From: Candidatus Enterousia sp. | GTDB lineage: Bacteria; Pseudomonadota; Alphaproteobacteria; Rs-D84 | Length of the DNA stretch: 35,076 bases | Reading direction: 5' to 3' | NCBI GenBank assembly: GCA_045631065.1 | Contig: JAZQUA010000041.1 | Span: forward strand, 1 to 35,076 | In this document: positions 1-35,076 of the stretch, in pieces | How the letters are laid out: the number at the start of each line of letters is the position of its first letter | How positions within the stretch are numbered: position 1 is the first letter of the stretch | Program-made: the position numbers and the translations under genes | Notes under the pieces: generated by a model | Told to the model about the DNA's origin: nothing | The model's database searches: none | Seen by the model: only the letters and a program-made list of their open reading frames with translations

Positions 1-194
1 TTTGGTTCGATTGTTTTTGGTTGTTGTTGCGAATGCATAAGTTTTGGCATATATTGTTCCAGCACACGAATAACATTACGATTGTACAAGCGACTGAAAT
101 GAATATCATATTTTATACCAGCAATTTTAAATAATCCTTCTAATCTTGCCATATCACTGTCTGTGCATTGTGTTTGTCCTTTTAATACATACAT
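1..194 (-). CDS. Hypothetical protein, N-terminal part only (runs off window start)
   Basis: Open frame from ATG 194 (or in-frame ATG 152): MYVLKGQTQCTDSDMARLEGLFKIAGIKYDIHFSRLYNRNVIRVLEQYMPKLMHSQQQPKTIEP..., no stop before position 1; no family recognised. Confidence 0.55.
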   Translation of the reverse strand, partial: MYVLKGQTQCTDSDMARLEGLFKIAGIKYDIHFSRLYNRNVIRVLEQYMPKLMHSQQQPKTIEP

Positions 195-212
195 TTTATC
201 ATAACATACAAC

Positions 213-240
213 ATAAAACAACACCGCCCAAGTGGGCGGT
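213..240 (-). terminator. Rho-independent terminator after the OLD-family gene
   Basis: Stem ACCGCCC/GGGCGGT (223-229/234-240), 4-nt loop, followed on the minus strand by GTTGTTTTAT, just after the stop at 244. Confidence 0.7.
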
Positions 241-243
241 TCA

Positions 244-1734
244 TTATTTTTGTTTTTGTGTTATTAGGTTTTTAAATATTTCTATAACTTCTGCTTGTTT
301 TTCTTTGGCAACCGTTCCGTCTTTGAATTTATTAATGATATTTATTGCAGGATTACCAGATTTTTTTATTCCACAAAATGTTTCTATATCACGCGGAAAT
401 CCATAAGAACAATCTGTCAGTTCAGAAAATTCATTTTTAACAGCAATATTGTCAGGACGATTTGGATCTCCGTCTGTGTCATACAATACAGAATGACGAA
501 TATTATAGCTATTCAATATCTTTTGGAAATATGGCATCGACCATTTACCAATGGTATCAATTACCGTCACATTCTGTGTCAACGAATGTGGCAAATCACC
601 GCGTTTCTTTAAATAGTTGTACAGCATATATTCTGTGGGACCTTCTACCAAAACAACCTTTTTTGCAAAAAACATATCGCTGCGCGGTCTGTCAAAGTAC
701 ACCAGATTTTTTGCCGATTCCAGTTCTGTATCAGGCATTGTATTTTGATGTATCATTGTCAAACCATTTTGTTTATCAACACGTATCAAGCCACGCGTAT
801 CCATAATATCTTCTGACACCAAATGACCAGAATGTGTTGTTGCAATAACCTGTTGATTATCTGCTTTTGCAAAATGGCGTAGATTATATGCCAAATCTGC
901 AATTGCATTTGCATGCATATTCACTTCGGGTTCTTCGAACAACAAGATTGTCGGTTCTTTGCTGCCAGATTCTGAACCCGTTTTTATAATATTAGACATA
1001 ATTATTCTTTGCATACCTGTACCAAGCATTTCTATGTTGGATGGTATCTTGTTTTCAAGTACGAACAACATCAACCTGGAAGCCAAAAATTCTTCAGCAG
1101 ACATTGGTTTGAGTGCCAAATCCAACTGTACGCCCAGCCATTCATTTTCACTGTTAAGCGTTTGATTAATCGTTTCTAGGTGCGGTTTGATATATTTTTT
1201 ATCTAAATCTGATAAAGTTGTTTCTATATCTTGTTTTAAATTTTTGCACATCAACGCGCTTAGACTATCAATAGTAGATTTATACGATATTTGTCTGTTA
1301 AATACCGCTGGGATATACACCATTTTCCCTAAAAGACGTCTAATATCCTTGTCTAGTTTTGTTGCATCAAGACTTCTTCGTTTTATCCCAGGACATCTGT
1401 AACGGGTCGAAAAACCATCATTAGCATGGTAGTATTTAACCTCTTTTCGTACGCATAATTTATTTTTATTTATTCTGTATTCTTCTGGTAACACCATATA
1501 TTCCACAGGCATCATATCATATTCTATTTCTATCCATGGATCAGATATAAATGCGGAATTATAGTTAACATCGTCTATTGTTAATTCTATATCACCATAA
1601 AAGTATCGAATTGCATCAATTATATTACTTTTACCAACATTATTTTCGCCAACAATAATAGAATAATCATGAAACTCTATCTTTGCGTATTGGATAGATC
1701 TAAAATTATTAATAGTTACAGATTTTATTTTCAT
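244..1734 (-). CDS. ATP-dependent nuclease, OLD family (ABC-type ATPase + TOPRIM)
   Basis: N-terminal MKIKSVTINNFRSI, Walker A GENNVGKS, signature LGTGMQR, Walker B LLFEEPE, H-loop IATTHS; TOPRIM KVVLVEGPTE and DTD motif. Confidence 0.85.
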   Translation of the reverse strand: MKIKSVTINNFRSIQYAKIEFHDYSIIVGENNVGKSNIIDAIRYFYGDIELTIDDVNYNSAFISDPWIEIEYDMMPVEYMVLPEEYRINKNKLCVRKEVKYYHANDGFSTRYRCPGIKRRSLDATKLDKDIRRLLGKMVYIPAVFNRQISYKSTIDSLSALMCKNLKQDIETTLSDLDKKYIKPHLETINQTLNSENEWLGVQLDLALKPMSAEEFLASRLMLFVLENKIPSNIEMLGTGMQRIIMSNIIKTGSESGSKEPTILLFEEPEVNMHANAIADLAYNLRHFAKADNQQVIATTHSGHLVSEDIMDTRGLIRVDKQNGLTMIHQNTMPDTELESAKNLVYFDRPRSDMFFAKKVVLVEGPTEYMLYNYLKKRGDLPHSLTQNVTVIDTIGKWSMPYFQKILNSYNIRHSVLYDTDGDPNRPDNIAVKNEFSELTDCSYGFPRDIETFCGIKKSGNPAINIINKFKDGTVAKEKQAEVIEIFKNLITQKQK

Positions 1735-1858
1735 ATCTTGGCGTCTTTTATTTCATCACTGTGAAATACTAGCAAAGAATAAAATAACGTCAAGAAAAAA
1801 ATGGACAAATTGTATATTTGTGTGCATATAGCCCTAACAAAATATATCCGCATGAACA

Positions 1859-2443
1859 CTATCTGATATTTTGTGGTTTATATATACCCTGGGCAATTAA
1901 TGCACGATGCAAATTATCATAATATTGAACACGACCGCGCAAATAGTGATTATATAGTGTATTATTATTGCTTATCATCGTAACTGGCACACCCTTGTCC
2001 AAACAGCCGCCAACAACCAACGGACCATCATCAAAATGCATATCTGTTTTTAATTCTTTTAAGATATCAGACTTTAACCCATCTTTATCAACGACCTGAT
2101 TGTATGAACAGTTTATGCCTGCCCCACGCAGTTGATTAAAAGTCTTAGCCGGTTGTTTATGCATACGTTCTGTTACAAACAAAATATCATATTCTGGATT
2201 TTTTAACAGACTGTTTAATATATATGGAATATTTTTATCTAATAACGGCATTTGATATAACACATCATCACCAAACAATTCCAACAGATTATTTATAACA
2301 GTTTCATTATTGTATGCTTCATTTAAAATCCAGCTAGTCGGTTTTTCATATGGTACGCCCGCCCTGTGAAATGCGGTCTGATATAATGGTTTCATATCAA
2401 ATATAACATTATCTAAATCAAATGTCAGTTTCTTTTTATTCAA
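1859..2443 (-). CDS. HAD-superfamily 5'(3')-nucleotidase-like hydrolase
   Basis: HAD motif I FDLDNV at N-terminus, motif II FVTER, motif IV HFDDG; TTG start. Confidence 0.7.
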   Translation of the reverse strand: MNKKKLTFDLDNVIFDMKPLYQTAFHRAGVPYEKPTSWILNEAYNNETVINNLLELFGDDVLYQMPLLDKNIPYILNSLLKNPEYDILFVTERMHKQPAKTFNQLRGAGINCSYNQVVDKDGLKSDILKELKTDMHFDDGPLVVGGCLDKGVPVTMISNNNTLYNHYLRGRVQYYDNLHRALIAQGIYKPQNIR

Positions 2444-2568
2444 TTTTCTTTCCTTTGCATATTTTGGTTGCGGCGATTATAACATCATTATTTAAAAAGC
2501 CAATATATTTGTTGCAAAAGATTGCGCATTTTACGATACTGTTCCTAATGTCAATCTAGGGAGAAAAA

Positions 2569-3492
2569 ATGCTGATAAATATTTTACTGTTGGTAATTGG
2601 ATTTGTTTTGCTTATCAAGGGTGCTGACTATTTTGTTGATGGCGCATCAGCATTGGCCGAACGATTAAAAATCCCTGCGATTATCATTGGATTAACCGTT
2701 GTCGCAATGGGCACCAGTGCACCAGAGGCCGCAGTCAGCATATCATCCGCACTGGCCGGTTCAAATGCGATTGCAATTGGGAATGTACTGGGTTCAAATA
2801 TCGCAAACATATTTTTAATACTGGGGGTTACTGCAATAATAACAACGCTGACCGTTCAAAAAAACACCGTACATTTTGAAATACCTTTTATAATTTTTAT
2901 CACGTTATTGCTGTGCGGAATTGGCTGGGGACATAGTATGATTTCACGCATTGGTGCCGGTCTGTTATTAGGGTTATTTGTATTATTTTTGGGCTATTTA
3001 TTCGTTATTGCACGCGGCAATACAGATACGGACACAAGAATAAAACAAATAAGCAAAACCAAAATTGCATTATTTATCATCTTTGGAATGGTTGCATTAA
3101 TATTCGGCAGTAAAATAACCGTACTGTCGGCTGTTGATATCGCACAATATATTGGTATATCAGAACGTGTTATTGGATTGACCGTTGTTGCATTTGGTAC
3201 CAGTTTGCCAGAATTAGTAACCAGTATAATCGCTGCGCGCAAAGGTGAATCAGATATCGCAATTGGCAACATTGTCGGTTCAAACATCTTTAATATACTG
3301 TTTGTTCTGGGTATTGCCGGCTTGATATTACCAATACCGTTTAATGCAGAATTTTTATTTGATGGCGCATTTGCAATACTGGCTGCTGTTTTACTGTTGA
3401 TATTTACATATCGACACAAAAAACTGGGCAAAATTGCGGGAATTACATTTATTATAATATATGCAGTATATTTGGGAATGTTGCTAGTATAA
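2569..3492 (+). CDS. Calcium/sodium antiporter (CaCA, YrbG-like)
   Basis: Two alpha repeats GTSAPE...GNVLGSNIAN and GTSLPE...GNIVGSNIFN, about 10 TM segments, RBS GGGAG. Confidence 0.93.
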   Translation: MLINILLLVIGFVLLIKGADYFVDGASALAERLKIPAIIIGLTVVAMGTSAPEAAVSISSALAGSNAIAIGNVLGSNIANIFLILGVTAIITTLTVQKNTVHFEIPFIIFITLLLCGIGWGHSMISRIGAGLLLGLFVLFLGYLFVIARGNTDTDTRIKQISKTKIALFIIFGMVALIFGSKITVLSAVDIAQYIGISERVIGLTVVAFGTSLPELVTSIIAARKGESDIAIGNIVGSNIFNILFVLGIAGLILPIPFNAEFLFDGAFAILAAVLLLIFTYRHKKLGKIAGITFIIIYAVYLGMLLV

Positions 3493-3541
3493 AAAAGCCC
3501 TTGCACAGGACAGGCAAAAGTTACTATACTCTGTTATATAA

Positions 3542-5128
3542 ATGGGGAAAAAGAGTAGATTTTCAACAATGTTTTGCAAAAAACCGATTGTTTTTTGTGG
3601 TATTTTTGTGGTGGCATTTTGCCTGGGCATTGATGTTGCAACTGCGTTATGCAACAGATATAATCCTGTTGGACCAGGAAAATATTGTCAACATACCGTA
3701 GAGTACACGTGCCCTAAGAACTGTTATTGCAAAGGAACAACAAAAGGTGAAAAGCTTAGCATAACTTGGGCAGATGGTGTATCCAAAGGTTGTTCGAACA
3801 GATGGTCCAAAGTTAACAGCGAATTATGCAACGACAGATACGGTGTGTGTTTGTGTCCCGAAGGCACAACATCAAATGCTGGCGCAAAATCCAAAAACGA
3901 TTGTTTCAAAGTAACAGACACAACCTCTTCTGACACTGCTACACAAGGTAAATCTTGCAGCAACAGCAATCCCGCGCCTGTGGGTTCATATTGTGGTGCG
4001 TTATTAACAAAAAAATGCAAACCAGGCTGTTACTGCACAGGCGGTGGTAATTTTACTTGGGTCGCCGGCGATGTAGAAAAAGGTTGTAGAGACAGATGGA
4101 GTAAGGTTACATCAGAACTAAATTCCAAGGGTGTCAAACTTTGTCCCGAAGGGTACACATCTGTCGAAGGCGCAGGTAAATTAGAAGACTGTTTCTTAAA
4201 TGGGCATTCTGATATAAAATATAAACCAATAACCTGTGCCCCGGGTACGTATTTGCCCGCAAACAGTAAAGAATGTGCCCCTTGTCCAACAGATGACAAA
4301 AAAATTTGCCCTGGGGCGAAAAGTGTATACCCATCAAGCACTTTGAACCAAGATCTTAAGCCATGTCCCGCAAACCAAGTGTCAAACGCAACTAGGACAG
4401 AATGTGTCGACAGAGAAAAGGAATACATAGAATGCCCTGAGGGAGAATATGCAGTTGTGGCAACAGACAGATCTAAATGCAAAAAATGTCACGGAAACAA
4501 TTACGTCTGCCCAGGCGGGAAATGGGAAAAAACAATCGGCGAACATGGTTTAGAAGAATGTAGGGGTAACACAAAACCAAATGCAGACAAGACAGCATGC
4601 GAAGGCATAACAGTAACATGCCAAGCAGGCGAATATATACCTGCAAATTCAATAGAATGCACAAAATGCAAGGATGCAGCAGAAGCAGCCGGCAAACTGT
4701 GCAAGGGCGGAACACTGACCCCATCGAATACAGAAGCCGTAGGCTTGTCCACATGCAGTGGCACAATGGTACCAAACCCAGATCATACAAATTGCGTTGC
4801 ACCGCCACCAGATTCATATGAATGCAGTGCAGGACAATATTTACCAAAAAACACCAAAGAATGCGCCCCATGTCCAGAAAAGCATACCTGCGGCGGTGGT
4901 ACATTTGTGTTTAACGAAACCACAGACCAAGGTGCAGACCCAGTAATACAATATGCTATTCCAAAAGAAGTTTTGGCATATGGCGAACATGATAAAGACG
5001 CACCATTAAAAGATCACTGTTGGTATATTGCAAATCCAGATAAATACAAAGAATGTGTTATGAAAGGGATTCAAAAAACAATTAATGAAATAGCTAATAT
5101 TTTAAAAGGCTCTGATGATTCAGAATAG
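3542..5128 (+). CDS. Secreted cysteine-rich repeat protein
   Basis: Signal-peptide-like N-terminus; 45 Cys; two RWSKV-containing modules and four C-x-x-G-x-Y...C-x-x-C...C-x-G modules. Confidence 0.8.
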   Translation: MGKKSRFSTMFCKKPIVFCGIFVVAFCLGIDVATALCNRYNPVGPGKYCQHTVEYTCPKNCYCKGTTKGEKLSITWADGVSKGCSNRWSKVNSELCNDRYGVCLCPEGTTSNAGAKSKNDCFKVTDTTSSDTATQGKSCSNSNPAPVGSYCGALLTKKCKPGCYCTGGGNFTWVAGDVEKGCRDRWSKVTSELNSKGVKLCPEGYTSVEGAGKLEDCFLNGHSDIKYKPITCAPGTYLPANSKECAPCPTDDKKICPGAKSVYPSSTLNQDLKPCPANQVSNATRTECVDREKEYIECPEGEYAVVATDRSKCKKCHGNNYVCPGGKWEKTIGEHGLEECRGNTKPNADKTACEGITVTCQAGEYIPANSIECTKCKDAAEAAGKLCKGGTLTPSNTEAVGLSTCSGTMVPNPDHTNCVAPPPDSYECSAGQYLPKNTKECAPCPEKHTCGGGTFVFNETTDQGADPVIQYAIPKEVLAYGEHDKDAPLKDHCWYIANPDKYKECVMKGIQKTINEIANILKGSDDSE

Positions 5129-5131
5129 GCA

Positions 5132-5512
5132 TTAAATATTCACTAATATTTGTGACACCAACATATCTGCCGGCAGTTGTGGGTGATGCAACAATTCTTG
5201 AATTGGCACCCAGTGAATATCATCATGTACACGTAATTGAATATTACCTGAGTAAGATACGATTTCATACGCATATAATTCAATCAACTTACCCGAATCT
5301 GTTGTATGTCTTGCGATGGTTACAAGATTTCCAATTTGCGCATCTATACCAAGTTCTTCGGATAATTCACGATGCAGGCATATTGGGCCGTCTTCGCCAT
5401 CTTCAAACTTACCCCCAGGATATTCCCATGTCCCCGCCAATGGCTGACCTGGCGCCCGTCGCATCAGCAGAACTTTATCTCCATTTCTAAAAATCGCAGC
5501 TGTTACCTTCAT
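5132..5512 (-). CDS. NUDIX hydrolase, MutT/NudG-like
   Basis: WEYPGGKFEDGEDGPICLHRELSEELG Nudix box; start moved to ATG 5512 (MKVTAAIF), 1 nt after the ABC-F stop. Confidence 0.88.
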   Translation of the reverse strand: MKVTAAIFRNGDKVLLMRRAPGQPLAGTWEYPGGKFEDGEDGPICLHRELSEELGIDAQIGNLVTIARHTTDSGKLIELYAYEIVSYSGNIQLRVHDDIHWVPIQELLHHPQLPADMLVSQILVNI

Positions 5513-5513
5513 T

Positions 5514-7142
5514 TTATTTATTTGCTTTCTGTTTTTCTTGATCCATATATCTGCGAACGATATTTTCATCATAAAATTGTAACCGACCACTTGGCAACAT
5601 CAACATTCTGTCGATTCCCAAATGTTTCAAAAATTCTAAATCATGGCTGACAATAATCAACGTACCACCATATTCTGCAAGACTGTTTGCTATTATCTTT
5701 TTTGTCGCGACATCCAGATGGTTTGTTGGTTCGTCCAACAACAAAACATTGGCACCGCCCAGACATAATTTGGCCAGCTCTAAACGACTGCGCTCGCCCG
5801 GGGACATTGTTTTAACAGTTTGATTAACTTTATCCCCAACAAAATTAAAATGTCCCAACACAGAACGCAACTTTGATGTGCTGATATCTGTAACACTGGA
5901 TGCATTTTCTAAAATAGTGATTTCTGGATTTAAAGTTTCGTATTCTTGGGCATAGTACCCTAAATCCGTCTTTTTACCAATGCGCAAAGTTCCAGAATCT
6001 GGTGTTAATATTTTATACAACAGTTTTAACAATGTTGACTTACCTGCCCCATTCTCGCCAACAATTAAAAACTTTTCGCCACGATTTAATGAAAACGTCA
6101 GTTTCTTTATAACTTTTTTGTTTGGCGTGTATGCAAAGAATAAATCTTCGACACAAACAGGCAAAATATCTTCTTCGCGGTTTGGTTGTAATTCCAAATT
6201 AATACCTTTCTTTTCAGGTGGTACCACAGCTAAATTCTGTAACTTTTTTTCCAATAATTTTTCACGACTTTGTGCCTGCTTTGCCATTTTACCGAATTTA
6301 CCGCGCTGTTTATCAATAAATGCCTGAATACGATTGATTTCACGCATTTGTTTTTGTAATTGACGCTCTAAACTCTCGTTTGTTTCTGCCAAGGTACGTA
6401 GAAAACGCTGATAACCAAAACTGTATAACGTGCCGGTGTGCATCATCGCATCAAGATATAATGTCTTGTCTGCTACTTTGTTTATAAATTCTTCGTCATG
6501 CGATATAAAAATAACAGATGCATCTGTGGACACCAAATAGTCTGTCATCCATTCGCGACTGGCCGCATCCAAGTGATTTGTCGGTTCATCTAAAAACAAT
6601 ACATTTGGACGTGCATACAGTGTTCTGACAAACGATATCTTAGATTTTTGTCCGCCTGATAATTCACCCAGTTTCTTGTTCAGATTTTGACGGTCAATAC
6701 CCATCTGATCTATCATCGTTTCCAGTTCTGATTCCGCAGAATAACCGTCCCAATATTCAAATTCCGACTGACACGCACCCAGTTGTTGTAATAAATCTTC
6801 GGATTCATCGCCATCTGCCATTTTGGAATATATTTCTGCCATTCGCTGTTCTATTTCTGCCAATGGACGACCGGAACGCAAAAAATCATATACAATAACA
6901 TCTTTGGGCAAATTTAATTCATCAATTGTCTGGGGCATCCATCCGATACGCGGATTTTTACCCATATAAAATTCGCCTGAATCACAATCAATCTGGTTTA
7001 ACAAAATTCTGAACAAAGTAGACTTTCCCGCACCATTTAATCCAACAACTGCAACCTTGTCGCCATCTTGGACAGAAAAGCTTAGATTCTTGAAAATAAG
7101 ATTACCATCAAAAGATTTATCAAGATTTGTTACAACCAGCAT
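5514..7142 (-). CDS. ABC-F family ATP-binding protein
   Basis: Two NBDs (GLNGAGKST/LSGGQ/LDEPTNHLD and GENGAGKST/MSPGE/LDEPTNHLD) joined by a helical linker, no TM segments. Confidence 0.93.
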   Translation of the reverse strand: MLVVTNLDKSFDGNLIFKNLSFSVQDGDKVAVVGLNGAGKSTLFRILLNQIDCDSGEFYMGKNPRIGWMPQTIDELNLPKDVIVYDFLRSGRPLAEIEQRMAEIYSKMADGDESEDLLQQLGACQSEFEYWDGYSAESELETMIDQMGIDRQNLNKKLGELSGGQKSKISFVRTLYARPNVLFLDEPTNHLDAASREWMTDYLVSTDASVIFISHDEEFINKVADKTLYLDAMMHTGTLYSFGYQRFLRTLAETNESLERQLQKQMREINRIQAFIDKQRGKFGKMAKQAQSREKLLEKKLQNLAVVPPEKKGINLELQPNREEDILPVCVEDLFFAYTPNKKVIKKLTFSLNRGEKFLIVGENGAGKSTLLKLLYKILTPDSGTLRIGKKTDLGYYAQEYETLNPEITILENASSVTDISTSKLRSVLGHFNFVGDKVNQTVKTMSPGERSRLELAKLCLGGANVLLLDEPTNHLDVATKKIIANSLAEYGGTLIIVSHDLEFLKHLGIDRMLMLPSGRLQFYDENIVRRYMDQEKQKANK

Positions 7143-7318
7143 TTTTATACCACTTTTGTGGTCAGTTTAACATATTGCCACATCAAAACAAGAAATAAAA
7201 ATCACCAGAATTAATGCCGCCCATAGCAAATACATAGCAAAAAACCTTGCGTATGATGTTTGGCGACATCAAAATTCGATGCCGCCAAACAATACCTGGA
7301 ACAATTGATTCAGATAAA

Positions 7319-7855
7319 TCAATAACCACTATAGTCTGCATTATTGTATAGCCGCCATTCTGCATCACGTCGCCCATCCAAGATTCCTCCATTTCTAAAC
7401 GCACGCCACGAGTCTTCTAAATTTGGGTAAATATTGCTTTTATATTTATTGTCATTCAAATATTTTCTAACCGTTGATTGGTATAGCCCACGATTTCTAT
7501 TTTGTGGTGCAGCAGACCCGGCCCCAATATTAAATACCAGCGACACCAATGCGTCATATTGGCTTTGTGTCATATTTAATATAGCATCGGCAGAGATTTG
7601 TTCATTTATTGTGTTATAGGTTGCTTGCAGGTCTTGTTCCAACAGTTCCGTTGCCTGTTGTTCCGTTAAACCAGCACTAAAATCTTCACCTGGCTTTACC
7701 AAATGTCCATAACCAATTGTTGCACCAACTGGCAATGGAACTCCTGCAGGTACAGGTTTGCCCGTGGCATCATCGTATATAACGTGTTTTCCATTAACTT
7801 TGACCGAACCTTCTAACCCTTTCAACCATTCGATACCTTTATCACTCATTTTCAT
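7319..7855 (-). CDS. Phage-type lysozyme (glycoside hydrolase family 24)
   Basis: MKMSDKGIEWLKGLEG...YDD...TIGYGH...LLEQDL...QSQYDALVSLVFNIG...RRDAE; start set at ATG 7855 with RBS AAAAGGTGA. Confidence 0.88.
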   Translation of the reverse strand: MKMSDKGIEWLKGLEGSVKVNGKHVIYDDATGKPVPAGVPLPVGATIGYGHLVKPGEDFSAGLTEQQATELLEQDLQATYNTINEQISADAILNMTQSQYDALVSLVFNIGAGSAAPQNRNRGLYQSTVRKYLNDNKYKSNIYPNLEDSWRAFRNGGILDGRRDAEWRLYNNADYSGY

Positions 7856-7856
7856 A

Positions 7857-7997
7857 TCAGTCACCTTTTGTAAATAAAAAACGCCCACATATGTGGGCAA
7901 CAAAATTGTCAATATTTGATGTTAAGTCGATACATCCAGCCGAGCCAGGAACCCAACCGCCATGAATACTAAAATCATCACAACCGTATGTTTGGGT
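7857..7997 (-). pseudogene. Orphan C-terminal fragment of a second Tlde1/DUF2778-like toxin
   Basis: Start-less frame TQTYGCDDFSIHGGWVPGSAGCIDLTSNIDNF..., 23/32 aa identical to the catalytic tip of the 8380-9426 protein; preceded by an in-frame TAA. Confidence 0.8.
7864..7900 (-). terminator. Terminator-like hairpin directly upstream of the lysozyme RBS
   Basis: GCCCAC-ATAT-GTGGGC followed by GTTTTTTATTT and ACAAAAGG on the minus strand. Confidence 0.65.
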
Positions 7998-8011
7998 TTA
8001 TTTTTGAACAA

Positions 8012-8365
8012 CTAAAATTTTGCATAATGATATAACAAAGTACCAAGCAAAGAATCTGTCCAAGATATTATAATCGGACTTAACGCAAGCCAGAAAGATA
8101 CTTTATAATTTTTCTTATACAAAAAATACAATGATACTGGAATAAAAAACAACAGCGTGGCACAAGAAGATACCAGATTTGTTAAATATACATCTGCACT
8201 ACGCCATGCCCAGCCCATAGATTCACCGCCCCATGGACAATAATTAAACGGAAACGCATCACGACATTCTTTGATAAAAAATTCATAATAATCAGTAAGC
8301 AGTCCATATAAAAGCAATATATTTATACCAAGACAAATTATCGTGCCACGTTTCCATTTTTGCAT
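8012..8365 (-). CDS. Small membrane protein, candidate immunity protein
   Basis: ATG 8365 with RBS AAAAGGG, 14 nt after the toxin stop; about 3 TM segments with a loop containing C...CPWGGESMGWAW; immunity role inferred from position only. Confidence 0.6.
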   Translation of the reverse strand: MQKWKRGTIICLGINILLLYGLLTDYYEFFIKECRDAFPFNYCPWGGESMGWAWRSADVYLTNLVSSCATLLFFIPVSLYFLYKKNYKVSFWLALSPIIISWTDSLLGTLLYHYAKF

Positions 8366-8379
8366 ACATAACCCTTTTG

Positions 8380-9426
8380 CTAGTATTTTACATGTACAAT
8401 CAGGTCGTTTCCAGTACTTTCTAGCCAAGATGTAAAAGCATTTATTTGCCCAGTCATATCAATACAGCCGGCCGAACCCAAATTCCAACCACCATGAATT
8501 GAGAAATCATCACGACCGTATGTGTCGGTTTCTTTTGATGGCTCCAACCATACACGAGAGCTGCCCCACGAATAATAACTCCCTGGCCAGAAACCAATTT
8601 GTTCCCCCACAATAGCAGCTACCCCTAACACAGCGTCAGGCAGCGTTATATACTGCAATTTTTCCTGCCTTGCAACGTATGTGCCTTCGGGGATTGGTCC
8701 TGTGTCTTTCAGGTTTTGGTATTCGGGGCTTCTGTATCCATCTTTGCCCGATACTGCATCCCACGACATAATTGGTTTATCGTTTTCGTACAGTGTAAAT
8801 TTCTTACCATCAAATACCGCATATTGTCCTGGCTTTACATTCACCGGCTTTTCAAAGGTCGCATTTTCAATGCTTTTATTTCTCTCTTTCTTTTCCAGTT
8901 CTTGGTTTATTTTTACTTCTGTCCAGTGGCCGGGTTTGACAGCGCCACGCTCTTTGATTTTTTGTAATTTTCTGAACTTTTCAATCGCATCAAACAGTTT
9001 CTGGTTCGGATACGGATTGGGATTGTCGGCACTTTCGCCAGCACGGGTATCGGGTTCATAGCAATCCAACTGGGTCAGTGATTTTTTTAACCATTCTATA
9101 TCACGTGTATCAACATTTCTGTCCGGGGCAACCGTGCCATGCAGGTTCGATTTGTGCTGTTCTGCGTTTTTGATATCTTGTGGACTCAAAGAACAACCAC
9201 AATGCGGATGAAACGGTGGACCTGATACAACAACCCCGTCAACAATCAATGCAACGCATCCACCACATTCACCACCACAATCAACAGTGGCGTATGTATG
9301 TTCGGGTTCGTCTTCTTCGTATTCTTCCAATTCTTCATCTGTTTCTTCGACTGGCGGTTCTGCGTAGATATCCAGAACCAATTCGCCATTTTCATTCCAG
9401 GTGACCTCATCCCAAATATTGCTCAT
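8380..9426 (-). CDS. Polymorphic-toxin-like protein: MuF-like Cys/His motif + peptidoglycan-binding-like domain + Tlde1/DUF2778 (L,D-transpeptidase-fold) C-terminus
   Basis: CGGC...DG...PPFHPHCGC (MuF-type motif); WLKKSLTQLDCY...LFDAIEKFRKLQKIKERGAVKPG (PG-binding-like); AVSG...GPIPEGTY...WG..RVWLEP...RDDFSIHGG...GSAGCI (DUF2778); RBS AAGGAG before ATG 9426. Confidence 0.75.
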   Translation of the reverse strand: MSNIWDEVTWNENGELVLDIYAEPPVEETDEELEEYEEDEPEHTYATVDCGGECGGCVALIVDGVVVSGPPFHPHCGCSLSPQDIKNAEQHKSNLHGTVAPDRNVDTRDIEWLKKSLTQLDCYEPDTRAGESADNPNPYPNQKLFDAIEKFRKLQKIKERGAVKPGHWTEVKINQELEKKERNKSIENATFEKPVNVKPGQYAVFDGKKFTLYENDKPIMSWDAVSGKDGYRSPEYQNLKDTGPIPEGTYVARQEKLQYITLPDAVLGVAAIVGEQIGFWPGSYYSWGSSRVWLEPSKETDTYGRDDFSIHGGWNLGSAGCIDMTGQINAFTSWLESTGNDLIVHVKY

Positions 9427-9538
9427 CAAAACTCCTTTTGTTAAATAAAAACACCCGCACGTGGCGGGTAATAAAAAAGACGACCAAATGTCGTCCGCTG
9501 AATAAGTGCATTATACCATAAAACACGAAAATTTTCAA
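9427..9538 (-). promoter_or_regulatory. Sigma70 promoter and leader with two terminator-like hairpins upstream of the toxin gene
   Basis: TTGAAA(9538-9533)-17-TATAAT(9515-9510) with extended TG; hairpins GACGAC/GTCGTC+TTTTTT and ACCCGC/GCGGGT+GTTTTT. Confidence 0.7.
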
Positions 9539-9623
9539 TAAAAAATAAAAAACGCTATTCGGCGTTGTTTTATTTCTGGTGGGGACACAGGGACTCCCTC
9601 GCACGCTGCTTTGCACCGGCTAT

Positions 9624-9676
9624 GGGGCATTCCTGACAAATCGCCAGCACTTCGTTTGGCTCTTTTACTCATTGTC
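9624..9676. repeat. 53-bp dispersed structured repeat, copy A (downstream of tRNA-Lys)
   Basis: 47/53 identical to 19467-19519. Confidence 0.88.
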
Positions 9677-9709
9677 GAACCCTTTTACGGGTTCTTCGTC
9701 CCGCGTCAC

Positions 9710-9747
9710 AGAAATAAAAAAAACGCCATTCGGCGTTGTTTTATTTC
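9710..9747 (-). terminator. Terminator after tRNA-Lys
   Basis: AACGCC/GGCGTT stem with long flanking A/T arms and a T-tract on the minus strand. Confidence 0.7.
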
Positions 9748-9823
9748 TGGTGGGGACACAGGGACTCGAACCCTGGACCCAATGATTAAAAGTCATTTGC
9801 TCTACCAACTGAGCTATGTCCCC
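9748..9823 (-). tRNA. tRNA-Lys(TTT)
   Basis: GGGGACATAGCTCAGTTGGTAGAGCAAATGACTTTTAATCATTGGGTCCAGGGTTCGAGTCCCTGTGTCCCCACCA; 76 nt cloverleaf, encoded CCA. Confidence 0.97.
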
Positions 9824-9915
9824 AAAACCGGACCCGGAAAGGGAAAACTTACGTTCTATTTCCGTGGTTCGGGGAAAATTTTGACATATATAAAAACAAA
9901 AATCAAGAAAAAATA

Positions 9916-10611
9916 CTATTTTTTTTCATTTTTTTTATTTTTGTCTTTTTGAACATCGGTTGGTATACCAGATAAATGTTTGCTGATATTCAATGCCGCA
10001 ACACTGTCTAAATCCAGCCAATCAAGGATTTTTGTTGTTATAGATTCCATATATTTCGCAGATATGTGACGATTTTTATGAAACTTATTCTCGTTAATAA
10101 AATGTGTCATGGCGCGCGCCAAAGATGATAATATTTGAAGCTGTTCTGATGTCAAGACATCGGTTTGACTGTTACGATACAGCAATGTATCCAAGTCATT
10201 ATGGTATGTATGCATTTTATCAATTCTGTTTCGCGTAATATTCAAGCGTTTGGCAATATCAGATGCACGCCAAGACAACATACGATTTATATTTTCTGTG
10301 GTTGGGCGCCCACGAACTGACAGCATTTCACGCAGTAATAATATCAAATTTATCATCAAATCATTTAATTTGTCCCCTACGCTATTTGCCATGTGCTTTT
10401 TCATCTGGCTGTTGATGCGACTGTTCGTATAGTCATACAACAAAAATACCAATGGAATAGACAACAGTGATGCAGACACATTTATAACCAAATCGCGAAT
10501 ATTGTCATTTGGCGCGTTATCAATCGCACCAGTATAAAGAATTACGCCGCCTGTGATTGATAACAAATACGGTAATGATTTTAAAAAAATATCGCGAAAG
10601 TTGAGTTTCAT
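9916..10611 (-). CDS. Hypothetical membrane protein (two N-terminal TM segments)
   Basis: 231-aa ORF co-oriented with the MFS gene; no family recognised. Confidence 0.7.
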   Translation of the reverse strand: MKLNFRDIFLKSLPYLLSITGGVILYTGAIDNAPNDNIRDLVINVSASLLSIPLVFLLYDYTNSRINSQMKKHMANSVGDKLNDLMINLILLLREMLSVRGRPTTENINRMLSWRASDIAKRLNITRNRIDKMHTYHNDLDTLLYRNSQTDVLTSEQLQILSSLARAMTHFINENKFHKNRHISAKYMESITTKILDWLDLDSVAALNISKHLSGIPTDVQKDKNKKNEKK

Positions 10612-10667
10612 ACAGATATTTTACAAAAATTTCGCGGCAATATGTACAAGAATATATTCACATATGA

Positions 10668-11849
10668 CTAGTCACCAGAAATATCACAACGTTTTCGCAG
10701 CAACAACATTCCCCACAGATAAAGCATCAGCATCATTGCGCCAAGAATCACAATACTGTAACGCCAGCTGCCCAACATAGACCCCAGTCCAACAATACCG
10801 CACACGCCAATATAAATAAAGTAATTCACAGTTGTGTACAACGATAAAACCACAGACCGATGACGTGTTGGTATCATATGCTGTAATCTGGAATACAGTA
10901 ACGTATATATACCATAAAACAATACATACCCAATACCCATCAACCATAAGGTTCCAATACTGTATGTTGCGCCAAACGACATATAACACAATCCCACAAC
11001 CCCAATCAACGCATAAATCAAATTATCAGAAATCTTGGAAAATTTATAGGCAAAACGCTGTCCTACTGTGGCGCACCCCAACAAAAATAGCGACACGACC
11101 CCGATATATTCTGTTGGGATTCCGATTTGCAAACCAATTGGACTTAAAAAATCATCCAGATATGGAATATTTGCCGCCAACAGTGCAAACAACATTGTTG
11201 TTATCAAGCATGGTGTCTGCATACATACACGCACACCTGTACGAAAAATCTTTTTAAATGGCACTATCTTGGCACGTATGTGTTTTGGTGGCGTATATTC
11301 TATGCCCAACAAACAAACAATAGACAACACAATCGCAACAACAGATGCCCACGTTACCCAAGTATAGCCCAAGAACATCAATAATGAACCGAACGCAGAT
11401 AATGCGGTTCCAATTGATTCATATGTCGATTTACGTCCCAAAATTCGCGTATAATCATTACCCATACCGTTGGCATAGACGGAATCATATACCAAGCCTT
11501 CGAATGCAACACCACGAAATCCAGCCTGAACGCCCCACAAGAACATCCCCACAACAAACCCGATATAAGTCGGCGCGACCAACCATAACAATATTGCGAT
11601 GATTTTTAAAATCTGGCCAAAAATCATAGACATACGCTGACCAATTTTATTGGTAATAAATGCGATTGGCATCTGGGCAACAATAGAACCAATGGCAGAC
11701 ACGATAAACATTGTGGATAACTGAAAATCAGTTAAACCGTTTTCCAACATAAAAATAGAATACACAGGGGTCAGCAACAAAAACTTGTTAAAAAACGCAA
11801 AACCATACAAAGAAACCAATAAACGCGTCAATATTTTCCCCTTTGGCAT
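10668..11849 (-). CDS. MFS transporter
   Basis: About 12 TM segments; motif-A-like FITNKIGQR; SGxxEALxYD-like GVAFEGLVYDS; IPTRHRSVVLS. Confidence 0.85.
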   Translation of the reverse strand: MPKGKILTRLLVSLYGFAFFNKFLLLTPVYSIFMLENGLTDFQLSTMFIVSAIGSIVAQMPIAFITNKIGQRMSMIFGQILKIIAILLWLVAPTYIGFVVGMFLWGVQAGFRGVAFEGLVYDSVYANGMGNDYTRILGRKSTYESIGTALSAFGSLLMFLGYTWVTWASVVAIVLSIVCLLGIEYTPPKHIRAKIVPFKKIFRTGVRVCMQTPCLITTMLFALLAANIPYLDDFLSPIGLQIGIPTEYIGVVSLFLLGCATVGQRFAYKFSKISDNLIYALIGVVGLCYMSFGATYSIGTLWLMGIGYVLFYGIYTLLYSRLQHMIPTRHRSVVLSLYTTVNYFIYIGVCGIVGLGSMLGSWRYSIVILGAMMLMLYLWGMLLLRKRCDISGD

Positions 11850-11947
11850 AAATTATACATATTTTTCGACAAAAAAACACAGGAATTATTGATTTTTTAG
11901 CATTTTTGCACTATAATAACATGAGTAAAACAAAAGGCACATACGAT

Positions 11948-13762
11948 ATGGCATTTGAAACCAAAAATTTCATTATTGATTTAGCGATGCAGTTAAATCT
12001 GAACAACATGGACGATGCTACGCGTGCCAGATTGGCTGACCTGAAAAAAAAGGGTGTTGCAACCAAAGATCAAAATTCGTGGGAACCCGGCAAGGAACCC
12101 CCAACGATAGATACAATAACACCTGCAACTGCAACAACCCCAGCAATATATAAATATAATGGAAATCCTGTCGCTGGTGGTGCCGCTCCTGTGGTTAATG
12201 ACTTAAATGATTTGTACTTAAAACTGGTAGTCATATTACGCGACTTGGCGGCAGATTCTGAATTAAGTGCCGAAGATCCTGTAAAATCATTTTTAAACAA
12301 TTTTTATGGTGCCGGTAAGGCTGTTGAACCTTATACAGCAAGCGCCCTACCCGCAACAGATGCGGCAGATATTGGAAGATACATTTCAGCAAACAAAGTT
12401 CTGTTGGCTGCAGGGATGGGTATTTCTGAAAACGATTTAGATTCATTGGCTGGAACTTTAACTGGTGGCACGTACAATACCAATGCAAAATCATTAAAAA
12501 CATTCGACAAATTTTTGGTCGGATTATATAACTGGAACGATAATGGTGGCGCGCGCCCAATACCAGGTGCTTTGCCCGGCTGTTTAATCACAGGTGGCGA
12601 TATAGATTATGGAAAATTATTTGGCATAAGAAGCACCATTAATACACCAGTCAATCCAAATTCTGCACAATTAACACAATTGTCAGACAATATAAATAAA
12701 ATGTTTGGCAAATTGGTGTCTAATGAAAAATTATTTGAAAAATTTCAAAGCAAAGACGAAGACGGCAAAGTTTCAAATTGGATTTCCAAAGGTATAAATA
12801 AATCCAATTATAAAACCGGTGATAATGCACTGGCACCAAAATATGATGATCGCAAACAATTTTGGGATGACACCAAGGCAAAGATACAAGATTGGTATGT
12901 TGACACGCTTGGAAAATTAGAACAAAAGCATACTCGTCACCTATATACAACAAATGCCAGATATATTGTTGCAGGATTGATAAAAAAAGGGGTCAAACCA
13001 ACAGATGGCACCGGCAAAATATTAGATACATTGGATGCAATAAATGGTGATTTACCAAACCCTGTACAAAAACAAGTTAAATGGATTAAAGACACCCTTA
13101 AAAAAATGAAAGGCACAAATTTCTTTAAGGATGCACTGCGTGATGGCGACCAGATGCGCCAACTGGTTCAAGAAATCATCAAGGCTGCCGCACACGATGG
13201 AAAAAAAGAAGAAGCCAAGGTTGCATTGGAAATGCTGGCTGTAATGCGATATACGTTAACAACATCGTCTGTGCGCGATCAATTGAAAAAGACAGAATTT
13301 AAACTGTTTTCTGACAGCAGTTTGTCTTTTAACAAAGGCAATAAATTTATGCAATCAATGACAAATGCGCTGGATAAAACATTAAAGTTTGGCATGATGG
13401 CTGCGTTTGAAGTTGGAAACTTTGCAAAAAATTCAATCAAACAACAGGGCTTAAAATTTGGCAGTGGCACACAAAATCTGGACAAACGAACAACAGACAG
13501 CGTAGATTATGCAGACCCAGACAAACAACAAATTATGGAAGAACTGTTTGGTTTTTGGGATTTTGTAAATTCTTCTGCAAATACCAAGGATTATAACATA
13601 TTCCAAAGACATTCAAATGCACAAAAAAAGCAAGATGCAATCAACAAGGATAAAATTACTGTAAATCTGACAGCAGGATCGCTGGATTTGGAACATAATA
13701 CAAACCAACAGAAACAGTTCTTGGAATATCTGCGTGATAATAACATTGGACGCGCGGCTTGA
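11948..13762 (+). CDS. Large hypothetical protein (about 604 aa)
   Basis: Long ORF with genome-like codon usage; start set at ATG 11948 after AAAGG (ATG 11922 also possible); no family recognised. Confidence 0.75.
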   Translation: MAFETKNFIIDLAMQLNLNNMDDATRARLADLKKKGVATKDQNSWEPGKEPPTIDTITPATATTPAIYKYNGNPVAGGAAPVVNDLNDLYLKLVVILRDLAADSELSAEDPVKSFLNNFYGAGKAVEPYTASALPATDAADIGRYISANKVLLAAGMGISENDLDSLAGTLTGGTYNTNAKSLKTFDKFLVGLYNWNDNGGARPIPGALPGCLITGGDIDYGKLFGIRSTINTPVNPNSAQLTQLSDNINKMFGKLVSNEKLFEKFQSKDEDGKVSNWISKGINKSNYKTGDNALAPKYDDRKQFWDDTKAKIQDWYVDTLGKLEQKHTRHLYTTNARYIVAGLIKKGVKPTDGTGKILDTLDAINGDLPNPVQKQVKWIKDTLKKMKGTNFFKDALRDGDQMRQLVQEIIKAAAHDGKKEEAKVALEMLAVMRYTLTTSSVRDQLKKTEFKLFSDSSLSFNKGNKFMQSMTNALDKTLKFGMMAAFEVGNFAKNSIKQQGLKFGSGTQNLDKRTTDSVDYADPDKQQIMEELFGFWDFVNSSANTKDYNIFQRHSNAQKKQDAINKDKITVNLTAGSLDLEHNTNQQKQFLEYLRDNNIGRAA

Positions 13763-13890
13763 TTTTTTTGTTGATTTGTGGTATAATATGCACATACGTC
13801 ACTGGGAACAGTGGCGTTTGTTTTTTGTACCCTGCCCTGCACAATCGACGGCAGGGATTTTTTTAGCTAAAACAAATAAAAGGATTTTAT
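13759..13890 (+). promoter_or_regulatory. Sigma70 promoter and leader with two terminator-like hairpins upstream of the Mtd_N-like gene
   Basis: TTGATT(13759-13764)-17-TATAAT(13782-13787) with extended TG; CGTCACTG-GGAA-CAGTGGCG+TTTGTTTTTT; CCCTGCC...GGCAGGG+ATTTTTTT. Confidence 0.72.
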
Positions 13891-14454
13891 ATGACACGTG
13901 TTTTACAAATCAGACGCGGTACAGCCGCACAACATAAAAACTTTGTCGGGTTGCCTGGCGAAATTACAATGGATACAGATAATAAAACAATTCGTCTGCA
14001 CGACGGTATAACATTGGGTGGGATAACTGTTGGCACTGGTGGCAACGGTGATAACGATTTTGATATCAACAGTGTACCTGATGAATTCTGGGCAGACATT
14101 GTTGCAAAACATATGCCTGCCCCATTCAAAGTTATTGAAACAAAACAAATAACTTTTACAAATAATTCCGCAGGCAAAGAACTGGTCGTTGGTGGTACAG
14201 ACATCCCAAAATTTATACAAACTGTACTGGTATGTCAATCAGCCGAAGCAGGTTATTCTGTCGGTGATGAAGTGTGGAGCTGGGGTATCGGAAACCGCGC
14301 AAATCCAAACCCACAACCCGCATATGACCAAGACGGACTGAGAATTAAAATGATGATAAATAACGAAGCCTTTTGGGTTAACCACAAGAACACAGGTGCA
14401 AAAACATCGATAACAGATACAAATTGGCGCATTTTATACCGAGTTTACTGTTGA
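13891..14454 (+). CDS. Phage fibre-like protein with Mtd_N (major tropism determinant N-terminal)-like domain
   Basis: N-terminus LQIRRGTAAQHKNFVGLPGEITMDTDNKTIRLHDGITLGG matches the Mtd_N/phage fibre head consensus; RBS AAAGGA. Confidence 0.75.
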   Translation: MTRVLQIRRGTAAQHKNFVGLPGEITMDTDNKTIRLHDGITLGGITVGTGGNGDNDFDINSVPDEFWADIVAKHMPAPFKVIETKQITFTNNSAGKELVVGGTDIPKFIQTVLVCQSAEAGYSVGDEVWSWGIGNRANPNPQPAYDQDGLRIKMMINNEAFWVNHKNTGAKTSITDTNWRILYRVYC

Positions 14455-14503
14455 AAATAAAAAATAGCTTTGCTATGCTTGGGGCGAAGAAAAAGGATTT
14501 CAT

Positions 14504-15745
14504 ATGTATATACTTGCATTAAATTGTGGCTCTTCGTCCCTGAAATATCAGGTTTTTGACGCAGAAACTAAAACAGCTGTTGTTGGTGGTAACGTTGAAA
14601 AAATCGGTTTGGCTGATTCTTTCTTGACCCAAAAATACCCAGACGGCACAAAACAAAAGAAAGTTGTTTCTATGCAGAATCATGACGAAGCATTAAATAA
14701 TGTTTTGATGATGTTGCGCGAAGCATCAATTGACTTGAACGAAATCAAGGGTGTTGGCCACCGTGTTGTTATGGGGGGCGATAAATTTGCATCTTCTGTT
14801 GAAATCACAGACGAAGTTATCAAAACTATCGATAAACTGTCACCTTTGGCACCATTACACAACCCACCTGCACTGCGTGGTATTATGACTGCACAACAGT
14901 TGTTGCCAAACGCAAAGCAAGTTGCTGTATTTGATACTGCGTTCCATCAGACAATGCCAGATTACGCATACCGTTATGCTGTGCCAATGGCTTGGTACAA
15001 AGAACTGGGGGTTCGCAGATATGGATTCCATGGAACCAGCCACCTGTACGTTTCAAAACGCGCCGCAAAAATGCTGGGCAAGAATGCCAAAGACTGCAAC
15101 TTTATCACAATGCATATCGGTTCTGGGGCATCTGCAACCGCAATCCGTAACGGTGTTTCTGTTGATACATCTTTGGGTATGACACCGCTGTCTGGATTGA
15201 CAATGGGTACACGCCCAGGCGATTTGGATCCAGGTGTTGTTCTGTACGTTATGGAACAATTGCAATTGTCACCTGCACAAATGCAGACTCATTTAAGCAA
15301 AGATTCCGGTCTGAAAGGTATTACTGAATGCTTTGTTGACCGTCGTGACGTAGAAGAAAATAAATCTACAAACGATTTGTGCCGCTTGGCCATCGATACC
15401 GAAGTTCACAATGTAAAAAAATACATCGGTGCATATATGGCAGAACTGGGCCACGTTGATGCAATTATCTTTACAGCAGGTGTTGGCGAAAATGACGATT
15501 ATCTGCGCGAAAAGTTCTGTACAGGATTGGAAGAACTGGGCATCAAACTGGATGTTGAAAAGAACGCAAAGTCATTGGCACGTTTGGGCGTTGACGAAAC
15601 AGAAATCAGCACACCAGACAGCAAGGTAAAGGTATTTATGATTCCAACAAACGAAGAATTGGTTATCGTTGAAGATACCTTGGCTATTATGAACGGCACA
15701 TATAATCCAAACCACTTGGAAATGGATTACAGCTTTTCAAAATAA
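14504..15745 (+). CDS. ackA: Acetate kinase
   Basis: LNCGSSSLKY, GHRVV, APLHNP, VFDTAFHQT, RRYGFHGTSH, FTAGVGEN, IPTNEE. Confidence 0.97.
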   Translation: MYILALNCGSSSLKYQVFDAETKTAVVGGNVEKIGLADSFLTQKYPDGTKQKKVVSMQNHDEALNNVLMMLREASIDLNEIKGVGHRVVMGGDKFASSVEITDEVIKTIDKLSPLAPLHNPPALRGIMTAQQLLPNAKQVAVFDTAFHQTMPDYAYRYAVPMAWYKELGVRRYGFHGTSHLYVSKRAAKMLGKNAKDCNFITMHIGSGASATAIRNGVSVDTSLGMTPLSGLTMGTRPGDLDPGVVLYVMEQLQLSPAQMQTHLSKDSGLKGITECFVDRRDVEENKSTNDLCRLAIDTEVHNVKKYIGAYMAELGHVDAIIFTAGVGENDDYLREKFCTGLEELGIKLDVEKNAKSLARLGVDETEISTPDSKVKVFMIPTNEELVIVEDTLAIMNGTYNPNHLEMDYSFSK

Positions 15746-15750
15746 AAAAT

Positions 15751-15780
15751 AAAATCCCCCGTTTGGGGGATTTTTCTTTT
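15751..15780 (+). terminator. Rho-independent terminator after ackA
   Basis: AAAATCCCCC-GTTT-GGGGGATTTTTCTTTT. Confidence 0.85.
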
Positions 15781-15864
15781 CCCTCATCCCCACACAGGTG
15801 GGAATAACGTTTTTTTGGAATTGTAGCGGAACACAATGGATCCCGACCTGCGTCGGGATGACGG
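15781..15864. repeat. Palindromic element, RPE/dRS3-like
   Basis: Outer inverted ends CCCTCATCCC...GGGATGACGG, each arm itself a hairpin (CCCAC/GTGGG; ATCCCGAC/GTCGGGAT). Confidence 0.65.
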
Positions 15865-15971
15865 TGTGTTTGGTTTTCCTACCGACCAGGATGCTCGCGA
15901 CAACTTACACCAATCACTAACCACTATTTTATTATTGAATCCGGGCGTTTTTTTCACTAAATTTATTATAT

Positions 15972-18032
15972 ATGAAAAAAGAACTGTTCGATTTTTTAAA
16001 TACTGACCTGCAATTTATCAAGGGTGTCGGACCTGTATTGGCCGCACGTTTCGAAGAACTGCTGGGGGGGCGTCGTGTATTGGATTTCTTGTTACATCGG
16101 CCGTCTTATGTGCGTGCGCGTGGTGTATCTGAAAACATTCAAGAAATTGAACCTGGCACCAGCGTTACAATACCACTGTTAATCAAATCACACAAACGTG
16201 GTGGCACATTTGGGCGTGGGCGCAGACGTCCAACCCAGGTTATCTGTAACGATACAGTCGGAAATACCGTTGTGATTCAGTTCTTTAATTCCAGCTATCT
16301 GGATTACTGGTTAAAAAAATTACCTGTCGGACAATGGCGTATGATTTCTGGCAAACTGGAAAAAGGTGGATCGCGACCGACAATTAACCACCCTGACTTT
16401 ATCGAAGAAATGCAAAACGCATCCAAGATTCCGTCTATTCAGGCAATCTATCCTGCCAGCGAAGGTTTAACACAGAAAATCTTTGCCAAAGTACGCGACC
16501 AGATATTCAGCACCCTGCCCGATAAAATTCGTGGGAAATCAGACGACAGAATTGTCGAATTCTTTGATGCGTTACAGCATATACACTTTCCACAATCTGA
16601 TGACGATTTGGCACCAAACGCGACATATATGGCAAAACTGGCATATTGTGAATTGTTGGCGCACCAATCTGCAATTGTTATCAGTCGAAAAAACAGAATT
16701 GATGTACGCAATCATCGAACTGTACGACCACGCAAATATAACCTGATGGAAAAGTTCTGGGCAACAATGCCTTTTGAGCTGACAGGCGCACAAAAACGCA
16801 CATGCGATGAAATATTTGACGATATGCGCAAAGATATTCCAATGATGCGTCTGGTCCAAGGCGATGTTGGCAGTGGAAAAACAATTGTCGCAATGGCGGC
16901 TGCTGTCAATATGGCAGAAAGTGGCGCACAAACCGCGTTGTTGGCGCCAACAGATACACTGGCACAGCAACATTTTGCAAAACTAAAACCAATGTGCGAT
17001 AAAATAGGTATCGTATGCGAATGTCTGACAGGTCGTGACAAAGGCGTAACACGTCGTGAAAAACTGATATCACTGAAATCAGGACGTACAAAAATTGTTA
17101 TTGGAACACACGCACTATTTTCAAATGATGTCGAATACAAAGATTTAGGTTTAGTTATCATTGATGAACAACACAGATTTGGTGTTGCGCAACGTGAAAC
17201 ACTGCGACAAAAAGGAAACAACCCAGATTTATTAGCACTGTCTGCAACCCCAATTCCACGCACACTGTCAATGACAATATATGGCGATATGGATGTATCA
17301 ATAATTAATGAAAAACCTGCTGGGCGCAAACCGATTAAGACATCCAAGATTTCTGTCGCACGAATTACAGAATTGATTGACAGACTAAAATTACAAATTT
17401 CAAATGGCGCCAAAGTATTCTGGGTGTGTCCGTTGGTCGATGATACAGAAAACGATAATGTCGCTGCTGCTGCAATCGGTCGTCATGAAATGCTGGGGCA
17501 ATATTTGCCAAATTGTGGACTGGTTCATGGGCAGATGGACAAAAAAGAACGCGATGCTGTTATGGAAAGATTTGCAGATGATAATTCTGATATGAATCTG
17601 CTGGTTGCAACCACTGTAATAGAAGTGGGAATTGATGTTCCGCGCGCTTCTATTATCGTTATTGAAAACGCAGAACGCTTCGGACTGGCTGCTTTACACC
17701 AGCTGCGCGGGCGCGTTGGGCGCGGCAACACACAATCGTACTGTCTATTATTATTTGGACATAACGTCAGCGAAGACGGATTAAAACGACTGGACATCTT
17801 ATGTGAAACGGATGATGGATTTGTTATCGCAGAACAAGATTTGATGATGCGTGGCGCAGGGGTATTGTTGGGCACACAACAAAGCGGTTGGCTGCATTAT
17901 CATTTTGTGAATTATCGCGAACACAGAGATTTATTCAAGCTGGCATCAAGGGCTGCACGCGATAATGATATGGACAGCTGGACAAATGATTTAATGTTTA
18001 TATTTAATCGTGGGGTGGTTCTGGGTGCGTAA
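15972..18032 (+). CDS. recG: ATP-dependent DNA helicase RecG
   Basis: MRLVQGDVGSGKT, DEQHRFGV, SATPIPRTL, TTVIEVGIDVP, AERFGLAALHQLRGRVGRG, DGFVIAEQDL. Confidence 0.97.
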   Translation: MKKELFDFLNTDLQFIKGVGPVLAARFEELLGGRRVLDFLLHRPSYVRARGVSENIQEIEPGTSVTIPLLIKSHKRGGTFGRGRRRPTQVICNDTVGNTVVIQFFNSSYLDYWLKKLPVGQWRMISGKLEKGGSRPTINHPDFIEEMQNASKIPSIQAIYPASEGLTQKIFAKVRDQIFSTLPDKIRGKSDDRIVEFFDALQHIHFPQSDDDLAPNATYMAKLAYCELLAHQSAIVISRKNRIDVRNHRTVRPRKYNLMEKFWATMPFELTGAQKRTCDEIFDDMRKDIPMMRLVQGDVGSGKTIVAMAAAVNMAESGAQTALLAPTDTLAQQHFAKLKPMCDKIGIVCECLTGRDKGVTRREKLISLKSGRTKIVIGTHALFSNDVEYKDLGLVIIDEQHRFGVAQRETLRQKGNNPDLLALSATPIPRTLSMTIYGDMDVSIINEKPAGRKPIKTSKISVARITELIDRLKLQISNGAKVFWVCPLVDDTENDNVAAAAIGRHEMLGQYLPNCGLVHGQMDKKERDAVMERFADDNSDMNLLVATTVIEVGIDVPRASIIVIENAERFGLAALHQLRGRVGRGNTQSYCLLLFGHNVSEDGLKRLDILCETDDGFVIAEQDLMMRGAGVLLGTQQSGWLHYHFVNYREHRDLFKLASRAARDNDMDSWTNDLMFIFNRGVVLGA

Positions 18033-19329
18033 ATTTGTTGCATTTTTACTGGCTGTATTTGTTGCGATGCCTGCATCGTATGGCGCATCGCAAATCAATG
18101 ATACAGAAACAGAAAATTTGTTAACAGAACTGATTCTGCCATTGGCAACCGCTGCAAACATCCCAGAAAATAGACTGAAAATACATATAATTGATGATAA
18201 TGATTTTAATGCGTTTGTATCTGGTGGCGAAGATGTCTATGTTTATACAGGACTGTTAAAACAGATAAAAAATCCATCTGCCTTGCAGGCGGTAATCGCG
18301 CATGAAATGGGACATATGATAGGTGGTCATATGACCCAGATGACAGACCGTATGTCCGCAGAAATGAAGCGAACAATGCTGATTCAGGCATTGGGGGTCG
18401 GATTAATGGTGGCCGGCGGGAACCCATCGCTGGGGACTGGGGTTTTGGCAGGATCTTCGGGTGTTGCCCAGCAATCAATGTTGGCGTTTACGCGTGACGA
18501 AGAAAGAATCGCAGACAGACTGGGACTGAATTTAATTATTAACGCAAAACAAAATCCAAATGGTTTCATAACTGTATTTGAACAAATGCAAGATTTAACC
18601 GGTGTTATGGAATCAAAAATAAACCCAAATCGTATTAATCATCCTTTGACCACAGAACGATTAAATAACATAAAATCACAAATTGCCCAGCAAGATGTAA
18701 AATATGACATATCTGATAATATTGCAACCAGCAAATCTGATGAATACGAACTTGTACGGGCAAAACTGATAGGATATTTAGATTCTGCAAAATATGTATT
18801 AGAAAGATATCCTTATTCAGACAAATCAGATGCAGCACTGTATGCCCGCGCAATTGCAAATATGCGTGCTGGTAATCTGGATGGTGCAAAAATGGGGACA
18901 CAGACATTGATTTCCAGGAATCCAGATAATCCATACTATTATGAATTACTGGGAGATATCGAATATCAATTTGGGCATTATGACGACAGTGTACGCGCAT
19001 ATGAACAGGCATTAAAACTAAAAAAAGATGCACCACAAATTCAAACTGCATTGGCATTGGTGTTAACAGAACGCAAAAAAACAAATGATGCACAATATGC
19101 TATTGAACTGTGCAAGACATCATTATTATCAGAACCAACACCATTTACATACTGGGTCTTGGCGCGTGCATATGGGGATGATGATGCCGGGCGCAGTGCG
19201 TGGGCCATGGCTGAATATTACAATATGATTGGCAAGGATAAGGATGCCAAGAAATATGCAAAAACGGCACAAAAACATCTGAAAAAAACCGACCCCGAAT
19301 ACATCAAGGCCAGCGATTTGATAAACTAA
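18025..19329 (+). CDS. M48 family metalloprotease with TPR repeats (BepA/YfgC-like)
   Basis: Signal peptide, FNAF, AVIAHEMGH, FTRDEERIAD, NHP, C-terminal TPRs; GTG 18025 overlaps the recG stop. Confidence 0.88.
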   Translation: MRKFVAFLLAVFVAMPASYGASQINDTETENLLTELILPLATAANIPENRLKIHIIDDNDFNAFVSGGEDVYVYTGLLKQIKNPSALQAVIAHEMGHMIGGHMTQMTDRMSAEMKRTMLIQALGVGLMVAGGNPSLGTGVLAGSSGVAQQSMLAFTRDEERIADRLGLNLIINAKQNPNGFITVFEQMQDLTGVMESKINPNRINHPLTTERLNNIKSQIAQQDVKYDISDNIATSKSDEYELVRAKLIGYLDSAKYVLERYPYSDKSDAALYARAIANMRAGNLDGAKMGTQTLISRNPDNPYYYELLGDIEYQFGHYDDSVRAYEQALKLKKDAPQIQTALALVLTERKKTNDAQYAIELCKTSLLSEPTPFTYWVLARAYGDDDAGRSAWAMAEYYNMIGKDKDAKKYAKTAQKHLKKTDPEYIKASDLIN

Positions 19330-19466
19330 ACTTATCTTTTATTGACTAATTTAAGATTTTTTACTTGCAAAACATCTATTATGTTCAATTCTTTTCGCAT
19401 TGTTTTGCAACCCATTCTTGCCAACTGACGTTCCGAACCTGCGGTTCCCTTAGCATAAATGCCTGC

Positions 19467-19519
19467 GGGGCATTCCTGACAATTCGCCCGTGCTTCGCTT
19501 GGCTCATTTACTCATTGTC
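19467..19519. repeat. 53-bp dispersed structured repeat, copy B (downstream of tRNA-His)
   Basis: 47/53 identical to 9624-9676. Confidence 0.88.
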
Positions 19520-19540
19520 TCGCCCGAACCGCCCGGACAC

Positions 19541-19575
19541 CATAAAAAAACACCCCGTTGGGGTGCTTTTTTATG
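19541..19575 (-). terminator. Terminator after the tRNA-Ala/tRNA-His pair
   Basis: CATAAAAAAACACCCC-GTT-GGGGTGCTTTTTTATG. Confidence 0.8.
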
Positions 19576-19576
19576 A

Positions 19577-19654
19577 TGGGGCGGATAACCGGACTCGAAC
19601 CGGCGACATTTGGTACCACAAACCAACGCTCTAACCAACTGAGCTATATCCGCC
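19577..19654 (-). tRNA. tRNA-His(GTG)
   Basis: (G)GCGGATATAGCTCAGTTGGTTAGAGCGTTGGTTTGTGGTACCAAATGTCGCCGGTTCGAGTCCGGTTATCCGCCCCA; G-1:C73 present, encoded CCA. Confidence 0.96.
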
Positions 19655-19702
19655 ATACTGTGGGTCATACGACCATTAAACTTGCACAGCCGAAATTAAA
19701 AT

Positions 19703-19778
19703 TGGTGGAGCTGATCGGACTCGAACCGACGACCCCTTGCATGCCATGCAAGTGCTCTACCAACTGAGCTACAACCCC
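19703..19778 (-). tRNA. tRNA-Ala(GGC)
   Basis: GGGGTTGTAGCTCAGTTGGTAGAGCACTTGCATGGCATGCAAGGGGTCGTCGGTTCGAGTCCGATCAGCTCCACCA; G3:U70 identity pair. Confidence 0.97.
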
Positions 19779-19860
19779 GGTGTGCTGACATATTTTATAT
19801 TTCTTCTTGCCAAATGTCAAATATATTTGCTAATCTTTTTATATATTTAAGGAGATATAC

Positions 19861-20421
19861 ATGGATTATCAATTATTAAAATCAGAAGTTGAACAAAAAA
19901 CCGCACAAACACTGGAGGTTTTAAAGGGTGAATACGCAGGTCTGCGTACTGGTCGTGCATCTGTACATTTATTGGACGCTGTTCGTGTGCCGGTTTATGG
20001 TTCTGAAATGCCAATTAATCAGGTTGCAACCGTATCAACACCTGATAACCAGACATTATCTGTAACTGTTTGGGATATTACAAATGCACCTGCAGTTGAA
20101 AAGGCGATTCGTGATTCTGGGTTGGGATTAAATCCAATGACTGCTGGCGGTGTTATTCGTTTGAATATGCCACCATTGACCGAAGAAAGACGTCGTGAAT
20201 TAACCAAGGTTGCTGGCAAATATGCAGAAGAAGCCAAAATTTCAATGCGTAATATTCGTCAGGATGCTATGGGTAAAATTAAACGCGCTGTTACAGATAA
20301 AGAAATTTCCGAAGACGATCAACGCAAATTCGAAGATGATTTGCAAAAAGTATTTGATAAACGTGGCACCGAAGTAGATGCGTTGGCACGCGAAAAAGAA
20401 GCAGATATTATGTCCGTCTAA
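19861..20421 (+). CDS. frr: Ribosome recycling factor
   Basis: LRTGRAS, VYGSEMPINQVA, LGLNP, PPLTEERRREL, RNIRQD; RBS AAGGAG. Confidence 0.97.
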   Translation: MDYQLLKSEVEQKTAQTLEVLKGEYAGLRTGRASVHLLDAVRVPVYGSEMPINQVATVSTPDNQTLSVTVWDITNAPAVEKAIRDSGLGLNPMTAGGVIRLNMPPLTEERRRELTKVAGKYAEEAKISMRNIRQDAMGKIKRAVTDKEISEDDQRKFEDDLQKVFDKRGTEVDALAREKEADIMSV

Positions 20422-20444
20422 TCAGGAAATTCAGGGAAAAACAT

Positions 20445-21203
20445 ATGTTTAAACTGTTCAAAAAGAAACAAACTGTTGAAAATACAACCGCCAAGGTACC
20501 ACAACACATCGCGTTTATATGTGATGGAAATCGCAGATGGGCAGAACAACGTGGCCTGCCACCGTTGATGGGGCATCAGGCAGGTATTGCAAACTTTGAA
20601 ACTCTGGTTGATTGGTATATGAAACGCGGTGTTTCAACTATTACGTTCTATATATTTTCAACTGAAAATTGGACACGATCAAAAGATGAAGTGAATTTCT
20701 TGATGGATTTATTCTATACAGAAATGAAAAAGAATCTGAAAAATGCGTTGGAAAAAAATCTGCGCTATCGTGTTATCGGTTCTCGTGATAAATTGCCAAA
20801 AAAACTGGCAAATATGTGCGACAAACTGGAAGAACAATCTGCTGAAAACACTGGTGGAACAGTTGTGTTTGCACTGAACTATGGCGGACAAGATGAAATT
20901 GTTAATGCTGTTAATGCTGCGATTGAAAATGGCGAAGCTGTCACACGCGAAACATTCGAAACATATCTGGATACTGGTGATTTATTGCCAATTGATTTGA
21001 TGGTTCGCACCAGCAACGAACATCGTATTTCAAATTTCTTGTTGTGGAAATTAGCATATGCAGAGTTGCTGTTTATTCCAGAACACTGGCCTGAACTGGT
21101 AAAAAGTGAAAAATTGTGGCAATTTACACTGGATGAATTTGCAAAACGCAATCGCAGATTTGGCGGTGGGAAAAAGGCAAATTATTCCGGCAAAAAGAAA
21201 TAA
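20445..21203 (+). CDS. uppS: Undecaprenyl diphosphate synthase
   Basis: PQHIAFICDGNRRWA, FSTENW, ALNYGG, RTSNEHRISNFLLW, RRFGG. Confidence 0.96.
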   Translation: MFKLFKKKQTVENTTAKVPQHIAFICDGNRRWAEQRGLPPLMGHQAGIANFETLVDWYMKRGVSTITFYIFSTENWTRSKDEVNFLMDLFYTEMKKNLKNALEKNLRYRVIGSRDKLPKKLANMCDKLEEQSAENTGGTVVFALNYGGQDEIVNAVNAAIENGEAVTRETFETYLDTGDLLPIDLMVRTSNEHRISNFLLWKLAYAELLFIPEHWPELVKSEKLWQFTLDEFAKRNRRFGGGKKANYSGKKK

Positions 21204-21229
21204 AAAAACATAAAAAGAAAGGAAAGATT

Positions 21230-21874
21230 ATGTCAAATACAAAACTTCGTATTATTGCAGCGTTGATTATGTCGTTGGTTGCATGTGGTGCTGGGGTATT
21301 GCAATATTTTGGTGTACCTGCGGTAAAATACCTTGGGATTATTATCGTATTGGCAATGATTGTTGAATATGTTATGTGTATTCGCAAAACAGATACAAAA
21401 ACTTTGCGCGAAAATTGGCTGACATTTTTTGGTTTCTTGGTGCTGCTGTGCGCGATGTTGCCTGCGATTAACGCAGTTGGCAGCCGCCCATGGATTATAC
21501 TGTTGTTACTGATGATTATTTGTGCAGCAGATATTGGCGCGTGGTTCTTTGGTCGATTGATTGGTGGGGATAAAATGTGGGAAAGGTTATCTGCTGGAAA
21601 AACTTGGTCTGGCCAAATTGCGGGAATTTTATGCGGTACATTTGCCGGTATTTTGTACGGTTTGTTGGGCACAGATACATTTATGCCACAGTTAATGTGG
21701 ATTGGTATCAGTGTTGCACTGATGTCCCAGTACGGTGATTTAACTGCCAGCTTTATCAAACGCAAAATGGGCATCAAAGATTTTGGGGCAATTCTGCCAG
21801 GGCATGGTGGAATCTTGGACAGATTTGATGGTTGGATTTATGCACTGCCAATTGTTTGGTTGGTTATGTTGTGA
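21230..21874 (+). CDS. cdsA: Phosphatidate cytidylyltransferase
   Basis: DIGAWFFGR, SAGKTWSG, GDLTASFIKRKMGIKDFGAILPGHGGILDRFD. Confidence 0.94.
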   Translation: MSNTKLRIIAALIMSLVACGAGVLQYFGVPAVKYLGIIIVLAMIVEYVMCIRKTDTKTLRENWLTFFGFLVLLCAMLPAINAVGSRPWIILLLLMIICAADIGAWFFGRLIGGDKMWERLSAGKTWSGQIAGILCGTFAGILYGLLGTDTFMPQLMWIGISVALMSQYGDLTASFIKRKMGIKDFGAILPGHGGILDRFDGWIYALPIVWLVML

Positions 21875-21905
21875 TTCTGATTAAACAGGTAAAGGAAAAG
21901 TACAC

Positions 21906-22970
21906 ATGAATATTTTATTAGCTGTTGTTGCATTGTTGGTTGTTCTGGGAATTGTTGTGTTCGTGCATGAACTGGGACATTTTTTGGCGGCACGTTGGGC
22001 GGGGGTTCGTGTGGATACTTTTTCCATTGGATTTGGCCCTGCAATTGTAAAGTGGCACGACAAACGTGGCACATTATGGAAGATAGCATGTCTGCCATTG
22101 GGCGGTTATGTATCTATCTATGGCCAAGAAGATATGTTCAATCGCAAAAAGTTTGCAGAACTGCCAGCCGATAAAAAGAAAGGGCATTATTTATCTGCGC
22201 CTGCGTGGAAACAGTTTATTATTATTGGCGCCGGGGTATTTATGAACTTTATTCTGGCATGGATAATATATACATCATTGTTTATGTTTCAGCCACGTTT
22301 GGTTGGAAATTCACAATTACCTGTCATCGGTCAAGTTATCCAAGAATCTGTTGCATTTAATGCGGGTGTTCGTGCAGGCGACACAATCGTCAGAATTGAT
22401 GACGAAAAAATATCAAACTGGGGCGATTTGGTTCTGGCCAAAGAACTGGCATCAAATCGTGATGCAAATGTTGTGATTGTTCGCGGTGAAAAACTGGTAA
22501 ACATCAAATTAGCACCTGCTGAAACATGGGGTATGATTGCAGATGGCAGCAGACGCGCCGACCCACAACGTCAAAATTTATTACGCGCAATGTACAGCGG
22601 TGCACGTAAGACATATTACGAATCCAAGACTTTATTGGTTGTATTAAAACAAATTATCACAGGTGAACGTTCATCAAAACAACTGGGGTCATTTATTACA
22701 ATCGCACAGTATTCTGGTGCAGCGATGGCGGCTGGATTCTTTACCCTGCTTAGCTTGATTGCTTTATTGTCTGTAAATCTTGGTGTATTGAACTTGTTAC
22801 CATTGCCTGTGCTGGACGGTGGTTATTTATTAATCTTGATTATAGAAGCAATTACCCGTCGTAAATTACAGGGTCGCGGTATGGAAATCGCAATTATGAT
22901 TGGTTGGTTGTTAATACTGGGATTATTTGTTTTAACAATGTGGAATGATTTGGCACGTGTATTTGGATAA
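21906..22970 (+). CDS. rseP: Site-2 protease RseP (M50)
   Basis: HELGH, FSIGFG, PLGGYV, PDZ domain, NLLPLPVLDGG. Confidence 0.95.
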   Translation: MNILLAVVALLVVLGIVVFVHELGHFLAARWAGVRVDTFSIGFGPAIVKWHDKRGTLWKIACLPLGGYVSIYGQEDMFNRKKFAELPADKKKGHYLSAPAWKQFIIIGAGVFMNFILAWIIYTSLFMFQPRLVGNSQLPVIGQVIQESVAFNAGVRAGDTIVRIDDEKISNWGDLVLAKELASNRDANVVIVRGEKLVNIKLAPAETWGMIADGSRRADPQRQNLLRAMYSGARKTYYESKTLLVVLKQIITGERSSKQLGSFITIAQYSGAAMAAGFFTLLSLIALLSVNLGVLNLLPLPVLDGGYLLILIIEAITRRKLQGRGMEIAIMIGWLLILGLFVLTMWNDLARVFG

Positions 22971-22985
22971 ACAAAGGAGAATTCT

Positions 22986-23207
22986 ATGAAATTTGTACAA
23001 GGTGTCACAGGAGATTCTATTATACATACTTTGACCAGGGCGTGTCATATTGCAAATCACGAACGTGATACGGTGTTGTTGGAAATAAACGATGTAATAA
23101 TATATGTGGACAAAGAAATTAGTCTGAATAATCTGTACAAAAAATATCTACAAAAATTAGATTTTAAATTTGAAATTCAAAAGTTGAAACAAGCAAGACA
23201 AAAATGA
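22986..23207 (+). CDS. Small hypothetical protein
   Basis: RBS AAGGAG; stop overlaps the bamA start (ATGA); 73 aa. Confidence 0.7.
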   Translation: MKFVQGVTGDSIIHTLTRACHIANHERDTVLLEINDVIIYVDKEISLNNLYKKYLQKLDFKFEIQKLKQARQK

Positions 23208-25483
23208 AAAACATTTCAATATTTACAATTTTATCAGTATTTGTAACATTACCATCTGTTGCGGCGACTGTTTCGCGCATCGATGTTGTTGGGAATCAGC
23301 GTATGGATGCAGAATCAGTACGTATCTTGGCAGAGGTAAAAGTTGGCGATAATGTTGGCGATGCCCGCAGTAATGAAATTGCCAAAAAGTTGGAACAAAG
23401 CGGTTATTTTTCACGCATCAGTGTAAATATGGATGGTAACACACTGAAAATAAATGTTACAGAATCACCAACTGTTAATATGGTTACGGTCGAAGGTAAT
23501 AGTGAGATTTCTACTGATGATTTAAAAAAAGAAATCAAAACCAAAGAACGTACTTCGTATGATGAAAGTGTAATTGGCGCAGATGTGCAACGATTGTTGA
23601 CATTATATCAACGCAAGGGATTCTTTGGCACAAAAATTGAACCACAACGAATTAATTTGGCAGACAATCGTGTTAATGTCGTGTACGAAATTACCGAAGG
23701 TCACCCAACATGGATTTCTGATATCAAATTCGAAGGCAACAAGAAATTTAGTGACCAGACATTACGTGGTGAAATATTATCACGCGAACACGCATGGTGG
23801 CGTTTTATGACCCAGTTCGATACATTTGACGAAGATAGAATTCAATATGACGGTCAAATGTTGCGTCAATTCTATTTGCAAAATGGATATGCTGATTTTA
23901 ATGTAAAAAATATCAGCGGCAAATTCACACCAGACCGCGAATATTATTCTGTTGTGTTCACTGTCGATGAAGGTGCAAAATATAATTTTGGCACGCTTTC
24001 CATTGATAACCCGTTTGATGATGTACCAACAGATGTTTTAAATGATGTTATCGTCATGAAATCTGGTGACACATATAATGTGGACTTGGTTGAAAAAACA
24101 ATGTCCGCCTTGCGCAGCGCTGTTGCTGAATATGGATATGCATTTATTAACGTTGAACCAATTCCAACCAAGAACGATGACGATAAAACGATTGATATGA
24201 AATTTAAAATTCAAAAAACAAATCGTATTTATCTGAATACTATTAATATCTTGGGGAACGTTCGCACATTTGACAGTGTAATAGAACAACTGATTCCAAT
24301 GCGTTCAGGCGATCCTTTTTCATTACAAACAATCGAAGAAGGTCGTCAAAAACTGATGCGCACCAGATATTTCAAAGATGTGCAAATGGTCCCAACGCGC
24401 GTTGCAGAATCAAATATGATGAATCTGGATATCAAGGTTGAAGAACAACCAACAGGTGAATTATCTGGTGGTTTTGGTTGGTCAAATATCAACGGATTTA
24501 TGGTTGATGCGGGTATCACAGAAAACAACTTTATGGGCCGCGGTCAGGTTGTACAAATTCGTGGTTCTATCGCAGAATATCAAAAGCAAGCATTGTTCAG
24601 CTTTACAGAACCGTATCTGTTTGGTCGTCAATTGTCTGGTGGATTTGATGTGTCATATACAATGTATGATTATTCATCATTGGGCAGTTTTGGTTACGAC
24701 CGCGATTCTTTTAGTGTATCTGGCCGTATGGGGTGGCGATTAACAGATCATTGGACACAAAATCTGCGATTGTCTGCAACATTTGACCAAAACTATGATT
24801 TACAGGCAACAGGCGGATGGCAAAAGGCAAACCTGTACACATTATCGACCAATTTCAGATATCATAACTTGGATACTAATTTTGAACAAAACACACATAC
24901 AGGTGTTGTGGCAAACCTGGGGTTGGCATATACTGGTTTTGGTGGCACAGAAAGCTATATGCGATACAGTGGTGATATTATTGGTATGGTAAATTTCTGG
25001 GGTGACAAATGGCAGTTGCGTTCATCATTGAACTTTGGTTATTTACAACCGCTGGATGGCGATTACATTTCACGTGTTTATCGTTATTTCTTGGGCGGTG
25101 AATCATTGCGTGGATTTGATGTTGCGGGTGTCGGTTCTCGCAACTGGGCGTTTACAACATATGCACTGGGCGGATTGTGGAAGGTTAATGGGTCAACCCA
25201 GTTGAATTTCCCAATCTTTATCCCTGATGAATATCAAATAAAGGGATTTGTATTTGCAGACTATGGTGTATTGGGTAAACCACCAGCAAGTGAAGATACA
25301 TTTACATATATGGGATATACAAAAGAAAACTATATTGATGATACAATCAGAACATCTGTGGGTGTGGGTATTTACTGGAACACACCGATGGGGCCAATGA
25401 ACTTTTCATGGGGTTGGCCATTAAAGATGACAGATTATGACCGCGAACAAAGATTTTTACTGTCGTTTGAAACACAGTTTTAG
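23204..25483 (+). CDS. bamA: Outer membrane protein assembly factor BamA
   Basis: POTRA repeats (GNQR, GNKKFSD, GNVRT), ENNFMGRGQ, SFTEPY, LRGF, WNTPMGP, C-terminal F. Confidence 0.96.
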   Translation: MKNISIFTILSVFVTLPSVAATVSRIDVVGNQRMDAESVRILAEVKVGDNVGDARSNEIAKKLEQSGYFSRISVNMDGNTLKINVTESPTVNMVTVEGNSEISTDDLKKEIKTKERTSYDESVIGADVQRLLTLYQRKGFFGTKIEPQRINLADNRVNVVYEITEGHPTWISDIKFEGNKKFSDQTLRGEILSREHAWWRFMTQFDTFDEDRIQYDGQMLRQFYLQNGYADFNVKNISGKFTPDREYYSVVFTVDEGAKYNFGTLSIDNPFDDVPTDVLNDVIVMKSGDTYNVDLVEKTMSALRSAVAEYGYAFINVEPIPTKNDDDKTIDMKFKIQKTNRIYLNTINILGNVRTFDSVIEQLIPMRSGDPFSLQTIEEGRQKLMRTRYFKDVQMVPTRVAESNMMNLDIKVEEQPTGELSGGFGWSNINGFMVDAGITENNFMGRGQVVQIRGSIAEYQKQALFSFTEPYLFGRQLSGGFDVSYTMYDYSSLGSFGYDRDSFSVSGRMGWRLTDHWTQNLRLSATFDQNYDLQATGGWQKANLYTLSTNFRYHNLDTNFEQNTHTGVVANLGLAYTGFGGTESYMRYSGDIIGMVNFWGDKWQLRSSLNFGYLQPLDGDYISRVYRYFLGGESLRGFDVAGVGSRNWAFTTYALGGLWKVNGSTQLNFPIFIPDEYQIKGFVFADYGVLGKPPASEDTFTYMGYTKENYIDDTIRTSVGVGIYWNTPMGPMNFSWGWPLKMTDYDREQRFLLSFETQF

Positions 25484-25485
25484 TC

Positions 25486-25515
25486 TTGACGGTCGATATA
25501 GATTTTTCTTATAAT
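25486..25515 (+). promoter_or_regulatory. Sigma70-like promoter for the lipoprotein/VirB8-like cassette
   Basis: TTGACG-18-TATAAT immediately after the bamA stop. Confidence 0.6.
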
Positions 25516-25538
25516 CAAAGAAAGGTAAGGAGTGGCAA

Positions 25539-25685
25539 ATGAAAAAATTTATATTGGGATTCTTTGTTGCACTGTGTTTGGCCGGCTGTGGTCAGGTTTA
25601 TGATCGCGAACCTGTTGGTGTTGGTTACGATAATAACGAACTGAAGCTTAGTCCATGTGCATGCATTATGGTATATCAGGCATAA
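25539..25685 (+). CDS. Small lipoprotein (48 aa), VirB7-like candidate
   Basis: Not in ORF track; RBS AAGGAG; MKKFILGFFVALCLAG-CGQVYDREPVGVGYDNNELKLSPCACIMVYQA with lipobox LAGC. Confidence 0.8.
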   Translation: MKKFILGFFVALCLAGCGQVYDREPVGVGYDNNELKLSPCACIMVYQA

Positions 25686-25709
25686 ATCTGATATATATGG
25701 GGGGATTTT

Positions 25710-26408
25710 TTGAAGTATCCAGACGAATTTGAAACGCCGACTTTTCCAGCGGGCAAACAGATTGCTGTTACCCGCGCGGTGTCTGTTGCAATAATGTCTG
25801 TATTTTTATTAATTCTGTTCGCCTGTGGTTTGTTGTTATGGGCGCAAAAATCTGTACATGTGCATCCTTTCTTGGTTTCTGTGAATGAGATTACAGGACA
25901 ATGGGAAGTTGTTGGACATCAACATACAGACATCAAAGAAATGTCAACTGTGCGTACATTACAAGAATCTGTTATCGGAAAATTCTTGGAATATCGTTTC
26001 TTTGTTACCGAAGATGAAAATTTTAACGCAAACATCTGGCAAACTTGCGACAGAAAAATTGATTGCAATCCTGCAACCAAGGTTGGGATGGATGGTGAAG
26101 CGTATGTACTGTATTGCCTGTCCAGTGACGACGTTCATGACGATTTTATAAAAAATGTTGTGCCACAATATCAATTAATGGTTCAAAGCGGGGAAATGTG
26201 GAATCTGGATACAAAATCAATACAAATGACCCCAATAAGCGAAATTACCCCCACAGGTGCAATATGGCAAGTCAGAGCAACTGTGAATTCTAGTTTATTT
26301 GGCCCAATAAAAATACTGGCATATGCCAACGTGTCACAAAATTTGGAGTTATATCCAAAGACACTGGGGTACTATGTCGCAGAATTTAACGCGTATAAGA
26401 TAAACTGA
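25710..26408 (+). CDS. Bitopic membrane protein, VirB8-like
   Basis: Single TM followed by HPFLVSVNEITGQWEVV, ESVIGKFLEYRF, WQVRA, GYYVAEF, resembling VirB8/NTF2-fold proteins; family call tentative. Confidence 0.55.
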   Translation: MKYPDEFETPTFPAGKQIAVTRAVSVAIMSVFLLILFACGLLLWAQKSVHVHPFLVSVNEITGQWEVVGHQHTDIKEMSTVRTLQESVIGKFLEYRFFVTEDENFNANIWQTCDRKIDCNPATKVGMDGEAYVLYCLSSDDVHDDFIKNVVPQYQLMVQSGEMWNLDTKSIQMTPISEITPTGAIWQVRATVNSSLFGPIKILAYANVSQNLELYPKTLGYYVAEFNAYKIN

Positions 26409-27055
26409 TGAAAAAACTGATTATGTTTTTGGCGGGATTGGTACTGATGCTGATTATGTTTGCATCACTGTTTTTGGCGGGCGCAATATATGATACAGGG
26501 AAAAAAGCATCTGTTGAAACATACTTTTTCCAACCAGATAACAGCTTTGAAAACAGACCTGGGGTGCCTGCATCACCATCTGATTTAGGAATTGATAAAG
26601 TTTGCAACATGCTGATAAGTCGATATATCACAGAATACTTTTACGTTATTCCAGATGTATCAAATGTAGAAGCACGTATGGCAGGTCATACATCGCTGCG
26701 AACAATGACAGATAACGATGCGTTTGAATACTGGCAACAAAATGTTGCGCCAACAATTCTTGAAATGGCAGAACAACGAAAATTGCGATTGGTAAAATTA
26801 ACTAATGTTGAAAAGGCTGTGGATGAAAAAAACTATTGGATTGTTGAATATGATTTAATAACATGGGATAAACCAAATGATTTGTCTGTTCAGCCAACTG
26901 TTACACCAGGCCAAGTTTATTTGAATATGTTCTGTAATCCAGGTATGCGAACAGAATTGAATGGACAATCAATTGAAGAATTGTTAGAACAAGGCAAAGA
27001 CCCTGCATCGGCATTTAAGTTCGGTGTCTGGACTGTCAGTTCGTACAATGAATAA
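26408..27055 (+). CDS. Bitopic membrane protein, VirB8-like
   Basis: N-terminal TM; LISRYITEYF, LRTMTDNDAFEYW, YWIVEYDL, FKFGV; TGATG overlap with the previous gene; family call tentative. Confidence 0.5.
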   Translation: MKKLIMFLAGLVLMLIMFASLFLAGAIYDTGKKASVETYFFQPDNSFENRPGVPASPSDLGIDKVCNMLISRYITEYFYVIPDVSNVEARMAGHTSLRTMTDNDAFEYWQQNVAPTILEMAEQRKLRLVKLTNVEKAVDEKNYWIVEYDLITWDKPNDLSVQPTVTPGQVYLNMFCNPGMRTELNGQSIEELLEQGKDPASAFKFGVWTVSSYNE

Positions 27056-27848
27056 ATACGGAAAAAAAATGAAACAACAGTTTTGTATCTTTATCAGTTT
27101 AATATTTGCATTTTTAATGCCAAACCTTGTTATGGCCAGTGCATTTGAGATGGATGATTATACAATCGTTGACAGCGAAGATGCAGACCTGACAACCGAT
27201 GAAGTATTTTTAAATTCTGATGCAGATGTATTGGGTGTTTCTTCGTTTGATATCGCAGGTATTATGCTGGGGATGTCGTTTGATGATGTGCAAACACTGT
27301 TCTTTGATAATCGTGGATTGTATGCCCCCAGAAAGAAAAACAGTATTATTTATACTATACACAAAGATTGGAAATACAACTTGGACTATGAATGCAGAAA
27401 TCAGGGAATTGTAATTCCAGCAGAACTGGAAAAGTGCATCAACAGCTTGGCACGAAATCGCGGATTATTGTATGCATCTGAATTGCACCTGGTTCGTGAA
27501 AATACAGGCGAAACAGTTGTTGTATATTTTACCAGTAATGCAACTGATAATCTGGTATGGCGTGTTGTTTATAATAACGATGTCAATGAACAAGAAGGCG
27601 ATGCAGAAAAATTCGCACGCCAACGCGAAAATAAAATTTTAGCGTTTTGGCAGAATGTGCTTGATAAATATGGCGCACCGAATTCGGGGTCTGATAAATG
27701 GATATCCAGTACAAATGCATATGACCCAATGCTGACAGCATACTATGGCGCATTGGATTTGATTGATAATGGACGTAATGCATCAGACCACGCGAAAAAC
27801 ATCCAAGATGCGCGTGAAAACTTTAAGGCAAAGCCATATGCATTCTGA
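27048..27848 (+). CDS. Exported hypothetical protein
   Basis: Signal-peptide-like N-terminus (start 27048 or 27069); FDIAGIMLGMSFDDV...LDKYGAP motif typical of periplasmic proteins. Confidence 0.7.
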   Translation: MNKYGKKMKQQFCIFISLIFAFLMPNLVMASAFEMDDYTIVDSEDADLTTDEVFLNSDADVLGVSSFDIAGIMLGMSFDDVQTLFFDNRGLYAPRKKNSIIYTIHKDWKYNLDYECRNQGIVIPAELEKCINSLARNRGLLYASELHLVRENTGETVVVYFTSNATDNLVWRVVYNNDVNEQEGDAEKFARQRENKILAFWQNVLDKYGAPNSGSDKWISSTNAYDPMLTAYYGALDLIDNGRNASDHAKNIQDARENFKAKPYAF

Positions 27849-28188
27849 TACATCATATACCAAAGGACTGTTTGCAGAATTTATTGCACGTATGTATCTG
27901 CGACTGCATGGGTACAAAATTGTAAAATCTAGATATATTACAGGCCGCAATACTAATCGCGCAGAAATTGATATTATTGCAAGACGTAAAGATACATTGG
28001 CTTTTATCGAAGTAAAAAATCGTAAAAATGTTCAAAATGCCTGGGATGCAATTACAGCACGCCAGGCTGTACGACTGCGCCGCGCAGCAGAAACATATAT
28101 CGCACAAAATAAATGGACAGGTAACGCACGATTTGATGTGATATTTGTATGCGGACATCGCGTTCATTGGATAAGAAACGCGATATAA
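27838..28188 (+). CDS. yraN: YraN family (UPF0102) putative endonuclease
   Basis: GLFAEFIARMYLRLHGYKI, EIDIIA, LAFIEVKNR, RFDVI; start moved to ATG 27838. Confidence 0.9.
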   Translation: MHSDTSYTKGLFAEFIARMYLRLHGYKIVKSRYITGRNTNRAEIDIIARRKDTLAFIEVKNRKNVQNAWDAITARQAVRLRRAAETYIAQNKWTGNARFDVIFVCGHRVHWIRNAI

Positions 28189-28251
28189 ACTTGAAAAAAT
28201 GAAAATCTTCCTGTATACTTATTCGTGTTGACTAACCTAAAAGGAGAAAAC

Positions 28252-28401
28252 ATGAAAAAAATTATGTTAGCATTGTTCGCAGTATTAACACTGTCTGCAT
28301 GTGGTGGTTATTATAAATCAGGTAATTGTGAATACGAATTTTTGTTACACAAAGATATTTCTATTTCAAAAATCGTTGGTAATATGACTGGCGGTTGCTA
28401 A
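28252..28401 (+). CDS. Small lipoprotein, YhfL/DUF4223-like (49 aa)
   Basis: Not in ORF track; RBS AAGGAG; MKKIMLALFAVLTLSA-CGGYYKSGNCEYEFLLHKDISISKIVGNMTGGC; NC-Y--LLH--ISISKI-G--C resembles YhfL. Confidence 0.8.
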   Translation: MKKIMLALFAVLTLSACGGYYKSGNCEYEFLLHKDISISKIVGNMTGGC

Positions 28402-28431
28402 AAAAATTCCCCCGTTTGGGGGATTTTTTTT
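28401..28431 (+). terminator. Rho-independent terminator
   Basis: TCCCCC-GTTT-GGGGGA followed by a T8 tract; same core as the ackA terminator. Confidence 0.85.
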
Positions 28432-28496
28432 GATATATATTGAATTTTATTATCGTTTGCACTAATATCAATATATGAACAAAAAAGGATTCTAAT

Positions 28497-29036
28497 ATGT
28501 GGACAACAATCGCAGTTATCGTAATTATATCTTTGTATTTTATCGCGGTTTATAATGGTCTGATTGCCAGACGTAACCAAGTCCGCGAAGCGTGGGCAAC
28601 AGTGGACACACAGTTAAAGCGCAGATATGATTTAATCCCAAATCTGATTGAAACTGTACGTGGTGCCGCAAAACACGAAAAAGAAACATTGGCAGAATTG
28701 ACACGCGCCCGTACAACTGCGATGAATGAAAATGGAATCGACAGCGCAGATGCACAAAATAAAATATCTAAAACACTAAAAAGCCTGTTCGCTGTGGCAG
28801 AAAATTACCCAGACTTAAAGGCAAATCAAAACTTTTTAGAACTGCAACAAGAACTGGCCGATACAGAAAACAAAATTCAGGCGACACGTCAATTTTATAA
28901 TACTGTTGTTATGGGACTAAATACACAAATTGAACAATTCCCATCTAATTTGGTGGCAAATATGTTCGGGATTACACCAGAAAAAATGTTCGAAATTGAT
29001 GACAGTGAAAAAATAACACCAAAGGTTAGATTCTAA
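28497..29036 (+). CDS. lemA: LemA family protein
   Basis: YNGLIARRNQVREAW, QLKRRYDLIPNL, AVAENYPDLKANQNFLELQ, EQFPSNLVA. Confidence 0.95.
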   Translation: MWTTIAVIVIISLYFIAVYNGLIARRNQVREAWATVDTQLKRRYDLIPNLIETVRGAAKHEKETLAELTRARTTAMNENGIDSADAQNKISKTLKSLFAVAENYPDLKANQNFLELQQELADTENKIQATRQFYNTVVMGLNTQIEQFPSNLVANMFGITPEKMFEIDDSEKITPKVRF

Positions 29037-29040
29037 AAGC

Positions 29041-29871
29041 ATGGTCCAAGATTTTACATTACATACACACACCATTGATTTTGACGGTAAAAATACCGCG
29101 GAACAAATGGTGGATGCAGCCAAAAAATGCGGTATGAAAACCGTTGGCATATCAAATCATTTTATTGTACATCCTGATATTAAAAAGACTAAATTTTATC
29201 CGTTTGCTGTCGCTGGTGGATACAGTCGCATGTACAACGCTGATTTCAAAACAGCAATATTAAACTTCCAAAAGCACTATGAACACTTGGAACACATTGC
29301 CGCAGATTACAACATAAATATACTACGTGGTATGGAACTAGATTTATTTGATGCCAGACGTTGGTATAACGGATATGCACATACAGTCAAAGTATTAAAG
29401 CCTGATTATATTATCGGTTCTGCGCACTTTATCGAATATAATGGAAAATTATGTAATATACATGATATGAAAAATGCATCACCAGATGACCAAGACAAAA
29501 TGTTACAGGCATACTGGAATAAAGTTCAATGGATTGCAAAATCTGGGTTATGCAGCTTTTTGGCACACATCGACTTACCTGCACGATTAAATTTGGGTTT
29601 GGATGAAAAATGGACAGATGCAGAATACAAAACAATCGATGTAATTGCAGAATCTGGGATTCCTGTGGAGATAAATACAGCACTATATAAACGCGCAGAC
29701 CGACCACATCCATCGCCACGCATTATGCAAATGTGCGCAGATAAAAAGATACCTATGTTTTTATCAGATGACTCGCATCATATCGACCATGTGTGTAAAT
29801 ACTTTGAAGAAGCAAAAAAATATGCAGACAGTTTTGGTGTAAAACTTATTGGACTGGACAAAATTCTTTAA
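29041..29871 (+). CDS. PHP-domain phosphoesterase (HisJ/histidinol-phosphatase-like)
   Basis: LHTHT, SNH, GMELD, IGSAH, AHID, EINT, SDDSH. Confidence 0.85.
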   Translation: MVQDFTLHTHTIDFDGKNTAEQMVDAAKKCGMKTVGISNHFIVHPDIKKTKFYPFAVAGGYSRMYNADFKTAILNFQKHYEHLEHIAADYNINILRGMELDLFDARRWYNGYAHTVKVLKPDYIIGSAHFIEYNGKLCNIHDMKNASPDDQDKMLQAYWNKVQWIAKSGLCSFLAHIDLPARLNLGLDEKWTDAEYKTIDVIAESGIPVEINTALYKRADRPHPSPRIMQMCADKKIPMFLSDDSHHIDHVCKYFEEAKKYADSFGVKLIGLDKIL

Positions 29872-30779
29872 TCGTTTGCACGCGGATGCGAATTCGCATA
29901 AATATTCGTGATTTCTGCCATATTGACCTTGGTATATAACTGGGTTGTTGATAACGATGAATGACCCAGTAATTCTTGCAGACTGCGTAAATCAGCGCCA
30001 CCCGCCAGTAATGCTGTTGCAAATGTATGCCGTAATGCATGGGGTGTTACAAAATCTGGTAATTGTAAATAATGTCGCAGATTTTCTACAACCTTTTGCG
30101 CCATACGTGGTGACATTGGCAGGCCACGCACACTGCGAAACAATTCATCTGTGGGACTGTTGCCAAATGGGCGAATAGTAATATATTTTTCAATTGCATC
30201 CCATACAACAGGCAATACAGGTACCAATCTTTCCTTGTTACCCTTACCTGTTATGCGCAGGACATCTGGACGGCCACGAACATCCAGATTACGCAAAGAT
30301 AACGCTTCGGATATACGCAGGCCACAGCCAAACAGCAAAACAACCAACGCCCAATCACGCACAGCCAGCCATGGTTCGTTCATATCAATATCACGAATTG
30401 CGCCACGCATATGTTCAATATCAATTGGTTCAATTGCCTTGGACAATTTGCGCGGAACCTTGGGCGAAGAAATCAGACCAATTGCATCATTTTTTATGTT
30501 ATGATGACGCGCTAAATATTTATAAAAACCACGCAGTGATGACAACGCGCGTGCAGTCGATTTATGTGACAGACCACGCCGTTGACGATTTGCCAAATAA
30601 GATCTAAAACACAATGTATCTGCACGTGACAGGTCACGCGGAAACGGCGGCGCACCAAAAAAAGTTTCATAAAATCGCAAAAAATCACGAATATCTGCAT
30701 CATATGCCGATGCAGTATGTGACGAATAGTTCTTCGTCTGGGTTAAATAGTCGATAAATTCAACAACGACTTCGTTCAA
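29868..30779 (-). CDS. xerC: Tyrosine recombinase XerC
   Basis: ARALSSLRGFYKYL, GCGLRISE, GKGNKERLVP, TPHALRHTFATALL, DLRSLQELLGHSSLSTTQLYT, HPRA. Confidence 0.9.
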   Translation of the reverse strand: MNEVVVEFIDYLTQTKNYSSHTASAYDADIRDFLRFYETFFGAPPFPRDLSRADTLCFRSYLANRQRRGLSHKSTARALSSLRGFYKYLARHHNIKNDAIGLISSPKVPRKLSKAIEPIDIEHMRGAIRDIDMNEPWLAVRDWALVVLLFGCGLRISEALSLRNLDVRGRPDVLRITGKGNKERLVPVLPVVWDAIEKYITIRPFGNSPTDELFRSVRGLPMSPRMAQKVVENLRHYLQLPDFVTPHALRHTFATALLAGGADLRSLQELLGHSSLSTTQLYTKVNMAEITNIYANSHPRAND

Positions 30780-30788
30780 TTATATGTC

Positions 30789-31520
30789 CTATTTTATTTC
30801 AAACACCGCAGATACGACGACAGAAACATCAGTATCACGCGACACAATTGTGCCAGCTGCATTATCTGCAACAGATGATGCCATTACCATCTTTGTGCGC
30901 AACAAACCATTTATCGGCGCCACAGAATCAGGCGCATTTGTTCCATACGATACAGATATCAAGCGCCCTGCCCGCTTATTATCACCAGATGCCAAGGCAT
31001 TGGCACGTGTACGTGCATTTTCAACCGCAACAGACAAACATTTTTCTGTTATTGGTTTTAGAACTTCGGGGCTGGTGTACATACGCAGATTTTCAGAATA
31101 TACATTTGGTTTGTTTGCAAACTGTGATAAAATTTGTTCTATTTCTTCAATACTGTTTGCAGAAACTTCGACAGCAATTGTTGTTTCAATTCCCAGTGTT
31201 ACAGATTTTTGTTCATCACGATTCCATTCTGTTTTTTCATAAGAATTAAACTGAGTCGTCTGTAATTGTACCGGTAACCCCTTTAAATATTCTGTGATTT
31301 CTGCCATTTGTGCGGTGGCAGAACGCATTGATTGTGCCGCACTGTCTGCCAGTGCAGTAACACGCAATGTAATAGCTGTTTTATCACGCGGTGCAGTTGT
31401 CAAACATTCACCGTTCACCGCAATCGTATGCGGAATTTCATTGTTATCGTGTGCGACAATACCCCACCCGACAAACAATATAATTAACAGCCCAATAAAT
31501 GTAATCAGCGAACGTTTCAT
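30789..31520 (-). CDS. SIMPL (DUF541) domain protein
   Basis: Signal/TM, TIAVNGE...APRD, AVENARTRANALA, C-terminal VSAVFEI. Confidence 0.8.
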   Translation of the reverse strand: MKRSLITFIGLLIILFVGWGIVAHDNNEIPHTIAVNGECLTTAPRDKTAITLRVTALADSAAQSMRSATAQMAEITEYLKGLPVQLQTTQFNSYEKTEWNRDEQKSVTLGIETTIAVEVSANSIEEIEQILSQFANKPNVYSENLRMYTSPEVLKPITEKCLSVAVENARTRANALASGDNKRAGRLISVSYGTNAPDSVAPINGLLRTKMVMASSVADNAAGTIVSRDTDVSVVVSAVFEIK

Positions 31521-31541
31521 ATTCTCTCTCCTAAATATTTT

Positions 31542-32543
31542 TTACTGACCCAACATTACATGTTTAACACGCGCCAATGTTTCTGTTGCCACAGGACGCG
31601 CACGTGATGCACCATGTTGCAATATCTGTTCTATTTCATCTGGATTTGCCATCAGACGTTCATATTCCGTACGCGCATCAGACAAAACAGAATTGATTTT
31701 TTCAAACAATATTGTTTTCGCAGTACCATATCCCATTCCACCCGCGCGGAACATTTCTGCAAATTCTGCAATTTCAGATTCAGATGCAAAATGTTTATAC
31801 AACTGATAAATCGTAGATTCATCAGGATTTTTTGCTTCTTCTGGTGTTTTTGAATCTGTGATAATACGCATAATCTTTTTTTTCAGTTCCTTTTCTGGTG
31901 CCATCAATGGAATTGTGTTGTCATAAGATTTGCTCATCTTTCTGCCATCCAGCCCAGGAATCAGACCTGTATCACGACCAATAACAGGTGTTGGCAACTT
32001 AAATATTTCACCGTATGTCTTGTTAAAGTAGCCTGCGATATCACGCGCAAATTCCACGTGCTGTTTTTGGTCTGCACCAACAGGCACAATATCAGAATTA
32101 TACAACAATATATCTGCGGACATCAAAATTGGATATGTGTACAATCCCATATTAATACCTGCATCAACATCATCGCCAGATGCGATATTTTTATCCATCG
32201 CAGCCTTGTACGAATGTGCGCGATTCATTAACCCCTTTGGTGTTACATTCATCAACAATGTGTTCAGTTGATAAATTTCATCAATATCAGACTGACGAAA
32301 CAAAACAGCATTATCCAGATTTAACCCCAAAGCGACCAACATCGCAGTGATTTCATATGTATGCTGTTTAATCAAAGATGCATCGTGAATCAAATTCAAT
32401 GCATGCAAATCTGCAATAAACATAAAAGTCTTTTGCGTTTGTGACTGTTCAATCAATGGTTTTAATGCACCGACATAGTTTCCAACATGTGGGGTTCCAG
32501 TTGGTTTAATACCCGTTAAAACGATTTTTTCTGTATTTGACAT
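31542..32543 (-). CDS. trpS: Tryptophan--tRNA ligase
   Basis: LTGIKPTG, HVGNY, FIADLHA, YPILMSADIL, VPVGADQKQH, KMSKS. Confidence 0.97.
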   Translation of the reverse strand: MSNTEKIVLTGIKPTGTPHVGNYVGALKPLIEQSQTQKTFMFIADLHALNLIHDASLIKQHTYEITAMLVALGLNLDNAVLFRQSDIDEIYQLNTLLMNVTPKGLMNRAHSYKAAMDKNIASGDDVDAGINMGLYTYPILMSADILLYNSDIVPVGADQKQHVEFARDIAGYFNKTYGEIFKLPTPVIGRDTGLIPGLDGRKMSKSYDNTIPLMAPEKELKKKIMRIITDSKTPEEAKNPDESTIYQLYKHFASESEIAEFAEMFRAGGMGYGTAKTILFEKINSVLSDARTEYERLMANPDEIEQILQHGASRARPVATETLARVKHVMLGQ

Positions 32544-32586
32544 AATAATTACCTTTTCTTGTATTTAATTTTAATGTTTTTATGCT

Positions 32587-32717
32587 AAAAATGAAAGCCC
32601 AAAAATTACAGGGCAGCAAAATAATTCAGGCGGCAATGCGCCAACATTTGTTTTCAGAAAAGATAAATGTATTTTTTAACATATGTTCATTATAGGACAC
32701 AAAAATCAAACTTGCAA
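32587..32717 (-). promoter_or_regulatory. Putative trpS promoter and attenuator region
   Basis: TTGCAA(32717-32712)-17-TATAAT(32694-32689); short Trp-containing ORF; weak hairpin GCCC/GGGC followed by TTTCATTTTT. Confidence 0.6.
32626..32682 (-). CDS. Putative leaderless leader peptide (18 aa, MLKNTFIFSENKCWRIAA)
   Basis: ATG lies at the predicted +1; one TGG codon near the end; directly upstream of trpS. Confidence 0.55.
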   Translation of the reverse strand: MLKNTFIFSENKCWRIAA

Positions 32718-32743
32718 TAAAAATCCCCCGGACGGGGGATTTT
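32716..32743 (-). terminator. Rho-independent terminator closing the phage-like operon
   Basis: AAAATCCCCC-(4 nt)-GGGGGATTTTTATT on the minus strand. Confidence 0.85.
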
Positions 32744-32787
32744 GAGTGTAAGTGGTTAGTGGCGGAATAAATACCATTAACCATCAA

Positions 32788-33048
32788 TTATTTTATCACT
32801 GCACCTTTTATCAGGGTCAGGTCTTCTTTGATATCATCAATCTTGATTTGGATTCTGGCAATACCTGTTTCCAATATTGTTGTTCTGTTTTCCAGCGCAG
32901 TTATACGATTATCAACACGTTCCAATTCCAACACAGAAAAGTCTTGCTTGGCTGCCCAATAAATTACCCCTGCGATAAACGCGATAATAAACCAACTGTC
33001 ACGCAAAAATTCAATCAGACCATTTACAGGGTGTGCTTTCGTTTTCAT
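32788..33048 (-). CDS. Small single-TM coiled-coil protein (phage-associated, possibly holin-like)
   Basis: One TM (SWFIIAFIAGVIYWAA) followed by heptads RITALENR...IDDIKEDL; last gene of the terL-portal operon. Confidence 0.65.
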   Translation of the reverse strand: MKTKAHPVNGLIEFLRDSWFIIAFIAGVIYWAAKQDFSVLELERVDNRITALENRTTILETGIARIQIKIDDIKEDLTLIKGAVIK

Positions 33049-33051
33049 GAT

Positions 33052-33249
33052 TTATTCCCCCCGTCCCCGCGATACAAGCGATTCAATCTGGTGCACCAAC
33101 ATACGCTGTGATTCCAATGAACGCAGTTCTGATTCTGTGGCATTTGCCCCCAATACGCGTTCAATCGTTATCTGACGCAAGTGCATCAGCACACGCTGCC
33201 CAGATGCACCAGAAAATGTTTTGGCATATGCCTGTTCTATATCTGTCAT
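33052..33249 (-). CDS. Bbp19-like phage protein
   Basis: YAKTFSGASGQRVLMHL...ESQRMLVHQIESLV, typical of the small gene after podovirus-type portals; start overlaps the portal stop. Confidence 0.75.
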   Translation of the reverse strand: MTDIEQAYAKTFSGASGQRVLMHLRQITIERVLGANATESELRSLESQRMLVHQIESLVSRGRGE

Positions 33250-34481
33250 AATGCACCCCCGATAACACTTTCCATCGCGGTCATTTGTGCGATTGGTGCA
33301 ATATATTTCAATTCTGCATCGCTGTTTAACTTGATTGGTTCAATTAGGCCGCGCGATGACAAAATCTGTAATCCCCTGTCACATAGCGGTCTGATAAATT
33401 CGTGTACCAGACGACCATATGTTGCCCCCAAAACGCGCATCATATCTGCGTTACGCGCCATTATTTCTGTTGCTGTCATTTCTTTTTCACTTAACAGCCC
33501 CAGTCTGTCAGCCAATAATGTATGACGTATGCGTTCACGCAGGTCTTTTAAAATAATTTGTGACACATCAAAGTTTGCCGCACTGGTCAAGGGTGTAAGA
33601 CCTGATGAACCAACTGCCTTTGGTATAATTGCCCCAGGGGTTAAATTAATATTATTCAGATTTATAACACCATCGTCATCGGCCTGCCAAATACCAGAAA
33701 CAGCAATTGTCGCATTTTTTAATACCAGTTCTACGACCTTGTTCGCTGTTTTTATATCTGGTAATGCGCGCATAATTGGACTGCGACCGTACAATTCGCC
33801 ACTGGCCACAGACCAGCGAAATACGATATATGGATTTGTTTCAAATGTGCCGGTCGACACGATATTATTTTCAATATCACCATCAACATCCAGCCATGCC
33901 GTAAATTCTGTCCCAACCAAGCTTTGCACCAGTTTTAATTGCAAATTTGGATCGTTTTTTATCGAATCTCGCAAATTTACAGGTGGTGTCCATGTAGGAT
34001 ATTTTTCCATAACCTCAGTCGCACTCATTGAAGTCGTATGAAATATTGCATTTGGTAAAATTGCAATATCTGACATTGGTATCGCTGTAAAATTAAACGC
34101 AGATGATGCCCCAATTGGATTTTGTCCCATAAATAAACAAGCAGTACCCAATGTGACTAAATCCATATAGCACTGATGTATTGTCGTATAGAAATTAGAA
34201 TCATTTAAATGCGCACGCAAAACAGATGTCGCATAATCTGCATCTGGTGACAAATCGCTTTCACGCACCAGTTGCAACCACATTGATTCTGGTGGTGTCA
34301 GCAATGTGTACATAGATGCTGCTAAATTATCTGCTGCATCTGATGCTGTTGCATCATACAATGTTGCCAAATCATTGTCTGATGTTGGCATTGTATATCT
34401 GCGCGCATCATCCCAACGATTAACCCATGGTTCACGCAAACCAATTGCGCGTTTGTAAAGTTGCAATAAGTTATTTTGCAT
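33246..34481 (-). CDS. Phage portal protein (T7/BPP-1-type head-tail connector)
   Basis: YDATASDAADNLAAS, SNFYTTIHQCYMDLVTLGTACL, FRWSVASGELYGRSP..ALPDIKTAN, MTATEI. Confidence 0.88.
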   Translation of the reverse strand: MQNNLLQLYKRAIGLREPWVNRWDDARRYTMPTSDNDLATLYDATASDAADNLAASMYTLLTPPESMWLQLVRESDLSPDADYATSVLRAHLNDSNFYTTIHQCYMDLVTLGTACLFMGQNPIGASSAFNFTAIPMSDIAILPNAIFHTTSMSATEVMEKYPTWTPPVNLRDSIKNDPNLQLKLVQSLVGTEFTAWLDVDGDIENNIVSTGTFETNPYIVFRWSVASGELYGRSPIMRALPDIKTANKVVELVLKNATIAVSGIWQADDDGVINLNNINLTPGAIIPKAVGSSGLTPLTSAANFDVSQIILKDLRERIRHTLLADRLGLLSEKEMTATEIMARNADMMRVLGATYGRLVHEFIRPLCDRGLQILSSRGLIEPIKLNSDAELKYIAPIAQMTAMESVIGGAL

Positions 34482-34510
34482 TTTTATTCCTTTTTTTGTT
34501 TATTAGATTT

Positions 34511-35076
34511 TTAAATCTTGAAATTTGTATTTGCTGTAAATGTCTGAATTGTATACCCCAATGGGCGCACAACAGATGGCACTTGTGCGATAGCACCCGC
34601 GACCGCATCCAGGCCGTCATCGTGTCCGGTATACCCCACTGGCGACCAGCCAATCATTTCAGACAACAATGGTGTTTTTTGAATCCTGGTATGAGCATAC
34701 AGGCGTCCAGTACTTAACACCGGTTCAATCGCAGCCAAAATTCTGTCTGATTTTGATTTTGTATGTAATATGCGATTGATATATATCTTGCAACCGCGAC
34801 GCGACGCACAATCATGCATAATTTCTGGCACACCAATTCCAATACCATTTGTTTCAATTGTTATGTGACCAATCCCGCGCATATTCATAAAGTCAATTAT
34901 CATATCGCACTGACGCGACAATGGAAATTGTTCAGAATCAGATACCGTCAGGTATAAAATATCGTGAATAAATATGCGCTTGTTTTTATCATCGCGATAT
35001 ATCAGAACGCATGCACTGCCATCACGTCTACTGCGCCCTGTGGATGGATCCCAATATAAAACACAACCGGAAATCA
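34511..35076 (-). CDS. Phage terminase large subunit, C-terminal nuclease domain (5' part outside window)
   Basis: Frame open to window end: YWDPSTGRSRRDGSAC...IETNGIG...KSDRILAAIEP...GRL...HDDGLDAVAGAI. Confidence 0.87.
   Translation of the reverse strand, partial: ISGCVLYWDPSTGRSRRDGSACVLIYRDDKNKRIFIHDILYLTVSDSEQFPLSRQCDMIIDFMNMRGIGHITIETNGIGIGVPEIMHDCASRRGCKIYINRILHTKSKSDRILAAIEPVLSTGRLYAHTRIQKTPLLSEMIGWSPVGYTGHDDGLDAVAGAIAQVPSVVRPLGYTIQTFTANTNFKI

Follow-up and report, generated by a model that had tools for sequence, protein, structure and literature searches.

The Bbp19 and Mtd_N protein families take their names from Bordetella phage BPP-1, and Jamet and colleagues reportedly described MuF polymorphic toxins of temperate phages in 2017. 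Among gene transfer agents (GTAs), one published account describes those of the RcGTA type as retained even in very small, reduced endosymbiont genomes (PMC9254644), and another gives direct evidence for host DNA packaged by FpGTA, in reads of 8.4-8.9 kb (PMC12946183). Here, we analyzed a window of 35,076 nucleotides that is the entire contig C41 of G000, a metagenome bin of Candidatus Enterousia sp. (72 contigs, 93% complete, 3.5% contamination), the host being a gut bacterium with a tiny genome. A nearly complete short-tailed-phage particle set that lies between essential host genes looks like a previously undescribed GTA-like system.

A Particle Gene Set Spanning Two Contigs

A sequence-only reading had placed phage-type genes at three sites in the window, separated by housekeeping genes; sequence analysis confirmed the phage-type genes that it named at the stated places, and the intervening ackA, recG, frr, uppS, rseP, bamA, and trpS were confirmed as well. 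The features of two of these sites, together with two on the adjoining contig C22, are as follows.

34511-35076, minus strand: C-terminal half of the large terminase (terL-C; lid and RNaseH-like nuclease), phrog_38 E 1.3e-20, cut by the contig end
33246-34481, minus strand: T7-type portal (head-to-tail connector), PF12236 E 2.6e-83, phrog_332 E 7.7e-68
33055-33249, minus strand: Bbp19-like protein, 65 aa, PF25181 E 1.3e-8, above cut-off
32788-33048, minus strand: 86-aa membrane protein (TM) with a coiled coil and a single hydrophobic helix at the N-terminus, from hydropathy and sequence
32710-32753, unstranded: terminator-like G+C-rich hairpin with a T-run (inverted repeat I15, 21-nt arms, 86% complementary)
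29868-30779, minus strand: tyrosine recombinase, SAM_1 and integrase-domain layout
13891-14454, plus strand: Mtd_N-headed protein, 187 aa, PF18454 E 6.6e-15, residues 6-41 only
13891-32543, unstranded: inverted block Mtd_N, ackA, recG ... bamA ... trpS, from gene order in relatives
C22:4352-4915, strand not given: short gp17-N-like fibre adaptor, T7 fibre N-terminal domain
C22:12056-12331, strand not given: Cro/C1-type HTH gene, sub-threshold Pfam match

The coordinates in the window stop where the contig does, and the element itself extends further. The last 141 bp of C41 are identical to the first 141 bp of C22, an exact overlap that joins both contigs, and gene order matching the joined contigs is present on single contigs in four genus relatives. 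The terL-C match covers phrog_38 profile positions 550-705, with Pfam matches below cut-off; its ORF continues into C22, where the missing N-terminal part is located, and reaches roughly position 514, for an overall length of some 290-310 aa; orthologs of 285-332 aa occur in 8/8 relatives examined. Structural genes occupy about 11 kb immediately after the window. C22 encodes the ATPase half of the terminase (terL-N; phrog_38 E 1e-42, profile positions 279-459), the fibre adaptor, a 115-aa gene, tail tube B, tail tube A (PF17212), a 73-aa phage gene, the major capsid protein (PF19821, E 3.8e-71), a lysine/alanine-rich basic protein, a T7-type scaffold (PF05396), and an endolysin-like gene; its profile matches also include Terminase_6N, and a gp12-like gene matches phrog_376 (E 2.3e-87). 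The sequence-only reading had called for capsid, scaffold, and tail genes elsewhere in the genome; these are on the next contig, and the reading's picture of wide dispersal gives way to a set from which a single 18.6-kb inversion parts Mtd_N. RNA contigs from one gut library map to the gp12, gp11, and capsid genes with 97-99% identity, a hint of transcription that could also be DNA carry-over into the library.

Within the window, the Bbp19-like gene lies directly 3' of the portal gene, as in the canonical alphaproteobacterial cluster, and a 95-aa ORF after the portal of locus L117 matches PF25181 too (E 2.5e-10). The TM gene is found 3' of the portal in 60/80 Enterousia loci, whose flanks end at about that point. 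Given its sequence features and a weak match to phrog_1193 "hemolysin" (E 5e-4), its product is a candidate lysis protein, either holin/XhlA-like or spanin-like. The terminator-like hairpin closes the terL-C/portal/Bbp19/TM unit ahead of trpS, and similar hairpins occur at 15751-15778 and 28404-28432.

Past the window, C22 carries dnaB, the HTH gene, and structural genes, followed by lipB-like host genes, and it has no integrase there. The sole dnaB (DnaB_C) of G000 sits between the two terL halves together with the HTH regulator. Searches next to the particle set turned up neither an integrase nor an att site or replication module. The claim that the region is free of a phage integrase holds for the set itself; the interval under discussion includes the tyrosine recombinase at 29868-30779, the layout of which we take to be Xer-like. 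G000 has single matches for capsid, portal, and Terminase_6N, and an HK97-type capsid (PF05065) was not found in five Rs-D84 genomes, leaving a rival particle system without support.

The Mtd_N Gene and the Fibre

The Mtd_N gene belongs to the particle set, as had been proposed. It is the sole Mtd_N match in G000, and in two relatives (G013 and G006) portal and TM are directly followed by the Mtd_N gene. The inversion that separates it from the portal unit in G000 is lineage-specific: G013 has the uninverted order portal ... frr ... bamA, TM is followed by ackA in loci L086, L090, and L094, and G004 is oriented as G000 is. No long inverted repeats were found at the borders of the block.

The Mtd_N protein is 41-56% identical between species, and its gene and that of the short adaptor agree in 24/24 genus genomes, both being present in 18 and neither in 6. 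We posit that it is probably the distal, receptor-binding part of a fibre and docks on the adaptor. Complex prediction lends this docking weak support, with a score of 0.54 (best of three controls, 0.00) against a mark passed by 58/80 solved complexes and 2/110 mismatches, given that only 7 of those 80 solved complexes, plus both passing mismatches, lie at 0.60 or below; at least 81% of contacts agree between runs, and partner pLDDT is at least 61. G000 also contains a diversity-generating retroelement, the template repeat of which matches three small genes on contigs C39, C58, and C28. This retroelement does not target the Mtd_N protein, whose C-terminal part is not one of its variable regions. 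The module is T7/HTVC010P-like and not specifically of the BPP-1 kind that had been proposed.

The Split Terminase and the Toxin Locus

An alignment places the fission of terL at the same residue, after IGTPHxxDTIY, in all five Rs-D84 families examined; terL is intact in other Alphaproteobacteria (487-501 aa). The halves keep the P-loop, an acidic Walker-B-like run, and the nuclease acidic residues. A two-piece terminase could also be a step towards losing packaging. If the genes did not package DNA, the retention of ATPase and nuclease motifs under purifying selection would be difficult to account for.

The third site in the window comprises three features.

8380-9429, minus strand: polymorphic cell-wall toxin, PF10908 and PF03734 (Tlde1/YkuD C-terminal domain E 2.1e-7)
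8012-8428, minus strand: small multi-helix membrane protein, from ORF and hydropathy, overlapping the end of the toxin gene
7319-7912, minus strand: GH24 lysozyme module, PF00959 E 2.1e-18

In the toxin, an acidic N-terminus is combined with a Cys/His (MuF-like) motif, a domain that binds peptidoglycan, and Tlde1/YkuD at the C-terminus. Its homologs share the N-terminal 190 aa and end in Tlde1, GH24, GH108, or DUF4407 domains; PG_binding_1 is found in 22/37 of them, and Phage_Mu_F in only 3/37 (best E 0.17), so that the MuF motif claimed for the toxin reduces to a short Cys/His motif. The adjacent membrane protein, which has only a weak, sub-threshold match to PF24052, is a candidate immunity protein. 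The GH24 module aligns with the GH24 ends of full-length toxin-family members and is preceded at 7896-8012 by a Tlde1-domain fragment (62% identical, one stop); it resembles a C-terminal cassette of the same family, either orphaned or alternative. The toxin N-terminal domain occurs in 4/24 genus genomes and 0/16 other genomes of the order, and GH24 in 14/24 and 3/16, respectively. Because neither tracks the particle genes, the suggestion that the particles are loaded with cell-wall toxins finds no support here, and the locus is probably a separate polymorphic peptidoglycan-toxin island rather than part of the particle-system core.

These data bear on an explanation that we consider unlikely, namely that the genes form domesticated particles that have no role in DNA transfer and serve instead as a killing or cell-wall-attacking device (akin to a bacteriocin and perhaps armed with peptidoglycan toxins), a lysis/DNA-release programme, or a means of protein delivery. 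A killing device would accord with a peptidoglycan toxin with a MuF-like motif encoded near Mtd_N (4.5 kb away in G000, 2-7 kb from Mtd_N genes in G023), and endolysin-like and membrane proteins do belong to the set. Furthermore, no small terminase was recognized by tblastn with the fibre and the small ORFs of the canonical cluster or by Pfam/PHROG searches of cluster ORFs, and the same searches found no gp15/gp16-like ejection proteins; a T7-type particle might thus fail to package or eject DNA in the manner of T7. Weighing against this explanation are the two terminase halves with their selected motifs, the rarity of the toxin N-terminal domain relative to the near-universal particle genes, and the nonsignificant Phage_Mu_F match.

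Distribution, Selection, and Descent

The particle genes are retained near-universally across the order. The portal is present in 24/24 genus genomes and 12/16 other Rs-D84 genomes, and the capsid in 186/201 Rs-D84 genomes (147/151 in the genus), nearly always as a single match. Searches detected no capsid in 15/201, including a 1-contig and a 5-contig genome, which indicates that the set is dispensable. Carrier genomes across Rs-D84 are reduced to 0.7-1.1 Mb. A homologous structural-only cluster of 12-15 kb, flanked by host genes, is widespread in other Alphaproteobacteria; a GTA_holin_3TM protein is encoded beside it in one of these, and in the Azospirillaceae its presence is all-or-none per genus (8/8, 6/6, 6/6, 0/7).

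The genes are under strong purifying selection. Among 80 Enterousia loci, dN/dS is 0.063 for capsid, 0.07 for portal, 0.09 for gp12, 0.107 for terL-N, 0.166 for terL-C, and 0.19 for scaffold (dnaB, 0.052), values that are rough because between-species dS is near saturation (median about 1.0-1.1). Internal stops occur in 0 or 1 copy per gene among 57-80 copies. In a tree from a quick search with SH-aLRT support only, the nine Rs-D84 rows form one clade (100), as do the five genus rows (100), and the nearest isolated phage is on a long branch outside the Rs-D84 clade; congruence was read from host taxa, which the clades follow. This near-universal retention, together with the low dN/dS and the tree, sustains the earlier proposal of a host-maintained, podovirus-derived set rather than a decayed prophage, and the single matches for capsid, portal, and Terminase_6N in G000 agree with it.

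The same data make it improbable that the locus is an inactive prophage remnant, itself functionless, that persists through linkage to essential dnaB or ftsZ. The cluster is rearranged, its terminase is split, some genomes of the order do not have the capsid, and the genes are interleaved with essential ones (the portal adjoins the only ftsZ in two further genomes of Rs-D84 and a copy of ftsZ in a third). Linkage, however, does not shield reading frames from decay, and about ten genes are intact in nearly all of the 57-80 species-level copies at dN/dS 0.06-0.19; retention in such small genomes throughout the order and the spread of homologous clusters in the class likewise argue against a remnant.

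We also assign little probability to the structural genes serving another mobile element, such as a satellite or phage-plasmid located elsewhere in the cell that borrows the capsid, or to the cluster being helper-dependent and still mobile. Structural-only clusters of this size resemble capsid-forming satellites, a CI/LexA-like repressor is encoded beside the homologous cluster of L115 (another alphaproteobacterium), and the HTH gene on C22 could be read similarly. Against this, neither integrase nor replication genes accompany the cluster, its borders abut host genes, host rearrangements rather than insertion account for its changes of place and order, trees follow host taxa, and the Azospirillaceae pattern is all-or-none by genus. 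An ordinary recent, potentially active temperate phage with its integrase and att sites hidden by the contig break is highly improbable, even though the window ends inside terL and G000 has eight tyrosine-recombinase matches (seven above the Pfam cut-off), because the sequence past the window is without an integrase, the same arrangement is present in species-level relatives throughout the genus, identity to the closest isolated phage reaches only 31-44%, and composition agrees with that of the host.

A Proposed GTA-Like System

We favor, as reasonably probable, the explanation that the terL fragment, portal, Bbp19-like, TM, and Mtd_N genes are parts of one chromosomal, vertically inherited, host-domesticated, T7/HTVC010P-like particle and packaging set. 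Judged from its genes, this domesticated podovirus is probably GTA-like. We hypothesize that the genes still build podovirus-like particles, which the two-piece terminase would fill with DNA, most likely host DNA; that lysis would release these particles; and that two-piece fibres, each composed of the short adaptor and a variable Mtd_N head, would target them. Together, these steps would constitute a gene-transfer-agent-like viriform.

Comparison with Known Systems

The 8380-9429 protein resembles MuF toxins in that its N-terminal part is conserved and bears a Cys/His motif, and in that its C-terminal domains (Tlde1, GH24, GH108) are interchangeable; unlike them, it has no significant Phage_Mu_F match, is not adjacent to portal or terminase, carries a peptidoglycan-binding domain, and is patchily distributed independently of the particle genes. 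BPP-1 likewise has a Bbp19-like gene after the portal and a fibre-tip protein that begins with Mtd_N, but the 37-residue Mtd_N domain is all that the two Mtd_N proteins have in common, and the other Enterousia modules match T7-named families. The nearest isolated phage is the SAR11 podovirus EXVC031P (HTVC010P-type/"Hodr"; Pelagibacter phage, OQ414635), with 43.8% identity in capsid and 30.8% in portal and the shared order terL, portal, scaffold, capsid, tube A, tube B. In contrast to the Enterousia set, in which host genes intervene and which stands as a host-congruent clade of its own, distant from the phage, EXVC031P has a replicating genome of 34 kb with numerous early genes; its terL position holds one undivided ORF of 501 aa, and ORFs of 783 and 1247 aa follow tube B.

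FpGTA, as described in PMC12946183, is similar in belonging to a gut bacterium (Faecalibacterium) and in having a phage-derived, structural-only operon and podovirus-like particles; the likeness is one of description, and the phylum is different. Like RcGTA-type systems, the Enterousia set is a chromosomal cluster of about 12-15 kb that is limited to structural and packaging genes and flanked by host genes, descends vertically with low dN/dS, has fibre and lysis genes partly encoded elsewhere, and is similarly kept in very small genomes (PMC9254644 for RcGTA). Their ancestry is unrelated: RcGTA is of siphovirus type, with an HK97 capsid, prohead protease, and tail tube, whereas the Enterousia set is T7-like, with a scaffold, tail tubes A and B, and a split terminase. 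DNA transfer has been demonstrated for RcGTA and packaged DNA documented for FpGTA, whereas the Enterousia set is known from its genes.

Phage-Type Genes of the Window

ORF listing and Pfam and PHROG scans of the window bear out the phage-type genes that the sequence-only reading had reported at three separate places and had taken for parts of one dispersed, domesticated podovirus particle.

Phage-type features of the window, from right to left
34511–35076, minus strand: terL-C, the nuclease part of the large terminase, open at the window end
33246–34481, minus strand: T7-type portal (PF12236, E = 2.6e-83)
33055–33249, minus strand: Bbp19-like gene, 65 aa (PF25181, E = 1.3e-8)
32788–33048, minus strand: 86-aa protein with a single N-terminal membrane helix and a coiled coil
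32710–32753: terminator-like hairpin, followed by trpS
13891–14454, plus strand: Mtd_N protein, with the domain in the first 41 residues (6–41; PF18454, E = 6.6e-15)
7319–9429, minus strand: GH24 lysozyme, small membrane protein, and Tlde1/YkuD-ended protein

The intervening host genes include an MFS transporter, ackA, recG, an M48 protease, tRNAs, frr, uppS, rseP, and bamA, as well as LemA, a PHP-domain gene, a Xer-like recombinase, SIMPL, and trpS, and base composition is uniform along the whole window. The recombinase nearest to the portal module (29868–30779) has domains arranged as in Xer proteins, and SIMPL and trpS lie between it and the module. A near-identical terminator-like hairpin occurs three times (15751–15778, 28404–28432, and 32715–32743; AAAATCCCCCG...CGGGGGATTTT), each time after an unrelated gene, and is possibly a repeated terminator element of this genome. 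ORFs of 618, 528, 232, 215, and 274 aa (11906–13762, 3542–5128, and 25710–27848, all plus strand) have no Pfam or PHROG match. At the left contig end, 244–1734 (minus strand) encodes an OLD-family nuclease composed of an AAA_15 ATPase and an OLD-like TOPRIM domain, which is probably a defence gene.

Continuation of the Cluster on an Adjoining Contig

The window is a complete contig of a 920-kb, 93%-complete bin of 72 contigs. It overlaps a second contig, C22, by 141 identical bases, which are the last of the window and the first of C22. C22 encodes the N-terminal remainder of terL-C, and relatives with long contigs have the same gene order unbroken. C22 starts with the end of terL-C, followed on the opposite strand by dnaB, a two-HTH regulator, and a 213-aa gene. 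The genes that follow lie on the terL strand and are listed against the direction of transcription.

Cluster genes of C22
terL-N, the ATPase piece of the terminase, 205 aa (phrog_38, E = 1e-42)
Fibre adaptor, 187 aa, with a T7 fibre N-terminal domain
115-aa gene, between the adaptor and tube B
Tube B (T7 gp12-like) homologue, 570 aa (phrog_376, E = 2.3e-87)
Tail tube A (T7 gp11-like; PF17212)
73-aa phage gene (phrog_18004, E = 1e-12)
Major capsid protein (PF19821, E = 3.8e-71)
8970–9356, minus strand: lysine/alanine-rich basic repeat protein, 128 aa, between scaffold and capsid (AKKVAAKPVAKK...), with a weak match to the histone-H1-like HC2 family
T7-type scaffold (PF05396)
Endolysin-like gene, after the scaffold

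Beyond the endolysin-like gene, C22 continues with a lipoate-ligase-like host gene and small HTH genes; in relatives, the slot of the lysine/alanine-rich protein holds an ORF that is hardly alignable with it. The capsid, scaffold, and tail genes that the claim of a dispersed particle implied are therefore present on the adjoining contig, and the genome does have a capsid gene. ORF and Pfam/PHROG scans of C22 detected neither an integrase nor a replication module within or next to the cluster, so that the sequence past position 35076 does not turn into a complete prophage. More generally, the features of a functional prophage were not found, namely an uninterrupted element that has an integrase, att sites, and modules for lysogeny and replication and that is distributed patchily among strains. 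The module has the features of a T7-like virion: PF12236, PF05396, PF17212 (barely over the cutoff), phrog_376, and PF03906 (barely under the cutoff). A small terminase was not recognised in the cluster, the ORFs that precede terL in the canonical arrangement have no detectable Enterousia homologue, and the cluster holds no genes of the size of gp15 or gp16; the sole trace of gp14 is a weak T7_gp14 match (E = 0.0044) in an ORF after tube B in another alphaproteobacterium.

The cluster is embedded among essential-type host genes in a manner that differs between families of the order Rs-D84, in which its gene order is rearranged. In Enterousia, the only DnaB_C match of the genome under study is the dnaB inside the cluster, between the terL halves. 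In two genomes from other families of the order, G028 and G035, the only gene that matches the FtsZ family is found immediately upstream of the portal, between portal and terL-N (G028:C7:21020–21496 and G035:C1:119806–120288); a third, G040, has ftsZ in the same spot beside the portal, and G028 has an AmiC-like amidase upstream of the portal as well. An excisable element is hard to reconcile with a sole dnaB or ftsZ set within the particle cluster. The FtsZ/tubulin family (PF00091) has no match in three Enterousia genomes (G000, which is the genome under study, G003, and G013), two of which are in 2 and 5 contigs; Enterousia may divide without FtsZ.

A Large Terminase in Two Pieces

The terminase gene beside the portal encodes only 285–332 residues in all eight relatives first examined. 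Across five Rs-D84 families, the terminase consists of an N piece of ~205 aa and a C piece of ~290–310 aa, and the intact terminases of four other Alphaproteobacteria, used as the alignment reference, have 487–501 aa. The N piece stops right past IGTPHxxDTIY and the C piece opens at the next conserved block, with the same break point in the five families and with no residues lost or duplicated relative to the intact homologues. The N piece retains the P-loop (GKS/T) and an acidic run following a hydrophobic strand, and the C piece retains the acidic residues of the WDP, ETNG, and DDGLD blocks; we take these motifs to have the names and roles usual for terminases (P-loop, acidic run, nuclease acidic blocks). 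The pieces are adjacent in two families, are separated by portal and ftsZ in two genomes of another, and are separated in Enterousia by dnaB, the regulator, and a third gene, all on the other strand. Given an old fission with both halves under selection, we infer that the split terminase would be a working two-subunit enzyme. A split intein or intron as the cause of the fission is ruled out given that the pieces abut exactly on the intact homologues without extra residues, and is also opposed by their separation by up to 7 kb with other-strand genes between them. The order-wide division into an ATPase piece and a lid-plus-nuclease piece constitutes a natural experiment on motor construction.

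Carriage, Selection, and Descent within Rs-D84

The portal is present in all 24 other Enterousia genomes compared (72–85% identical) and in 12 of 16 genomes from five other Rs-D84 families (42–48% identical). Capsid searches gave a match in 186 of the 201 Rs-D84 genomes, in 179 of the 191 of good quality, and in 147 of the 151 assigned to the genus, almost always a single one; in the genome under study, capsid, portal, and Terminase_6N are matched once each. As far as contigs extend, gene order is constant across 80 Enterousia loci and that of the genome under study, including the position of dnaB between the terminase pieces.

We estimated dN/dS on these loci, fetched around the capsid, by the Nei–Gojobori method for pairs with dS of 0.05–1.2; the figures are rough because dS is near saturation (median ~1).

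dN/dS of cluster genes
Capsid: 0.063
Portal: 0.07
Tube B: 0.09
terL-N: 0.107
Fibre adaptor: 0.11
terL-C: 0.166
Tube A: 0.19
Scaffold: 0.19
dnaB (host): 0.052
HTH regulator: 0.075

Internal stops occur in zero or one copy per gene among 57–80 copies. The values of the particle genes stand in clear contrast to neutral decay.

A tree of concatenated capsid, tube A, portal, tube B, and terL-N sequences (24 rows, quick IQ-TREE, SH-aLRT support) places the nine Rs-D84 rows in one clade (100) and the five genus rows in one clade (100); two genomes of the same family pair (100), and the clades track the genus, family, and order assignments. The nearest isolated phage, Pelagibacter phage Hodr, forms a long outside branch (capsid 43.8% and portal 30.8% identical). 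A faecal GenBank record labeled "UNVERIFIED: Bacteriophage sp." (MT838907.1, 5084 bp; capsid 63% and portal 41% identical) groups with chromosomal copies from other Alphaproteobacteria and may be bacterial DNA, or DNA out of such a particle.

In the portion available of the paper on these bacteria, Enterousia is placed in order Rs-D84 with genomes below 1 Mb, and phage, capsid, and gene transfer are not among the terms used there. Rs-D84 genomes below 1 Mb are described, in the accessible part of PMC12306168, as having lost respiration and the TCA cycle. The retention of the particle set in genomes of this size with such losses, to which Enterousia seemingly adds that of ftsZ, argues for a real benefit to a gut-dwelling, probably dependent bacterium. 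Overall, we have little doubt that this is a domesticated, vertically inherited, and selected set of particle genes.

The Mtd_N Gene and an Inversion

In two relatives, G013 and G006, the portal and membrane-protein genes are followed directly by an Mtd_N gene, and at three other loci ackA comes after the membrane-protein gene. In G013, the block from frr to bamA is next, in the order expected if positions 13891–32543 of the window were flipped; the tree sister of the genome under study, G004, has the orientation of the window. The location of Mtd_N and ackA 18 kb from the portal is therefore attributed to a single 18.6-kb inversion. The 618-aa ORF without Pfam or PHROG match lies at the left border of the inverted block, and the borders have no long inverted repeats or IS elements, only the repeated terminator-like hairpins. 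The Mtd_N gene is part of the particle system, and its dispersal is largely the result of an inversion.

Of 41 relatives, 30 encode between one and three Mtd_N-headed proteins each, and the C-terminal parts of these proteins are variable (41–56% identity within the genus, and 357–463-aa forms in other families). The 18 genus genomes with a short (181–194 aa) in-cluster adaptor are the same 18 that have Mtd_N, and the remaining six have neither; five of these six encode a longer (243–388 aa) protein with a gp17-type N-terminal domain elsewhere in the genome. The pattern requires at least two separate changes on the tree (G003 versus G013, and G004 versus G000), and given that the genomes are related and not independent, we read the co-occurrence as suggestive and not as a statistical test. 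A complex prediction with three adaptor chains (C22:4352–4915) and three copies of Mtd_N residues 1–120 gave a score of 0.54 against 0.00 for the best of three controls, with at least 81% contact agreement between runs and a partner pLDDT of at least 61. This lends weak support to the pairing: of 80 solved complexes, 58 passed the mark, as did 2 of 110 mismatched pairs, but passing scores of 0.60 or less came from just 7 of the solved complexes and from both of these mismatched pairs.

The genome also contains a diversity-generating retroelement on another contig (C39:7014–8767), with a reverse transcriptase of 346 aa (C39:7727–8767) and a 131-bp template-like repeat just upstream. Copies of the repeat that are ~91% identical (C39:20931–21061, C58:2288–2418, and C28:657–786) lie at the 3′ ends of genes for small (159–177 aa) signal-peptide proteins. 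The repeat differs from its copies mainly at adenines, and in the two copies aligned in register the differences are at template adenines. The Mtd of the BPP-1 type shares the N-terminal Mtd_N domain with the window protein, but its C-terminal variable region is paired with a template repeat beside a reverse transcriptase, a pairing not found for the window protein. The repeat has no copy on the contig that forms the window, and the Mtd_N protein is, as judged from this arrangement, not diversified by the retroelement of this genome.

The Toxin and Lysozyme Locus

The 349-aa toxin-like protein (8380–9429) opens with a region of 190 residues in which an acidic stretch is combined with a CGGxCxxC...PPFHPxCxC motif and a domain that binds peptidoglycan; of 37 homologues, 22 match PG_binding_1. 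The region is kept in 104 protein clusters whose ends are Tlde1/YkuD, GH24, GH108, or DUF4407. Its Cys/His motif presumably resembles MuF; Phage_Mu_F (PF04233) has no match in the window protein and matches in 3 of the 37 homologues, none significant (best E = 0.17). The GH24 ORF of the window aligns with the GH24 ends of family members and is preceded by a Tlde1 fragment, which gives it the look of an orphan cassette. Such an arrangement is characteristic of polymorphic toxin loci, and the gene between the two modules is likely to confer immunity. A tRNA-Lys gene (9748–9823, minus strand) adjoins the locus, which may be a small island inserted there.

The proposal that the particle is loaded with cell-wall toxins found no support. 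The N-terminal toxin domain is present in only 4 of 24 genus genomes and in none of 16 others; the whole protein is matched in 16 of the 24, often as fragments, and in none of the 16, and GH24 is matched in 14 and 3, respectively. With this patchy spread the locus does not behave as a core particle part, and its product might be an occasional cargo or penetration enzyme.

Hints of Expression

Eighteen gut-metagenome DNA runs hold at least half of the sampled words of the stretch; all 20 holders come from 13 studies and comprise bulk gut metagenomes and two metatranscriptomes, and no library of virus-like particles is among them. One gut metatranscriptome has contigs on tube B, tube A, and capsid (4–10 differences per 243–415 bases) and the second RNA library has contigs that cover dnaB and the regulator, a hint of expression that is weak given possible carry-over of DNA into RNA libraries. 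We give no weight to the parts of C22 without RNA contigs or to the very high depth of RNA contigs at the lysine/alanine-rich ORF (8821–9702), where the sequence is of low complexity. An Rfam scan of the window and C22 at gathering thresholds found three tRNAs only, so that a strongly covered stretch at C22:11908–12348 belongs to no known RNA family. Within this stretch, immediately upstream of the cluster, lies an ORF for a 91-aa Cro/C1-type HTH protein (C22:12056–12331, minus strand; sub-threshold Pfam match), which is covered by RNA-library contigs from two studies and is a possible regulator of the particle genes.

A Candidate Gene Transfer Agent

Phage particle and packaging genes that are kept by the host under selection are the genomic signature by which gene transfer agents (GTAs) are recognised. 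The window and C22 encode resident phage-derived virion and packaging functions (portal, scaffold, capsid, tubes A and B, adaptor, and terminase halves); the set has no replication, integration, or excision module of its own and is immobile as a unit; and it is inherited vertically under purifying selection (capsid in 186 of 201 genomes, clades that follow taxonomy, and dN/dS of 0.06–0.19). These findings agree with a domesticated podovirus whose particle and packaging genes have been retained by selection. The full statement, which includes DNA-packaging particles of the GTA type, is drawn from gene content and conservation, and we lean toward it with some reservation. Since no small terminase or ejection proteins were recognised and the large terminase is split, the mechanism may have changed.

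Homologous Clusters and Known Systems

Among 298 genomes drawn evenly from the rest of the class, 51 have a capsid match (E below 1e-60, 43–68% identical), and by a count from the table both sampled genomes carry the capsid in 13 families; the protein database holds 6242 capsid clusters at E ≤ 1e-30. The canonical order, seen at ten loci, is portal, Bbp19-like gene, scaffold, capsid, 80–90-aa gene, tube A, tube B, a weakly gp14-like gene, a 675–708-aa fibre, a small ORF, an intact terminase, a 110-aa gene, and a cell-wall hydrolase. Relative to this order, the cluster of Rs-D84 is rearranged, its terminase is split, and its fibre is shortened. Host genes directly flank these clusters (pyrD and lysS at one locus, lnt and a lolC-like permease at another), and one cluster is adjoined by a GTA_holin_3TM protein and a CI/LexA-like repressor (L115:15544–16194, a fetched locus). 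In Azospirillaceae, the capsid is present in 36 of 51 genomes (74–91% identical) and is all-or-none by genus (8/8, 6/6, 6/6, 2/2, and 2/2 versus 0/7 and 0/2). Carrier genomes range from the 0.7 Mb of gut Rs-D84 to the 4–8 Mb of Azospirillaceae, and the cluster measures 12–15 kb. To our knowledge, only a handful of independent GTA domestications are known.

None of the open papers searched describes a conserved cluster or GTA of T7-like type in Alphaproteobacteria, and the described alphaproteobacterial GTAs that we found are all RcGTA-like or of the Bartonella type. The available text on PhiGT1 concerns LUZ24/Mx8-like prophages, which are distinct from the T7-like cluster (PMC10386132). The "ancient prophage of Sphingomonadales", which the part of the source at hand (PMC5381585) describes as a conserved region of 18 kb with capsid and portal, may be RcGTA-like or belong to the T7-like cluster family. 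RcGTA-like clusters persist in reduced endosymbiont genomes, as stated in the accessible portion of PMC9254644, and, in that of PMC3899980, Azospirillum particles with random 10-kb host DNA are tentatively ascribed to RcGTA-like regions.

RcGTA-like systems have an HK97-type capsid, a prohead protease, and a siphovirus tail, in contrast to the Rs-D84 set, where the HK97-type capsid (PF05065) has no match in five genomes (G000, G003, G013, G028, and G035). We tentatively suggest, as a conjecture that we do not yet favor, an ancient second family of alphaproteobacterial GTAs that originated from a T7/HTVC010P-like podovirus and not from the RcGTA siphovirus, is maintained as a 12–15-kb structural-only cluster in many families, includes an Rs-D84 branch with a two-polypeptide terminase among dnaB, ftsZ, and amiC, and might also be the source of the Azospirillum particles with 10-kb DNA, as far as the available text of PMC3899980 describes them. 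Azospirillum and Skermanella would provide culturable models for the function of such particles, and if the conjecture is true, the class-wide T7-like particle set is a GTA lineage of Alphaproteobacteria that is second and unrelated to that of RcGTA.

Follow-up and report, generated by a model that had tools for sequence, protein, structure and literature searches.

A predicted effector-immunity pair very probably lies at 8012..9426 of the window, by which we mean the whole 35,076-nt stretch of Candidatus Enterousia DNA that was analyzed. We read it as a capsid-targeted peptidoglycan effector with its immunity protein, forming one cassette of a polymorphic system in Candidatus Enterousia, and we judge the chances for and against this reading to be about equal. 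Relatives of the toxin share a modular domain make-up and are polymorphic, their toxin ends covary with the downstream gene, and orphan modules are present. Delivery by a T7-like particle, which the gene content suggests, falls slightly short of an even chance in our estimation. The carriers of the toxin system are gut Alphaproteobacteria of the order Rs-D84 that have small genomes.

The toxin gene occupies 8380..9426 on the minus strand, with its ATG at 9426, and encodes P0001 (348 aa). The candidate immunity gene (P0002) starts 14 nt past the toxin stop codon. The parts of the pair are as follows.

9292..9426, minus strand: acidic disordered N-terminus, toxin residues 1-45 (from pLDDT, composition, and invariant columns)
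9187..9291, minus strand: Cys/His motif CxxxCxxC ... PPFHPxCxC, a minimal MuF-type core, residues 46-80 (from alignment, hhalign, and the model)
8866..9114, minus strand: helical PG_binding_1-like region, residues about 105-187 (from the model and the PF01471 matches of relatives)
8383..8829, minus strand: Tlde1 / L,D-transpeptidase-fold domain with H311 and C321, residues 200-348 (from Pfam, Foldseek, and the invariant HGG...GSxGC)
8012..8365, minus strand: P0002, a 117-aa membrane protein, candidate cognate immunity (from position, hydrophobicity, and co-occurrence with the Tlde1 subtype)

The original prediction of an acidic N-terminus without a signal peptide held up. Residues 1-45 include 18 D/E and 0 K/R, and no signal peptide was seen because every 19-residue window of P0001 has a Kyte-Doolittle value below 1.6. 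Within this segment, W5, W10, G14, L16, and P25 are conserved in the alignment of relatives. The AlphaFold2 model of P0001 (pLDDT 78.7, pTM 0.70) assigns pLDDT values of 37-43 to the first four 10-residue blocks, and segments below 50 stop at residue 40. Contigs of three RNA libraries from two studies bridge both genes and cover the immunity gene plus the C-terminal half of the toxin, a pattern that cannot prove transcription; the N-terminal half (8940-9424) has zero cover in three RNA-library runs and almost none in one DNA run.

A total of 244 relatives of P0001 were found, and the best 120 were examined with precomputed Pfam assignments. Three types of N-terminus were distinguished: type A is that of the window toxin, type B is another, longer one, and type C is a third (P0099; L055). 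Matches to the type-A N-terminus cover 51-57% of the query in most rows and are 62-93% identical. Among the best 120 of the 244 relatives, the C-terminal end is Tlde1/YkuD in 82, GH24 in 24, GH108 in 8, and DUF4407 in 1, with none in 5; the variable C-termini that had been sought on a shared N-terminus thus exist as Tlde1, GH24, or GH108 ends. The Tlde1 domain of the window recurs at about 99% identity behind a type-B N-terminus and also occurs behind the type-C N-terminus of P0099. Relatives of the N-terminal module additionally carry Ntox44 and SAA-like ends.

Covariation was counted over the 24 toxin genes in the relatives' loci that were inspected. The GH108 end is accompanied by the same 144-145-aa secreted protein (3/3), the GH24 'FLKAN' end by the same 259-324-aa lipoprotein (3/3), and the GH24 'RGIY' end by the same 111-113-aa lipoprotein (2/2), and each of these sets spans type-A and type-B N-termini. 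For the Tlde1 'IIKVEY' group, the same 108-aa membrane protein comes first downstream in seven of eight cases, one of the seven being a 150-aa frame after a 223-nt gap; the exception, in locus L013, has D12 first. All candidate immunity proteins have membrane segments or a signal or lipoprotein leader, and the toxins have none. The partner genes of GH24 and GH108 ends are often on the strand opposite to the toxin. When other immunity types were sought elsewhere in the same genome, contig C14 gave the sole match, a distant one (34% over 202 aligned residues of a 366-aa protein). Judged by these sequence comparisons, the envelope protein encoded downstream is specific to the C-terminal type, independent of the N-terminus, and the P0001 family is a true polymorphic effector system.

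P0002 fits this pattern. The adjacent candidate immunity gene named in the original prediction appears to track the toxin subtype across N-terminal types A, B, and C, in that relatives of P0002 directly follow the 'TGQI..FT.WL.STG' Tlde1 subtype in 7 loci that together include all three types. The P0002 family occurs in 19 of the 121 family genomes. A small protein with three transmembrane segments had been placed 14 nt downstream; the spacing was exact and three segments are plausible, but only two are clear (strong hydrophobicity at residues 7-25 and about 59-82, weaker at about 89-113). The conserved part of the family is the extramembrane loop and not the membrane helices, and in this loop, between TM1 and TM2, C34, C43-P-W-G, M50-G, and W54 are invariant. 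Identity within the P0002 family drops from 92% to 27% while that of the last 120 toxin residues drops from 82% to 62-72%. Co-folding of Tlde1 residues 190-348 (33-row alignment) with P0002 (10-row alignment) gave 0.07 against a mark of 0.32, a value that speaks neither for nor against binding. P0002 belongs to no known Pfam family and, if the assignment is true, would be the founding example of a family of small membrane proteins that give immunity to Tlde1-type enzymes.

Assignment of the catalytic end draws on both sequence and structure. Pfam places Tlde1_dom (PF10908) at P0001 residues 223-335 (E 2.1e-7), with 31.8 bits exceeding the cut-off of 30.1 by a narrow margin, and YkuD also matches (E 5.2e-5; 24.3 bits vs a cut-off of 23.4); relatives of P0001 score 33.9-40 bits with PF10908. 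The domain is modeled with pLDDT >90 over most residues. Its best PDB structures by Foldseek are Salmonella Tlde1a entries 7uo8, 7uo3, and 7uma (E 1.8e-6 to 3.4e-6, TM by target 0.57-0.58, 22-23% identity), and YkuD-type enzymes rank next. The C-terminal DUF2778/Tlde1 domain proposed from the sequence was therefore confirmed, both by a PF10908 match above cut-off and by a Tlde1a-like fold. H311 and C321 of the catalytic stretch are invariant in 33 aligned relatives, and the variable stretches of the domain, compared with P0005, are about 253-285 and 314-348. Tlde1a has the catalytic motif H-x(n)-(S/T)-H-G-C, with H121, H129, and C131 (bioRxiv 10.1101/2022.08.05.502956). The catalytic stretch of P0001 reads S-A-G-C, with Ala where Tlde1a has the second His, and its activity may therefore differ from that of Tlde1a.

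The MuF-type character of the N-terminus is limited to a minimal Cys/His core that aligns by hhalign, as had been proposed, but the PF04233 model gives P0001 no match. Neither Phage_Mu_F nor PG_binding_1 matched P0001 at E<=0.1 in Pfam, and a profile search found no PF04233 in the whole genome at E<=10. Both labels instead come from relatives and profile comparisons. Among the best 120 of the 244 relatives, 12 proteins are positive for precomputed PF04233 and all are type B; type-A proteins have none. The type-B module itself matches PF04233 at E 1.5e-5 to 1.8e-5 (26 bits, under the cut-off of 29.6). With hhalign, the Cys/His motif of P0001 aligned to the type-B module with 89% probability over 32 columns and to Clostridia MuF proteins with 96.7% probability over 16 columns; the three Clostridia proteins that were scanned match PF04233 at E 1.9e-5 to 1e-8 (25.8-36.3 bits, 1/3 above cut-off). 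The motif aligns with the conserved C-terminal motif of the MuF domain (C-x2-C ... P-x-H-P-x-C-x-C), and its C50, C54, C57, H73, C76, and C78 are invariant in the 33 aligned relatives. This region is modeled as beta hairpins with pLDDT 67-77. Because the similarity spans about 16-32 Cys/His columns, the motif could be a generic zinc ribbon. Furthermore, P0001 residues 69-214 weakly match the PHROG 'head morphogenesis' family (E 0.0023), and an Alphaproteobacteria MAG locus (L036) has the same layout of motif, PG_binding_1, and GH108, with PF04233 at E 0.022. IMG/VR viral contigs contained no type-A relative and, for type B, one 13-residue motif match. A PDB sequence search with the type-B alignment retrieved lysozyme chains only, via the C-terminal part, and left the N-terminal module unmatched.

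The proposed PG-binding region fared similarly: P0001 lacks a direct Pfam match there, but its relatives and the proteins retrieved with residues 94-185 carry PF01471. The type-C relative P0099 matches PF01471 at E 1.4e-6 (28.8 bits) and the type-A relative P0101 at E 5.9e-4 (20.4 bits, under the cut-off of 23). When residues 1-190 were compared with 1.84 billion representatives, the part 94-185 retrieved proteins aligned at PF01471, and 18 of the 20 such proteins scanned have PF01471 at E<=0.001. The model shows a helical bundle with helices at 107-119, 142-154, and 167-187 (block pLDDT 65-92, mostly >=80).

The pair occupies a cassette hotspot directly past the 3' end of a tRNA gene, and displaced toxin modules follow it.

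9748..9823, minus strand: tRNA-Lys(UUU) (ARAGORN; Rfam tRNA 77.5 bits)
7896..8012, minus strand: displaced Tlde1 3' fragment of another subtype, with in-frame TAA (from identity to the toxin and P0005)
7882..7899, minus strand: terminator-like hairpin before the GH24 module (resembles the 9452-9470 hairpin, family D2)
7319..7855, minus strand: headless GH24 lysozyme, 178 aa (PF00959 E 1.6e-18)

The tRNA alone reached threshold in an Rfam search over 7150-9900. In loci L006 and L041, other toxin cassettes occupy the same site, after the tRNA and a homologous 228-231-aa gene. The Tlde1 fragment is 62% identical to toxin residues 295-333 and 85% (34/40) identical to the C-terminal part of P0005, and a 78-nt DNA repeat links 7927-8004 with 8459-8536 (77% identical). 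The GH24 module matches the type-A fusion P0076 at residues 197-378 with 96% identity (174/182). This homology begins at 7867, four codons 5' of the ATG, and the module also matches the PHROG families endolysin (3.2e-22) and 'internal virion lysozyme motif' (2.4e-5). The 178-aa ORF thus looks like a displaced toxin C-terminal module that may be expressed alone too. Orphan arrays of toxin ends plus immunity genes also occur in loci L043, L053, and L054.

The statement that the pair lies outside a prophage was correct but incomplete, since a conserved T7-like gene set is present and its portal and terminase genes lie at the end of the window.

33246..34481, minus strand: T7-type portal gene (PF12236 E 2.6e-83)
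34511..35074, minus strand: terminase large subunit, C-terminal part, cut by the contig end (phrog_38 E 1.3e-20)

The terminase gene goes on in contig C22, and the genome as a whole (93% complete) has T7-type scaffold, capsid, tail tubular A and B, fiber stub, terminase, and portal genes. Across the family set of 121 genomes, the portal is found in 106 and the capsid in 108, nearly all as single copies with most frames intact. The terminase of this particle set is split by a dnaB-containing block, here and in genome G063. The same 93%-complete genome yielded no match to VipB/TssC (the one T6SS family searched), to VirB4 (T4SS), or to TonB_C or a TonB-dependent receptor (the TonB families searched).

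About 24 kb, housekeeping genes included, separate the window toxin from the portal, and a type-A gene was never seen beside a portal among the family genomes compared. A type-B MuF-hydrolase gene directly follows the portal in genomes G049 and G035, whereas in G063 the distance is about 1 kb. Genome G018 shows a MuF-motif match directly behind its portal, where the contig ends. The position just after the portal is canonical for muf genes (PMC5576092). Behind the portal of the window, tblastn found no MuF-gene remnant; the ORFs there are a Bbp19-like one of 65 aa and one of 86 aa with membrane and coiled-coil features. At least one of the two N-terminal queries has a match in 65 of 106 portal-positive genomes vs 1 of 15 portal-negative genomes; all these genomes are related, and the counts are not independent.

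In the mechanism that we favor, P0001 would consist of an acidic N-terminus, a MuF motif, a PG_binding_1-type domain, and an exchangeable peptidoglycan-cleaving domain, the Cys/His motif representing the zinc-ribbon-like conserved end of the phage head protein MuF. This MuF-type tag would direct loading of the toxin into the head of the lineage's T7-like particle, the portal being the candidate docking partner of MuF-type proteins, and from there the enzyme would be ejected into an attacked cell's periplasm. A cell lacking the cognate immunity protein would then suffer wall damage. The P0002 loop, probably periplasm-facing and disulfide-capable, would block the arriving Tlde1 domain. New C-terminus and immunity modules would come in through recombination at conserved blocks, and such events may have left the displaced Tlde1 3' end and the headless GH24 downstream in the window.

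A broader proposal, tentative and on balance somewhat unlikely, is that the T7-like particle inherited throughout the family is at least partly a capsid-loaded weapon, a kin-discriminating, head-delivered bacteriocin from a domesticated podovirus. MuF-tagged hydrolases would replace the lost gp14-16 ejection core and be shot into the periplasm of neighbors, and strain-specific cassettes at tRNA-adjacent hotspots would decide who survives. The lineage is an unusually clean case for studying how MuF-type toxins reach their targets: the searched T6SS, T4SS, and TonB families were not found in its tiny genomes, its conserved particle set shows no ejection-core genes on C22, and the predicted targets and the immunity proteins of its MuF-tagged enzymes all lie in the envelope. 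Taken together, these features predict head proteins that are delivered to the periplasm. If true, domesticated phage particles would gain a role beyond gene transfer, and peptidoglycan effectors an additional delivery route.

MuF polymorphic toxins are known from temperate phages (Jamet et al. 2017, PMC5576092; Apk2 and Bxa, PMC11699363), and their biological role is described as unknown in PMC11699363. The system described here resembles them in its order of an N-terminal phage-head element, a C-terminal toxin that varies, and then a small immunity ORF, in the location of three relatives' genes directly or about 1 kb after the portal, and in the proposed route, capsid packaging. Unlike in those toxins, only roughly the last 35 residues of the MuF domain are recognizable, and the window gene belongs to a cassette hotspot beside a tRNA gene rather than to a prophage. 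The particle genes show vertical inheritance and are not those of a temperate phage. Moreover, nearly all ends here are predicted to target peptidoglycan and their immunity proteins sit in the envelope; the published MuF ends compared here, namely nuclease, ADP-ribosyltransferase, (p)ppApp synthetase, and glutamine deaminase (PMC5576092, PMC11699363), have their targets in the cytoplasm. The main text and one supplement of PMC5576092 make no mention of lysozyme, DUF2778, PF10908, PF00959, PF05838, or PF01471, and a MuF-tagged peptidoglycan-hydrolase or gene-transfer-agent toxin system is not apparent in the titles and abstract openings of the papers listed by full-text searches.

The Salmonella Tlde1/Tldi1 T6SS pair shares the domain family and fold, an adjacent immunity gene, the His...Cys spacing (H311 to C321 here vs H121 to C131), and periplasmic peptidoglycan stem peptides as the expected target. 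It differs in that P0001 has extra N-terminal modules and no T6SS sheath gene was found here (TssC searched), and in that P0002, which matches no known family, is predicted to be embedded in the membrane, whereas Tldi1 is described as Sec-exported and soluble. Virion-borne wall hydrolases and periplasmic inhibitors are exemplified by T7 gp16 and by T4 gp5 with Spackle. As in these examples, a particle-borne hydrolase is proposed here to act from the periplasmic side and a host-encoded periplasmic inhibitor would shield cells carrying the element; unlike those components, which are fixed and belong to one phage, the enzyme end and inhibitor here are swappable tRNA-adjacent cassettes with orphan arrays. 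CDI, Rhs, and MafB systems (general account in PMC3482391) also have orphan C-terminus/immunity arrays, in the same order of a full-length toxin and then displaced ends that start at a conserved block, each with an immunity gene, but they differ from the present system in delivery module, in size (about 350 aa here), and in target compartment. Relative to gene transfer agents and domesticated T7-like cassettes, the link between the predicted particle and the toxin cassettes is one that we infer here.

Other explanations were weighed against the capsid-targeted effector. The best of them, which we still find clearly unlikely, is that the MuF-tagged hydrolase serves the particle in entry, breaching the wall in place of a T7 gp16-type core, and that the partner is a superinfection-exclusion inhibitor, much as Spackle of phage T4 inhibits the tail lysozyme gp5. 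In that case an arms race between entry and exclusion, not the killing of rivals, would account for the diversity. The 16 ORFs scanned on C22 include no match to internal virion proteins (the gp14-16 ejection core), MuF-hydrolase genes occupy the canonical post-portal place in three relatives, and the PHROG 'internal virion lysozyme motif' match of the GH24 module (E 2.4e-5) points the same way; virion lysozyme domains that help to breach the wall are described in PMC5512222. An essential entry enzyme should equal the particle in spread, however, and because only 66 of the 121 genomes match either N-terminal query while particle genes are near-universal, we disfavor this explanation. The orphan toxin-end arrays and extra immunity genes are typical of competition systems, and the Ntox44 and SAA-like ends of module relatives are not entry enzymes.

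It is improbable that P0001 is a pesticin- or colicin M-like bacteriocin, which would exit via lysis or vesicles and reach the target's periplasm via an outer-membrane receptor. Its disordered N-terminus in the model would serve as the translocation domain, but this segment is acidic, not glycine-rich, and no TonB_C or TonB-dependent receptor was found in the 93%-complete genome. The envelope location of the candidate immunity proteins would suit protection from the periplasmic side, as Pim provides against pesticin, and two GH24 relatives have weak Pesticin (PF16754) matches (E 4.6e-4 and 8e-4, under cut-off). The toxin nevertheless has no adjoining lysis or release gene, and in relatives the portal is followed by the type-B module bearing these same toxin ends.

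We give a similarly low probability to export by another cell machine, such as a type IVb-pilus-like system, or by an undescribed route, with the Cys/His motif then being a generic zinc ribbon. The shortness of the MuF similarity and the position of the toxin gene outside the particle cluster would suit such a route, but we know of no effector class that uses a type IVb-pilus-like machine for delivery into a neighbor's periplasm, portal-adjacent type-B genes have the same toxin ends, and the sub-threshold PF04233 matches tie the system to the head module. Least probable of all is a lysis cassette in which P0001 as endolysin and P0002 as holin together free the particles: a PG_binding_1 plus catalytic layout with swapped catalytic domains is common in endolysins and recurs here, the top PHROG match of the GH24 module is endolysin (3.2e-22), P0002 is holin-like in size and membrane segments, and the scanned C22 cluster ORFs contain no Pfam lysis enzyme, but GH24 and GH108 ends are paired not with holins but with lipoproteins or secreted proteins, whose genes often lie on the opposite strand, the P0002 family keeps its extramembrane loop and not its helices, tandem arrays combine several such membrane proteins with fragments of toxin ends, and the partner follows enzyme type and subtype.

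Returning to the cassette of the proposed capsid-targeted effector, the region between the tRNA gene and the toxin holds three further features.

9541..9596, minus strand: copy 2 of the 56-nt repeat unit D3 (last 20 nt of tRNA-Lys plus hairpin), a direct repeat
9510..9538, minus strand: predicted sigma-70-like promoter TTGAAA-17-TATAAT with TG extension (11/12 consensus positions; consensus match only)
9452..9496, minus strand: two terminator-like hairpins in the 5' leader, at 9496-9478 and 9470-9452 (from sequence)

Copy 1 of D3 is at 9712-9767, and the two copies are 95% identical and spaced 171 nt; a 20-mer of the repeat occurs 2 times vs 0.01 expected. In another sample, a DNA contig is missing 170 nt between 9546 and 9717 and therefore has a single D3 copy. 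We considered the D3 copies as att sites of the cassette and rejected them because their spacing is 171 nt, they do not flank the cassette but are both upstream of the toxin, and the other sample has one copy. The leader hairpins lie between the predicted promoter and the toxin start codon, and the leader is readable as in-frame translation 5' of type-A and type-B toxin genes (P0044; L044, L045). The idea of a leader shared with particle genes was also dropped, since a genome search with 119 nt gave short matches of which the best (18/19 nt, E 0.077), the ribosome-binding context before the capsid gene, is too weak. A neighboring 618-aa protein reached a best score of 0.85 in the ESM Atlas, which we treat as a lead only.

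The toxin gene and its surroundings in the window are arranged as follows.

9427 to 9545, minus strand: leader with a near-consensus, strong promoter, then two terminator-like hairpins ahead of the toxin's ATG
8380..9426, minus strand: toxin gene, encoding P0001 (348 aa)
8012..8365, minus strand: candidate immunity gene, encoding P0002 (117 aa)
7896 to 8012, minus strand: Tlde1 3' fragment directly after the P0002 gene, repeating the end of the Tlde1 domain
7319 to 7855, minus strand: GH24 gene (178 aa), 96% identical to residues 197 to 378 of P0076, a relative of P0001 with the same (type-A) N-terminal module

The original prediction of a toxin gene beside a small gene was borne out, coordinates included: both genes lie on the minus strand, and that for P0002 starts 14 nt past the P0001 stop codon. 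Its description of the toxin as acidic at the N-terminus and devoid of a signal peptide also holds, in that residues 1-45 include 18 acidic and 0 basic residues and a hydrophobicity check of the protein found no hydrophobic leader. Pfam places Tlde1_dom at residues 223-335 (E 2.1e-7; 31.8 bits against a cut-off of 30.1) and reports a YkuD match (E 5.2e-5), with no other match at E≤0.1. In an AlphaFold2 model based on 33 relatives (pLDDT 78.7, pTM 0.70), residues 1-40 are disordered, the Cys/His motif (44-68) forms beta hairpins, residues 107-187 are helical, and the C-terminal domain is confident. The closest PDB structures to this model are those of Salmonella Tlde1a (E 1.8e-6 to 3.4e-6, TM by target 0.57-0.58), and L,D-transpeptidases rank next. 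The 33 aligned relatives of P0001 keep H311 and C321 without exception, at the spacing of H121 and C131 in Tlde1a, whereas the His position of the Tlde1a (S/T)HGC motif is Ala in P0001.

The toxin ends are polymorphic. We found 244 relatives of P0001 in a 90%-clustered protein collection and examined the best 120, for which precomputed Pfam annotations give 82 Tlde1/YkuD, 24 GH24 (PF00959), 8 GH108 (PF05838), and 1 DUF4407 end, with none in 5. The type-A N-terminal module of about 185 aa is retained at 62-93% identity among the relatives listed while the C-terminus varies, and this identity is at least 80% for most of the first hundred of the best 120 of 244. Conversely, the window's own Tlde1 domain recurs nearly unchanged in proteins with another, longer N-terminus (type B) and with a third (type C, in P0099). 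Because the same N-terminus carries different ends and the same Tlde1 domain follows types A, B, and C, an invariant C-terminus, which would have told against the original prediction, is clearly absent. When residues 1-190 were compared with 1.84 billion representative proteins, only 46 matches were obtained at E≤0.001 (14 at E≤1e-10), and thus the type-A module is narrowly distributed. Ends among the 20 of these 46 that were scanned with Pfam include GH108, GH24, Tlde1, an SAA-like domain, and Ntox44. Both modules are accessory, as judged from the presence of type A in 25 and type B in 55 of 121 family genomes.

Further evidence on the toxin ends comes from the sequence beyond P0002. The 7896-8012 fragment contains one in-frame TAA and is 62% identical to P0001 residues 295-333, a homology marked by a 78-nt DNA repeat of 77% identity, and it is 85% identical (34/40) to the end of P0005, a relative with another Tlde1 subtype. 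It starts at the conserved block …SKET.TYGRD.FSIHGG…, which also heads orphan fragments at two loci of relatives (L043 and L053). Homology of the GH24 gene to P0076 begins four codons upstream of its ATG, and this, together with the 96% identity, identifies the gene as a displaced C-terminal module. With a start codon and ribosome-binding site to itself, the GH24 gene may also be expressed singly; the window shows no partner gene after it. At 8859 and 8908, where the N-terminal module meets the toxin end, contigs from other samples continue as dissimilar sequence, as module swapping at this joint would predict.

The downstream gene varies with the toxin end. P0002 has no Pfam or PHROG family, and the predicted three membrane segments are present in part: two hydrophobic segments are clear, and the third is weaker. 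We clustered toxin ends and downstream proteins for 24 toxin genes of at least 300 aa from the window and the fetched loci of relatives. The same 144-145-aa secreted protein is next to GH108 ends (3/3), the same 259-324-aa lipoprotein to GH24 "FLKAN" ends (3/3), and the same 111-113-aa lipoprotein to GH24 "RGIY" ends (2/2), and in every one of these sets type-A and type-B N-termini are both represented. For the Tlde1 "IIKVEY" group, a 108-aa membrane protein is the first downstream gene product in 7/8 (at L019 as a frame of 150 aa, separated by a gap of 223 nt); the exception, L013, puts a 107-aa protein (D12) in first place, with the 108-aa type next.

The P0002 family occurs in 19/121 genomes by family-wide search. 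At 7 loci, whose toxins between them have N-termini A, B, and C, its members lie directly 3' of the matching Tlde1 subtype, and elsewhere they are additional members of immunity arrays, which supports the assignment of the adjacent gene as the candidate immunity gene. Identity to P0002 drops from 92% to 27% as identity over the last 120 toxin residues drops from 82% to 62-72%, although not strictly monotonically. The conserved part of the family is the loop between membrane segments 1 and 2 (C34, C43-P-W-G, M50-G, W54), which would lie outside the cytoplasm, judging from the positive charges found N-terminally and behind segment 2. The layout of P0002 is also that of other Tlde1 partners, at 15-19% identity, and non-Tlde1 partners all begin with a signal or lipoprotein leader. 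We regard the effector-immunity and polymorphism part of the reading as solid and very probably correct.

The N-terminal labels depend on relatives and profile comparisons. Type-B proteins match Phage_Mu_F (PF04233, the phage head protein MuF) at E 1.5e-5 to 1.8e-5 and 26 bits, under the cut-off of 29.6 and spanning only profile positions 62-111 of 112, and Clostridia proteins retrieved by a Cys/His motif search score PF04233 at 25.8-36.3 bits. In profile-profile comparisons, the type-A motif aligns with type B (89% probability, 32 columns) and with the Clostridia proteins (96.7%, 16 columns). PF04233 was not detected in P0001 by protein scan or in its own genome by whole-genome search. Given motif alignments without a PF04233 match of its own, "minimal MuF-type core" is a fair description of P0001 but not a family assignment. 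A PHROG "head morphogenesis" family weakly matches residues 69-214 (E 0.0023). The peptidoglycan (PG)-binding label draws on PF01471 matches in P0099 (E 1.4e-6) and the type-A relative P0101 (E 5.9e-4), on the retrieval with residues 94-185 of proteins whose aligned stretch is PF01471, and on the helical model.

Related architectures were also seen. P0132, P0140, and P0153 are relatives of the PG-binding and MuF modules that end in a serum-amyloid-A-like domain (SAA, PF00277) or Ntox44, and P0140 combines PG_binding_1, Phage_Mu_F (37.3 bits, over the cut-off), and SAA within one chain. P0134, a 1540-aa entry of the representative protein library with PKD domains at its end, matches the Cys motif (query residues 45-75) in nine stretches, so the motif can occur as a repeat outside a MuF context.

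The cassette sits after tRNA-Lys, a site that holds other toxin types in relatives (L006, L041), and tRNA-end repeats and site variability are present at the window locus. Other toxin types in relatives also occupy a second site, beside the tRNA genes next to frr (L003, L026, L042, L046, L047). Separately, a 171-nt tandem duplication at 9541-9767 spans the tRNA-Lys 3' end and its hairpin and is missing in a DNA contig from a different sample. The leader of the P0001 gene recurs ahead of type-A and type-B toxin genes in relatives, an arrangement that hints at attenuation or antitermination control. Contigs of three RNA libraries (two studies) cover 7962-8859, and two of them run identically from toxin stop to immunity start; as DNA may be present in such libraries, this cover supports expression weakly.

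The window is an entire contig of a 920-kb genome (72 contigs, 93% complete). Sequences closely related to the locus come labelled as Candidatus Enterousia or as uncultured Alphaproteobacteria of animal guts, and the available text of PMC12306168 describes Candidatus Enterousia as having reduced genomes within order Rs-D84. The genome has a T7-type set of particle genes, of which the C-terminal part of the terminase and the portal gene lie at the window's end. Contig C22 of the same genome carries the remaining terminase, a fibre stub, tubular proteins B and A, the major head protein, and a T7-type scaffold; internal virion proteins had no match among the 16 C22 ORFs scanned. A portal is present in 106/121 sampled family genomes and a capsid in 108/121, nearly all single copy (three genomes give a pair of matches or of pieces) and mostly with intact frames, some rows having one in-frame stop. 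Identities are 54-95%, and at least 70% for all but about ten portal rows. In the places listed, about 9-10 kb of a shared contig separates the two genes.

The terminase large-subunit gene is in two parts, one of about 200 aa with the ATPase and one of about 280 aa with the nuclease:

C22 (locus L040), 23 to 337 and 3766 to 4383: terminase parts
G063, a single-contig relative (locus L065), 416 to 1264 and 4582 to 5181: terminase parts

In both, dnaB and the gene of an HTH regulator are among the three opposite-strand genes that separate the parts. Between the scaffold and capsid genes of C22 (8970-9356, minus strand) is a 128-aa Ala/Lys-rich protein resembling the histone-H1-like nucleoprotein HC2 (E 4e-9, under the Pfam cut-off).

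The toxins lack an export signal, whereas their targets and partners are in the envelope, and the BamA encoded in the window indicates that the cell has an outer membrane. T6SS periplasmic effectors follow the same logic; TssC, VirB4, TonB_C, and TonB-dependent receptor searches gave no match in this 93% complete genome. Type-B MuF-GH24 or MuF-GH108 genes directly follow the portal gene in G049 and G035, in the latter before a lipoprotein gene on the opposite strand. G063 has a short MuF-GH108 gene and a secreted partner about 1 kb after the portal, and a post-portal MuF match in G018 is cut by the contig end. In the accessible part of PMC5576092, the after-portal place is the canonical muf gene position. 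No MuF gene was found after the window's portal, only a conserved pair at 32788-33249 (minus strand), a Bbp19-like 65-aa ORF and an 86-aa membrane and coiled-coil ORF; in G035 the same pair follows the MuF-GH108 and lipoprotein genes inserted behind the portal. Either N-terminal query matched in 65/106 portal-positive vs 1/15 portal-negative genomes, which is suggestive only, given the kinship of the genomes and that most portal-negative ones belong to other genera.

Counting against particle delivery, the MuF similarity is short, the type-A gene is never portal-adjacent in 121 genomes, and the terminase gene is split by the dnaB and regulator block here and in G063. Delivery via a domesticated T7-like particle, a set known from genes alone, is the best available explanation, which we infer tentatively and hold at slightly below even chances. 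The toxin system might serve either in killing rivals or in entry and exclusion. The window also encodes a 618-aa protein (11906-13762, plus strand) without a Pfam or PHROG family and, after it, a 187-aa protein (13891-14454, plus strand) whose N-terminal domain is Mtd_N (tropism determinant) and which has a PHROG tail-protein match; both could be additional components of the particle, 2.5 kb from the cassette.

MuF is listed as a phage-capsid-like trafficking mode in PMC3482391, whose available text does not mention DUF2778 or YkuD and mentions lysozyme once, in another context. Peptidoglycan, lysozyme, and DUF2778 are absent from the main text of PMC5576092 and, with PF10908, PF00959, PF05838, and PF01471, from one of its supplements. 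The biological role of MuF toxins is stated as unknown in the available text of PMC11699363, and lysozyme domains of virion proteins are wall-breaching aids in that of PMC5512222. Literature searches on this kind of system showed no matching title among the papers listed from the accessible library. The original prediction was supported in every part open to computation, and we read the locus as MuF-type polymorphic toxins crossed with periplasmic peptidoglycan effectors.

Elsewhere in the window, a 528-aa Cys-rich repeat protein (3542-5128, plus strand) with a hydrophobic segment at the N-terminus matches no family, and an OLD-family nuclease (AAA_15 plus OLD-like TOPRIM; 244-1734, minus strand) is probably a defence gene.
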